From Chiloscyllium plagiosum (taxonomy: Eukaryota): a stretch of DNA of 64,000 nt. The position numbers were made by a program, and so were the translations under genes. Shown piece by piece: positions 1 through 64,000 of the stretch (positions are counted from its first letter, which is position 1; each line of letters opens with the position of its first letter). The stretch is taken from NCBI RefSeq assembly GCF_004010195.1, contig NC_057749.1:7939901-8003900 (forward strand), in the 5' to 3' direction. Below the pieces are notes generated by a model. That model worked only from the letters and a program-made list of their open reading frames with translations. It ran no database searches and was not told the origin of the DNA.

Positions 1-171
1 TGAAGGTATGGGTTTAGGAAACCATGTTAAGGAGTAATAGTGAGCTGAATTAGTATTTATTTCAAAAGTCTTGAGGGGAGACATTAATCAAAGAAAAATA
101 GTATCAAAAGAATGCACAGAAAATTACTGAAAGAAACTGGTTATAGCCATGCCAACTAAGCAAGGAACTTT

Positions 172-300
172 CAAATAAAAGCAAAACACTGCAAATGCTG
201 GAAATTTGAAGCAAATAGAAATTGTGGAGCAATTGAGCAATTAAGGCAGCAAATGACCCTGCTGAGTTTTTCCAGCATTTTCTGTGTTTAAAACAAACAA
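172..300. mobile_element. Old, degenerate PLE-terminal-repeat fold-back remnant
   Basis: actgcaaatgctggaa...ggcagca followed by cctgctgagtttttccagcattttctg; the motifs resemble the better-preserved hairpin elements elsewhere in the window. Confidence 0.45.
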
Positions 301-1661
301 CTTCAATATGGAGGTGAGGCAACCCTTCATTGACGTTTGAATGTTTGTAAAGATATCTTTCAGATAAAAAGGACAAATTCTGGACTCTTTCTTTCTGATG
401 TTTGGAATGAGATCCTTCCAATAGTTTTTATATCTTGAGGTATACTTTGTGCTTTTCGTTTGTGCAGTACACTTTTATGTTCTTTTGCTAAAAGTACATT
501 GGCAGCCTCTTGTGAACATGTCTTGCCACCTTTCACTCTGGGATTTGACTTGGCCAGTGTTATCTTCACATAAGATCACAACAACAAGATGAACTAAATC
601 TGCCTGAAATTGCTATACATTACCCTGCAATACTTCAATTCTTGCATCAGACAAGCTAAGAATGCTTTTCCAAGTTGAGTTGGAGGGGAGACCAATCTTG
701 AATTGGGGTCAGGAAGACTTTCTTTACAGAAAAAGAGGCCATTCCAAGTTGGAGTAATGGAGTTGCAAGCATCAGATTCATTCAGTTTGTGGAATTAATT
801 AGCTCCTTTCAGCTTTCTTCCTGGATGTTTGGATTCTGAAGGTTAAATAGTTTTCTCATTTGTATGCATTCCCTGGTCTAACAAACAGCAAAAAAGGAAG
901 CTATCACCTTTTATTCCCTTTGACATGTTTGAGTGCCATGGTTAAATATGAACAAATATTCAAATCTCTGGCCTGTGCTGCTTGAATCTTTCTGTATGGT
1001 CCAATGTATATCAGACTCAAAATCAACTTGACACATCATATTTTTCCCTTTTCTTATTTAGTAAAGAGTGTTGCGATCTTCTACTTTTCACCAATATTTC
1101 AATCATATAACAAAGACTGATAAACAGTAATGCCAATTGTTTTATGTGAAGATAGATGTAATATTAATTGAAGGTATCTAGGCATGGCTGACTTCTTTGA
1201 GTGCTGCTCTGTTCTGGGGCAGAGTCATGGGAGTATTCATATCTTACCTCAAAGTGTGTTATAGCAGTTTAAGGTATGCTTCATAAAGATGCATGACAAG
1301 AAACAATTCTACCTGCTGGAAATACCTGCCAGATGTATGGTCGTGGACAAGATCAAGTTTATCAGCCACACAAGGACCCACAGAATCCACAACCAATGAC
1401 AGAATTTCCAAGGTGGACAATCATTGATTGACAATGACATAAGGTACATGCACGTCAAATTGCAACATTAGGCATGAAATTGGCCATGTGCAGTGACAAT
1501 ATTGGACTTGTTTTGGCACCCATAATATATCACTATTTCACTGAAATCAAAAGACATGACTCTGGGCCAGAATGTGTAACAAGCATTCTGTACGAGACAG
1601 CATTCATATCCATATCTAATTTCACCCCAATACAGATCTACATTGTGTCCTATTACAGGTA

Positions 1662-1899
1662 AGAGAAAGTGAGGACTGCAGATGCTGGAGATCAGAGTCA
1701 AAACATGTGGTTCTGGAAAACCACATCTGGTTAGGCAGCATCTGAGGACCAGGAGAGTCAATGTCTCGAACATAAGCTCTTCATCAGGGATGAAGAAGCT
1801 CTTCATTCCTGATGAAGAGCTTATGCTTGAAAAGTTGACTCTCCTGCTCCTCATTGCTGCCTAAATGGATGCTCTTTAAAGTGCCACACTTTTTGACTC
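1662..1899. mobile_element. PLE-derived inverted-repeat (fold-back) element with degenerate hammerhead cores
   Basis: Starts gagaaagtgaggactgcagatgctggag; mirrored arms centred near 1795; ctgatgaagagcttatgcttgaaa at about 1809. Confidence 0.8.
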
Positions 1900-2697
1900 C
1901 TTTACATGCAGAAGAGAAAAGGCCAATGAAGTGACAGGAAACATCGACAATAAAGCAATATTAGATAATGAGAGACAATCTGACAATCTGCAAAGGAGAT
2001 ATGGTATCCATAATGCCAACTAAAATGAAATAATTAGCTTCTTCAATGTGCAAAATACATTGTTTTCTTCGGGAGATAAAATCAATATGACTCCCTCTGT
2101 TTTCTCATTTAACAAAAAGTTGATATGTAGGTGACAAGAAAGAAAACATTCCAGACCATCTGGGCATTCCCAATGTGCACAAATCACCAACTACCCAAAC
2201 TTAGGCAATCAACAGTCCCCTTCAACTTCCTCCATCGCAACATCTTGGCTAACAAGAGCCATTTGACAAACAGTCAGCATTCTTTGTTCTTTTTATATAA
2301 ATCATTATGGTCACTTGGATTTAACATTCTTGCATTTATCCTGATGAGAACAAAATGGAAATCTTTCACAATATGTCTTCCTGATAAATAGAGGAACGCT
2401 TTATCAAACTGAAATTAAATAAGCCAGGACGTTTTATGTGTGATCTCACTCCCAAAAGCCAGATTTCAATTTTGGTCAAAGGCAAATTTAATTAAATGTG
2501 AACTATCTACGTTGAAAAATACAGTGCAAAGATTTTAATTATATTCAGAATTTATTATAACATAGATTCAGTAATTAATTCAGGAATCTTATCTAAATCT
2601 TGTATAGAGAACCTGTAATAAGCTAAATTCATGTACACTGACAGGCAACTCCTGTTTGTCCATACTGCTATTCTTTACTTAACTGCATGTTCGTCAA

Positions 2698-3965
2698 TAG
2701 AGTCATAGAGATGTCCAGCACGGAAACAGACTCTTTGGTCCAACTCCTCCATGCTGACCAGATATCCCAATCTAATCTAGTCCCATTTGCCAGCACCTGG
2801 CCCACAACCCTCCAAACTCTTCCTATTCATATACTTATCCAGATGCCTTTCAAATGTTGTGATTGTACCAACCTCCACCACTTATCATTCCATGCATGCA
2901 CCAACCTCTACATGAAAATGTTGCCCCTTAGGTCTGTTTTATATCTTTCCCTTCTCACCCTCAATCTATGCCCTCTAGTTCTGAACTCCCCCTCCCCAGG
3001 GTATGCCCTCTAGTTCTGAACTCCCCCTCCCCAGGGAAAATACTTTGGCCATTTGTCCTATCCATGCCCTTCATGAATTTATAAACCTCTATAAGGTCAC
3101 CCCTCAGCCTCTGACACTCCAGGGAAAACAACCCCTGCGTATTCAACCTCTCCCTATAGCTCAAATCCTCCAACCCTGGCAACATCCTTATAAATCTTTT
3201 CTGAACCCTTTCAAGTTTCACAACATCCTTCTGAACTGCACGCAATATTTTAAAAGGGGCCTAACCAATGTCCTGTACAGCCGCAATATGACATCCCAAC
3301 TCCTGTACTCAATACTCTGGCCAATAAAGGAAAGCATATCAAATGCTTTCTTCACTATCCGATCTACCTGTGACTCCACTTTCAAGGAGCTATGAACCTG
3401 CACTCCAAGGTTCAGCAACACCCCCTAGGACCTTACCATCAAGTGTATAAATCCTGCTAAGATTTGATTTTCCAAAATGCAGCACTTCGCATTTATCTCA
3501 ATTAAATTCCATCTGCCACTCCTCAGCCCATTGGCCCATCTGATCAAGTTCCCATTGTAATCTGAGGTAACCTTCTTCGCTGTCTACTATACTTCAATCT
3601 GCAAACTAACTAACTATACCTCTTATGCTCACATCTAAATCATTTACATAAATGATTAAAAGTAGTGGACCCAGCACCGAACCTTATGGCACTCCACTGG
3701 TCACAGGCCTCCAGTCTGAAAAACAAACCTCCACCTCCATCCTCCGCCTTCTACCTTTGAGCCAGTTCTGTATCCAAATGGCTGGTTCTCCATGTATTCC
3801 ATTAGATCTAACCTTGCTAACCAGTCTCCCATGAGAACCTTGTCGAATGCCTTGCTGAAGTCCATGCAGATCAAATCCACTACTCTGTCCTCATCAATCC
3901 TCTTTGTTACTTCTTAAAAAAAACTCAATCAAGTTTGTGAGACATGACTTCCCACGCATAAAGTC
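2698..3965 (-). mobile_element. CR1/HER1-type LINE, 5'-truncated, RT C-terminal part plus 3' tail
   Basis: Minus ORFs contain LERVQKRFIRMLPGLEDLSYRERL...RLRGDLIEVYK and LYRTLVRPLLKYCVQF; (CTCTATGA)n-type tail at the left end. Confidence 0.92.
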
Positions 3966-4062
3966 AATTAAACAATTCAATGATGTTTAAAGAGTAGATG
4001 ATAGGAAAGCCATGATCTTTCACTTGTTACTCAAATCTGATGAGTTGATAATCCAAGAAAGT

Positions 4063-4415
4063 ATGACATGGTAGCTCAATGGTTAGCACTGCTGCCATAC
4101 AGCATCAGAGGTTCATATTGGATTCCACTCTTGGGTGAGCGTCCGTGTGGATTTTGCACATGCTCCCCGTGTCTGCATAGGTTTCCTCCAGGGGCTCCGG
4201 TTTCCTCTCACAGTCCAAAGATGTGCACGTTAGTCGGATAGGCCATGTTAAATTGCCCAGAGTATTCAGTGGTGTGCAGGCTGGTGGGTGAGCCTAAGAA
4301 AAAGCAGGGTTACAGGGATCTGTTAGAGGAGCTGGGTCTGGGTGGGATACTCGTTGGAGAGTCAATGTGGATTTGATGGGTCAAATGACCTGTGTGCACG
4401 CTGTAGGGATTCTAT
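4063..4415 (+). mobile_element. HE1-type tRNA-derived SINE
   Basis: Head tggtagctcaatggttagcactgctgcc, body ggtttcctccagg...cagtccaaagatgtgca, tail ctgtagggattcta. Confidence 0.85.
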
Positions 4416-5717
4416 TAAAAGTGTGCAGTGCAATTTTAATAAGGGAACATTTAGCCCATCAAGCCCGTTGAGCCCATTCTAACATTCAATATATTTGTGG
4501 CTGAATTGAAATGATATAATGGCTGTTAGTATTTGTTTCTCATCTTCCTATCACGACCACACCCATTGAGAGGGGATTCAGAAAAGGCATTGAGCACAAT
4601 CCATAATGGGAAATTATGGGCTGGTGTTGCTAATCCAGATTGACTGCCATTATTGTATTTGGAACTAGTCACCATCATAGATTCTTCGTAATGGCTAACA
4701 CTAGGAGAAAAAGAAAGTAAAACAATCCCTTTAATTAGAGAGAGGATGAAAGACGAGATAATCCCGATAGGAACAGACTATATTAAAGGCTCTGTGTGCT
4801 GTTTTCAAAGTCTTCAGTTCCATTACATCAAATGTATGACTAAAAACTAATTTCTAAAAAATCTTCAGTGACCCCTAAGCAGTGCCCCCCATAATAACAG
4901 TCCCCTGACTCCACCTGCTTTCACAATTGCAAGATCCCAGATTTGCAAATTTGGAATCTGTTCAACTTAGATAAGAGCAAGCTGTCTTGCTTAGATTAAA
5001 GATTCAGTTTCAGCTATTGTCCCTCTCTGGGAAAAGATGAAGACTTATCTCAGTGCGATAACAGGTGAGGCAACCCTAGCTTCGGCCTCCAATTCCACAG
5101 AAAGTGCTGATAAGGTGCTTTGTGCAAAGGGGGTGGAAGATTTCTTTTCTTCACCATTCCAGATACAAAGAAGCAAAGAAAGTGCAGATTTGAGATAGAG
5201 GCTCCAGATGAAAGGCGCCCGTTTGTTGTGGTTTTAAAGTTGATTGTTTGTGGGCAGTATCATCCAAAACAAGAATAAAAATGTGCGGTTGTGCCGTGTC
5301 ATGACAACTCAAAAAAAATGTTAAAACGTTGGTCTACAGATCTTGACTTTGAACGACAGGGTAAAATGGACGCTTGCAAGGCAACAGCCTGTTTCACATC
5401 TCATCTGAATGTTGCCACTTTATATTTCAATTAAAGTCAGAGGTAAACTGGCTGCCAACTCACTGTTGCCTGTTTTGCTCTATAAAGTGACAATTTATTG
5501 CATAGAAAATGGCATATTACAGCTGTACCCATCTCTGCCTGTGTTTGTCCTCCATAGGAACCTTTCGCCCACACTTTGTCATCAGCAAATCAATGAAAAC
5601 CCCTTTACGGCCCATGGAAATCACTAATTCATTTCCCTGTGGAATTTGTTGAGTATGAGTTGTTGAGGAAACAGCCTGACCATCTGGAACTCAATACCTG
5701 AGTTCTTCAGATGAGTC

Positions 5718-5815
5718 ATTCCTGATGAAGAGCTTTTGCCCAAAACATCGATTTTCCTGCTCCTCGGATGCTGGCTGACCAGCCGTGCTTTTCGAGCACC
5801 ACTCTAATCTAGACT
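5718..5815 (+). mobile_element. Single-arm PLE terminal repeat with decayed hammerhead core
   Basis: cattcCTGATGAagagcttttgcccAAAAcatcgattttcctgctcctcggatgctg. Confidence 0.75.
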
Positions 5816-6021
5816 CCCTCATAACACTGTGGTATGAGGACCCCTCTTGTGGCACAGTGGTACCATCACTGCCTCTCTGAACAGGTTAATTAGGAAAAAT
5901 GAGTTAAATAAAAATAGTGCTCATTTGGGAGGGTATTAGACTGGCGATCTAATGACACTGGTAAAATCTTGGGTTCCTGCAAAATGAGCAGTTCGTGTCA
6001 GTGTCGGCATTTGCTTGTGAA

Positions 6022-6140
6022 CCATCTTGTGGTACAGAGGTAATGTCCCTATTCCTGAAATGAGCAACGTAAGTTCAAGTCCCATCTGCTCCAGAGATAT
6101 ATAATGACATCTGTGGACAGGTTGGTTGGAAAAATAGGCA
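6022..6140 (+). mobile_element. Short tRNA-like SINE (related heads near 5845, 6640 and 62830)
   Basis: cttgtggtacagagg (A-box-like) and gttcaagtccc (B-box-like); a similar head recurs in the window. Confidence 0.5.
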
Positions 6141-6179
6141 TTTTTATGGCTGAGTCAATCAATTTAGACTCTTATTTCC

Positions 6180-6367
6180 TGATTTGGAGGTGCCGGTGTT
6201 GGACTGGGGTGTACGAAGTTAAAAATCAAGCAACACCAGCTTATGGTCCAACAGGTTTATTCAGAAGCACTAGCTTTCAGAGCTTTCATCTAGTGGTTGT
6301 AGCACTCAAAAGCTAGTACTTCCAAATAAACCTGTTGGACTATAATCTGGTGTGTGATTTTTAACTT
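6180..6367. mobile_element. Fold-back element of a second PLE terminal-repeat family
   Basis: Arm aagttaaaaatca...ccaacaggtttatt...agcactagcttt is mirrored by aaagctagtact...aataaacctgttgg...tgatttttaactt; flanking direct repeat ttatttcc at 6172-6179 and 6368-6375. Confidence 0.75.
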
Positions 6368-7119
6368 TTATTTCCAGCTTCTTATTGAATTCAAATTCCA
6401 ACATTTTTGCCATGGCAGGATTCAATCCTATGTCAACTCCCTGGGGTCACTGGGTTAACAGTTGAGTGATAATACTTCCTTTCCTGTCATCAAACTGTCC
6501 ATAAAATGTGGCTGTCCTGTTCACCTCAACTACATCATGAGATACCAAGTCCCACATCCTAAACACTCTCTGGGTAAAGAAGTTTCTCCTGAATTCCCGA
6601 TTCAATTCTCAAATTGCTGAACATGTCATTTTTGTTGGAGCTTTGTAGCACAATAGGTAATGTCCGTATCTCTGAGACAGAGGTTCTGGGATCAGGTCCA
6701 ACTCGAGGTCCTGATGGCTGAGGAAGGTGTGTTCACAATGTTGCTACACAGGATGAGTAGCAACTTGTAAGTGCTACCAACACATGCCAATGGCATCTGA
6801 TAAGAGATTCCTGGTCAGTCGTGTGATGGAGTCTCTACCATCTCTCTGCATAGCTCCACACTGCAACATGCATGTGGAAGTTTACATCACCGCACCAAAT
6901 CAGACTCTCTGTGTGAACTGTAGCACACAACCATCTTGTATGTGTGGCCCTACGTTTTAATCTCACCCATAAGTAAAAACTTGAACAGAATGAGCCAACA
7001 GATCACCCTTCAGCTTTTGAGTCTTTACAGAGAAGAACCCCAGCTTGATCAGTTTCTCCTGGGAAGTGTGACCTCTCCAGTCACACAGAGTCAAGTTTTC
7101 AGCCCCATGTCTAAGTAAA

Positions 7120-7745
7120 GATGTGCTGATCTTGGAGGGGGTCCAGATGAGGTTTACAAGATTGATTCCAGGGATGAAGGACAGGTCTTATGAGGAACAG
7201 TTGAGGACTCTGAGTCCATAATCAATGGAGTTTAGAAGGATGAGGGGAGATCTCATTGAAACATATAGAATACTGTGATGCCTGGATAGAGTGGACATGG
7301 AGAAGATGTTTCCATTAATCAGAGAAACTGGGACCCAAGGGCACAGCCTCAGAGTGGATAGATGATCCTTTAGTACTGAGATGAGGATGAATTTCTTCAG
7401 AGTCAAAACGTGTGGTGCTGGAAAAGCACAGCCGGTCAGGCAGCATTCGAGGAGCAGGAGAGTCAACGTTTCGAGCATAAGCTCTTCATCAGGAATGTGA
7501 CTAATGTCTTCAGCCAGAGGGTGGTAAGTCCATGGGACTCATTTCCACAGTGGTGGCTGTGCAGACTAAGACATTGAGTGTATTTCAGGCAGAGAGAAAT
7601 AGGTTCTTGATTGATAAGAGGATCAAGAGTTCCAGGAAGAAGGAAGGAGAATGGGGTTGGTAAACAGCACAGGTACAAATGAAGGGGGGAGCAGACTTGA
7701 TAGGCGGAATGGCCTAATTCTGCTCCTAAATCTTTTGGCCTTATG
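7120..7745 (+). mobile_element. CR1 LINE 3' fragment, interrupted at about 7401-7502 by a PLE arm
   Basis: aggatgaggggagatctcattgaaacatat (RMRGDLIETY); ttcttcag on both sides of the insert. Confidence 0.8.
7465..7492 (-). ncRNA. Minimal type-I hammerhead ribozyme core in a PLE arm
   Basis: Minus strand reads CTGATGA-A-GAGC-TTAT-GCTC-GAAA-CG-TT. Confidence 0.75.
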
Positions 7746-8614
7746 ATCTGCCTCAATGTAAGTCAATTAATGTCAAGTAAGAGTATTGCTTGGTGGGTTA
7801 GGATGTCTGGTTTGCATTGCAAAGTCTTTCTCCCCTGCTCCCCCCCCCCTCCCCCCACCATACATCTTTTTGCCTTTGCCTTTTGCTGCTGTTAGTTACT
7901 TGACTTAATAACCTGTCAAATCTTATTGATCTTTGACATACAAGAGTTTGACCACTTTGTAATGCTTTTCTCGCTTTATATTGAGTAATCTTTATAAATG
8001 CAGAAAACCAAGAACAAACTCTGCAGGATGCTAGCAGATAGACTTTGCTGTTTTCGCAGGGACTCTACATCGTTCATTTTAAATAAATCCACCAAAATAA
8101 GAGAGAAACGTGTTTCAGACAATCAGATTAAATCTTCAAGCATGAGTATCCCGCAGAGTGATTTCAGGGACAAGATGTTCTGAAAAATTAATAAGTCTCT
8201 CACTTTTCTGCTTTAAATTACTCTTTACGTAATTGACATCGAGTGGAATTGCTTGCGATAAACCAATATTGTCACAGCCAGCTGAGAACATTGGTCACAT
8301 CAGACACCCTGAGACTGGTGCGAAGGAGAGACGTGAGATTGATTGCCAAGTATCATTGCTGCCTGAACAGGGCAGAGCAGAAACTTTTGGCCGCTTCAGT
8401 TTTCCGCATAACACCTGGCCAGTTTCAGGATGTCGCAAAGCATTTTACAACCAAAGATGTCCTTTGACATGTAATCATTGTTGTATGTAAGAAGCATGCC
8501 ACTCGATGTGAGGCCCTACAAACCTGCCACAAGGATGTTTATTCTAATGATGTTGGCTGAGGATCAAATGTTGTCCAATTCTCAAGAGATAAGTGCTCAG
8601 CTTCTTAGAAACAA

Positions 8615-8880
8615 AGGACGTAGGAGCAGGAGTAGGCCATTAACCCTACTCCACCATTCAGTGTGATCATGGCTGAGTATCCAACTCAGCACCCTGTTCT
8701 CACTTTCTCCTCATATCTTTTGATCACTTTAGCCCAAAGAACTATAACTAACTCCTTGGAAACATCCAGTGTTGTGGCCTCAACTGCTCTCTGTGGCAGA
8801 GCGTTCCACAGGCTCCCCATACTCTGGTTGAAGAAATTTCCTCCTCATCTCAGTCCTAAATAGCCTACCCAGTATCATAG
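8615..8880 (-). mobile_element. CR1 LINE 3' fragment
   Basis: ggagcaggagtaggccatt...gttccacaggctccccatactctggttgaagaaatttcctcctcatctcagtcctaaa is the reverse of a CR1 3' end. Confidence 0.7.
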
Positions 8881-8881
8881 G

Positions 8882-9140
8882 ATCCTAACAGTGTGGCCAT
8901 TCTGCCCATTGAGCTCCTGAAGGGCATCCCAACCAGACCCAGCACTTTCCTGTAAACCCTAATTTAGCATGGCCAATTCCCATAACCTGCACATCTTTGG
9001 ACTCTGGGAGAAAACTGGAGCATCTGGAGGAAACCCACACAGACATGGGGAGAACATGCAAACTCCACACAGTCACCTGACGGTAGAACTGAACCCAAGT
9101 CCCTCGCACTGTGTGTAGCAGTGCTAACTACTGAGCCATC
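8882..9140 (-). mobile_element. HE1-type SINE
   Basis: acctgcacatctttggactctgggag...tgcaaactccacacagtca...gcagtgctaactactgagcca. Confidence 0.85.
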
Positions 9141-9427
9141 CTCACATTTCTCCTTTACACCCATTCAGTTTCCCTGTCAATTGTCTTGATTATAAATCCT
9201 TTTCGAAATGCAAAAGTTGTTCTATTTCCTTGATAAAAACCTTTATGAATATTGCCATTAAATCTCACGTTAACCTTCTCTGCACAAAAGAAAATTCCTA
9301 ATCTCTCCGTGTGACTTTTTAAGTCCCATATTCTTTTTATCATTCATTCTGGTGACATGGCCATTGATGATCAAAAGCCAGAATTTAGCATCCATCGCCA
9401 ATTGCCCTGGAGATGATGGTGGTGTTT

Positions 9428-9890
9428 TCATAGTCATAGAGATGTACAGCATGGAAATGGACCCTTTCGTCTAACACACCCATGCCGACCAAATATCTAG
9501 TACCATTTGCCAGCATTTGGCCCAATCCGCCTAAACCTCTCCTATTAATGTACCCATCGAGATGCCTTATAAATGTTGTAATTGTACCAGCCTCCACCAC
9601 TTCCTCTGGCAGCTCATTCCATACACGCACCACCCTCTGCGTGAAAACATTACTCCTTTTAAAACTTGCCCCTGTCACCTTAAACTTATGCCCTCTAGCT
9701 TTGGACTCCCCTACCCAGGGGAAAGACTTTGGCTTTTTACTCTGTACATGATTTTATAAACCTCTATAAGGTCACCCCTCGGCCTTTGAAGCTCCAGGGA
9801 AAAAGCTCCAGCTATAGCAAGATCCGAAAGCTCTCCCTGCAGCTCAAACCCTCCAACCATGACAACATTCTTGTAAATCTTTTCTGAACT
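9428..9890 (-). mobile_element. CR1/HER1 LINE 3' fragment
   Basis: Minus ORF FTQRVVRVWNELPEEVVEAGTITTF; catagtcatagagatg tail. Confidence 0.88.
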
Positions 9891-9932
9891 CTATTCTCCA
9901 GTCCTGGGGACAAAACATCGACCAACAGTGCT

Positions 9933-10300
9933 GTTAGAGTTAGAATTAGAATTAGATTTAATGTCACGTGTTCTCAAGTTATGAAAGTACAAGAGTATAG
10001 TGAAAAGTGTGCAATGTTGCTGATACACAATGCCATCTTCAGTGCAAAGTACCCAGGTACAAACGTTAGGTACAAAAAAAAAAGAAAATAAAGAAAAAGG
10101 TTTCACTACATGACAAATATACATTGTGTAAATTGGGAAAATAAAAGAAAGCTTAAAAGATGGACATTATAGTCTTTTTATAAGGACTTTCACTTGGCCT
10201 GACTGGATTCAACTGGTTCCCAACCAGTTCGGAAGTGAGTTCCAGGATTGTGAACACCGTCACTGAATGGGTATCCCTGTTAATATTCAGGGAAATCTCC
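9933..10300 (-). mobile_element. Non-autonomous retroposon with Rex1/Babar-like 3' tail
   Basis: (TTAGAA)n tail, then gatttaatgtcacgtg...agtgaaaagtg...tgccatctt; resembles the 3' part of 21955-23133; 5' boundary uncertain. Confidence 0.55.
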
Positions 10301-10712
10301 TCCACAACTTTCAACTGATCTGTTTTTCATTTTGTTTCGTGGAAATAAGAGTAGGAGACAGGGTTGGAAGCTGAATAGGAACATGTCATCCCTACCAGAG
10401 ACATTGAAGAATTGGTCAAATTTATCAGTGATTTTGGCCCTTAATTCTGTTCTTTGCAGGATTTCAGGCTGCAGTTGTGCTGCTGTCGCTGGGAGGTGCA
10501 ATATCACCTGACAAGTGACACCTCTTATCTGAAATTATTCATTCGTGCTTTAAAAGCTGCTTGCAAGAGGGCTGTACAAAATTATTGGCTAATTTGAACA
10601 TATTATTTTCGCAATGTGATTGCTGTTCCTCAGATTGCTCCTGTTAGTGTGCGTGGGTGTAATGCGATTTGGAAAGTCATTGAATACATGTGTTTGACTC
10701 TTGAGCACAGAA

Positions 10713-10831
10713 GGAGAAAGTGAGGACTGCAGATGCTGGAGATCAGAGCTGAAAATGAGTTGTTGGAAAAGCGCAGCAGGTCAGGCAGCATCCAAGGAAC
10801 AGGAGAATCGACATTTCGGGCACAAGCCCTT
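10713..10831 (-). mobile_element. Single-arm PLE terminal repeat with 13-bp TSD
   Basis: TSD cttgagcacagaa at 10700-10712 and 10832-10844; the arm stops inside the hammerhead core (...cacaagcccttc). Confidence 0.88.
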
Positions 10832-11169
10832 CTTGAGCACAGAACACAGGACTGGAGGGACAATGGAATGGAGTATCCTCAAAAACGGTTAGAGCATCAA
10901 GGTGGGAAGATTGAACGGACTTTGTAAATTTATCCGGAAGGAATGGGTAAACCACTTGGAGACAGCCAGCACCACTGAGTCTCAATTTAAACCTACTTTG
11001 ACACAGCTAACTTCTCAGTTTGATCAAACAGATAATTCAACATTGAAGCGAGACAGGATTTCTTAAATCTGTTAGAGACAGAAATGGTGAGAACGTGACC
11101 TGAAAACACCAGGACCACCTTCTGTGAGGCAAGCATCTGACTCAAGAGCCTTAATTCTCTTGTGGGTGT

Positions 11170-11450
11170 TGGATTTGATTTTAATTGATTTGATTTGATT
11201 GTAGTCACAAGTACCTAAGTACAATGAAAAGCTTTGTTTTGCGAGCAGTATAGGCAGATCATAGCAAACAAGGACATACAGATCATAGCGTGCTTAGACA
11301 GAGTGAGGTATACAAAGGTTATGACAGCACAGAAGTTGCAACAAAGCAAGATCAGCCTTAGCAAGATCAACATTATTTGAAGTTAGAGAGTTAGCAGTTA
11401 TTAGACTGCTGAATGGACTTCTCTAACTTCAACTATTGCCTATCTTGCTT
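11170..11450 (-). mobile_element. Rex1/Babar-like LINE 3' UTR fragment
   Basis: (GATTT)n tail then gtcaca...tgaaaagctttgttttgc, as at 20196 and 51350. Confidence 0.55.
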
Positions 11451-11766
11451 TGCGTTAGCTTGACTAGAATTTAGTCTCCAACCCTAATTTCCTCTTGTTG
11501 CGGCCATTTCGAAGGGACTATTGAAAGCCCACTGTACTGCTGTGGGTCTTAAATCACATGATCACATTTAGGGTTTTCTTACCTAAAGGCATTAATAAAT
11601 CTGATGGCTATTTACAACAATTGACACAAGGTCACCATTGAGCTAGCTTCAGATTGCAGATCTTTATTTGTTGAATTTCACCACTTGCCATGCACCCATG
11701 CACCCTGGGCTGCTACATTAGTGACCTTGGCATTGAGTTAACACCATCCAACACTGTTTAGCAGTA

Positions 11767-11924
11767 CAGGTCATTCTGCCATAACACATGTTTCATCAGC
11801 ACGAATTGGCAATAGTGCGATTGATTAATTGAGGACTTTGTTTGGATAATGCGAACTTTCTACCAAATGGGTGTAGCGATTTTCCATAGAGGAACACAAA
11901 CTGTTGCGTTATAGCAATGACCTG
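11767..11924. mobile_element. Tc1/mariner-pogo-type MITE
   Basis: TA on both sides; TIRs caggtcattctgccataac and gttatagcaatgacctg. Confidence 0.75.
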
Positions 11925-11984
11925 TAATTTAAACCAGCTGGCTGGAAATTTCCCAAATCAGCAGGTGGTTGTCCTAAATCAAAC

Positions 11985-12315
11985 AATCACTACAGTGTGG
12001 ATGAAGACCATTCGACCCATCAAATCCACAGTTACCATCTGATGAGCATCTCACCCAGGCCCTCTCTCCCCTGTAACCTCATATTTACCATAGCTAACCC
12101 GTCTAGCCTACACATCCCTGGACACTATGAGCAATATAACATGTCCAATCCACCTAACCTGCACAACTTTGGAAGGAAAATGGAGCACCCAGCGGAAACT
12201 TGCATTGAAACAGGGAGATTTTGCAAACCCCTCTCAGTCAGCTGAGGATGTAATCAAAGCTAGGTCCCTGGTGTTGTGAGGCAGCACCGCTAATTGCTGA
12301 GCCAACGTGCCACCC
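11985..12315 (-). mobile_element. HE1-type SINE (diverged)
   Basis: cacctaacctgcacaactttgga...tgtgaggcagcaccgctaattgctgagcca. Confidence 0.75.
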
Positions 12316-13175
12316 AGTGGCTGGGCTCTTGTTCTGAGACTGTGTCTCCTGGTTGTTGAAGAACTCAGCCTGGATACACATCCTGTCTGCAATTACCCTT
12401 CCTCCCCCATCAAGCTCTGCGAGAACTCTGTGCTCACCAATGAGATCACATTCTTATAAATTGCAGAGACCAGCTCCTTTGAATGCATCTGAGTATTTGA
12501 TGAGACTTGTATTTGTAGCTTTGTTGTGAGTGAATTATGTTTAGAGCCTGGAAATCTTCCTGTTTATATTAAATCAACACATTACAGAAGGCTTTGTGGT
12601 GAGAATAGACAATCAGTATCAGTAGTCACACCCCCATCCAGAACCAATCCATTTTACAGTTAAGAAAACCCATTTACAAATCCAATTGCAATGATTATCT
12701 GTGCAACAAAAGGTCAATTTCATTTTTGCTCTAACATTGTCTCTCAGCACAGTCCAGAAATGTGCCAGTTTCACTCTCCTGTCTATGGTTTAGCGAGTCT
12801 CAGCTGCCATGGCGATATAAGTATTGAGCTTTTGCTCAGTATTACTGTGATGAGGGTGGGGCAGAAATAAAATGGGATTTTCTGTCCTATTTGGAGATGG
12901 GGAAGGGAGAGAATCTGGCTTGATATTTCTTAGCAAAACTAATTGCCTGCTGTATCTTTTCACTGACCCAGGTGTGACAGGTTTTTAAAAATAATTCAAC
13001 CGTTTCTTACTGTTCAAGCTGTAGTCATGGTTTGTGAATGGAAAATTGTTTTGTCGTATGACATAGTTCATTGAGTAGGTAAAAACAATGACTGCAGATG
13101 CTGGAAACCAGATTCTGGATTAGTGGTACTGGAAAAGCACAGCAGTTCAGGCAGCATCCGAGGAGCAGGAAAATC

Positions 13176-13203
13176 GACGTTTCAGGCAAAAGCCCTTCAT
13201 CAG
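13176..13203 (-). ncRNA. Minimal type-I hammerhead ribozyme core
   Basis: Minus strand reads CTGATGA-A-GGGC-TTTT-GCCT-GAAA-CG-TC (G-U at the base of stem II). Confidence 0.7.
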
Positions 13204-13254
13204 GAATACAGGCAGAGTGCCTGAAGGGTGGAGAGAGGCACTCTGCCTGTATTC

Positions 13255-13282
13255 CTGATGAAGGGCTTTTGCCCGAAACGTC
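13255..13282 (+). ncRNA. Minimal type-I hammerhead ribozyme core
   Basis: CTGATGA-A-GGGC-TTTT-GCCC-GAAA-CG-TC; predicted cleavage after C13282. Confidence 0.8.
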
Positions 13283-13547
13283 GATTTTACTGCTTCTCGG
13301 ATAGTTCATTGAGTGTTTATTGTTTGGAGGGATATAGGCCACGCTTAGGCAGGTGGGACTAATTTAGTTTGGGATAATGGTCAGCATGGACTGATTGGAC
13401 TGAAGGGTCTGTTTCCATGCTGTATGACGCATGACTCACAAAAAGTCATGTACGCCCACTATTCTCTCCAAAACAGATGCTTTTTTTTTAATCATTGCAA
13501 GTCTTTGTTGAAATTCAGTAAAAATTCAAAACATGAGTGGTCAGAGT

Positions 13548-14095
13548 GTCATAGAGTCACACAGTCATACAGCTCAGAAACAGATCCTTCAGTCCAACTC
13601 ATCCATGCTGACCAAGTTTCCCAAACTAAACTCATCACATTTGCCTGCATTTGACCTATATCACTTGAAACCTTTCCTATTAATGTACTTTTCTAAATGT
13701 CTTTTGAATGTTGTAACTGTACCTGCATCCATCACTTCCTCTGGCAGTTACGAACCATGCTCTATGTTAAAAAGTTACCCCGCAGGTCCCTCTTTTAAAT
13801 TAGATTACATTACAGTGTGGAAACAGGCCCTTCGGCCCAACAAGTCCACAGCGACCCACCAAAGTGCAACTCACCCATACCCCTACATTTACCCCTTACC
13901 TAACACTACGGGCAATTTAGCATGGCCAATTCACCTGAAATCTTTCTCCTCTCACCTTAAAAATATGCCTACTTGTTTCGAACTTCCCTACCCTAGAGAA
14001 AAGACCTTATCTCTGACCTTCATGATTTTATAAACCTCTCTAAGGTCACTCCTCAGCCTCTTATGCTCCTTATAACTCAGACCCTCAAGTCCCGG
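13548..14095 (-). mobile_element. CR1 3' fragment with a nested HE1 3' part (about 13800-13938)
   Basis: gtcatagagtca tail, CR1 3' UTR and ttttataaacctc; insert ttagattac...ggcaatttagcatggccaattcacct. Confidence 0.75.
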
Positions 14096-14149
14096 TAAAG
14101 TTAAACTGATCAATGAATAAATGAAGCATGATATTGTGCCAAAGAGTGT

Positions 14150-14365
14150 TGGTTAGTTCAGTTGGCTGGATAGTGGATTTGCATTGCAGAGTGATGCCAA
14201 CAGTCTGGATTCAATTCCTGCTCTGGCTGAGGTCATTGTGAAAGTCATGCCTCCTTGACATTGCCTTTGCCTGAGGTGACCCTCAGGTTAAACTCAGCAC
14301 CAGTAGTGTGCCTGTCTCTCTCTGTAATGAGAGAATGTCTCTCTTGGACTCTGGTGACTTTACTT
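14150..14365 (+). mobile_element. tRNA-headed SINE of a second family (copies near 32460-32640, 33440-33575, 43398-43615 and 46560-46680 minus)
   Basis: Recurrent ggttagttcagttggctgga...ttcaattcc...ccctcaggttaaact...ctctaatgagag...gactttac. Confidence 0.65.
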
Positions 14366-15964
14366 ATTGTGCTAAAAGATTTTCTTGACTGATTGCAGTG
14401 ATCAATCCCTATCTGTCCCCAAATGGATTGAACAGCCCATCCTGTGGCATCGAAATCCTTTACAAATTGTCAAGGCCACTTGATAAACAATGGTGGCCTT
14501 CCTGTTGGGTTAGTTGGGAGGAATGTGTTGGTGTCTCATGTTGAGTCACCCTGTGCTCATCAGAGGCTACCCAATGTGACATTCTCCTGTTTACTCTTTA
14601 CCCCTTTGATCCCAGAAACTCCTATCCACTCCTGTTACTGGTCCTAGTAAGATATGCACTTACCTGAAATCATCATCTTGGGACTACATGCAGTCCCAGC
14701 AGTGGCCACTGTTTATGGTGGTGCTGCTGAGTCAAGAGAACTGCCTGCAGTTTGATTATGCAGCAGCTCTTGGAGGCAAGGCACCCTTTTCTCTGAGCAT
14801 GGAATTTCTGTCTGAGCCAATCACACTCCAAGTGTTTATTTGAGGAAACCCCCAGTGTAAATTTCAACCCTCCAGGTCCAAATGTTATGTATTCTACACA
14901 ATCCATGCTACACCTATTGCACGTCAAGTTGGAACATGCTCATATAAAGTATCCTAAATATATGTTTACCCGAAAAGGTTAGAGAGAAATCTACCTAATA
15001 TGCATTTGAATTAATCAATATTAACGGCTCCCATCATTGCCCAAGGAAGACTAGAGGGATATTGGGCCAAATACTGGCAAATGGAACTACATTAATTGAG
15101 GATATCTGGTCAGCATGGACAAATTGGACTGTTTGCATTCTGTATAACTCTATGACTCTATTTTCCATTAGCAAGTTTTCAGAAGATTTTCCATTGATTA
15201 ATTACTTTCTTACTGAAATATTCATCTTCACTTTTATGAACAGAACTTGCTGTACAGATGTACTGCACATTTAGGTTTTGGGGTCTTTTCTTCTACACTG
15301 AATGGATACAGAAATTGAGGCTTTTTTTGGCAGGTCAGTTTGTAAAACAATCTGAAAACAATTAATGTTTCAGGGTCGAATATTATGGTCATTTGACCCA
15401 AAATGTTAACTGTAATTTCTCTCTACAGATGCTGCCAAACCTGCTGAACTTTTCCAGCAATTTCTGTTTTTGTTTCTGATTTACAACATCCGCAGTTCTT
15501 TTGGTTTTGTAGCCAATTTTCATGTTCTAGGGAAAGAATTGTCACTGATGAGCAAACATTTTTGTCAACTTCCCTTTAGTGTAGCCCTGGGCATGCATTT
15601 TATCCATCAGCTCTGAAGCATTCAATTCTTTTAATGGCACATGCGCGAGTTGTCATTGGCAGTTTGTCTGGTATCTGCTAATCCCTGGGATGATATTTCT
15701 TCTCTGGGAAATGTCACCCTTGCTACAAGTATTGTTGCCATGGTAACTGCCATTTGATTCTGGTGAAAGCTGCTTTTTGTCCAGTGCCCCAGTACCACTT
15801 TACATCCTTCGCAGTGAACCTGCAGATATGTTTAAACCCTGATGACAAATCAGGCAAGCATTTTTCTAACTAGTTCACAAATCCAAAGAAGCATTACAGC
15901 ATTTTTGCACCTTTTCTGAAATGGATCTATCTAAAGATTCCATAAGAAATGCATCTAGCTTCTA

Positions 15965-16275
15965 TCCGGAAGAGATTCACCAGGATGCTGCCTGGGCTGG
16001 GAGAGGTTCAGCTATTAAGAGAGACTGGATAGTTGTTTTACTTGGAGCAGAGAAGGCTGAGAGGGTGTACAAAGGTCTGAGAACATTCACAAGTGGGAAG
16101 GAACGTTTCCCCTTCGCAGAAGGTTAAACAATCAGGTGGTGTAGTTTTAAGGAGAGGAGCAGAAAGTTCAGCGGGGATTAGAGGAAAAACATTTTCACCT
16201 CGGAGAGTAGTGGATATCTGGAACCCACTGCTCAGAAGGGTGATGGAGGCAGGGACCCACAGGGCATTCAAGATA
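15965..16275 (+). mobile_element. Old CR1 3' fragment
   Basis: gaagagattcaccaggatgctgcctgggctgg...ttttcacctcggagagtagtggatatctggaac. Confidence 0.7.
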
Positions 16276-16356
16276 TGGTAGCGCGGTGGTTTGTACTACT
16301 ATCTCACAGTGCTCAAGACCTGGGTCCAAATCCAGCCTCAGACGAATATCTTTTTG

Positions 16357-16642
16357 GATTAGATTCCACACAGTGTGGAAACAGCCCTTTGGCCCAACAA
16401 GTCCGCACTGAAGAGTAACCCACCCAGACCCATTTTCCCCCGACTAATGCACCTAACACTATGGGCAATTTAGCATGGCCAATTCACCTGACCTGCACAT
16501 CTTTGCAATGTGGGGTAAACCAGAGCACCCGCAGGAAACCCATGGAGACACGGGGAGAATGTGCAAACTACACGCAGACAGTCGCCCAAGGCTGGAATTG
16601 AACCTGGGCCCCTGGTGCTGTGTGTGAGCCACCATGCCTCCA
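16357..16642 (-). mobile_element. HE1-type SINE
   Basis: gattagattcc tail; acctgcacatctttg...gtgcaaact...gctggaattgaacctggg. Confidence 0.85.
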
Positions 16643-16644
16643 CC

Positions 16645-17117
16645 ATCTGTGTGGAGTTTGCACGTTCTCCCCAGGTCGAAAAGTTTGGCACTGGAAAAAG
16701 CACAACAGGTCAGACAGCATCCAAGGAGCAGGTGAATCAACGTTTCGGGCACAAGCCCTTTGTCAGGAATTCTCCTGCTCCTTGGATGCTGCCTGACCTG
16801 CTGTGCTTTTTCCAGTGCCACACTTTTCAACTCTGACTCTCCAGCATCTGCAGTCCTCACTTTCTCCTCCATGTTCTCCCCATGTCTGTGTGGGTGTTCT
16901 CTAGTTTCCTCCCATAGTTCAAAGATGTGCAGGTTAGGGTGGATTGGCCCATGGGAAAGTGCCCATAGTGTGTAGGCTAGGCTGGTTAGCCATGGAAAAT
17001 GCAGTGTTATAGGGTGGTGGTGGGTGTGCGTGAGCCGGGATGGAATGCTCTTCGGAGGGTTGGTGCAAACTTGATGGGCTGAATGGCATGCTTCCACACT
17101 GTAGCAATTCTATGAAC
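16645..17117 (+). mobile_element. HE1-type SINE interrupted by a PLE fold-back (16674-16869)
   Basis: tctgtgtggagtttgcacgttctcccca, insert, catgttctccccatgtctgtgtggg...cttccacactgtagcaattctatga; 13-bp TSD with one CpG change. Confidence 0.85.
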
Positions 17118-18134
17118 TATCTTGGTGAACCCTTGAAATGCCATTGCACATAAGGCTATGGACCAGGGGCTGGAAAATGGGATTAGAATAGATGGATGTT
17201 TGATGTTTTGATGGGCTGAAAGGCCTCATTCCATGATGTAAAAACTGACATATAACTGTGTCAGGTGCTGCATCTCTGCTGTAGCTCTCACCCTGTCAGG
17301 ATTCAGGTAAAGTTCTTTTGCTTTATACTCAACTCCGGGCATCTTAAGTTTCATCTTTCTTCTCGTCCAGCTTCCGTTTTATCTGCTAATCTCTTGTTAG
17401 CAGTCAATTGTAGATTCTGGCTGTGGTCTACAATGGTTTTCTTCCATTGTATCCCCATATTGATAGACTAGCAGATCATGTCTGATTATTTCCACTTCAG
17501 GAGCGTCTCTGACTATCCCGTGTTATCAGTTAATACTCCTCTGGAGCAGTAGAGATGGTACTAGCAATATAGACTTGATGGGCCTAACACCCTCTTCTGG
17601 ATTTATGATTCAATAGAAATGCTGAAGAGCAGGCCCAACCAGTTGTATTTGCCAAATGACACTCATAATGAAGATAAAAGTAACTGCTGCTTTCATCCTC
17701 CTTCACTTGCCAATGTCCCTATTTTGCATCAATTTAGTAAAGAATTTTGCTTTGGCAATGTTGTGGTAAACCTTCTTCAACACTTGTCATAGGGTAGTGA
17801 GATGTTTTCAAAGCTTTAAGCAAATTCATCGATTGTTTGCATCCTCTAATCTTTCCAGGTTCTTTCACTGCTAATTCAATTTGTAGGAATTGTTTCTCTC
17901 TCATTTCCACTTCAGACTTTTCCTATCTTGTCTTTCAGGCTGGACTTGAGTGTGACTGGGGAAATCTCCTCAGTGGATAGTGAGTTGGTCTCACACTCTC
18001 ATCTGCTTGGAGATGATGTTGGCCATGAAGACTTTTAAGGAAAAGAAAATCTTTGTTATATGTTAAGATCTGTTCAACATTTAAAAAGCTCATTGACCTG
18101 AAAATAAATACTGCAAATCCTATCTGGACTTACC

Positions 18135-18315
18135 ATAGAATCGTAGAATCCCTACATTGCACATAGAGGCCAGTCAGCCCTTCAAGTATGCACTGACCCT
18201 TCGAAGAGCATCCCACTTCATCCTCTTAACCCCACATTTACCATAGTTAATTCACCCAGCCTGTACACTCCAGGGCAATTTAGCAGAGGCATTCCACTTA
18301 ACCTGCACCTCTTTA
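18135..18315 (-). mobile_element. HE1 SINE 3' part nested in the Gypsy relic
   Basis: catagaatcgtagaatccctaca...gggcaatttagca...aacctgcacctcttt. Confidence 0.7.
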
Positions 18316-18717
18316 GGCCAAGCGTTTTACCAGATCAACTTCAAACTTGCTTGGGCTCAGATATGTGGATCATGTACAATGTTTAGTATCTAGAATTCCA
18401 GATCTTCATTCACCGCCTTGCACTGGGCTGTCAGCTTCAACTGGCCTCTCGGGATGAGTATTTTTCAGTCATACAGTCTCAGTTCTATTTCTAAGGGCTT
18501 CATTTTTGGGTCATCACTTTGCACAAGTCTTTGAATCTCATGTAACGCCAGTGTTTATCTGATACTTCACAGTTACTTGATGATTTCCTTCTGGGGTCAT
18601 CATTCTAACAGTCACAAATCCTATCTGATGTTCCCAATATGTTGTGTATTTAATCATCAAAATCATCATTTGACATCCTTTCCATAGCTAGCTTCATAGT
18701 CTTGCTTTGCTTCTTTC

Positions 18718-18935
18718 GAGGAGAAAGTGAGGGCTGCAGATGCTGGAGATCAGAGTCAAGAGAGTGTGGTGCTGGAAAAGCACAGTAGGTCATGCAGCAT
18801 CTGAGGAGCAGGAGAATCAACGTTTCAGGCATAAGACAGTCCTGATGAAGGGCTCCTGCCAAAAACGTTGATTCTCCTGCTCCTCAGATGCTGCATGACC
18901 TGTTGTACTTTTCCAGCACCACACACTCTTGATTC
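18718..18935. mobile_element. PLE fold-back element with 11-bp TSD
   Basis: TSD ttgcttctttc at 18707-18717 and 18936-18946; mirrored arms; ctgatgaagggctcctgccaaaaacg near the centre. Confidence 0.88.
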
Positions 18936-19251
18936 TTGCTTCTTTCCAGCCTAATCACTTGAATGTAACATGGTTCAGCTTCTAGCAGTTTGCACACCTG
19001 CTTTCCCCATTGTGGACATGCTTCCTTTTCATTTGTCTGGTGTCTTCAGTGATATTTACATCCTGAAATCTGGCTTTCCTGCAAACATTTCTTCCTTCCT
19101 TCCATTATGTTTTGCTTTTTAGGCTAGGACCGCTATTTGGTAAAATTCAAATCCCTTCGCACATAAACACAATTTAGGGATGATTAGAGAGAGACAGGCA
19201 CACAATGCCTATTGAAAGCCCACACAATGTCAGCTGTACGCTTCTGACATC

Positions 19252-20081
19252 CTGGATGTAGGTTTGCTCGCAGACGTTTCGTCACCATGCTAGGTAACAT
19301 CTTCAGTGAGCCTCCTGTGGTATTGCCATTTCCTGTTCTTTTGCTCAGGGGTAAATGGAGTCCAAGTCAATGTGTTTGTAGATAGATTTCCAGTTGGAAT
19401 GCAATTCTTCTAGGAATTGTCGTGTGTGTCTCTGTTTGGCTTGTCCTGGGATGGATGTGTTGTCCCAGTCGAAATGGTGTCCTTCCTTATCTGTATATAA
19501 GGATACTAGTGAAAGAGGGTCATGTCTTTTTGTGGCTAGTTGATGTTCATGTATCCTGGTGGCTAGTTTTCTGCCTGTTTGTCCAATGTAGTGTTTGTTA
19601 CAGTCCTAGAATGTTATTTTGTAAATGACATTAGTTTTGCTCGTTGTCTGTATGGGGTCTTTCAAGTTCATTAGCTGCTGTTTTAGTGTGTTTTGCGGGT
19701 TTGTGAGCTACCATGAAGCCAAGGGGTCTGAGTAGTCTGGCAGTCATTTTTGAGATGTCTTTGATGTAGGGGAGAGTGGCTATGGTTTCTGGACGCGTTT
19801 TGTCTGCTTGTTTGGGTTTGTTGCTGAGAAATCAGCAGACTGTGTTCAGAGAAAAAGAACAGGAAATGACATCACCACAAGAAATGACATCACCAACCCA
19901 AAGAAACCCAAGCATATAAATAGAAAACAGGCATCATCAGCAGTGATTCGTCTGAAGGCTCGCTGAAGATGTTACCTAGTTATGGTGACAAAACATCTGT
20001 AAATGAATCTTCCAGCTTAGCAAACAAACCTATATCCAGAACCTCAACCTGATCTACAAATCTTCTCAAAACACACTAACG
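19252..20081 (-). mobile_element. Penelope-like element: GIY-YIG endonuclease end with terminal repeats in inverted orientation
   Basis: Minus translation NVIYKI..DCNKHYIGQTGRKLATRIHEHQ...EGHHFDWDNT; plus-oriented repeat about 19847-20080; TSD tctgacatc at 19243-19251 and 20082-20090. Confidence 0.9.
19273..19306 (-). ncRNA. Minimal type-I hammerhead ribozyme core (6-bp stem II family)
   Basis: Minus strand reads CTGAAGA-T-GTTACC-TAGCAT-GGTGAC-GAAA-CG-TC, flanked by gctca and tgcgagc as a possible stem I. Confidence 0.8.
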
Positions 20082-20195
20082 TCTGACATCATTTTACACT
20101 TTATGAGTTATATATTAAATGCATTATATTATTAAATGGAGGGTCTGTCTGCCCTATCAGGTGGGTACAAATGATCGCATGGCAATACTTTCAAG

Positions 20196-21228
20196 AATTT
20201 GATTTATTATTGTTACACATGCCTAGCTAGAGTGAAAAGTTTTGTTTTGCATGCAGTACAGACAGATCATAACATACAAAGTACATTCAGGCAATAGAAC
20301 AGTCATAGATAGTCATAGAGTCATAGAGATGAACAGCATGGAGCATAAAATACAATATTACAGGTGGAGAAAAGGTGCACAAAGAGTGAGATCAATATTA
20401 AATTTAAAATTTGAGAGCTCCATTCAGAAGTCTAATAATAGTGGGGAAGAATCTGTTCTTAAATCTATTCCTACATGTACACAAACCTTTATATCTTCAG
20501 CCTGATGGAAGACAGTGGAAGAGAGTATAATTGGAGTGGAAGGGGTCTTTGATGATGCTGATTGCTTTCCCAAGGCAGTCGGAAGTATAGATGGAGTCAA
20601 CAATGGAAGGCTGGTTTTCATGATGGACTGGGCTGTGTTTGCAATTCTCTGTAGTTTCTTGCTGTCTTGGGAATAGCAGTTGCCAACCAAGCTACGATGC
20701 TTTCTATGGTGCATTGAGAAAAGTTGTGAAGAGTCCTTGTGAGCATGTCAAATTTCCTTATCCTCCTGAGGAAATAGAGACATTGTTGTGCTCTCTTAAC
20801 CATTGCATGGACATGGGTGAACCAGGACAGATTGTTGGTGATCATCACTCTCAGGGTCTTGAGGCTGAACCATCTCCACCTCAACTCCAGGTATGGGCGA
20901 GCCCTCCACTCTGCTTCCTGAAGTCAACCTCCAGCTCCTTCCATTTTTCTGACATTGATGGAGAGCTAGTTTCATTACATCATGCTGCTAAGCACTCGAT
21001 CTCATTCCTGTATTCTGTTGCATAATTGTTTGTGATCCACCCTACAACAGGAGTGTCATCAGCAAACGTGTGAAGAATTTGGGGTGGAATTTGGACACTC
21101 AGTCATGAGTGTTTATGGACTATAGTAAGGGGCTGGGTATGGAGCCCTGCAGAACACCAGTGTTGAGTATTAAAGTTGAAGAGATGTCACCTATTCTTAG
21201 TGATTGCAGACTATGGGTCAGAAAGATG
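20196..21228 (-). mobile_element. Rex1/Babar-like LINE 3' portion, apparently inserted in a Deu-domain SINE (20135-20195 and 21229-21272)
   Basis: Minus ORFs AQQCLYFLRRIRKF, CTIESI and KKLQRIANTAQSI; flanks join as gtctgccctatcaggtgg...catggca and ggggagttatctctggtgtcctggc. Confidence 0.75.
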
Positions 21229-21954
21229 AGGGGAGTTATCTCTGGTGTCCTGGCTAATAATTATCCCTCCACAGGAATGTTCTAAACCGTTCTTCCATGT
21301 TTCTATGTCTGATGGAAGATCATTGACTTAAGAGGTGAATGCCTTCTACCTCTCATGCTCAATCCTGCTGAGAGTTTTCCACCACTTTTCTGCTCTTCTT
21401 CCAGTCATTTTGCTTCTGGAATTTGTGGATTAAAAAGGTTGACATGGCTTAAAAAGTGGCAAAAGTCTGCTTCAGTGACACCAGAAAGAATGAATGTAAT
21501 TACCAACAAAACATCACAACAATTTTATACATTGCAATTAAATCCTCACAGTTATCTGACAGGGCAGTGGTATGATCAAGGTTAGGTAGTAAGTCTCAAC
21601 TTAAATGTGCCTACCTTCTGAGCACAATAGTGTTGCAGATCATTGGCAATTGAATTATTTTAAGTCAAGTTCAGGCTTTAATAATTGGTTTAATTGATTT
21701 AGTAATTATGTAGTAATGCAATAGGACTTCACTTAATTCACTGCAAAAAATTGTGAGCTTGTAGCAATTACAGTAAAATAAGTTTGGCTGCCAAAACAAC
21801 AATTTTGGATATAAAAGGAATTATTTCCAGTATCTTGTTAATATTTATCCCCAACTCCAATATTTAGAGCTGAAATGTGTCTAACTATAATTCACCAACT
21901 GTATTTCCTTTCCCCCTTCCAACATGGCAAATTCTTCATGAGAAAAGCAAAGTC

Positions 21955-23133
21955 CAAGATGGCTCTGGCAAAGTAGGCAATGTCTGGGCTCCTCAGTGTG
22001 GGGCTCATCCACTCCGTCAGCTTTTTATTTTGTCTTTTTTATCCTTTTCTCATTCTTCTTCTCTTCTTTTAAAAATTCTTTTAGCTTTATTTTAGAAACT
22101 TACCTTGATAGCATCAGAGGGTCTGAGGGCTGGAGATTAGCAGACGAGAGGCCCGAGCAGAATGGAACAGCTAGTGGGCTAGAGCAGAGTGAGCTGGAAC
22201 AGAGTAGGCTGGACACCTGGAGTGGGACAACCAGTGGGCAGGAGGCCCAGAGTGGAGTGGGACAGTCACTGGACTGGAGGCCTGGAGCAGAGCAGGATGG
22301 CGGGTGGACTGGAGGCTGGAGTGCAGTGGGATAGCCAGTGGGCTGGAGGCCCAGTGCGGTGTGGGACAGCCAGTGGGCTGGAGGTCCAGTGCGGTGTGAA
22401 ACAGACAGCGGTCTGGAGGCCGGAGTGGAGCAGGATGGCCAATGGGCTGGAGGCCCGGAGTGGAGGAGGATGGCCAGTGGGCTGGAGGCCCAGAGTGGAG
22501 GAGGATGGCCAGTGGGCTGGAGGCCCGGAGTGGAGGGGGATGGCCAGTGGGCTGGAGGCCCACAGTGGACCAGGATGGCCAGTGGGCTGGAGGCTGGAGT
22601 GCAGTGGGACAGCCAATGGGCTGGAGGACTGGAGCGGAATGTGATGGCCAGCACGCTGGAGTTCTGGAGCAATGCGGAATGGTCAGTGGGCTGGAGGCCC
22701 AGTGCTGTGTGGGACAGTCAGCGAGCTGGGGGCCTGGAGTGCAGTGGGACGGTCAGTGTGCCCGGAGCAGAGCGGGTTGGGAGCCCGGAGTGGAGCAGGG
22801 ACAGTTGTTGGACTGGGGACCAGTGCAGATGGTCAGCAGCCTCCAAGTCCAGTCTAACCAGGTGTGGAGGCCCTCTATGTTGACTTACTGAAGGCCCTTT
22901 ATTGAAAAACTGTAATGTTTATCCTTCTAGCTTTATTATCTTTTTTTTAACTTATACTATGAATAACTGTACAGTAATGTAACTTTTTTTCTCTTTAAAT
23001 CTCTATTTTGTATTTTAGATTTGTACCTGAGTACTCTATACCTAAGATAGTGCCGTGTAGGGCAATGTTGTAAACTTTTCACTGTACTCCTGTACTCTGT
23101 ACTTGATTAAACATGACTATAAACCTAATTCTA
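21955..23133 (+). mobile_element. Non-autonomous retroposon (AAGATGGC head, Rex1/Babar-like tail) hosting a minisatellite
   Basis: caagatggc at 21955, then a T-rich tract and GC-rich array; 3' aaacttttcactgtact...catgactataaacctaattcta. Confidence 0.55.
22150..22830 (+). repeat. GC-rich minisatellite, unit about 35 bp (ccagtgggctggaggcccggagtggaggaggatgg)
   Basis: ccagtgggctggagg recurs with about 35-bp spacing (e.g. 22474, 22509); edges are more diverged. Confidence 0.92.
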
Positions 23134-23436
23134 AAGTTTTTGCTTCAAAGTATTGATGAACAAGGGGATAATTACTCATCTGATATCTTAGTAGTGGAAG
23201 TGCTGCTGTGGCACTGCGTTTTACAGGTTCAGTAAAGTCCTTGGCATAATCATGAAACTGTATTAAACTGGCTGATGTGGAATGTAACAATACAACATTA
23301 GATGTTAGAACAGGAGTAAAATATACAGCATGGATTTTGTGTGTTTTTCGTCTTCCTCTCCACTATCAATGACAAACTCCCATTGGCTCCACTCTCTAGT
23401 ACAAAAATTAAAAGAATAAGGAGGATAAGAATAAGA

Positions 23437-24840
23437 ATAAGTTGGAGAGACTGTGAGGTCTGAAGGCTGTTAAGTCCCCAGAGCCTGATGGTCTACATCC
23501 CTAGGGTACTGAAAGAGGTGGCTCTAGAAATCGTGGAAGCATTGGTGATTATTTTCCAGAGTTCGATACATTCAGGATCAGTTCCTGCAGATTGGAGGGT
23601 GGCTAATGTTGTACCACTTTTTAAGAAAGGAGCGAGAGAGAAAGAAGGAAATTATAGACCAGTTAGTCTGACTTCAGTGGTGGGAATGATACTGGAGTCA
23701 ATTATAAAGAATGAAATTCCGACACATCTGGATAGCAGTAACAGGATAGGTCAGAGTCAGCATGGATTTATGAAGGGGAAATCATGCTTGACTCATCCTA
23801 TGGAAGTTTTTGAGGATGTAACTCTGAAGATGGACAAGGGAGATCCAGTGGATGTAGTGTACCTGGACTTTCAGAAAGCCTTTGATAAAGTCCNNNNNNN
23901 NNNNNNNNNNNNNNNNNNNNNNNNNNNNNNNNNNNNNNNNNNNNNNNNNNNNNNNNNNNNNNNNNNNNNNNNNNNNNNNNNNNNNNNNNNNNNNNNNNNN
24001 NNNNNNNNNNNNNNNNNNNNNNNNNNNNNNNNNNNNNNNNNNNNNNNNNNNNNNNNNNNNNNNNNNNNNNNNNNNNNNNNNNNNNNNNNNNNNNNNNNNN
24101 NNNNNNNNNNNNNNNNNNNNNNNNNNNNNNNNNNNNNNNNNNNNNNNNNNNNNNNNNNNNNNNNNNNNNNGCAGGTAGTGAAGGCGGCTAATAGCATGCT
24201 GGCCTTCATAACAAGAGGAATTGAGTATAGAAGCAAAGAGGTGCTTCTGCAGTTGTACAGGGCCCTGGTGAGACCACACCTGGAGTATTGTGTGCAGTTC
24301 TGGTCTCCAAATTTGAGGAAAGACATTCTGGCTATTGAGGGAGTGCAGCGTAGGTTCATGAGGTCAATTCCTGGAATGGCGGGACTACCTTACGCTGAAA
24401 GACTGGAGTGACTGGGCTTGTATACCCTTGAGTTTATAAGACTGAGAGGGGATCTGATTGAGACATATAAGATTATGAAAGGATTGGACACTTTGGAGGC
24501 AGGAAACATGTTTCCGCTGATGGGTGAGTGCCGAACCAGAGGACGCAGCTTAAAAATACGGGGTAGACCATTTAGGACAGAGATGAGGAGAAACTTCTTC
24601 ACCCAGAGAGTGGTGGGTGTGTGGAATGCTCTGCCCCAGAGGGCAGTGGAGGCCCAGTTTCTGGATTCATTTAAGAAAGAGTTGGATAGAGCTCTCAAGG
24701 ATAGTGGAATCAAGGGTTATGGAGATAAGGTAGGAACAGGATACTGATTGAGGATGTTCAGCCATGATCATAATGAATGGTGGTGCAGGCTTGAAGGGCA
24801 GAATGGCCTACTCCTGCACCTATTGTCTATTGTCTATTGA
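23437..24840 (+). mobile_element. Well-preserved CR1 LINE RT region and 3' end spanning an assembly gap
   Basis: ORF 23488-24411: DWRVANVVPLFKKG..NYRPVSLTSVVG..QHGFMKGKSCLT..VYLDFQKAFDKV...LYRALVRPHLEYCVQFWSP; (CTATTGT)n tail. Confidence 0.95.
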
Positions 24841-27203
24841 TTATGCCATTCAACCCTTCGTGTCTGTTCCACCATTGTACTGGACCATATTTGGTCTTCA
24901 GCCTCAAATACACACCCATCCACCCCACTTCCCTGTTCCCCTGAAAGGTCACAAATCCATCCAGAGACTCACAATGGAATTCCTAATATTCTCAACCTTT
25001 TGATGAAGAAACCTCTTCTCATCTCAATCCCAAATAATTTGCTACTGTCTTACTCCATATGCCTGCCTTGGGAGGAGGTAACGGTGGAGGTATAACTCTT
25101 CATTGCTGGGTGGGGGTGGAGTTTGGCAGGGAGTTGGGGGGGTAGTTCCTGTGATTCGACGAGATGACCCAGGAAAGAGGTTGGAGGCAGTCACATTGGC
25201 TACCAGGTGCCATGATGTGCTGTTTTAAGACATCTTGGAGTTGTGGAAGTCATTTCCAGTTATAAGCCCTCCAGTCATCATCTCCCACTCACCCACACTC
25301 TCCCCATGCCCCATCCAAACCCACGGACTGGTTGAGAGCAGGAAGCAAGTGAATAAGCATGTCCAAGCTCTTAGTAATCTTTAAGGAGTTGAGACATCTC
25401 TTAAAGTATTCGTGGGTGACAAAACTTGCAGTGTTGTGAACTGTAGTCTGCATGAGGAAATCTTTTAAAAAGTAAGCTCAAAGGGTCTTCCTCATGCCTT
25501 CCATTGCCAGGATGTGCCTCCCCCCCCTCACTCCCATGGCACCTCAGGGCCTCTATGTTAACCTATGTTCTTTCACCCACACCATGGCCCCCATGCTGCC
25601 ATGCCAGGCTGTGCTATTAGCACCTCAAGAATACACCCTTACCCTCCATAACAAGCTATGCTCCCACATTAATGGATTGATACACTGTCATCTAGCCACA
25701 TTATACATTTTTGGCTGGGAGCCCACACATCCATTAGAATGCTGAAACAGCTAAGCCCAAGTGAACCAAGACATTTGACTGACAGCTCTGGTTCTCTGAT
25801 ATCATGAACCAATGACTGGACTTTTCTCAAAGCTTTTTTTAAACATATCCTATTCTCATGATGGGATGCATTGCTTCTGTGTGGCGTGAATGAGTAGGGA
25901 AGTGTGATAGGTTGATATGGGGGTCTTCATAGTCTTGGAGGTGGCTGACAGGTAGTGCTTGGCATAGGGGAATGAGGGACCATGAGTGAAGGATGCATGA
26001 TGGATGTGCACAGTGTTACTGGTGTACATGAGGCACTGTGTGGATAGATGAAGTGGGAAGAGGTGACACAGATGGGGCATGGATGGGTGAGTGGGAGATG
26101 AGGAGAGGAGATGCTTCTTTTCTTATAACTGGGAACAAATTCCACAGCACCAAGATATTGTTAAACAGCACATTATGGTAACTGGCAGCTAATGTTACTG
26201 CCTCCAACATTTTTCCAGGGTCATCTCATCCAATCATGGTTCCCATCCAGCAATGAAGACTTGTGCTTCCGGAGTTGCTTCTTCCCAAGGCAGGCACGTG
26301 GGAGCAGGAACTTTCTTAACGTCAGCTACCTGTCTCCAGGGTAGACGACCAGTGTTGACCAACCTTTGGTGAGCACTCTGGAAATTTGGCAACCCCAGCA
26401 ATGAGGTGCGGAAGACCAAAATTGGGAGCTGCTGCCCTTTGAAACGATTCCCAGGTCATCCCGATTTGATGAAAATCCAAACCATCTCCAGCAGTCCATC
26501 ATGCAGCACAGTGATCACGTAAGAGTGCCTTTAAAATCCAAAAATAGTCCAAAACAATATAGTTGACATTCAGAGTCAAATTCCCAGCTGTCAATTCATT
26601 CTATAGCTCCAGTTTAACAAAGGAGCACAGAAATTGAAAGCTGGAGAAGCTCATTCAGACCCTAGATCCTGCTCCACAATTCAATAAGGTCATGGCTAAT
26701 CTGATAGTGGCCCCAGCTCCACTTTCCTGTCCGCTAATCAGCCCCTGCCCCCGCTCCCAATTAACCCTTGGGGTGCGCAAAGTCTGCCTAGCTTAGCCTT
26801 GAAGATATTCAATGGCCCAGCTCGTCTCTGTGTTCTTGTGAAGAGAATCGCATGAATTTAATGACCCTGATGCTTTGACACAACAGAAGTGTGGGTGTTG
26901 ACCTTAAATTGACCACGTTTGTACGTTAGCCATGCACCACCTTTGAACTTTATTTATATTCACGCTCTGCAGCCGGAGAGCTGGTGCAATTCATTTTCTC
27001 CGAAGGAAACGAGATTCTGCAATGACATCAATTAATCACAAAGGCTCTAATTACAATCCAATTAGCCTTTTCCACATGCCAGTAATGTGCACACACCATG
27101 AACACTTTCCCTTTCTCAACATTTTTTAATCTGAGATCGGTTTATTTGATTGCCCGAGGGTCACCTCCAGAACACGGCTGGGAGGTCAATAGGTGAAATG
27201 TCA

Positions 27204-28011
27204 GGTATGTGGATGACACCTTTGTAATCATTAAAACACAGAAATAGAGAACCACACCGGATCATCAACGCCACACTCACAGGAATCCAATTCACTAGAG
27301 AGGAAGAAAAGGACAACAACTCCCATTCCTAGACGTGATGGTACAGAGAACACCGAACGGAGAATTCGCCACAAAGGTATACAGGAAAGCCACACACACA
27401 GACCAAGTCCTGAACTACGAAAGCAACCACCCCAACAAACACAAAAGAAGTTGCATCAAGACACTGTTCAAAAGGGCTACAACACACTGCAGTACACCAG
27501 AACTGCAAAAAGAGGAAGAAGAACACCTATACAATGTATTCGCCAAAAACGGATACCCGCGCAATTTCATCAACAGATGCCTAAGGGAAAGACAACAGAA
27601 TGAGGACATGCCACAACCCAAAGGACTAGCCAAACTACCGTACATCAAGAGCATTTCTGAACTGACAGCCAGANNNNNNNNNNNNNNNNNNNNNNNNNNN
27701 NNNNTCGACTGGGACAACATTACTATTATAGGACAAGCCAAACAGAGAACAGCCAGGGAATTCCTAGAGGCATGGCACTCATCCACAGATTCAATCAATA
27801 AGCACATCGACCTGGACCCAATATACCGACCACTGCAACGGACAGCTGGAACTGACAACCGGAAGCGGCAGAGACAAACCACTATAAATGCCGGAGGAAA
27901 CATCACAGAAGCGCTTCACAGGAGGCACCCAAACACTGAGGATGTCACCTGGACAGGGGACAAAATGTCTGCAACACAAATTCCCAGCTCGGTGAACAGA
28001 ACCACAACAAC
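27204..28011 (+). mobile_element. Penelope-like element, 5'-truncated (RT C-terminus, endonuclease end, terminal repeat)
   Basis: Starts at RYVDDTFVII; ORF 27335-28069 has VYRKATHTDQVLNYESNHP and DWDNITIIGQ..REFLEAWHS; TSD aggtgaaatgtca at 27191-27203 and 28012-28024. Confidence 0.93.
27936..27969 (+). ncRNA. CpG-decayed hammerhead core in the PLE terminal repeat
   Basis: CTGAGGA-T-GTCACC-TGGACA-GGGGAC-AAAA-TG-TC; GAAACG appears to have become AAAATG. Confidence 0.6.
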
Positions 28012-28729
28012 AGGTGAAATGTCATCTGGTAGGGTTGAAGTCCAAGAACTAAATATCGACAATACTTAATATAGTGTAAAGGACTTTGGTTGCAAAAAGC
28101 GTCAAAAGCAGTTTTCGTGAAACCCACCACTTTCTGTAGGAAAACCTTTAGGCTTAACAAAGAAGTATCGTTCTTACAGCACAGTGCTTCGATGATGACC
28201 TGCACAGTGATTCCAACTCCTTGTAAATCAATAAAGACAAATGATTGCTTAGTTATCTGAAGGAAGCACTGCTTGCCAGAGATAAGGAGCATTCGGGAAA
28301 TATGTTAAACTGTGGCTCTCTGCACACCTTGATCAGATGGAATTGGACTAAAGTCATAGCGTTTATTGACTTGCATGGTGAGTTTGTGATCAAGGTCATG
28401 TTTCCTATATTATATGAAACCAGAAAGATTTGGAGTCTGAATTGCTGTCTTAGTTATTTCCCCTTGTAGATATTTTCTAATCAACCTGTTCAGAGATGTT
28501 ATTACATGCCCATAGGTAGGAACACTACCATTATGCTATAAGAGTCCTTATTTTGCCTTGTATACAGAGATGTATGAAAACATTTTTGATTCAAACAATC
28601 TCCCCTTTGTATTACGGGGTGATTTTCTTCACTGCTTTTCTCTATCAAAAGTGAGATTGCATATTCAAATTATTCATTTATTCTGTTGAGTGACCCCAAT
28701 AGTATTTCTCGATCTATGGATGTGCCAGC

Positions 28730-28912
28730 ATCGAATCATAGGATCCCCACAGTGTGGAAGCAGGTCATTTGGCCCACACCAACACTTCGAAGAGCATCCC
28801 ACCCAGACCTACCCCATCCCTGTAACCCTGCATTGCCATGGTTAATCCCTCTAGCCTGCACATCCCAGGATGCTCTGGGAAATATCCCGTGGCAAATCTA
28901 GCTAACCTGCAA
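28730..28912 (-). mobile_element. HE1 SINE 3' half
   Basis: catcgaatcataggatccccacagtgtggaagcagg...ctagcctgcacatcc...aacctgca. Confidence 0.75.
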
Positions 28913-29350
28913 AACATAGAAAACAGGAGGAGTAGGCCACTCAGGTGGGTTCCTTGATTCAGTGCGATCATGGCTGATCTGTTTGTGTTTTTATTCCACA
29001 CTCCTACCTAACCCCAAGAATCTTTGATTTCTTTGCCTAACAAGAACCTATTTAACCTTAAAAACATTCAGTCACTCCAAATTGTAAAAGCCTTAAATAC
29101 ACTCAGTTTGCATTCATCTGATGTGGTATATTAAAAAAGGAATTGATCTGAAGGCTAGATCCATGGGTGGAGGGGTCTGAAATCTTCACTCGTTCTCACA
29201 AGTTAATTTTGAAGTCAATTCCTCATTTGGTATATTGGTTTGGATGCTGGGATTTTGGATCCTTGGGAGGCTTCCTTGTCAGTGTTGGAGGTTTCCTTTG
29301 TCTTGTCAATAGGTTGATTCATCTCAATCCAGTCCTAATGAATATTCAGA

Positions 29351-29562
29351 GCTGAAAATGTGTTGCTGGAAAAGCGCAGCAGGTCAGGCAGCATCCAAGG
29401 AACAGGAGAATCGACGTTTCGGGCATAAGCCCTTCTTCCTCCAACCACAAGGGATGAACTCTTATTTCCAGACCATAGCAACACGACGGTTGGAGGAAGA
29501 GCGCCTCATCTTCCGCCTAGGAACCCTCCAACTACAAGGGTTGAACTCTTATTTACAACAAA
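29351..29562. mobile_element. Chimeric PLE insertion: inverted terminal-repeat arm joined to the PLE ORF C-terminus, 18-bp TSD
   Basis: TSD tcctaatgaatattcaga at 29333-29350 and 29563-29580; plus-strand peptide ATRRLEEERLIFRLGTLQLQGLNS. Confidence 0.88.
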
Positions 29563-30440
29563 TCCTAATGAATATTCAGACCCAAAGAAGAAACCCACCT
29601 AAACCTCACACTGAACAGCAATCTCACTCAGAGATTGAAGAGGTGCCAGTGCTGAGGATCCCTGATTCAAAGGTTTTCAAGGTCTCATTGTTTCGGAGAA
29701 CGCTATAAGTTTGTTCATGCAGAACGTGAGCATTGTTGAAAAGACAAGACGTGCTGTCTTAGGGTTTTGCCTTGCACTGATCAGGACAGATACAAAAATG
29801 CCACATTTTGAAGGGAACAATAATTTCTGCTACCCATGAAAAGGGCTCTAATTGATTATTTAGTGGATGCTTATGGAAAAAGATTGGAGGCAGTAACATT
29901 GGCTGCCAGTTACCACAATGTGCTGTTTAACAATATCTTGGTGCTGTGGAATTTGTTCCCAGTTATAAAAAAAGAAGGAGAAGGTATTGCAGGAGGATGC
30001 AGTTACAGTTCATTGAGGAGTTTTCAGGGAGGAAGCATCAGGCAACACTGTTTTGAATGTTGGTATTCCTTCAACAATTCATCTCTCCTTTAGCATGGGA
30101 AGTTCTCTGTTCGAAAAGAGGTAAATGAGAGCAGGTTGCATCCAATAGGCTTATATTCCCTAAAGTATAGTACACTGAGGAGTACTGTCATTGAGGTCTT
30201 TCAAGGATCTAATAGTTTTTTTTTTCCATCAACCCTGATTCTCCTTGTGGGTGGATCCTGGAAAAGGTTGGGGGTGGAGGAGGAGAAAAGGACCTGAAAT
30301 TGAGAGCCAGGACATTGGGGATATTTCACAGGGTGGTAGAAAGCTGAAATTCTCCCACTAACAAAGTGTAGAGGTCAGGAGCCTATTGGAGGTTCTAAAA
30401 CTGAGATCAATAGATTTTTGCCAGACATGGACCATGGAAT

Positions 30441-30670
30441 TGTAGTAATTGGAACTATGGCCAGGTGGATCTCAGGGACAATGAGATCCCTGATTGGGGT
30501 TGCTAACCTGGACCAATCAGAGAGCCCTGGCTGATAGATATAAACAGGGGATTCAGAATCTCCTCAGTCTAGGGAGTGACTTGAAATGGCTGGTCAGAGC
30601 CCATGTACTGTGCACATGGAAATAAAGGGTGACTTGGTGAGGGAATACTGGGCTCTGTGCAGTTTTTTCA
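30441..30670 (+). mobile_element. Probable solo LTR inserted in an old CR1 fragment (about 30080-30785)
   Basis: TG...CA ends; ccaatc, tataaa and aataaa in order; flanks ggaat and ggatt; related minus copies near 32300-32400 and 63262-63370. Confidence 0.65.
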
Positions 30671-30955
30671 GGATTGAAGGTGGTTCTGTGAAGTTAAGAT
30701 ACAAATCAATCATAGTGTATCGGAGAGGCAGAATGCATACATGGGGTCTGAATGTCCTCCTCCTGCTCGGATGACACCATAAGGTCAAATAAACTTCAAA
30801 ACCATGAAAAGAACTTATAGATGTGAAAATACCTCCTTCTTGGCAAACTCAGAAACAGGGAACTTGAATGCCTAATGCAGACAGTGTTTTATTGAAAACC
30901 ACAAATGCTGGAGATCACAGCGGGTCAGGCAGTCTCCATGGAGAGAGAGCAAGCT

Positions 30956-30986
30956 AATGTTTCGAGTCTAGATTACTCTTCGTCAG
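30956..30986 (-). ncRNA. Hammerhead core in another PLE arm family (element about 30893-30998)
   Basis: Minus strand reads CTGACGA-A-GAGT-AATCTAG-ACTC-GAAA-CA-TT; the mirror arm starts ctgatgaaga at 30989. Confidence 0.6.
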
Positions 30987-31831
30987 ATCTGATGAAGATG
31001 TTATTTCCAAATAGCATTCCATTGACCCCACATCAAGAATTTAACAAAGAAATGGAACGGAAACTGGCAACCATCTTAAAGACACTAGAATGAATCGACC
31101 TAACCTCTTCCTCCCTCTCAGTTGGAAATCTTCAATGTGTTGGTTTTGGGAGCATTTTGTTACTTCGACTTGGGATATTGTTTGAAAGTTAACTCTGCAA
31201 GTTTTAAAAAAAGCTTGAAATAATAGCCCTCTGGATATAAACAAGCTTGCAGCAACAATTTGGGAATCGAGCTGTGCTGTAAACAACTCTAACTGTGACT
31301 CTGCATCACCTGCTGCCTTATTGCCTGAGGAAGTGGAGGTTAGTTCTGTACAAGCAAACCTCCGAGGCAATGAGGCTGTTTCAGGTTTATTAGCAAAAGG
31401 CACATTAGTTCCCCAACTCCCACTTTATTCCTCTACGAGAGACAAAATGCAATTTAATCAGAAACAAATCTTGACTTTGCCTGTGCTTTTCTCTACCATT
31501 GTCTTGGGACTATCTCCTCATCAATGTCAACTTCATAGCTTCACAGGTGGAAGGGCCCCTCAGTTGTTATGCACTCTGAACACTGTCGGGAATTCTCTTT
31601 TCCTCTCTGCTGCAAGTCAAGGCCATAATATTGATAAACAAAATCTCCCCATTTCAGTCCGTGCCATGGAGATATTAAAAAACAATTAGGTCACACTCAA
31701 TCATTCAGATTGCAAGATATTAGTTTGCTCTGTATTCTGTGGTGCATTGCTCAATCCTTCTCAGAATATGGCCAGCAGAGGGTCTCCCCAAAGGGCACAT
31801 GGACTGGTCAATAATGAAAATCTTGTATTTA

Positions 31832-32255
31832 AAGTCATAGAGCCATACAGCATGGAAACAGACCCTTTAGTTCTATGAGACCACACCAACCATGTGCCCA
31901 AATTAAACTAATCCTAACTGCCTGCACTTGGCCCATTCCTATTCATGAACATATCCCAAATGTCTTTTTAATGTTGTAACTGTGCCTGCATCTATCACTT
32001 TCGCTGACAGTTCATTACACACACGAACCAGTCTCCATGTAAAATTAAGTTGCCCCTCATGCTCTTTTTAAATATTTCTCCTTCACCCCTCTTAAAATAT
32101 TCTCCCCAGTTTTTGAACTCCCCTGCTCTCGAGAAAAGACCCTTTGTCATTCAACTTATCACAGTTTTATAAACCTTCATAAGACAGTACCTCACCAACA
32201 TCCTGTGCAACCTCAACATTCCAACTTGTATACTCAAATGCCTGAGCAATGATGT
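31832..32255 (-). mobile_element. CR1 3' fragment
   Basis: agtcatagagccatacagcatggaaacagaccc tail; ttttataaacc. Confidence 0.75.
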
Positions 32256-34291
32256 TGGCCATATTCAGGTAAATTTCATCGAACCACCTTCATTCCTGAA
32301 AGAACTGCACAGAGGCTGATACCCCGTCACCAAGTCCCCCATTTTTTATATATGCACAGTCCGTGAGCTCTGACTAGCTTACTCAAAGCTGGTGCCTAGA
32401 CAGGTTAAAGCTAGTAATAAGAGCCATATCTTCATGTACAGTTCCAGTAAGCTAAAGGGAGTTGGATAGCTCAGTTAGCTGGACAGCTGGGAGAGAACAG
32501 CACAGGTTCAGTTCCCACACCAGCCCTGGTCACCATGAATGTTCTAGCTTCTCAATACACGTGATCCTTGGGTAAAGCTCACCAGCAGTCATCTCTCTCT
32601 AATACAAGAGCAGTTCTCATGGACTATGGCAACTCTACGTAACCAATAAACTGGCCTCCCTTCTCCAGTTCAAAAGCAGCCATTGCTATTCCCAACAAAA
32701 TATAACAGTGGGATCAGAGTTCTGACACCCAAGGAGCTGTGAACTAAGAAAAAGAACCAGTTAGACATGAGACTTCAGGTTGGAACCAGCCAGCACTCCC
32801 GTTCTGAAGGAGGGTCATTGGACTTTAAACATTGATGCTGCCAGACCTCCAGCAAATTTTGTTTGTTCTGGTCTCCAGAATCCACAGTTCTTTGTTCTAT
32901 TATATCACCTCATCAACAGCAATATTTTTCTCCTTAATTCTGATAATATTTTTTGATGAGTGAAAGGGGCTGAGGTGGAACCAATCATGGTCAACAGGCT
33001 TGCCCTGCCTAAGTAGTCTCGGGATGAAAGAGTTTGAGACCCACTAAGTACCAGTCCCTGTTGGCATGAGAGTACCTGACCCACAAGTTACCACATAAAC
33101 CCTTAAGAAACCAACTATTGTTATGTTAAATATTAATGTTATCCCTAATTTGATGTAGAGATAGTGTTTAATGAGTAAGTAGATGAAACCTCTCAGCTAA
33201 GCTGTAATATTCTTCTACCTTTTCATGGGATATAGACATCACTGGTGAGGTCTGCATTTGTTGTCCATCCCTTGAACTGAATTGCTGGCTAGGCCCTTTC
33301 AGCCAGAAGTTAAAAGTGGTCCACGTTGGATCTGGAGTCAGAAATGTGAGAGACCAGAAGAGCTGGATGGTAGGTTTGTGATATATGTTGTTGCTAACAG
33401 GTTCAGATTTCATTACAGGCCAAAGTCACCTTGAAGAATTGGTTTTTGTACCCTTATCCCCCTTGTCTTAAGCATGGTAGCCCTCAGGTTAACTCACCAA
33501 TAGTCACCTCCCTTTTTCTCTCTAATGAGAGAACAGCCAATAGTCCTCTGGACCTATGACGAATATCACTTTTGCCTCAAGACTTTAGTGGATCAGATGG
33601 TGCTTACAACTACCATTGATGAGCCAAAGGTCACCAATATTCTTTAATTCCAGATTTTACTTGGAATCCACGAACTGCTGTGGTTGGACTTGAACCTTTG
33701 TCTCCAGGGAATTGTAAAGAATTATGGGAGTGAAGTTGAAGTAAACTTGGTGATTCACTACTCTGTGTTCTTTAGGTTGTGTGTAATAAATACAGCCACA
33801 ATGCTCCAGTAATGGAGAAGGTGTGCACTGAGTCTAGGGGCAGGAACACCAATCAAACCAACTACTACATCCAACCAAGCGAGTAAGAAGTGTTCCATCA
33901 CATTGCTGACTTTATCTTTTTAGATGATGAAGAGGTTTTGGGGGTCAACAAGTTAGTAATTCATCACAGAGTACAGCCAAGCTTTCCCACTGACAGCACT
34001 GATACATCTGATCCCGATTCAATTTCTGGTTAATGATGTCCACTCGGATTTTACTAGGGGTGGAGCTCAACTACGATGGGGCCAAAGGGAAATAGTTAGG
34101 AATACCTCTCATTTTGACATAGGTACACATGTTAGGAAATGACATCTGAATATTATCCACTGCATCACAGTCCAAGCCTTAAAGTTATCTGGTTTACTGT
34201 GTGTATGGAGTCCAGTTACCTTGAGTACAAATGTGCTTTTTTATAACTCTTTATAAGGTATAACTCTGTAAGATATAACTTATAACTATTT

Positions 34292-37200
34292 AAGATGGCA
34301 GCGGAGTAGCAGGACTGAGCCATGGGCCTGTCTGCTACTTTTGTTCCTATTTTTACTTTTGCTCTTGATTTTTTTTTTGGTGTGGAGAGTGGCAGGTGTA
34401 GGAGGAGACAGAAGTACCAATGCTAGGATGAGTTAGACACAGCTTCCCCCTAGCCTGGGGTCTGCTGGTAATTGAGGAGCAGGTCCCGCTCTGACTCCCT
34501 CAGGTGCGGAACCCAAAGGCGAGGCTGAGGCTCCAGGTCTCTGCCTAGGCCTGGGCACCTGAAGCACTGGAAGTATCGGCGAAAGGGACAGCGGAGGACC
34601 CCGATGACCGAGGAAAAGTCAGGAGGAGCATCGGGTGGGGAACAAGAGGGATGGAATCCAAGCACTCCCGATCCCGTGGCTCCAGCTTGACAGCGGCAGT
34701 CGTGAATATTGCAGTGGTGGAGGCCCGAGACAGAGACCCAAGAGCTCGTTACAGAGACCTCAGGGCCTGTTACAGAGACCCCGGAGCGTGTTACATAGAC
34801 CCCGGAGTCTGTTACAGAGACCCTGGAGCCTCTTAGAGAGACCCCGGGGCCTGTTACAGAAACCCCGGGGTGTGTTACAGAGACCCCGGGGCCTGTTACA
34901 GAGACCCCGGAGCGTGTTACATAGACCCCGGGGTCTGTTACAGAGACACTGGAGCCTCTTACAGAGACCCTGGAGCCTCTTACAGAGACCCCGGGGCCTG
35001 TTACAGAGACACTGGAGACAATTACAGAGACCTCGGAGACAGTTACAGAGACCCCGGGGCCTGTTACAGAGACTCTGGAGACAGTTACAGAGACCTCGGA
35101 GACAGTTACAGAGACCCCGGAGTCTGTTACAGAGACCCTGGAGACAGTTACAGAGACCCCGGAGACAGTTACAGAGACCCCGGGGCCTGTTACAGAGACC
35201 CCGGAGACAGTTACAGAGACCTCGGAGACAGTTACAGAGACCCCGGGGCCTGTTACAGAGACCCCGGGGCCTGTTACAGAGACCCTGGAGACAGTTACAG
35301 AGACCTCGGAGACAGTTACAGAGACCCCGGAGTCTGTTACAGAGACCCCGGAGACAGTTACAGAGACCTCGGAGACAGTTACAGAGACCCCGGGGCCTGT
35401 TACAGAGACCCCGGGGCCTGTTACAGAGACCCTGGAGACAGTTACAGAGACCTCGGAGACAGTTACAGAGACCCCGGAGTCTGTTACAGAGACCCCGGAG
35501 ACAGTTACAGAGACCCCGGAGACAGTTACAGAGACCCCGGGGCCTGTTACAGACACCTCGGAGACAGTTACAGAGACCCTGGAGACAGTTACAGTGACCC
35601 CGGAAACAGTTACAGAGACCCCGGGGCCTGTTACAGAGACCCTGGAGACAGTTACAGAGACCTCGGACACAGTTACAGAGACCCCGGAGTCTGTTACAGA
35701 GACCCCGGAGACAGTTACAGAGACCCCGGAGTCTGTTACAGAGACCCCGGAGACAGTTACAGAGACCCCAGAGACAGTTACAGAGACCCCGGGGCCTGTT
35801 ACAGAGACCCCGGAGACAGTTACAGAGACCCTGGAGACAGTTACAGAGACCCCGGGGCCTGTTACAGAGAGCTCGGAGACAGTTACAGAGACCCCGGGGC
35901 CTGTTACAGAGACCTCGGAGACAGTTACAGAGACCCTGGAGACAGTTATAGAGACTTCAGAGACAGTTACAGAGACCCCGGGGCCTGTTACAGAGACCTC
36001 GGAGACAGTTACAGAGACCCCGGAGACAGTTACAGAGACCTCGGAGACAGTTACAGAGAACCCGGAGTCTGTTACAGAGACCCCGGAGACAGTTACAGAG
36101 ACCCCGGAGTCTGTTACAGAGACCCCGGAGACAGTTACAGAGACCTCGGAGACAGTTACAGAGACCTCGGAGACAGTTACAGAGACCTCGGAGACAGTTA
36201 CAGAGACCCTGGAGCCTCTTACAGAGACCCTGGGGCCTGTTACAGAGACCCTGGAGACAGTTAGAGACCTCGGAGACAGTTACAGAGACCCTGGAGACAG
36301 TTACAGAGACCCTGGAGCCTCTTACAGAGACCCCGGGGCCTGTTACAGAGACCCTGGAGACAGTTACAGAGGCCCTGGAGCCTCTTACAGAGACCCCGGA
36401 GCCTGTTACAGAGACCCTGGAGACAGTTACAGAGACCTCGGAGACAGTTACAGAGACCCTGGAGCCTCTTACAGAGACCCCGGGGCCTGTTACAGAGACC
36501 CTGGAGACAGTTACAGAGACCTCGGAGACAGTTACACTGACCTCGGAGACAGTTACAGAGACTTCGGAGGCAGTTACAGAGACCCTGGAGACAGTTACAG
36601 AGACCTCGGAGACAGTTACAGAGACCCCGGAGACAGTTACAGAGACCCCGGAGACAGTTACAGAGACCCTGGAGACAGTTACAGAGACCCTGGAGACAGG
36701 TACAGAGACCCTGGAGACAGTTACAATGACCCCGGAGGCAGTTACAGAGACCTCAGAGACAGTTACAGAGACCCCGGGGCCTGTTACAGAGACCCTGGAG
36801 ACAGTTACAGTGACCCCGGAGACAGTTACAGAGACCTCGGAGACAGTTACAGAGACCCCGGGGCCTGTTACTGAGACCTCGGAGACAGTTACAGAGACCT
36901 CGGAGACAGTTACAGAGACCCCGGAGACAGTTACATAGACCCCGGGGCCTATTACAGAGACTCTGGGGCCTGTTACAGAGACCCCAGGGCCTGTTACAGA
37001 GACCCTGGGGCCTGTTACTGAGACCCCGGAGACAGTTACAGAGACCCCAGGGCCATGTTACAGAAACCCTGGAGCATGTTACAGAGACCCCGGAGCCTGT
37101 TACTGAGACCCCAGCCAACAGGAGGAACAGCAGAGGCGGAATCAGAAGGCGAGAGAATGATGAAGTCTATTGCATCTATTCTTGCATTATATTCAGTGTT

Positions 37201-37299
37201 TCAAGGTGGTGCTGGAGCATGGTGACTCTTTGAGTATAACACGTGAAAAAATCTTTTTGACTGTTTTCTTATATACATGAGACAACAAATCTAAATCTA
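34292..37299 (+). mobile_element. Non-autonomous retroposon (AAGATGGC head, Rex1/Babar-like tail) hosting the 21-bp array
   Basis: aagatggcagcgg at 34292 then a T-rich tract; 3' tttttgactgtttt...catgagacaacaaatctaaatcta; ctattta at both ends. Confidence 0.55.
34730..37115 (+). repeat. 21-bp minisatellite (gttacagagaccccggagaca and variants), roughly 110 units
   Basis: ttacagagacc recurs every 21 bp over about 2.4 kb; interspersed variants end in ggggcct, ggagtct, ggagcct or tcggagaca. Confidence 0.97.
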
Positions 37300-37359
37300 T
37301 TTACTGCATACAGGATACACACATTTCTTCGACTCTAGTAACACTCCTGCCTCCTACAA

Positions 37360-38092
37360 GGGCTAATGGTAAGATTCTTGGTAGTGTAGATGAGCAGAGA
37401 GATCTTGGTGTCCAGGTACACAGATCCTTGAAAGTTGCCACCCAGGTTGACAGGGTTGTTAAGAAGGCATACAGTGTTTTAGCTTTTATTAATAGAGGGA
37501 TCGAGTTCCAGAACCATGAGGTTATGCTACAGCTGTAAAAAACTCTGGTGCGGCCGCACATGGAGTATTGTGAACAGTTCTGGTCACCGCATTATAAGAA
37601 GGATGTGGAAGCTTTGGAAAGGGTGCAGAGGAAATTTACTGGGATGTTGCCTGGTATGGAAGTAAGGTTTTACAAGGAAAGGCTGAGGGACTTGAGGCCG
37701 TTTTTGTTGGAGAGACGAAGGTTGAGAGGTGACTTAATAGAGACATATAAGATAATCAGAGGGTTAGATAGGGTGGACAGGGAGAGCCTTTTTCCAAGTA
37801 TGGTGACGGCGAGCACGAGGGGGTATAGCTTTAAATTGAGGGGTGATAGATATAGGACAGATGTCAGAGGTAGTTTCTTTACTCAGAGAGTAGTAAGGGC
37901 ATGGAATGCTTTGCCTGCAACAGTAGTAGATTCGCCAACTTTAAGTGCATTTAAGTCGTCATTGGACAAGCATATGAATGTACATGGAATAGTGTAGGTT
38001 AGATGGGCTTCAGATTGGTATGACAGGTCGGCGCAACAGCGAGGGCCGAAGGGCCTGTACTGCGCTGTAATGTTCTATGTTCTACGTTCTAT
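37360..38092 (+). mobile_element. CR1 LINE 3' portion
   Basis: ORF 37548-37997 RPHMEYCEQFWSPHYKKDVEALERVQRKFT...RLRGDLIETYKI...FFTQRVVRAWNALP; (GTTCTAT)n tail. Confidence 0.92.
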
Positions 38093-38704
38093 ATCTCTGA
38101 AGTATCATGCAGTACTGGTATTATCATTGCATTATTAGATGTTTTGATCATTTTACACTTTTATGATGTTCTATGACTCTACATTATCCAGTTTCTGGTG
38201 CAGGCTTCATTGTTGGAGGTGCAGGCAAGACGGTCATTGCACGGGGGAACAGAAAGCGCTGCCAGATCTGAATAGAATGGAATCTCAGACTCAAGGCCAA
38301 GATAAGGTTAAATGATGGAGAATGGTCAAGTATGACCATCGAGCACCAACATACTTTTATTTATATTCAATATATTTTGCCTTAAACGTGTTTGAGTGGT
38401 GTTAGTTCTGGATGGCTATTAGAACACCCATATTTCTCTCAATGGGACGTGAATCTGTGCAATTTACTATCCCAGAGTGCAATGGTACACCTAATAAATT
38501 TAAGGAAGAGATGGACAGATTTTTAATTAGTAAAGGGTTGAAGGATTATGGGGAGGAAAGTGGAATTGAGGCTGAGATGAGATCATTCAAGATCATATCA
38601 AATGGTGGTGTGGGCTCTAGGAGCTGAATTCCTTACTTCTGCGCTTGGGGTTCTGATATTCTCATATTCTTTACCCCAGTCCAGAAACCCAGATAAGTTC
38701 TTCT

Positions 38705-39310
38705 TAATTGCAAAAATGTACTTTATTCATCAAAAGATTGTCTATAAGTACATATAAGTAGTTCATAATCTGTTTCATACAATGTTTGTTGGGTGAGAGA
38801 AGAAACATAAACAACATACTGGAGTGTCATCCCCCACAGAGCTACCATGCAGTTGTAAACACAAAGGCAATTTTAACTCATGCAGGGAACGTAATTTACA
38901 TACAGTTTGAGGCAGCAGGGGTGGGGTGGTGGGGAGAGGGTGGGGTGGTTTGGGTTGGGGGGATGAGGGGTGATTGGTGTCTGACAATGGAATGGATGCC
39001 TGATATCCTTTGCCAAAAAGACCTAAGTCGGTGGTCTTTTCCCATTGTGTCTTAGCGGCATTTGCTCCTAAACTTTAGTATGTCCCTCAGCACATAATCC
39101 TGGTTCTTGGAATGTGCCAGTCTGCACTACTCAGTTGAGGTCAACTCTCTGCACTGGAAGACCAACAGGTTTTGGGCAGACCGGCAAGCGTCTTTCACCG
39201 AATTGATGGTCCTCCAGGTGCAGTCCACGTTTGTCTCAATGTGCGTCACTGGGAACAGCCCATCGAGCACACAGAGTTGTGTCACAGAGATGCTAAAGAT
39301 GAACAAATCT
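38705..39310 (-). mobile_element. Tx1/L1-clade LINE ORF2 C-terminus and 3' UTR
   Basis: Manual minus translation VLDGLFPVTHIETNVDCTWRTINSVKDA...NLLVFQCRELTSTE*CRLAHSKNQDYVLRD; aataaa on the minus strand near 38725. Confidence 0.65.
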
Positions 39311-39749
39311 GGATGAGTTGTAATGCCCAGATAAGCAGCAGAATCGTTTTACCTACTTGTCTAGAATATGTCACAGCAGGATTTTGTTTAGTGCCTTTAG
39401 ACTTGAACTAGCAATTTGTTTTAATGATAAATAGATGAAAAAGCAAATGAGGACCCATAATTTAACCAATATATTTACAAGTTGTATTAAACTGCTGTTT
39501 TCCCAAAATATAAACCAAAAATGCTTTGTTGTTCTAAACTAATAATTTTGAATTGTGCAGCTTGGTACCTCCTCCAAGCTATCTGTTTGAAAACTTGGCA
39601 CATTGCCTTGCCAAAATTTGCATGAATTTAAGCCAGGGGCTTGGCTTTGAATGTAGATCATTTTGAATATACAGATTTTGATTGAATGAAAGCAGTCATA
39701 CAGAATTTTCTAAACTGAAATAAAAGGTGATTAATTTTTATTGTGTTGG

Positions 39750-39985
39750 CTGGCAAGTCCAAAACCAGGGGTCACAGTCTAAGGACGCGGGATTGGTCAT
39801 TTAGAACTGAGATAGAGTGAAATTTCTTCCCCCAGAGAGTGGGAAGCCTGTGGAATTCTCTCCCACAGAAAGCGATTGAGGCCAAATCATTGAATGTTTT
39901 CAAGGAGGACTTAGATACAGTTGTTAGGGCCAAAGGGATCAAAACATATGGGGAGAAAGTGTGAAGAGGGGACTGAGTTGGACAA
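39750..39985 (+). mobile_element. CR1 3' fragment
   Basis: aaaccaggggtcacagtctaagg...aatttcttcccccagagagtgggaagcctgtggaattctct. Confidence 0.75.
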
Positions 39986-39987
39986 CA

Positions 39988-40337
39988 AAATGAATAAGTG
40001 ATTTAATTATCACATCTATTTGGGAAAATATAGTGAAAAGTGTTTTGTAGCCACAATCCAGTGCCATTTTTATTACAACATCAATAAAAAGGAATTACTT
40101 AAATAGAGCTTCATCTTCTATTCAGTTGACTGGAAAATATGAAGGCAGAAAGGCAAGACACAATGTTTAACTTTACACTACCGTTTGTCAAGGACAGCAC
40201 TGGGTTTTCTTAAGGTCTTTGGGGTTTCTGTGAGATGTTCTGGTCTCTGGGTCTTAATGAGTCCCCATTCTGGGTCCAGACGATGCCCCGGGAGTCCTCA
40301 GCTTCACTTGGTGACATCAGCAGGATCAGCCATATTG
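39988..40337 (-). mobile_element. Short array-free copy of the AAGATGGC / Rex1-tail retroposon
   Basis: Minus strand starts caatatggctga and ends acttttcactatatt...gtgataattaaatcac; it splits a CR1 3' end that resumes at about 40340. Confidence 0.45.
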
Positions 40338-40769
40338 AGTGACACAGCAGACTCGATGGGCCAAATGGCCTACTCCTCCTCATATTTTCGATGTTGTTAT
40401 GTTTCCCCTCCACTGAAACAATAAATATTTAATAGGCAATTCAATTTGGAAAATGGTTGAAGATGCATGAGCAGATTCCACCAGCAATAAGATACAAAGT
40501 GGAATAGACTGACGATTTCTTCGAAATATTTGTTCACAGATGTGGTGAAGGCAATATCTGTTGCTTTTGAGAAAGTAGTGGCGAACTGCCTCCTTGAACC
40601 CTTGCAGTCCATAAAGTGCTGATACATCCAGACTATTGTTAGGAAGGAAACAATATAATTCCAAATCTGACTTAACTGATGGCTCAGAGTAAAGTGGAGT
40701 CATAGAGATGACCACAGCACCATGGAACTCCTTACCACAAATTGCCGCTGAGGCATAGACTGGCACTGG

Positions 40770-41190
40770 AGGTTGATCCTAGGTATTGAAGGATTGTGTT
40801 ACGAGCAGACATTGAACTCATTGGAGTTTAGGAGAATGAGAGAAAACACCTTTTGAAACATATTAGTGGGGACTTGAAAGGATAGATACAGAGAAGATGT
40901 TTCCCATTGTCGGAAAGTCTAGGACCAGAGAACATAATTTCCAAGTAAGGCAACACCTATTCCATACAGAGATGACGAATCCCATCTCTCCAACGGTTAT
41001 GAATCTGTGGAATGTTTTACTGCAGAAGCTGTTGAGGTTGCATCATTAAGCATGGTTCAGGCTGAGATTTTAAATCAGTAAAAGAATGATGGGTTATGTG
41101 GACAAAGCAGTGAAATGCAGTTGAGGATTATCAAATTCGCCCTGGTCTCGTTGAATGGTGGAGCAGACTCGATGGACCGAATGGTATACT
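40770..41190 (+). mobile_element. Old CR1 3' fragment
   Basis: ggagtttaggagaatgagag...gaaacatat...gaatggtggagcagactcgatggaccgaatgg. Confidence 0.7.
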
Positions 41191-41191
41191 T

Positions 41192-41730
41192 AGAGTCATA
41201 GAGTCATAGAGATGTACAGCACGGAAACAGACCCTTCGGTCCAAACCGTCCTCGCCGACCAGATATCCCAACCCAATCTAGTCCCACCTGCCAGCACCTG
41301 GCCCATATCCCTCCAAACCCTTCCTATTCATATACCCATCCAGATGCCTTTTAAATGTTGCAATTATACTAGCCTCCACCACTTCCTCTGGCAGCTCATT
41401 CCATACACATGCCACCCTCTGTGTGAAAAAGTTGCCTGTTAGGTCTCTTTTATATCTTTCCCCTCTCACCCTAAATCTATGCCCTCTAGCTCTGGACTCC
41501 CACACCCCAGGGAAAAGACTTTGTTTATTTATCCTATCCATGCCCCTCTTGATTTTATAAACTTCTATTAGATCACACTTCAACCTCCAACACTCCAGGG
41601 AAAACAGCCCGAGCCTATTCAACCTCTCCCTGTAGCTCAAATCCTCCAACCCTGGCAACATCCTTGTAAATCTTTTCTGAACCCTTTTAAGTTTCACAAC
41701 ATCTTTCCGATAGGAAGGTGACCAGAATTG
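41192..41730 (-). mobile_element. CR1/HER1 3' portion
   Basis: Minus ORF QFWSPSYRKDVVKLKRVQKRFTRMLPGLEDLSYRERL...WNELPEEVVEA; (AGAGTCAT)n tail. Confidence 0.92.
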
Positions 41731-42651
41731 CTGATTATATGGTCTTAAGGTCAGTGTCCATTTGAAAGAGAAGTGGATAAATACTTGAAAGGAAAAGACA
41801 GAAATGGATGTACATAAAGAACAAGGAAATGGTATTAGGAAAGGGATTGGAATCGACACCTCAAGTAGTAAACCTGACACTGGTACAGGCGTGATTATCT
41901 GAAAAGCCATGTTTTCTCCTCTTGTTTCAATAACGCTGGTCGTTGGTTCCATCATCTTCTGCAATAAATCAGAGTAATTTGAAATGTGTTACAAGCAAGA
42001 AAACTACACTGACCCAAATTGCTCCCAGACCATAAGCAGCATCTTTTCCAACATTCTCTGAAATCCAATCTAATTGTCAATGTAAGTGAACAGATTTATG
42101 CATGTAAATATCTTCACAGCGTGCTTTTGCAGAATGTTAATTTTACAGTACTGGCTTGGCAATTTATCTTTAAATGAGGTGCCCAGAACACAATGGATCA
42201 TTGTTCCGGATTTGCCTGTTCACGTACTCGATTTGTGATTTACAAATGGTCTCTCCGACTGTTCCTAACTATTGCATCAAAGCTGTAATCAAAAGCAACA
42301 ATCAATATATCTCACTGCCAGAGATTTTTCCCAGATAAGTGCAGTTGCTGATTAACTCCAATCACCTTCACTCATACTGCACAAGGCATCAAAGATAATA
42401 ATGCATGGAATAATTAAGGTGATTTTTTTTTTACAAAAAAGAAAGGCTTTGTGATTTTTTTATTCCTTTTCTTTCAAATTTCACATCACAATAAATCCCA
42501 GAAATAAAATGCTCTATTTTATGGGCTTCTGCATTAGCATTGAACTCAAAACTCAAATGTATACTAAACATGACTCAATCCAAAGATACTCAGAATACTG
42601 TGGAAGTGCTGCACTGTCTCTCATGTGAGATGTTGAACTGACCCCAGTCAG

Positions 42652-42772
42652 GAGGACTAAGTGAGGACTGCAGATGCTGGAGGTCAGAGTCAAGAGTGTG
42701 GTGCTGGAAATGCACAGCAGGTCAGGCAGCATCTGAGGAGCAGGAGAATCAATGTTTTGGGCATAAGCCCTT
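42652..42772 (-). mobile_element. Single-arm PLE terminal repeat with 8-bp TSD
   Basis: TSD ccagtcag at 42644-42651 and 42773-42780; arm ends at gggcataagccctt. Confidence 0.8.
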
Positions 42773-42809
42773 CCAGTCAGTCTTGTCAGACACATGCAAA
42801 TGATTACAA

Positions 42810-43378
42810 GTCATGCACTTGCCTTTATTGGTCAGTGGACTGAGTATAGGAGTTGGGAGGTCATATTGCAGCAGTACAGGACTGTTCTCCCTGCTATAGG
42901 AAAGATGTTAAACTTGAAAGGGTGCACAAAAGATTTACAAAGATGTTGCTGGAGTTGGAGCTATATGGAGAGGCTGAATAGGCTAGGGCTATTTTCCCTG
43001 AAGCATCAGAGGGGTGACCTTATCGAAGTATATAAAATCATGAGGGGCATGCATATGTAGCCAAGGTCTTTTTTCCCATGGCAGGGGAGTCTAAAGCTAG
43101 AGGGCACTGACAAAAGGGGATAGATTTAAAAAGACCTGAAGGGAACTTTTTCATGCAGAGGGTGGTACGCGTATGGAATGAGCTGTCGGAGGAAGTAGTG
43201 GAGGCTGATACATTTTCAACATTTAAAAGCCATCTGGATGGGTACATGAATGAGAAGAGTTTAGAGGGACATGGGCCAAAAGCTGATAAATGGGACCAGG
43301 TTAATTTAGGATACCTGATCGATATGGATGAGTTAGACCGAAGATTCTATTTCTGTGTTGTACATCTCTCTGACTCTC
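42810..43378 (+). mobile_element. CR1 3' portion
   Basis: ORFs ERLNRLGLFSL..RGDLIEVYKIMRG and QRVVRVWNELSEEVVEA. Confidence 0.85.
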
Positions 43379-44327
43379 GCTCTGTAGTGGAGTCCTCTTG
43401 GTTAGTTTAGTTGGTTGGATTTGCAATGCAGACTAATGCCAACATTGTGGGTTCAATTCCCTCACTGGCTGAGGTTACGATGAAGGATTTTTTTTTCTCA
43501 ACCTCTCCCTTCACCTGAGGGATGGTAACCCTTTGCTGAACCTGCCATGTGTCATGTCTCTTCCTCTCTAATGCGAGAGCAGCCCTATGATCAGGTAAGG
43601 CTATGGCAACTTTACATACCAAACTCACGGCATTAACTCTGTTTCTCTCTCCGCACATGCTATCAAACCTGCTCAATTTTTTTTTGAGGTCTCCAGCATC
43701 CACAATATTTTGCTTTTATTAAAGATTCCAAGTCACTGTTTCAAAGGACAGGTAGTCTACCTCAAATCTGTTGGAGAAACATTGTTCCTCACCTAACTCA
43801 ATCAAACCAGGTCACCTGGTTGGAATGAAATTCCAGGTAGCAGAATTTGGCTGGTAAAGTTCCCGAAGAATGACAGTAACTCCCCTTCAAAATTGTTTCA
43901 TTGCTTTGAATGACCTGAGCCCATGGTATGAGTGTATGTTTTGTCTTTATACAATAGGACATGTGTGGATTTCCCTGTTTAGTTTACATGCTCCTGTCAC
44001 ACCTCAGATGCCACACACAGGGAGGTAACAGTCTTGTGGTATTATTACTGGACTGTTTATCTCAAGGCCCAACGTTCTGGGGGATCAAATTCAAATCCTG
44101 CTAGGGCAGTTGGTGGAATTTGAATTCAACAAAATAAGAGTCTAATGATAAATCCATTGCTATTTGTTGGGGAAAAGCCATCTGGTTCACCAATGCCCTT
44201 CAGGGAAGGAAACTGCCATCCAGACCCATATAAATGGGGCTGGCTCTCAACTGCCCTCTGGGCAAATGGGAATGGCCAATAAATGCTGGCCTAGCCAGCC
44301 AAATTGCAGTTTCCTGAAACTAGCTTA

Positions 44328-44516
44328 GAGACAAAAAAACTGCAGATGCTGGAATCTAAAATAGACAGGCAGAAAGCTGGAAGAACACAGCAGGCCAGGC
44401 AGCATCAGGAGGTGGAGAAGTCAGTATTTCGGGTGTAACTGAAGAAGGGTTACATCCAAAACATCGACTTCTCCACCTCCCGATGCTGCCTGGCTTGCTG
44501 TGTTCTTCCAGCCTCC
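44328..44516. mobile_element. PLE fold-back element (GGGT-TAC stem family)
   Basis: gctggaagaacacagcaggccaggcagcatc is mirrored by gatgctgcctggcttgctgtgttcttccagc; CTGAAGA-A-GGGT-TAC-ATCC-AAAA-CATC at 44439-44465. Confidence 0.8.
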
Positions 44517-46270
44517 TTCCCTCAACTAGTTACCTTACTTGCCTGCCAGATAGACAGGTATTTGGGTTAGTAGTGACCGGAGGCCCTTAAGTGGCTATTA
44601 GTTGACAATTATAGGCCATAATTGATGATGGGTTGAGAAAGTCCCAAATGGAGCTTTGTCATCCAGCATTTAATTAATAGATTAGGTGATGAGAAAGGAG
44701 ATGGTGAGTATCTCAAATTTTCCCAATTTGTTCCCTCTGCTTGCCACCTCCCGTGAGGTGAAAATTCTACCTGTTGAGCATTAGTTCATAGGAAAGCACA
44801 ACCTGGAACTATTTATGCTGATACACAAAAAGCCTCTTCTGCTTTGGCACACAGAATGCTACTTATTTGTTTAAAAAATAGTCTTGTGTAAGTTACTGCG
44901 AAAATGAAAGATTGGAAAAATGTAAATATTTTGTTAAGTATCGGCCAAGCACATTTAACTTGTCACTCTGAAGAGATGGCATTCTGTTTAATGTGTCATC
45001 TCAGTTCTGAGACTCATCATTTCTTAATGATGTACCACACAATGCCAGCTGCAACACAGCTGCAGTTTCAGATCCTGCAGGCTCCAATTTCACTACATCA
45101 CACACTGTATTTGACTGCAATGGGGATAATTCACTTCAGGTAGTCTCAAGAAAGGAAGCAAAGCACAGGCAACCACTGAAAGCAATATTTCTACAAATGT
45201 GAGGACATTTGTATTTCTCTTCAAAGTCATGCTTGGGAACTAACATTGAGTCATTGCAATTCCAGTCTCAAAGTTTGGTCTCTATCCACAGTCCGTGAGA
45301 TTCTGCAGTACAGGTCTGGGAAATTGGGCTTATGATAGGATTCCTTTCTAGTGAAATGGTCATTCGGGCTAGTATTCAAGCTTTCACATTAATCGGAGCA
45401 CAAATTGTGAATCGTTAGCTCTTCCCATCTCTCCCACATTCCCAATATCCCACTGCATTCTCCTGACAAAGAGGGCAGGAAATGAGCTGATGCCCAGTCT
45501 CTGGCTTGGTGCTTGCTTGGTCCCCACTAAATATTTAACCCTTCCTGCTGGGGTAACAGATTTACCTCCTTTTGTTGTCACTTTCTGTTGAGTGAGCTCA
45601 CTTTGGGTTGGTTGAAACAGGACATTCATATCATAATATTGTGAAGACCTTTAGAAATAGGAACAGGTGCAGGCCATTTGGCTCCGCAAGCCTGCCCCAA
45701 CATTCAATTGGATCATGGCTGATCCAGCATTCCTCGGGTTCACGTTCCCGTGTTTTCCCCATAGCCCTTTGATTCCCGACTGATCAAGGATCGAGCTTAT
45801 GCTCGAAACATCGACTCTCCTGTTCCTCAGATGCTGCCTGACCAGCTGTGCTTTTCCATCACCACACTTTCTTGACAAGAATCCACATTTACTCATCTAG
45901 TTATATTGGGCAAGTGCAATAGCTTGAGCTGTTTAAATTTGGTCCAGGTTTAATGGTGGACTGGCATTTAATCATTCCTGCCTTCCACACAAACATAGAA
46001 CTTTAATTTTGCTTGTCCTCCATACTTCTCTGTTTCTCTACTTGTTTTAAAACTATCTCCCTGAGCTCCAATGACGAGTCATCTCAACTCGAAACATTAG
46101 CCAGCTCTCTCTCCATGAATGCTGTCTGACCTACTGTGATCTCCAGCATGTTTTTGTTTTCCGTACAGATTTCATCATCTGCAGTAGTTTATTCCCCAAT
46201 TCAGTGCTGTTGTCAACTATAGTTTTGATTAAAGCATCATTTTTTTTAAATTGGTGTCTGTGAAGCAGTC

Positions 46271-46361
46271 GCTTAAAAATGTGTTGCTGGAAAAGCGCAG
46301 CAGGTCAGGCAGCATCAAAGGAGAAGGAGAATCGACATTTCGGGCATAAGCCCTTCTTCAG
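46271..46361 (-). mobile_element. Single-arm PLE terminal repeat with 9-bp TSD and hammerhead core (46334-46361)
   Basis: TSD gaagcagtc at 46262-46270 and 46362-46370; minus strand CTGAAGA-A-GGGC-TTAT-GCCC-GAAA-TG-TC. Confidence 0.85.
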
Positions 46362-46691
46362 GAAGCAGTCCTCAATGTCACCACAGTAAAGTAACAACAT
46401 GAATAGAACCTTAGGAACTGTATTCCTGTTCAACATTAAATTGTTACTAATTATCTTGAAGCAGCACATGACACAAAATTCATAATCGGAGGACAAAACA
46501 TCGTGGGGGGGGCGAGCATCCAATAAGTCTGTTGAAGATAAGTAACTCATCCATTGTTCCACTCTCTCAAGAAAGGCAGACCACAGTTAGTGGTTAAACC
46601 TGAGGGTCACCATACCTCAGGCAAGGAGAGAGATTGAGAATGAGAGTCCTTCATGGTAACCTCAGCTGATGCAGGCATCAAAACCCTATTC

Positions 46692-46719
46692 CTGATGAAG
46701 GGCTTTTGTCCGAAACGTC
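46692..46719 (+). ncRNA. Minimal type-I hammerhead core in a PLE arm (about 46688-46782)
   Basis: CTGATGA-A-GGGC-TTTT-GTCC-GAAA-CG-TC. Confidence 0.75.
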
Positions 46720-47988
46720 GATTTCGAAGCTCCTTGGATGCTGCCTGAACTGCTGTGCTCTTCCAGCACCACTGATCCAGATCCTACCAGATATCCAGCC
46801 AACTGACCCCAAATGTTGAAGGTACAGATACAGGGAGCTCATATTAAGTAATGGTAATAACAGTTTGTTTTCAGGGTCTGACAAATGCAAAGAGATTTGC
46901 TGAAAGCTGACTGATTGCAGCTGTGCCAACTGAGCAAGAAGCTTTAATGTGGAGAAAGGGTGACTTTACACTGAGGTTTGAGTGCAATAGGTTTTGGTAA
47001 ACGACGAATCTTTCTGTCTGATGTTTATAATGAGTTCTTTCAATTTTTCTTGCCAATGCGACATAGTTTGTGTGTTACTTTTGTGTAATCATTTTTAATG
47101 TTCTTTTGCTACAAGTATATTGGCAGTCTCTTGTGAATTTGTTCAGTGACTGAACACCATAAAACCGCAAAAAAATATTCAAACTTATGGTCTATCAAGC
47201 CAACCTTCACTCTGGGATCTGATTTGTCCAGTATTACCATTAGCTGGGGATCACTACACGAAGTAGTGACTGTCAGGCAACCACGAGCTGAATTTATAAA
47301 AAGTATTTTTTTTCTCACAGTTCCTGTCTCAGTTCATCTTCAAACCTTAAATATGATTTGAAGCTCTTGAACCTTCTCGGTACTGACACGAACAAAATGT
47401 TTATATGGGTTCTCCGCTTATGTAATGATTTGACCAACGTGTTGTAAAATCTGAATTATATTGGAAAATAAAATCCAAAACTATTAAAATTCTCAGCAAG
47501 GGTTTGTCCTCTGTGCATGGTCTGGACCAATGTGTGTTCTATTCCCCAGCTGCCTAACACAGTCACAAGCACATTAATTGATTATTAAAGACTGTGCTGC
47601 ATTTTAAATATTAATTGATTATGATTGATTAATCAGCACAGGCTTAATTAGCACCCTGCTGCATTGTTCCTCCTCTCCTCTGCTAGATAAGATTGTGTTT
47701 TCTGAAAGTTCCAGCTAATAGGTTCCAAGGATTGGCCTTTCCGTACAGATAGTTAAGAACAGCTAACATTTCTACAATCTGATCAATAGACACTACAGTT
47801 CAGTCAGTGCACATCAGCAAATCTGCCATGTGATTTTGAAAATTGAAGTTTTTTTTCTTGAAATTGAGAAGCCAATCACGACCAATTTTTACATACAATA
47901 GAGGAGAATATAAGGCGGGAGCAAATGCATTTCTTTACATTGCTCCCTGCACATCTCCAGGATAACTACAATGGGTTCCACAACAATA

Positions 47989-48184
47989 CAGTCAGCTCTT
48001 CTATAACGTGCGCTCTTGTGCAACTCCATATTACAGAAAAATCATGCTTTAGAAACAATGTTTAAAGTGTTGGCTCTATAATCGCGTTACAGTCAACACA
48101 TATTCTAAAACAGCATCCTCAATTTGTCAATCACTTTACAGTGAATTCGCGTTGACGAAGCATGTGTTATAGCAGAATGACCTG
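47989..48184. mobile_element. Tc1/mariner-pogo-type MITE related to 11767-11924
   Basis: TA flanks; ends cagtcagctcttctataac and gttatagcagaatgacctg. Confidence 0.7.
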
Positions 48185-48744
48185 TACCTTACTTTTAATG
48201 CATTAGTTTTGTAGGACTATGCTGCTGCAAAACTGTACATCCCCTAGACCTACAAATAGGGGATGAGCTGCAGGCTGGACACACTCTTTCATGGGACACC
48301 GAAGATGGTGCCTTGATACACAATGTGTGCCATCTACATGATGCAGTCCAGGAACTCGCCAAGACCCATTGGCCAGAATCTTCCAAGCACATGACCTCAA
48401 GCACCTGGAAAGACAAAGGCAGCAAGCGCTTGGGAAAATCAGCACTACACATGCCCCTCCAAAATCCTGACCTGGAAATATATGGCCATTCCTTCACTGC
48501 TGCAGGGAGAAAATCCTGGAATCTCACCTCCATTACCCTAACTGTACTATGGAAGTATCTGCATAAGATGGACAACAGCAGTTCAAGAAAGATTGCCAGC
48601 ATCTTCTCATGGGCTATTAGAAATAGGAAATAAATTCTGGCCTTCCCCACAATGCACACATACTACGATTGAAGGAGAAATGTCCGATTTGCTATCTGAA
48701 TGGTGGTACATCAACACTCCCTTAGACCTGGGGTGGAACTATGG

Positions 48745-48958
48745 CACTATTTCCCCATGTCGTGTTTGTTTCCTCCCCTGCTCCAAAAATTGCACAGGTA
48801 AGGTGGATTGGTCATGCTAAATTGCCCATAATGTCCAGGGTGACACATTAGCCATGGAAAATGCAGGGGTAGGGGATTGGTCTGAGCAGGATGCTCTTTG
48901 GAGAGTTAGTGTATACTTGGTGGCCAAATGGCCTGCTTCCACACAGTAGGGATTATGT
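48745..48958 (+). mobile_element. HE1 SINE 3' part
   Basis: ggtggattggtcatgctaaattgccc...ggcctgcttccacacagtagggatt. Confidence 0.75.
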
Positions 48959-49049
48959 GAACTCCACTGTAGTGTCAGCCTAGACTGTATCCTTACGTCC
49001 TCAACTGGGAGTTGAAGCTTCTTAGTCAGAATTGAGAATTCTACACAAA

Positions 49050-49552
49050 TGTGAAACTTGAAAGGGTTCAGAAAAGATTTACAAGGATGTTGCCAGGGTT
49101 CGAGGATCTGAGCTACAGGGAGAGGCTGAACAGGCTGGGGCTGTTTTCCCTGGAGCGTCGGAGGCTGAGGGGTGACCTTATAGAGGTTTACAAAATTATG
49201 AGGCATATGGATAGGATAAATAGACAAAATCTTTTCCCTGGGGTTGGGGAGTCCAGAACTAGAGGGCATAGGTTTAGGGTGAGAGGGGAAAGATATAAAA
49301 GAGACCTAAGGGGCAACTTTTTCACATGTGGTACATCTATGGAATGAGCTGCCAGAGGATGTGGTGGAGGCTGGTACAATTGCAACATTTAAGAGGCATT
49401 TGGATGGGTATATGAATAGGAAGAGTTTGGAGGGATATGAGCCAGGTGCTGGCAGGTGGGACTAGATTGGGTTGGGATATCTGGTCGGCATGGACGGGTT
49501 GGACTGAAGGGTCTGTTTCCATGCTGTACATCTCTATGACTCTATGGCTCTA
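49050..49552 (+). mobile_element. CR1/HER1 3' portion
   Basis: KLERVQKRFTRMLPGFEDLSYRERLNRLGLFSLERRRLRGDLIEVYKIM; ctctatgactctatg tail. Confidence 0.93.
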
Positions 49553-50214
49553 TGTGCACATGATAAGACAAGATGACAAGGTGATGTGACACTTGGCTTT
49601 TCGAAAGTTAAAGATTGTTGTCAACAGAGTTGACTGGGAGGGTTAAAAATTCTTAACATTTCTAATATGTTGCAAAAGATTAATTAGCGTAGGAGGAAGT
49701 GAAAAGTGTGTTATGTGAGGGTGCCAAAGATGTTCTAATCCATCACCTGCCAAGTTTGCAAGAAAGCTGCAGTGTGAGAACTAAAATGCAGTTGTATATA
49801 TTATATATAATACACACAGAGAGAAGTACATTTTATCCCTTTACATTTGGTATTTATAAATTGGAATAATAAGCAATTTGATTTGAAATGACCACCTTGA
49901 ATCAAATACGTAGTTTCCAGAAATGAGTTTCTGAGTTAGTTCTATTAACTATTCACTTTTACTTCACTGGACTGCAAAAGTTCAAGTATCTGTGTTTATA
50001 GGGTATTTGCTGGGCTCAAAATTTAGGCAATTATACCAGAGGGAGTTTAGCTTCTTGCATTGAGCTGTTGTGAAAATAAAGCAAATTATTGATAAAGGTG
50101 AAGTAAGTGACTTATTTAAGAGTCATAGAGCTGTACAGGAAGGACACAGACCCTTTGGTCCAACTCTTCCATGCCTCTAAGTTTCCTGAACTAAACTAGT
50201 CCTGTTTGCCAGTA

Positions 50215-50845
50215 TTGAGTATTGAGTATTGGGGTATTGAGTTTAAGAGCTGGCAGGTCATGTCAAAATTGTACAAGGCGTTGGTTCGGCCACATTTAGA
50301 ATACTGTGTACAGTTCTGGTCGCCACATTACCAAAAGGATTTGGACGCTTTGGAGAGGGTGCAGAGAAGGTTTACGAGGATGTTGCCTGGTATGGAAGGT
50401 GCTAGCTATGAAATGAGGTTGAGTAGGTTAGATTTGTTTACATTAGAGAAAAGAAGATTGAGGGGGGACCTGATTGAGGTCTACAAAATCATGAAGTGTA
50501 TAGACAGGATAGATAAAGATAAGCTTTTTCCTGGGGTGAAGTATTCAATAATGAGAGCTCACACTTTCAAAGTGAGAGGTGAAAAGTTTAAGGGAGTACA
50601 CGCGGCAAGTACTTTACACAGAGGGTGGGAGGTGCCTGGAACATGTTGCCAGCAGAGGTAGTAGAGGCAGGCACGGTAAATTGATTTAAGATGCGTCTGG
50701 ACAGATGCATGAGTAGGTGGGGAGCAGAGGGATACAGATGCTTAGGAATTGGGCAACAGGTTTAGACAGTGGTTTTGGATCGGCTCAGGCTTGGAGGGCC
50801 GAAGGGCCTATTCCTGACCTGTACGTTTTCTTTGTTCTTTGCTCT
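50215..50845 (+). mobile_element. CR1 3' portion nested in an opposite-strand CR1 end (about 50120-50214 and 50846-51050)
   Basis: ORF 50206-50661 LYKALVRPHLEYCVQFWSPHYQKD...RLRGDLIEVYK; the host CR1 tail resumes at tttgacccatattcc. Confidence 0.85.
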
Positions 50846-51347
50846 TTATTTGACCCATATTCCTCTGAACGTTTCCTATTTGTGTATCTATCCAAATGTC
50901 TTTGAAATGTTGTAATTGTACCAGCCTCTACCACCTACCCTGGCAGTTTGTTCCACATATGCAAAGCCCTCTGTGTGAAAAGGTAGCTCCTCAGGTCCCG
51001 ATTAATTCTTTCTCTGCTCACCTTAAACCTAGGTGCTCGAGTTTTGGATTGTGCTTATTTGAGCTAATAGACAGGTTTCCTCTCATCGAAACATATCGTA
51101 GCCTCAGGAGGATATTAAGAAATGGGAAGCATTGGTTGTGCTGTATCAGGCCCACCCAAACAGTCTCTTGGAAATATATCCTGAAACCAATATTGCAAGT
51201 ATGTTAGATGATTGAAGAGAAGCCACTGCCTTTTCTTTTAAATTCGCTTGAAGAGGTTGGTATTCAATTCCCTTGGGAATAGCAAAGGAGAAAAATCATG
51301 AAGGAACTGAAAACTTCCAGTAACTGCAACAATCACTACAACTCACT

Positions 51348-51840
51348 ACTGATTGATTTATTATTGTCACATGTGCCAAGACACAGTGAAAAGTGTTGTT
51401 TTGTGTGCTCTACAGGCAGATCAGACCATATAAAGTGCATCACAGTAATAGAACAGAGTGCAGAATAAACTGTTATATCCGCAGAGAAGGTGTAGAGAGA
51501 GAGATCAGAATTAACATTTGAGAGGTCTATTCAAAAGTCTGATAACACCAGATAAGAAGTTGTTCTTGACTTTATTTGTATGTGTATGCAAATTTTTATA
51601 TCTTCTGCCCGATGGAAGACAGCATAACCGGGGTGGGAGAGGTCTTTGATGATGTTGGTTGCTTTCCCGCAGCAGTGGGAAGTATAGATGGAGTCAATGG
51701 ATAGAAGGCTGGTTTTTGTGATGGACTGGGCTGTGTTCACAGCAATCTGTAGTTTCTTATGGTTTTGGGAACAGCATATGCCAAACGAAGCTGTAATGCA
51801 TCCAGATAGGATGCTTTCTATAGTGCAACTATAAACATTG
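51348..51840 (-). mobile_element. Rex1/Babar-like LINE 3' portion
   Basis: Minus ORF YSCTIESILSGCITASFG...KLQIAVNTAQSI...IIKDLSHPG; (TGAT)n tail. Confidence 0.8.
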
Positions 51841-52620
51841 ATAGGATTGTTAATTGTTAACCTCCACAAAAAACATCCATTAACAATGACCTCAGGTTTT
51901 TGTGTTACAGAGGTTGGAACAAGGAATGAAAACAAAATGAAAGGTCATTGACCTGAAATGTTCATTCTGCTTCTCTCCACAGGTACTGCTACAACTTTCC
52001 AGTTTGTTTTTAATTGTTCTTATGCCTCCAAAGCTGTCAAATTTGCACCATGACGGCTCAGAAGTCATAAAGTGATCAGCATTTAGAGTGAGAAAAGGCA
52101 TCCTATTACACAAAGTAAACACAAACGCTGCTATAACAGGTTTAATCGCTACGAAAATATGGAGTGGATTGATCGATGCAAGGGAAATGCTGCTGTTTAA
52201 AATGCTGCATTTAAAATATTTGCCAATCTGATTAAAGAGATTAGCCTCAATGCTCAATACACATCTTTTCAAGCGTATTTATGGTTCTTATCAGGCTTTT
52301 TAAAATCCTGGCTAACCACAACACTGTTTACCGACAGCCTTAAATGTTTGCTAACGATTGAGAACAAGCATTGCGGCAGAGAATCTTTGAGATCACACTC
52401 TCACTTATTTTGTGAATACATATGGGGGAGGAGGATGGTGGAACAATTTAATCAAGCAATGGCTTGTGGCACACGTTTGATATGACCTTCCTTCATTTTC
52501 CTCACTGCCTCTGTCACCTAGATGTATAGCTTCCCACACATGCAGACTCAATGGAGTGGCATTTCGCATGCGAGATCATGCCACTGCATCAGGAGGGCAT
52601 TTTACTGTCAGACCATTAAA

Positions 52621-52774
52621 GCCAACTCAGCACCGCCTTCCTAACCTGCAATCTTCTTCCCGACCTCTCCGCCCCCACCCCAGTCTGACCTATCACCCTC
52701 ACCTTGACCTCTTTCCACCTATCACATTTCCGACGCCCCTCCCCCAAGTCCCTCCTCCCTATCTTTTATCTTAG
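52621..52774 (+). mobile_element. Pyrimidine-rich PLE 3' UTR fragment
   Basis: ctgacctatcaccctcacc...ccacctatcacatttcc...ttttatct; assignment rests on recalled similarity only. Confidence 0.45.
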
Positions 52775-52904
52775 CCAATTAAACAGGGGGAGCCAGTCAT
52801 TCCCCTCTCACCTGCTCATAACAGTACTTACTTTGGAAACGTTCATTTTGCAGACAAAGTACTCAACTACCTTTCTCTAACACCTAATCCTAAACTTATT
52901 GTTC

Positions 52905-53415
52905 GAGTTAAGTATTGTTTACAATTCTGGTCACCCTGCTATTGGAATAATGTTACTAATCTGGAAATGGTGCAAAGAAAGACTTACTGGAGAGTTTGAA
53001 TAGGCTGGGGCTATTTTCCCTGGAGCGGAGGAGGTTGAGGGGTGACCTTATAGAGGTTTATGAAATCGCCAAGGGCATCAGGATAGGGTGAATAGCCAAG
53101 GGCTTTTTTCCCAGGTTGGGGAGTCCAAAACGACAGGGCATAGGTTTAAAGTGAGAGAGGAACATTGAAAAGGAACCTAAGGGGCACCTTTTTCACACAA
53201 AGGGTGGTGCGTGTTTGATATGAGTGCCAGAGGAAGTGGAGGCTGGTACAATTACAGCATTTAAACGGTATCTGGATGGGTACATGAATAGAAAGTGTTT
53301 AGAGGGATACAGGCCAAATGCTGGCAAGTGGGACTAGATTAATTTAGGATGTCTGGTCAGCACGGATGAGTTGGACCAAAGGGTCTGTTCCTTTCTCTAC
53401 AGCTCTTCGACTCTG
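52905..53415 (+). mobile_element. CR1 3' portion
   Basis: aggttgaggggtgaccttatagaggtttat...ttcacacaaagggtggtgcgtg. Confidence 0.85.
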
Positions 53416-55535
53416 TTTAGATCGATGTAGGTAATGCATAGGCAGGAAAAGGCCTCAATGCTAGTTGTGAATGCAGAAAAACATGAAGGTTTTAGCAATA
53501 TTTTTATTTCACCAGGATTTAGGTGAGAGGTCAAAACAAAAGGTTTTCTTTGAGAATATCAGGGTGGGAACCCAATCACAGATATCAGTACAGGCCTAGT
53601 TACCTTCGACAGATACTCTGCAATGCTCCTTGTGAATGGTAATACCCTTCTGTCTTAAAACTGCAGCTATTAATGTCAGAAAGACTGCGCCAACTGTGCA
53701 ACACTGTTGTTGGGTAGAGGTCAAAGGAGGTGGGCAGAGCTGGACTGCCGTAGTGCTACCACAAGTCGTCCCCTGGTGGAGAAAAAAAAATCTCACGTGT
53801 TCACTTCAGACCTTAGTTAGAATGTTTGTTTTCCATGAAAAGAAATCTCGCAGGCACAAGCAAGTGGCTTGGGCCATCAGTAATCTGTCTATTGTTTTTT
53901 TTTAATAGTTTTGTACCCAGGCTTTTGTTGGGGGCTTCTGGCCTAATGACAGGCTTGATGAAGGAGTAGCCAAGCAATATAAAGCTCAGGGCAATCCTGC
54001 TTTCTGCTCCAGACAGCAGGCTCGTCTAGCTTGTCATTATGTAGCCCAACCCAATTAGGCTACAATAATAGCAATGTATTGAAAGCCAAATGGTGAATAA
54101 TAAATTATGACATTTCAAAATACAAAAAAGAATTAAAAATGTAAATTTGGTGGCCCAGGAGAATGCTGAGCAAAGAGGTGTGATTAGTTTAGGATTACAA
54201 ATCTGACGTACTCTGACAGATGCCATTCTGATTCCGATTCCAAATGACAGCTGTGTTGATAGAGATTAAAGCTAACATTCTGCTTTCCTATGAAAGCAAA
54301 TTAATTGTGACATTTTTATATGTCTTTCATTAAAATTTATCCAGTTGCGATGATAAAGCTATTACACAAGCGGCTTTAGAATTAGCCCAACCTTTTCATG
54401 AATTTGCAGCCTGCCCCAGACCCCAGTGAAAGCCTGACTTGATTCAAAGGACATCAATGAAGTCTGACACATTATCATTGCTCCCACTGCAGGGAGTACC
54501 TGGTAAATAAATATTGATGCCAAGCTTTGCAAAATGGTTGATCTGTGTACAGAAGCCACATATTTTCAGTCACTCACCTAAAACCGATTTCCTTCCATAG
54601 GAACAGGAGGAGGCTATTAAACTCATAAAGTCAGTTCCGCCATTTAACCAGAGCATGAGCGATTGGTATCTTATCTGCCTTGGTTCTGTGACCCTCTCAC
54701 CAAAAACCGATCAAACTCCTTTAACATTTTCAATTGAACTCCCTGCGTCCAGTCAAAAAGGTTTCTGGGAGTGGTCAAAATGGACATTTTCAACAATTCT
54801 GTGTCCAGAGTGTTCCCTAGTATTGCCTGTGAATGATTGAGCTCTAATTAAAAGACTATGCTTTTTTATCCTGTACTCTGCATTCTGCAGAAATAGCTTC
54901 CCTGCGTCTACTTTATCGACTCCTTTAATCAACTGCAACACTGTAATTAAGTCAACCCCTTAACCTGCGAACGCTGAAGGAATGTACGAATTAGGTGCAG
55001 GAGTGGGACTCTTGACCTCTTGACCTTGCTCTGTCATCCAGTAAGATTATTACAATGATCATTAAAACACATTCTTGCCTACCTCCATTAACCTTCCATG
55101 CCTTTTCCCTAAATCAAAAATCTCTAAAAATATTCAAAGACTCTGTTTTTGAGGAAAATAGTTCACAGACTTATGATTCTCTGTCCAGAAAAAAGTCCTC
55201 TTCATTTTTGTCATAAATGGGCAAACCTTTTTTTTCAATAACAGTGACCCCTAACTCTAGATTAGCCTGCATGTGGAAACATCCTTGACATTGTCCAGTC
55301 CCCCTCAGAATCTCCTATGTTTCTTTCAAGTCATCTCCAACTCTTTTAAATTCCACTGGATACAGATTTTACCTCGGTCAAAAATTCCAGAAATATTTGA
55401 AATGGAGTACTTACCAACAACCTCCTTGAAAAGCATTTTAGCTTTTAAAGTTCAATAACAGCCAAGATGAGTGTATGAGTGTTCAAAGGTCCAGTGACCT
55501 TGACTGTTACCAACTTTGGCTGTAAATTCCTGGGC

Positions 55536-55735
55536 GAAAGTGAGGACTGCAAGTGCTGGAGATCAGAGTTGAGAATGTGGTGCTGGAAAAGCACAGCAGG
55601 TCAGGCAGCATCCAAGGAACAGGAGAATCAACATTTTGGGGATAAGCTCTCCATCAGAAATCCTGCTCCTCATCGATTCTCCTGCTCCTCGAATGTTGCC
55701 TCACTTGCTGTGCTTTTCCAGCACCACACTCCCGA
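55536..55735. mobile_element. PLE fold-back element with 16-bp imperfect TSD
   Basis: ctgtaaattcctgggc at 55520-55535 versus ctataaatttctgggc at 55736-55751; mirrored arms. Confidence 0.8.
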
Positions 55736-55749
55736 CTATAAATTTCTGG

Positions 55750-56095
55750 GCTCAGTGGCTAGCATTGAGTAGTGGTACTGCCTCACAGTACCAGGGATTT
55801 GGGTTCGATTCCAGCCTTGGGCCATTGTCTGTGTGGAGTTTGCACATTCTCCCTGTGTCTGTGTGGGTTTCCTCCAGACCTTCTGGTTTCCTCCCATAGT
55901 CCAAAGATGTGCACATTAGGTAGATTGGCCAGGCTAAATTGCCCCATAATGTCCAGAGATGTGCAGGCTAGGTAGATTAGCCATAGGCAATTCAGGGTTA
56001 AAGGCATAGCAGTAGGTCTGGATAGGCTGATGTTCGGAGGGTCAGCGTGGACTCTATGGGCTGAATGGCCTGCTTCCACACTGACAGGATTCTAT
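55750..56095 (+). mobile_element. HE1-type SINE
   Basis: ggctcagtggctagca...gggttcgattccagcc...tgtgtggagtttgcacattctcc...cttccacactgacaggattcta. Confidence 0.88.
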
Positions 56096-56934
56096 AAACA
56101 TTTAGAATTAGTTGGACACGTCTGTTCTCCCAAGTGTTGTAGAATCAATCTGATAATTTTATTGAGCTGCCAGTATTCAGTGGTAAATAAGAGGACAGAT
56201 GCCACGTTCCTGTTCAACAGTCTTCACTCAGTTTTCTGCCAATTTCCCAAGATTTCCATATACGTACGAAGAAACGACTAGAAGGGGTCTGATGCTTTTC
56301 AAACACTCTTATTAGTCTCTGTCAGCACTTTCCCGTCAGCTGTTATTTGGCCTCAAGGGTAAGTGAAGCTTTATGCTGGGTCTAAATCTATGTTATTGCT
56401 GTTGTACATTATTTGATTTAGTTTCAATAATTATTTTCTTTTTGTTTGCCATGTCAGCCTTTTTGAAGTAAATGTAATAATTTTTTATGAGAGCAATTAT
56501 ACTTCCAACTTGTGTCATGGCAAAGTACAGTCAGGTTTGAAACTCATAGATTGAATTTCAGTTCCAGGGTCCTGACACTAGTGCCTAACTGGATTCTAGG
56601 TGTGGAGATAAGTTGTGGTTGCAAGTGGACCCTGGAGGGGATTTTGTGCACGTTGGTTATCTCGGAGAGCCCCATCCCATTCAGGATGATGGTTTGGCTC
56701 TCAGTCTAGAGGACTACTGACAGCATCTTGGTGGCAAAGATGGGGGCACTGCTGCTGTACATAGGAGACCACAAGGGGGCACCTCAAGATGGCTGTGCCT
56801 TCTGGAAGACCAACAAATAGCACAAAATATAGCCAGGGCACAGTTGCCATGCCAACATAGTGAAAGAAGAACTCTTGCACAGGATGGTCTGTGATCATGA
56901 CTGTGATCTTTGCAGCTCTCTGTTGCCCAGAAGT

Positions 56935-57290
56935 TTGTTTATTATTCATTCACAGGATGAGGGTGCATTTATTGGGCCAGCAATTATTGCCTATCTGTAA
57001 TTGCTCAGAGGGAAGTTAGAAGTCAACCACATTGATATGGGTCTGGAGTCACGTGTCAGCCAGAGCGGGTAAGGATGGCAGTTTCCTTCCCTAAAGGACA
57101 TCAGTGAACCAGATGGGTTTCTCCAACAATGAATAATGGATTCGTGGTCATCATTAGATTCTTAATTTTTATTGAATGCAAACTCCACCATCTGCTGAGG
57201 CAGGATTCAAATCTGGGTCCCCAGAACATTCCCTGGGCCTACGGATTAATTGTTCAGAGATAATACCAGTAAACCTCTGCCTCCCCTTGC
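56935..57290 (-). mobile_element. SINE/L2-tail-like repeat (related copies near 44020-44300, 33210-33410 and 11480-11750)
   Basis: Shared ggcagtttccttccctaaaggacat..gtgaaccagatgg and attgaat.caaa.tccacca.ctgc segments. Confidence 0.6.
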
Positions 57291-58099
57291 TTTCAGAAGT
57301 CCATCACCGTTTCATCCATGGGATCCCAAAACGCTGCTGGTCAGCTGGCTCTGAATTGGCATCTTAGTTGGTTGATGTGGGTACAAATCTTAGAAGCCAC
57401 CACCTGGAAATCGGGCACTGGTGACAGACAGGCTCACTTGTTGGTGTTATATTCCTTCCAGACATGAATGCACCACTCACACACAAGGTTCGGTGAGACA
57501 ATAAACTGAATGCTCCATTTTAAGATATTATTGAATACAGTTAGTCATCACTGGGAATTATGGATATTACCTCTGACCTCTGCCACTGTTGCCTCAGAGT
57601 GCCTTGCAAATCATGAGAATGTTTCTTGTAGAATGTCATGTTTCAAGTGAGCTAATGGTAAATTGGAGAATGAGATCTTGATCCCCTCAGATTACATGCA
57701 ATGATATCATGGTGTCTCTCTTAAAGACACACTGACCATGAGATAAGATGCTGCAGAACAAACCCAGCTAATCTTCTTTGAAACAACTCTTTGAAAATCA
57801 AGAATTTGTCAGAGTTGCAAAGTCAGTAATGCATAAACTCTCAACTGAACGACTTAAAACATGTAGAAATTAAAAACTGGAAACATATAGCTGTTGAGAA
57901 TTATCGGATGATGAAAACAGCTATTTGTCAAGTGCAAGCACTTTATTTCAAAGGAAGCTAAGCGGTGGAACAGTTTAAGGTGTGAATTCCACAGTGGAGG
58001 GGTTAGAAGGTGGAAAGCAAGCCATTAGTTAAGGGCCAAATAGCCTTGCCTGGTAATTCAGAAAAATGAATCCAGATCATACAAAAACCTTTTCATAAA

Positions 58100-58228
58100 G
58101 GAAGACAGAAAACATGCTGGGAAGACTCAGCATGTCAGGTAGCAACTGTGAATAGAGGGAAAAAGTTAACATTTTCAGTTGATGCTTTTCCATCAGATAG
58201 AATATTAACACCACACATTAATTTTCCA

Positions 58229-58260
<32 letters not shown>

Positions 58261-58335
58261 CTGCCTGGCCTGTCTAGAGCTTTCAGCGTTATCTGTTTCA
58301 GTTCACATTTCCAGCCCCGCTCCTGTTTTATGCAT
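58100..58335. mobile_element. Old PLE-type fold-back with an internal (CT)n microsatellite at about 58229-58251
   Basis: atgctgggaagactcagc...ttccatcaga in one arm and ctccatggaagctgcctggcctg...tttcagc in the other. Confidence 0.5.
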
Positions 58336-59719
58336 TTCGATCTGACTCCACGATGTGATTGCCTGTTCTCTCTGACTGATAACATCCCAATGTGAAATTG
58401 TGTCAGTGAGGAAGACAGGCATTGATTACAGGAGCCTCTGAACAAAACCAAATTCCTGCCTGAAATGATAGCCTGAATTCTATCCTTTTTGACATCACAG
58501 AGATTTGTCCTCTCCTGATAGCATATAATATATTGGAAAACTTTGTTACATCTAGACAGCTGCGAGAGCCAAATAATTTCTGAGCATGTATGCAGCCCTT
58601 TCTAGGTCAGTTTTGGGCCATTAAGTACAGGCCAAAGAAATATCGCACACTGCAGTTCATCTGCAGCCAGCTTTGACTCGGTGCCAAATTAGTTGTAATG
58701 GGGTGGCAACGTCACCATAGGATGAAGATCACAAGATTACTGAAATAAAATATGTGGGAGATATGTTCATAAACAGAGGTGATGACAAGAGACCTAGGTG
58801 CCATTTTGGAATGGCGGTATCGAAATTTGCAAATCAAACACAGCAATAAAGGGAGACATTGACTGGAGGGGTTTGACAAATGATTTATATTCCCAAAGTG
58901 ACCTGACGCGATTGTTCATGGGCGACAAAAAACTCCTGAGTGAGCTACAATCAAAGCTATGATTGGAAACATAAATCATACCACTCCCTCGAGCTTTCCT
59001 CACTTTGCCCACTTTCTCGTTTGACTTCTAGATAACCCCTGAGCTGTGTATCAATAGCCAGTCAAGACGTTAGAGAGGTGACCTTTCCCCATCCCAATCC
59101 CTAAAAGTTTGGAATGCTCAAATTTTCCTTGGATTTGCTTGTCCTTTCTTTCTCAATCTTTCCTTTAATAACCAGACTGAGATTGAAAACTTCCCATTTT
59201 GCTTTAATTTGCATTTCACTATTTTATTAATTAATCTATCTTGTGCCTCTAATGCTCAGTTAAGCACTTGAATAGGAAGAGAAAGCTATTTTGCAATAAG
59301 GTTTGTTAATGATTTATTAATTTTAATGTACACAATTCAGAGGTGAGAGTTTTTTTTTTCTTGTTCATGCTCTGTTCATTCCATTGAATTATTCACCTTT
59401 CAAGAAAGGAAAATGAATTGTTCCGGGGCTGGTTTTAAAATATTGAATGTGGAAAGAACTCACTACTTTAAGGGTGAGCAGATACAATCATAATTGTGTG
59501 AGGTACCTGTGATTAAAGCTCTTGAGTGTTTAGACCCAGTTGGGGAAGGTGATCCTGGTCAGTAGGTCAGCACAAAGGAAGAAGCCGCTGACATTTTGAA
59601 GAAGATTTGAGATGGCATTCATGACAATTGTAGATCCTAATCTCAACGCATCACTTGGACCATTCAATACACGCTGACACTATTGTGCATTATTGAGAGA
59701 TTGCTGTATCGTCACTCAC

Positions 59720-60350
59720 TTTATCTATGCCCTTCATGATTCTATAAACCTTGAAAAAAATCACCCCTCAACCTGCTATGCTTCAGCGAAAAAAGTCCCG
59801 GTCTTTCCGTCTATTTTTATATCTCAAGCACTCCATTCCCAGCATCATCCCAGTAAATCTTTTTCTGAATCCTCTCCAGTTTAGTAATACTTATACTTCC
59901 TAAAGCAGGGCAACCAGAACTGGACACAGTACTGCAGAAGAGGCCTCACCAATGTCCTGCACAACCTCAGCATGATTTCATAACTCCTATACTCAAAGGT
60001 CTGAGCCATGAAGACTAAACACCATCTTAACAACCCTGTCTACTGTGACACAAATTTCAAAGAATTATATACTCTCTCTGTTCTGCAACTCTACCCAGGA
60101 CCCTACTATTAATTGTATCAGACCTGTCCTTGTTTGTAATACCAAAATTCAATTCCTCACATTTATCCAAAATGAACTGCATCTGCTACTCCTCAGCCCA
60201 TTGACTCAATTGATCTTTGCAATCTTAGATAACCTTCTTCACTATCCACGCCACCACCAATTTTGGTGTCATCTGCAAACTCACTAACTATGCCTCCTAT
60301 ATTCTCATCCAAATCACTGAGATAAACGACAAGCAAAAGTGGACTCAGTA
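59720..60350 (-). mobile_element. CR1 RT fragment
   Basis: ccagaactggacacagtact...ggcctcaccaatgtcctg; gtgtcatctgcaaac (FADDT on the minus strand). Confidence 0.8.
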
Positions 60351-60933
60351 GAGAAAAATAGGAAGCAGTCTCTCGGAAGGTGAAATTGGCGGCAGGTTTA
60401 GGACGAGGTAGGAATTAGTCTGTGTAGATGAAGACACAGACATCTGGTATGGAAGTTAATGGCAAAGTCAGCCAGTTACTGCAGCAGTATGTCTAAAGGA
60501 ACTGTGCTGACAGACAAGGTGTTACAATGGGTATGGAGCAGTACATGCTGCTACATTGTCAGCAGGATGTAAATTAGTTGAGTCGTGTATGACTGCAGTT
60601 ATTCATGTCGATTTCACTGTGAAAATTTGGTGAATTAAATATTAGAAATCAGCACATGAGCACCTCATTAACCCAAACCTTGTCTTACTGACAGTGTACT
60701 TTCTTGTGGTCTGCGGAGGTGTCAAGGATCAGAGGTCCTCGTGTGTTATTAAGTGATTACTCAGCATGATATCAACAGTGGTTGCATGGTTGCAGTATAG
60801 AACACTGCCCATCTGTGCACAGATTTGGTCTCGAAGGAATATTGTTGCCCATTAGAAAATACAGAGGTGAGTGACATTTGATAATTCCAGATCATGGGAG
60901 CTTGCAGCAGAAGGAAAGAATAAGCCAGTTATT

Positions 60934-61530
60934 AGAGTCATAGAGTCATAGAGATGTACAGGATGGAAACAGACCCTTCGGTCCAACCCGTCCATGCCAA
61001 CCAGATATCCCAACCCAATCTAGTCCCACCTGCCAGCATCCAGCCCATATCCCACCAAACCCTTCCAATTCATATACCCATCCAAATGCCTCTTAAATGT
61101 TGCTTCATCTGGCAGCTCATTCCATACATGTATTACCCTTTGTGTGAAAACGTTGCCCCTTAGTTCTCTTTTATATCTTTCCCCTCTCACCTTATGCCCT
61201 CTAGTTNNNNNNNNNNNNNNNNNNNNNNNNNNNNNNNNNNNNNNNNNNNNNNNNNNNNNNNNNNNNNNNNNNNNNNNNNNNNNNNNNNNNNNNNNNNNNN
61301 NNNNNNNNNNNNNNNNNNNNNNNNNNNNNNNNNNNACGTGCAAACTCCACACAGTCAGTCGCCTGAGGCGGGAATTGAACCCGGGTCTCTGGCGCTGTGA
61401 GGCAGCAGTGCTAACCACTGTGCCACCGTGCCGCCCACATGGTTTTCTGAACCCTTTCAAGTTTCACAACATCTTTCCAATAGGAAGGAGACCAGAATTG
61501 CACGCAATATTCCAACTGTGGCCTAACCAC
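60934..61530 (-). mobile_element. CR1/HER1 3' portion across a gap, with a nested well-preserved HE1 head (61336-61434, minus)
   Basis: (AGAGTCAT)n tail; FTQRVIHVWNELP; RPQLEYCVQFWSP; minus strand ggcggcacggtggcacagtggttagcactgctgcctcacagcgccag. Confidence 0.85.
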
Positions 61531-61904
61531 TAGTTGCATCTCTTTTTGAAAAGTGGAGACATTTTCAAGATGGCAGAGGGAGAAAACGATTCGGGGAAAT
61601 TGATTATCAGAGGTGATGGTTTCAATTGCTAAGGTCACAAGTTCCACATGGAAAATGACAAAAAGACCTTGTGATGTTGCATCCATGGAGAGACAGCAAG
61701 CTAACGTTTCGAGCTGAGATAACTCTTCATCTCTGATTTGTTACTTATTCATGGGATGACGGGAGGCCAGCATTTATTGCACATCCCTAGTTGCTCTTGA
61801 GAAGGTGGTAGCGAGCTGTCTTCTTAAATCGCTGCAGTGCACTTGCTGTGGGTTGACACACAATGCCGGTAGGGAGGGAATTCCAGGAGTTTGAGCTGAC
61901 AACA

Positions 61905-62565
61905 TGAAGGAACAGCGACATCGGACTAAGCCCCACTCTCTGCAAGTGGATCCTTAGTTTTCTGACCCACAGGCCACAAACAGTGAAGATTGGGGACAAT
62001 ATTTCACCCTCACTAATACTCAACACTGGAGCCACCCAGGGCTGCGTAGTCAGCCCCCTACTGTACTCACTGTGTACCCATGACTGCGTCGCCAAATACC
62101 AGACTAATGCCATTTACAAGTTCGCTGATGACACCACTATAATTAGTCGAGTCTCAGATGGTGAAAAAACAGACTTCAGATGGGAGGTGGAAGACTTGGA
62201 AAATGGTGCACTGAGAACAACCTAGATCTCAATGCCAGCAAAACGAAGGAACTCATTATTGACTTTCGGCAGGATGTTATTCATGCCCCCTCCACCTTAC
62301 ACATTAACAGCACAGAGGTGGAACGAGTGGGGAGTGTCAAGCTGCTGGGAGTGGTCATCCACAACAAGCTTTCTTGGACTCTTCATGTGGATGGACTGGT
62401 TACAAAGGCCCAACAACATCCCTTCTTCCTCAGGCAGCTGAAAAAATTTGGCATGATGGCGAATACCCTTGCCAACTTTTATAGGTGTACCAGCAAGAGC
62501 ATTCTGTCTGAAAGTGTCACAACCTGGTACAGCAACTGTACCATTCAAGATCAGAGATGGTTACT
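61905..62565 (+). mobile_element. Rex1/Babar-like LINE RT fragment
   Basis: LNTGATQGCVVSPLLYSLCTHDCVA..IYKFADDTTII; LNASKTKELIIDFR; AQQHPFFLRQLKKFG; NFYRCT. Confidence 0.85.
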
Positions 62566-62815
62566 GATGATGGAGAGTAGACTGATTGGGTTGTAATTGG
62601 CCAGGTTGGATTTGTTCTGATTTTTGTGTACAGGACATACCTGGGCAATCTTCCAAATTGTCGGGTACATGCCAGTGTTGTAACTGTACTGGAAGAGCTT
62701 GGTGAGGGAAGCAGCATGTTCTGGAGCACAAGTCTTAAGTACTATTGCCGGAATGTTCTCAGGGCCTATTGCCTTTGCAATATCCAGTGCCTCCAGCTGT
62801 TTCTTGATATCCCAT
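62560..62815 (-). mobile_element. Non-LTR RT N-terminal fragment (CR1/L2 group)
   Basis: Minus ORF KAIGPENIPAIVLKTCAPE..WKIAQVCPVHK..NYNPISLLSIIS. Confidence 0.8.
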
Positions 62816-63410
62816 ATAGCAGTATAACTAGGCCTCTTGTGGTGCAATGCTAATATCTCTTCCTCTGAGCCATTATAACATCACTGTACAAATTGATTAG
62901 CAATAACCTAGCATCCATTGCTTCCTCGATCCTAAAATCCTATTCAGCCAAATTCTCACGACCTGCTCTTCCAGAAACTTACAGGCCCTTTCTGAAGAAT
63001 CAGCTTAGACCACATAGCAGCTATGACCTAATGGAGGGTTTGGGGTCTGAATGGTACACTTCTTTTCCTATGTTTCTATATCAATTAATACAAACACTGT
63101 CATGTTCTGTCCTCACAATCTGTGTCAAACATTCAATAATGACTTTTACTTCTTACCATGCATTGAGAATGGCTACGGTATTGAAAGTGAGATGTACATC
63201 ATAATGTAACAATGACATCAACAGTCGCTTGCAAAACACTGAAGAAAGGAGGGTGAAATAATTCGACAAAGGCCAGTGTCCTGTCTACAAGTTACCCTTT
63301 ATTAACACATGCGTAGGACATGATACCGACACAGCTACTTCAGAGCTGGCTCCTGAAGTGAGCAGAACCTGGATGTACATTTGCTCGCTGAGCTGGAAGG
63401 TTTGTTTTTA

Positions 63411-63444
63411 GATGTTTCGTCACCATACTAGGTGACATCATCAG
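63411..63444 (-). ncRNA. Hammerhead core (6-bp stem II family)
   Basis: Minus strand reads CTGATGA-T-GTCACC-TAGTAT-GGTGAC-GAAA-CA-TC. Confidence 0.72.
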
Positions 63445-63529
63445 TGAACCTCTGGCTGAAGCGTTGGTCGCATGGCCCGCTTTCTATTTATGTGTTTAGG
63501 TTTCCTTGGGTTGGTGATGTAATTTCCTG

Positions 63530-63738
63530 ATGGAAATGTGTTGCTGGAGAAGCGCAGCAGGTCAGGCAGCATCTAGGGAACAGGAGAATCGACGTTTCGG
63601 GCATTAGCCCAAAGAAGGGCTAATGCCCGAAACGTCGATTCTCCTGTTCCCTAGATGCTGCCTGACCTGCTGCGCTTCTCCAGCAACACATTTCCATCTC
63701 TGATCTCCAGCATCTTCAGACCTCATTTTCTCTTCAAA
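63530..63738. mobile_element. Young PLE fold-back element with perfect 82-bp arms, nested in another PLE
   Basis: Arms 63529-63610 and 63617-63698, loop aaagaa; TSD gatgtaatttcctg at 63516-63529 and 63739-63752. Confidence 0.93.
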
Positions 63739-64000
63739 GATGTAATTTCCTGGTCATTTCTTGTTTTTTTTCTCTCAGGGAGTGGTAAATAGGGTCCAAG
63801 TCAATGTGTTTGTTGATCGAGTTCCGGTTAGAATGTCATGCTTCCAGGAATTCTCGTGCGTGTCTCTGTTTGGCTTGTCCTAGGATGGATGTGTTGTCCC
63901 AGTCGAAGTGGTCAAATTCCTCATCCTATATAAGGATACTAGTGGGGGTGGATCATGTCTTTTTGTGGCTAGTTGATATGAGCAGAACCTCTGACACTCC

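Follow-up and report, generated by a model that had tools for sequence, protein, structure and literature searches.

Mostly decayed minimal hammerhead motifs in three families of probable Penelope-like insertions at a locus of the shark Chiloscyllium plagiosum

Introduction

Minimal hammerhead ribozymes (min-HHR) of metazoan Penelope-like elements (PLEs), as described in the cited parts of Cervera and de la Pena (2014, PMC4209133), possess the core boxes, an unpaired base between A9 and position 10.1, a G10.1-C11.1 pair, a palindromic 15.2-16.2 helix III and a short, ill-defined helix I. Several consensus families with compensated stem II changes occur per genome, and the copies are mostly solitary, with some opposite-strand pairs. 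All this is found again in the window, by which we mean the whole 64-kb stretch of DNA analysed, and the feature-by-feature match upholds the initial annotation of the motifs as minimal type-I hammerheads of the PLE kind. Stem II differs in part, the published helices being "larger than usual" (6-8 bp) whereas families 1 and 3 of the window have 4 bp; family 2 has 6 bp. Genome-wide counts in that work are about 4,000 and 9,000 per genome, far below the local density here, which applies to a single 64-kb window and is not extrapolated. The parts of the paper on which we draw do not mention sharks by name.

Poseidon_Ac (PAc) of Anolis, studied biochemically whereas our families are known from their sequence, is described in the cited parts of Frangieh et al. 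(2024, PMC11167929) as having its hammerhead over the ORF start and RT starts at about +111-118. Family 2 parallels this arrangement, its ORF starting 48 nt before C3 as compared to an ORF at stem II in Poseidon_Ac; families 1 and 3 differ in having no ORF. Insertions of Poseidon_Ac have their 3' end ~45-100 nt past the cut site, beside an AC-rich tract, and an optional "tail" set by two alternative ends; the same is seen in the window, where the alternative 3' ends agree with the two RT start sites of that study. Extension of both DNA strands, also described there, fits the head-to-head pairs found here. Of the insertion architecture described for PLEs by Craig et al. (2021, PMC8557442) we recognise 5' truncation, a tail of ~40 bp confined to one end and, next to the 5' end, an inverted copy that is itself 5'-truncated; the pLTR tandem, part of that architecture, was not seen in the window. 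Non-LTR retrozymes and the SINE-like hammerhead elements of Schistosoma (PMC7229834 and PMC6765202, each cited in part) resemble our units as short non-coding retroposed sequences with a type-I hammerhead and weak helix III, but they occur as arrays in tandem, or as SINEs that combine a promoter with a hammerhead and have canonical loops, whereas the units in the window, either dispersed or inverted and in no case tandem, carry the minimal PLE-type hammerhead. The kind of element behind the motifs is already known, and the families described here are further members of it.

Results

The repeated hammerhead motifs are real, and they are mostly decayed relics in three families of Penelope-like insertions; Table 1 lists what is shown of them, from motif sequence and family to unit boundaries, coding context and state of decay. 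Each of the at least 11 copies reported by the initial annotation was confirmed in the 64-kb window, on its proper strand, as CUGANGA-N-[stem II]-GAAA-(C/U)(G/A)U-H, and 25 hammerhead-derived sites were parsed overall. Copies not reported before, or lying beyond the range then covered, are 1809(+), 1787(-), 5722(+), 16766(-), 18842(+) and 55657(-), along with others truncated in the hammerhead core. That chance occurrences in AT-rich repeats account for the matches has negligible probability. The strict pattern CTGANGA-N8-20-GAAACGT matches 5 times against 0.01 expected (100 dinucleotide shuffles), a relaxed pattern matches 32 times, overlaps included, where 6.03 are expected, and a hammerhead descriptor requiring one unpaired base, a stem II of at least 4 bp and GAAA gives 9, compared to 0.085 on average and 2 at most in 200 shuffles. 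This excess, together with four recurrent features that the search did not impose (one unpaired base, the G10.1-C11.1 pair, ACGU and compensated changes of stem II), refutes a chance origin of the family copies. One of ten hits in a further motif search, at 4037(+), has a 3-bp stem, falls outside every family and looks like chance. Recovery by hammerhead models or descriptors, as earlier suggested, succeeded with the descriptor; the Rfam hammerhead models gave no match in the window, neither at the gathering score nor at E up to 10.

Stem II stays paired, as had been claimed, in 93 of 100 outer cells of the 25 parsed copies, against 70.6 ± 2.7 in 2000 partner shuffles, none of which reached 93; because the copies are related, the result is not to be read as a probability. 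Every stem II type previously named (GGGC/GCCC, GAGC/GCUC, GAGU/ACUC, GUCACC/GGUGAC and GUUACC/GGUGAC) occurs among these copies. The claimed covariation is real, yet its events are few, one inside family 1 and the others between families. Position 7 does take all four bases (U, A, C, G), the sole G being that of 27936(+), a decayed copy without G12 and minus one stem pair, and the sole C with an intact first box that of 30986(-), where ACAU replaces ACGU. As for the one extra base said to follow A9, family 2 has U there and the other two families have A. Helix III, described as the palindrome ACGU, matches the published minimal type, but the CpG-type decay noticed earlier in some copies has changed it to AUGU or ACAU in 12 of 25. 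Decay is also clear from the loss of G12 in 19963(+), 27936(+) and 44439(+). With core, stem II and ACGU all kept in only 5 of 25 copies, with pairs inverted and Rfam empty, the "very high density of self-cleaving RNA motifs" was an overstatement.

Helix I in family 1 amounts to at most 2 bp plus scattered pairs, and it has no element-encoded 5' strand because the majority of insertions in this family start either at the first conserved box or within it. Close pairs in the 64-kb window are all inverted and none direct, so a single transcript cannot carry two sense copies for a dimer; a direct tandem pair for dimer formation was not found within the window. The inverted arrangement also bears on a reading of the copies as non-LTR retrozymes, which are type-I hammerhead repeats in tandem that spread via circular RNA; their hammerhead type is identical, and a 2026 preprint (10.64898/2026.07.22.740005, cited in part) links them to PLE pLTRs in animals and reports them in one chondrichthyan. 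Such an origin is improbable, considering that the window holds no motif-bearing tandem array (TRF gives only two unrelated arrays) and that every unit is continuous across the predicted cleavage site, hence none is a permuted monomer.

Table 1. Hammerhead-bearing and related insertions in the window
Feature	Position	Strand	Remarks
Family 1 head-to-head pair	1659..1899	.	long arm 1659-1790(-), short arm 1806-1899(+)
Hammerheads of pair 1659..1899	1787(-), 1809(+)		both decayed
Family 1 solo unit, short 3' form	5719..5816	+	hammerhead 5722 decayed: G12 lost, ACAU
Family 1 solo unit, GAGC/GCUC subfamily, short 3' form	7397..7495	-	hammerhead 7465-7492 intact by sequence
Family 1 solo unit, long 3' form	10713..10830	-	14-bp target-site duplication; first base is the unpaired A preceding stem II, no first conserved box
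Family 1 head-to-head pair	13077..13300	.	14-bp target-site duplication; hammerheads 13176-13203(-) and 13255-13282(+) each intact by sequence; arms reach 24 nt upstream of core
Family 1 divergent fragment without hammerhead	15397..15499	+	profile positions 22-120
Family 1 head-to-head pair inside another repeat	16674..16872	.	10-bp target-site duplication; hammerhead 16766(-) without G8; long arm starts 1-2 nt from predicted cleavage site
Family 1 head-to-head pair	18716..18950	.	hammerhead 18842(+) decayed
Family 2 head-to-head pair	19252..20081	.	9-bp duplication TCTGACATC at flanks
Minus arm of pair 19252..20081	about 19252-19800	-	endonuclease coding sequence and intact hammerhead 19273-19306(-)
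Plus arm of pair 19252..20081	about 19869-20081	+	decayed hammerhead 19963-19997(+)
Family 2, 5'-truncated PLE copy	27204..28011	+	RT from YVDD motif, endonuclease, next ORF start
Family 2 decayed hammerhead	27936-27969	+	in start of next ORF, copy 27204..28011
Family 1 solo unit, short form	29346..29438	-	start inside first conserved box
Family 3 unit	30906..30986	-	GAGU/ACUC stem II, 7-nt loop, CUGACGA; helix III ACAU
Family 1 solo unit, long form	42652..42772	-	start at A9; 8-bp target-site duplication
Old, divergent family-1-like head-to-head pair	44339..44512	.	arms 81% alike; hammerhead 44439(+) decayed
Family 1 solo unit, GAGC/GCUC subfamily, short form	45792..45870	+	first box lost
Family 3 unit	46068..46186	+	first box decayed
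Family 1 solo unit, short form	46271..46361	-	9-bp target-site duplication; helix III AUGU; start exactly at C3 of CUGAAGA
Family 1 solo unit	46689..46799	+	hammerhead 46692-46719 intact by sequence, one G-U pair in stem II
Family 1 head-to-head pair	55529..55741	.	hammerhead 55657(-) decayed
Family 3 unit	61682..61737	-	first box decayed, ACGU kept
Family 2 copy reaching window end	63369..64000	-	endonuclease C-terminus coding sequence and hammerhead
Youngest family 1 head-to-head pair	63530..63738	.	14-bp target-site duplication; arms, 96.5% alike across 170 nt, each begin past first conserved box

Judged by its coding sequence, family 2 (GUCACC/GGUGAC) is a PLE: its hammerhead overlaps the start of the ORF and is directly preceded by coding sequence for RT and a predicted GIY-YIG-type endonuclease. 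The earlier claim of several Penelope-like families holds firmly for this one; for families 1 and 3, insertion hallmarks suggest a relationship to PLEs. Translation of 27204-28011 gives RT (RYVDD...) first, then a linker and finally the C-terminal end of the endonuclease. Residues from 27299-27673 match 10 proteins at E <= 0.001 (93 candidates), the best 92% identical; the named matches, all "uncharacterized", come from Chiloscyllium, Hemiscyllium, Rhincodon and Stegostoma and carry RVT_1 and/or PF26215 (RVT_1 in relative P0007: E 3.9e-11). The stretch 27888-27992 corresponds to residues 1-35 of P0007 (656 aa; 29/35 identical, E 6e-18), which places hammerhead 27936-27969 within the ORF start, 48 nt into the PLE ORF at codons 17-28. 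Within the family-2 pair, 19348-19605(-) shares 71% identity (E 5e-40) with the endonuclease region at the C-terminus of P0002. Pfam did not call GIY-YIG on the window's own pieces, and its call on one relative is weak (E 0.027; 15.2 bits, with the cut-off at 22.6). In the nearest atlas clusters RVT_1 occurs together with HTH_animal and GIY-YIG, which is a lead only. Both complete family-2 insertions have target-site duplications, of 13 bp (AGGTGAAATGTCA, on both flanks of 27204..28011, a copy with a 31-N assembly gap inside) and 9 bp. A 42-nt 3' "tail" is present on the plus arm of the pair and absent from the minus arm. The copy at the window end has ACAU where ACGU is expected (hammerhead 63411-63444(-)) and is interrupted by the family-1 palindrome 63530-63738. 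A full-length or tandem PLE was not found in the 64-kb window.

Families 1 and 3 are non-coding units of about 90-130 nt that begin at the hammerhead, their 5' ends clustering within ~10 nt of the first conserved box. In family 1, 17 of 27 arms begin at profile positions 2-7 (C3 = position 3), and BLAST found no sequence common to the copies upstream of the unit except 24 nt in one pair. Such clustering at the hammerhead, compared to the spread of 5' ends in PMC8557442, is at odds with the broad 5' truncation usual for PLEs and counts against the PLE explanation. Both families show two alternative 3' ends ~40 nt apart (the "tail"): 8/27 family-1 arms end at profile 133-134 and 11/27 at 90-108, a short class spanning ~18 profile positions, with 8/27 in neither class. 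The frame from the stem-II-loop ATG of family 1 is ended by a stop, and that from the second ATG is open through long units and indel-shifted in some copies, without a protein match; no family-1 frame both conserved and protein-supported was found, and the peptide search was without match. The window yielded no autonomous partner of family 1 or family 3. The two families have the downstream module GGAUGCUGCCUGACCUGCUGUG...CCAGCA in common and differ in stem II and linker.

Seven of the 18 family-1 loci have a head-to-head inverted second arm joined at the hammerhead end. These palindromes fold to long hairpins and yield sub-threshold miRNA-precursor matches in Rfam, as would suit a foldback or MITE-type DNA transposon holding a hammerhead-like string in its inverted arms by accident. 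That origin is disfavoured, and we consider it highly improbable, on account of lone arms with their own target-site duplications (10713-10830, 42652-42772, 46271-46361), of duplications varying from 8 to 14 bp (six family-1 insertions, three of them whole palindromes), of outer ends that differ between arms in 7/7 palindromes (one arm to profile 117-134, the other stopping at 52-108) and of a conserved terminus that is central instead of at the outer ends; family 2, alike in architecture, encodes RT and endonuclease.

Discussion

We understand the motifs as minimal type-I hammerhead sequences brought to the locus by PLE insertions of three families, with a probability of roughly 0.8. How the copies were retroposed, what the downstream module does and whether there is ribozyme activity we infer as follows. 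A tandem master copy of family 2 would be ordered as RT-endonuclease, then ORF start and hammerhead; the insertions of this family end 3' of the hammerhead at either of two sites ~42 nt apart, just past an AC-rich tract, with variable 5' truncation. Families 1 and 3, comprising the hammerhead and a conserved downstream module of ~60-100 nt, would be inserted by machinery of the same kind. Their clustered 5' ends may reflect a template RNA start, or a reverse transcriptase stop, at the hammerhead, and the unit may be essentially the minimal RNA module recognised and primed on by the PLE enzyme. Self-cleavage, if any, would be a property of master copies in tandem, acting as dimers and probably with the help of protein, as published for other PLEs. 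Most dispersed copies of the window were incomplete at insertion or decayed later.

A sub-variant compatible with this PLE explanation, to which we give slightly less than even odds, holds that families 1 and 3 could be non-autonomous SINE-like micro-elements parasitising the PLE enzyme, with their own transcripts from the hammerhead, as opposed to truncated autonomous PLEs. The picture would be identical if reverse transcriptase stopped strongly at the hammerhead, or if transcription of an autonomous element began just upstream of it. Consistent with micro-elements are the 90-130 nt units, the 17/27 arms beginning at most 5 nt from C3, the lack of a frame both conserved and protein-matched, and the module shared by the two families despite different stem II and linker; the minimal active PLE-enzyme template described in the cited parts of PMC11167929 likewise begins near the hammerhead cut site.

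Results

Hammerhead-derived sites fall into three repeat families

The strict pattern CTGANGA-N8-20-GAAACGT occurs five times in the window against 0.01 expected, a looser hammerhead pattern has 32 overlapping occurrences against 6.03, and a descriptor that demands GAAA, a single unpaired base and four or more base pairs in stem II matches nine times, compared with 0.085 matches on average and never more than 2 in 200 dinucleotide shuffles; a chance origin of the family copies is excluded. All 11 positions named in the initial annotation carry the motif on the strand assigned to them, and additional copies were found, of which 1787(-) and 1809(+) lie outside the range then considered. Sorted by all-against-all BLAST and alignments, the copies form three repeat families told apart by stem II. 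Family 1 has GGGC/GCCC, with a subfamily GAGC/GCUC, and a profile built from seven of its long copies finds 27 arms (single repeat units) at 20 loci in the window, two of these loci belonging to family 3 by their hammerhead. Family 3 (GAGU/ACUC, 7-nt loop, three loci) shares with family 1 the downstream module GGAUGCUGCCUGACCUGCUGUG...CCAGCA. The four copies of family 2 have GUCACC or GUUACC paired with GGUGAC. The ~27 family-1-type arms sum to ~2.6 kb, roughly 4% of the window, and family 2 adds ~2 kb, giving ~7% for both. Metagenome contigs were scanned twice, once with the hammerhead and once with the downstream module, and gave no locus.

Recognition by hammerhead models, proposed as a check of the motif, was not obtained: an Rfam scan of the window returned no match at gathering score and 19 at E up to 10, none of them a hammerhead. 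Rfam hammerhead models probably expect a hairpin at helix III. The hammerhead loci received sub-threshold miRNA-precursor matches only, which arise because the palindromes (head-to-head inverted arm pairs) form long hairpins. Such matches were seen at the family-1 palindromes 13195-13263, 44391-44497 and 18787-18901, an example being mir-1993, which scored 37.1 bits where the gathering score is 82.

Most hammerheads are decayed, and stem II remains paired

Pair counts refer to 25 hammerhead-derived sites that were parsed by position in a script, because cross-family MAFFT alignments misplaced the stem II columns. Both boxes together with A15.1, U16.1 and a position 17 other than G are intact in 9 of the 25; CUGANGA is kept in 15 and GAA in 17, the remainder being truncated or mutated. 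The extra base between A9 and 10.1, initially described as A or U, is present in every site; it is U in family 2 and, for the most part, A in the other two families, where decayed copies have one T and two C. The closing pair 10.1-11.1 is G-C in 21 sites, G-U in two and G-A in two. In family 2, G12 belongs to a CpG and has been lost in two of the four copies.

The covariation claimed for stem II is borne out as pairing, but on few independent events. Among 100 outer cells, 93 are paired compared to 70.6 +/- 2.7 after shuffling of partners, and none of 2000 shuffles reaches 93, in a set of copies that are related by descent. At pair 2, 12 copies have G-C, seven A-U and four U-A, and at pair 4, 16 have C-G, three A-U and two U-A; within family 1, both sides of one stem II pair are changed in 3 of 16 sequences. 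Few events account for the compensated changes: one occurred within family 1 and the others lie between families. Helix III, proposed to be reduced to the palindrome ACGU, has this form in 11 of the 25 sites, but 12 read AUGU or ACAU, which are CpG decay products of ACGU. Core, stem II and ACGU are all kept in five sites: 7492(-), 13203(-), 13255(+), 46692(+) and 19306(-).

Helix I appears weak. The copy at 19306(-) can pair 2 + 3 bp around a bulge, the reference for PLE (Penelope-like element) minimal hammerheads being ~4-5 bp, and family 1 offers 2 bp plus scattered pairs, many of its copies beginning at C3 to A9 and thus having no 5' strand. For family 1, the RNAalifold consensus (-7.5 kcal/mol) contains stem II and a 5-bp UGCUG/CAGCA stem and shows hardly any covariation. 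When four intact copies were folded as monomers and as homodimers, stem II was always kept and an intermolecular AACGUU helix formed in 7492(-) only, a result of low evidential value. Adjacent hammerheads in the window always lie on opposite strands, none in direct tandem; since the close pairs are all inverted, a transcript of such a locus would not carry two sense copies for a ribozyme dimer. Small hammerhead variants of PLEs were reportedly described as dimers by Lunse et al. According to the literature, minimal PLE-type hammerheads need dimers (PMC4209133; PMC6765202); those described so far show poor cleavage in vitro, and the Anolis PLE hammerhead requires the protein (PMC4209133; PMC11167929).

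Family 2 belongs to a PLE with reverse transcriptase and C-terminal endonuclease

The plus strand upstream of 27936 encodes the C-terminal part of a reverse transcriptase (RT) from the YVDD motif onward, followed by a linker and an endonuclease C-terminus, and the same endonuclease is read on the minus strand upstream of 19306(-) and 63444(-). Of 93 candidate proteins compared with the 125 residues of 27299-27673, 10 match at E <= 0.001, and the closest of them is 92% identical; those named are uncharacterised orectolobiform shark proteins with RVT_1 and/or PF26215. Among these shark relatives, RVT_1 is called in P0007 (E 3.9e-11) and P0001 (E 1.2e-08), lies just below the curated cut-off in P0002 and is a weak match in P0004 (E 0.0025), the one relative in which GIY-YIG is found, weakly (E 0.027, below cut-off). 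The endonuclease motif VYKIPCKDC..YIGQTGR..HEH was recognised by eye, and 19348-19605(-) matches the endonuclease end of P0002 with 71% identity (E 5e-40). Pfam called no domain on the window's own family-2 pieces, the RT piece had no sequence match in the PDB, and the nearest atlas clusters, useful as a lead only, combine RVT_1, HTH_animal and GIY-YIG. Three assembly gaps (23894-24170, 27674-27704, 61207-61335) comprise 437 N in total, and one of them is inside a family-2 PLE copy, between linker and endonuclease.

The translation of 27888-27992 corresponds to residues 1-35 of P0007 (656 residues in all), with 29 of the 35 identical, and hence the hammerhead occupies codons 17-28 of the PLE ORF. 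The hammerhead of Poseidon_Ac from Anolis likewise overlaps the ORF start (PMC11167929). As the endonuclease end of one unit continues into the point where the ORF of the following unit begins, a partial tandem (pLTR) organisation is implied, solely by this junction; no direct tandem is present in the window. The assignment to several Penelope-like families therefore stands for family 2, with RT followed by endonuclease, but the same coding capacity was not found in families 1 and 3. In family 1, the frame of the stem-II-loop ATG stops after 23-26 codons in most copies; that of a second ATG remains open over the whole remaining length of the long units and is shifted by indels in some copies, and its 41-residue translation found no word-sharing protein, which is weak evidence. 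As far as can be seen, the family-1 units are non-coding. No frame combines conservation with support. Families 1 and 3 can be classed solely as insertions of PLE type and not as PLEs that are autonomous.

Insertion boundaries carry the PLE signature

Target-site duplications delimit copies of families 1 and 2 (Table). Duplications flank three whole family-1 palindromes, so each palindrome is a single insertion event. The head-to-head arrangement is found in 7 of 18 family-1 loci. A reading of family 1 as a DNA transposon (MITE) fails: solo arms carry duplications of their own, duplication length varies and the outer ends of the arms are unequal.

Table. Insertions with target-site duplications and sites of a separate repeat in the window
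Feature	Position	Target-site duplication	Remark
Family 2 copy	27204-28011	13 bp	ends directly after AACCACAACAAC
Family 2 head-to-head composite	19252-20081	9 bp	
Family 1 palindrome	13077-13300	14 bp	
Family 1 palindrome	63530-63738	14 bp	
Family 1 palindrome	16674-16872	10 bp	
Family 1 solo unit	10713-10830	14 bp	
Family 1 solo unit	42652-42772	8 bp	
Family 1 solo unit	46271-46361	9 bp	
~100-130 bp repeat	2697-2817		
~100-130 bp repeat	13347-13437		
~100-130 bp repeat	13554-13671		
~100-130 bp repeat	31833-31936		
~100-130 bp repeat	41192-41318		
~100-130 bp repeat	49425-49554		
~100-130 bp repeat	53296-53392		
~100-130 bp repeat	60934-61060		

In profile coordinates that place C3 at position 3, the 5' ends of family 1 cluster at positions 2-7 (17 of 27 arms); three solo units, judged by their duplications, begin exactly at C3, A9 and the unpaired A, and 24 nt upstream of the core are common to one pair only. 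The 3' ends of the 27 arms lie at 133-134 (eight arms), 117-120 (four), 90-108 (11), 80-81 (three) and 52 (one). In all seven palindromes, one arm extends to 117-134 and its partner only to 52-108. The family-2 composite has the same asymmetry, one arm stopping at ...ATCCAG and the other continuing for a 42-nt tail in which the ORF goes on as in P0007. On our reading of the sequence, the shorter 3' end in families 1 and 2 appears to be preceded by a ...UUCCAGC...ACCACA... tract. The head-to-head pairs, one-arm tails and 3' ends of both families match the PLE signature given in PMC8557442, in which an inverted 5'-truncated copy lies beside the 5' end and a tail of 30-40 bp is often found at one end only. 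The tail has been explained by two reverse-transcription start sites, both DNA strands being extended by the enzyme, and in Poseidon_Ac an AC-rich stem-loop ~111-118 nt from the beginning of the ORF is where reverse transcription starts (PMC11167929).

A reading of the copies as non-LTR retrozymes fails as well. The motif is absent from tandem arrays, the arrays detected by TRF at 22218-22749 and 34730-37112 being unrelated, and every unit continues through the predicted cleavage site. Tandem retrozymes are described for one chondrichthyan in a 2026 preprint (10.64898/2026.07.22.740005).

In the palindrome 16674-16872, the long arm begins 1-2 nt from the predicted cleavage site (16769-16780, junction GAAT/TCTCC); this single case may reflect chance or the copying of a cleaved RNA. 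Nested insertions were observed twice: 63516-63752 lies in a family-2 PLE copy, and 16664-16882 in another repeat, which we take to be a SINE-like element. The former fits the habit of PLEs, reported in PMC6765202, of inserting into earlier PLE copies.

Discussion

The link between minimal hammerheads and PLEs is already in print for fishes, coelacanth, frogs and reptiles (PMC4209133), and PLEs are reported from all vertebrate lineages, a cartilaginous fish included (PMC4350176); the present families add sharks to it. In the literature searched, no work on shark hammerheads was found among the titles listed, and no paper was found that contains these sequences. Knowledge of hammerhead catalysis is unchanged by the finding. 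Its noteworthy part is the short, hammerhead-first units of family 1 and their hairpin pairs. On a small scale, a single window displays the complete published insertion signature of PLEs: target-site duplications enclose inverted arms, of which one bears a tail, and the 3' end takes two alternative positions.

The 5' limit of the family-1 units is marked by the hammerhead, from which it may be supposed that the template RNA began there or that the enzyme stopped there. In published work, the minimal active template of a PLE enzyme likewise begins near the cut site (PMC11167929). A family-1 unit would represent about the minimal module that a PLE enzyme recognises, and the short units resemble a natural deletion series, hinting at how little RNA such an enzyme needs. 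Family 1 may represent either a non-autonomous parasite or what is left of an autonomous element. A more specific proposal, to which we assign a probability of roughly 15%, is that family 1 is a hugely amplified, SINE-like 'micro-PLE' consisting of the hammerhead and an RT priming module only, in which the hammerhead region serves mainly as 5' boundary and, via ACGU, as a site of RNA-RNA pairing, its conserved role being template pairing rather than cleavage. ACGU pairing would join two templates in a dimeric PLE enzyme, both DNA strands would be extended, and the two cDNAs would meet at the hammerhead. Template pairing, if true, would explain why more than one third of the insertions take the form of head-to-head hairpins in which a single arm has the tail, and the genome would be seeded with long hairpin-RNA loci.

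Family-1 palindromes would, if transcribed, yield long hairpins that could possibly feed into small-RNA pathways. Should the local density extend across the genome, the relics would account for a considerable share of it and would be a source of transcripts that form hairpins.

Other features of the window

Besides the hammerhead families, the window contains a minisatellite at 34730-37112 (21-bp unit, 113 copies, 85% match) with long spurious ORFs in several frames, and a G-rich tandem array at 22218-22749 (period 35/139 bp, ~15 copies). Other retroelement remnants lie at 23464-24411 (+) and 62165-62596 (+); among the remnant ORFs, one carries RVT_1 (E 5.2e-8) and is split by an N gap, and another matches ALKBH8_N (E 3.4e-7). 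Side matches of flanks in BLAST revealed a separate abundant repeat of ~100-130 bp at eight sites (Table).
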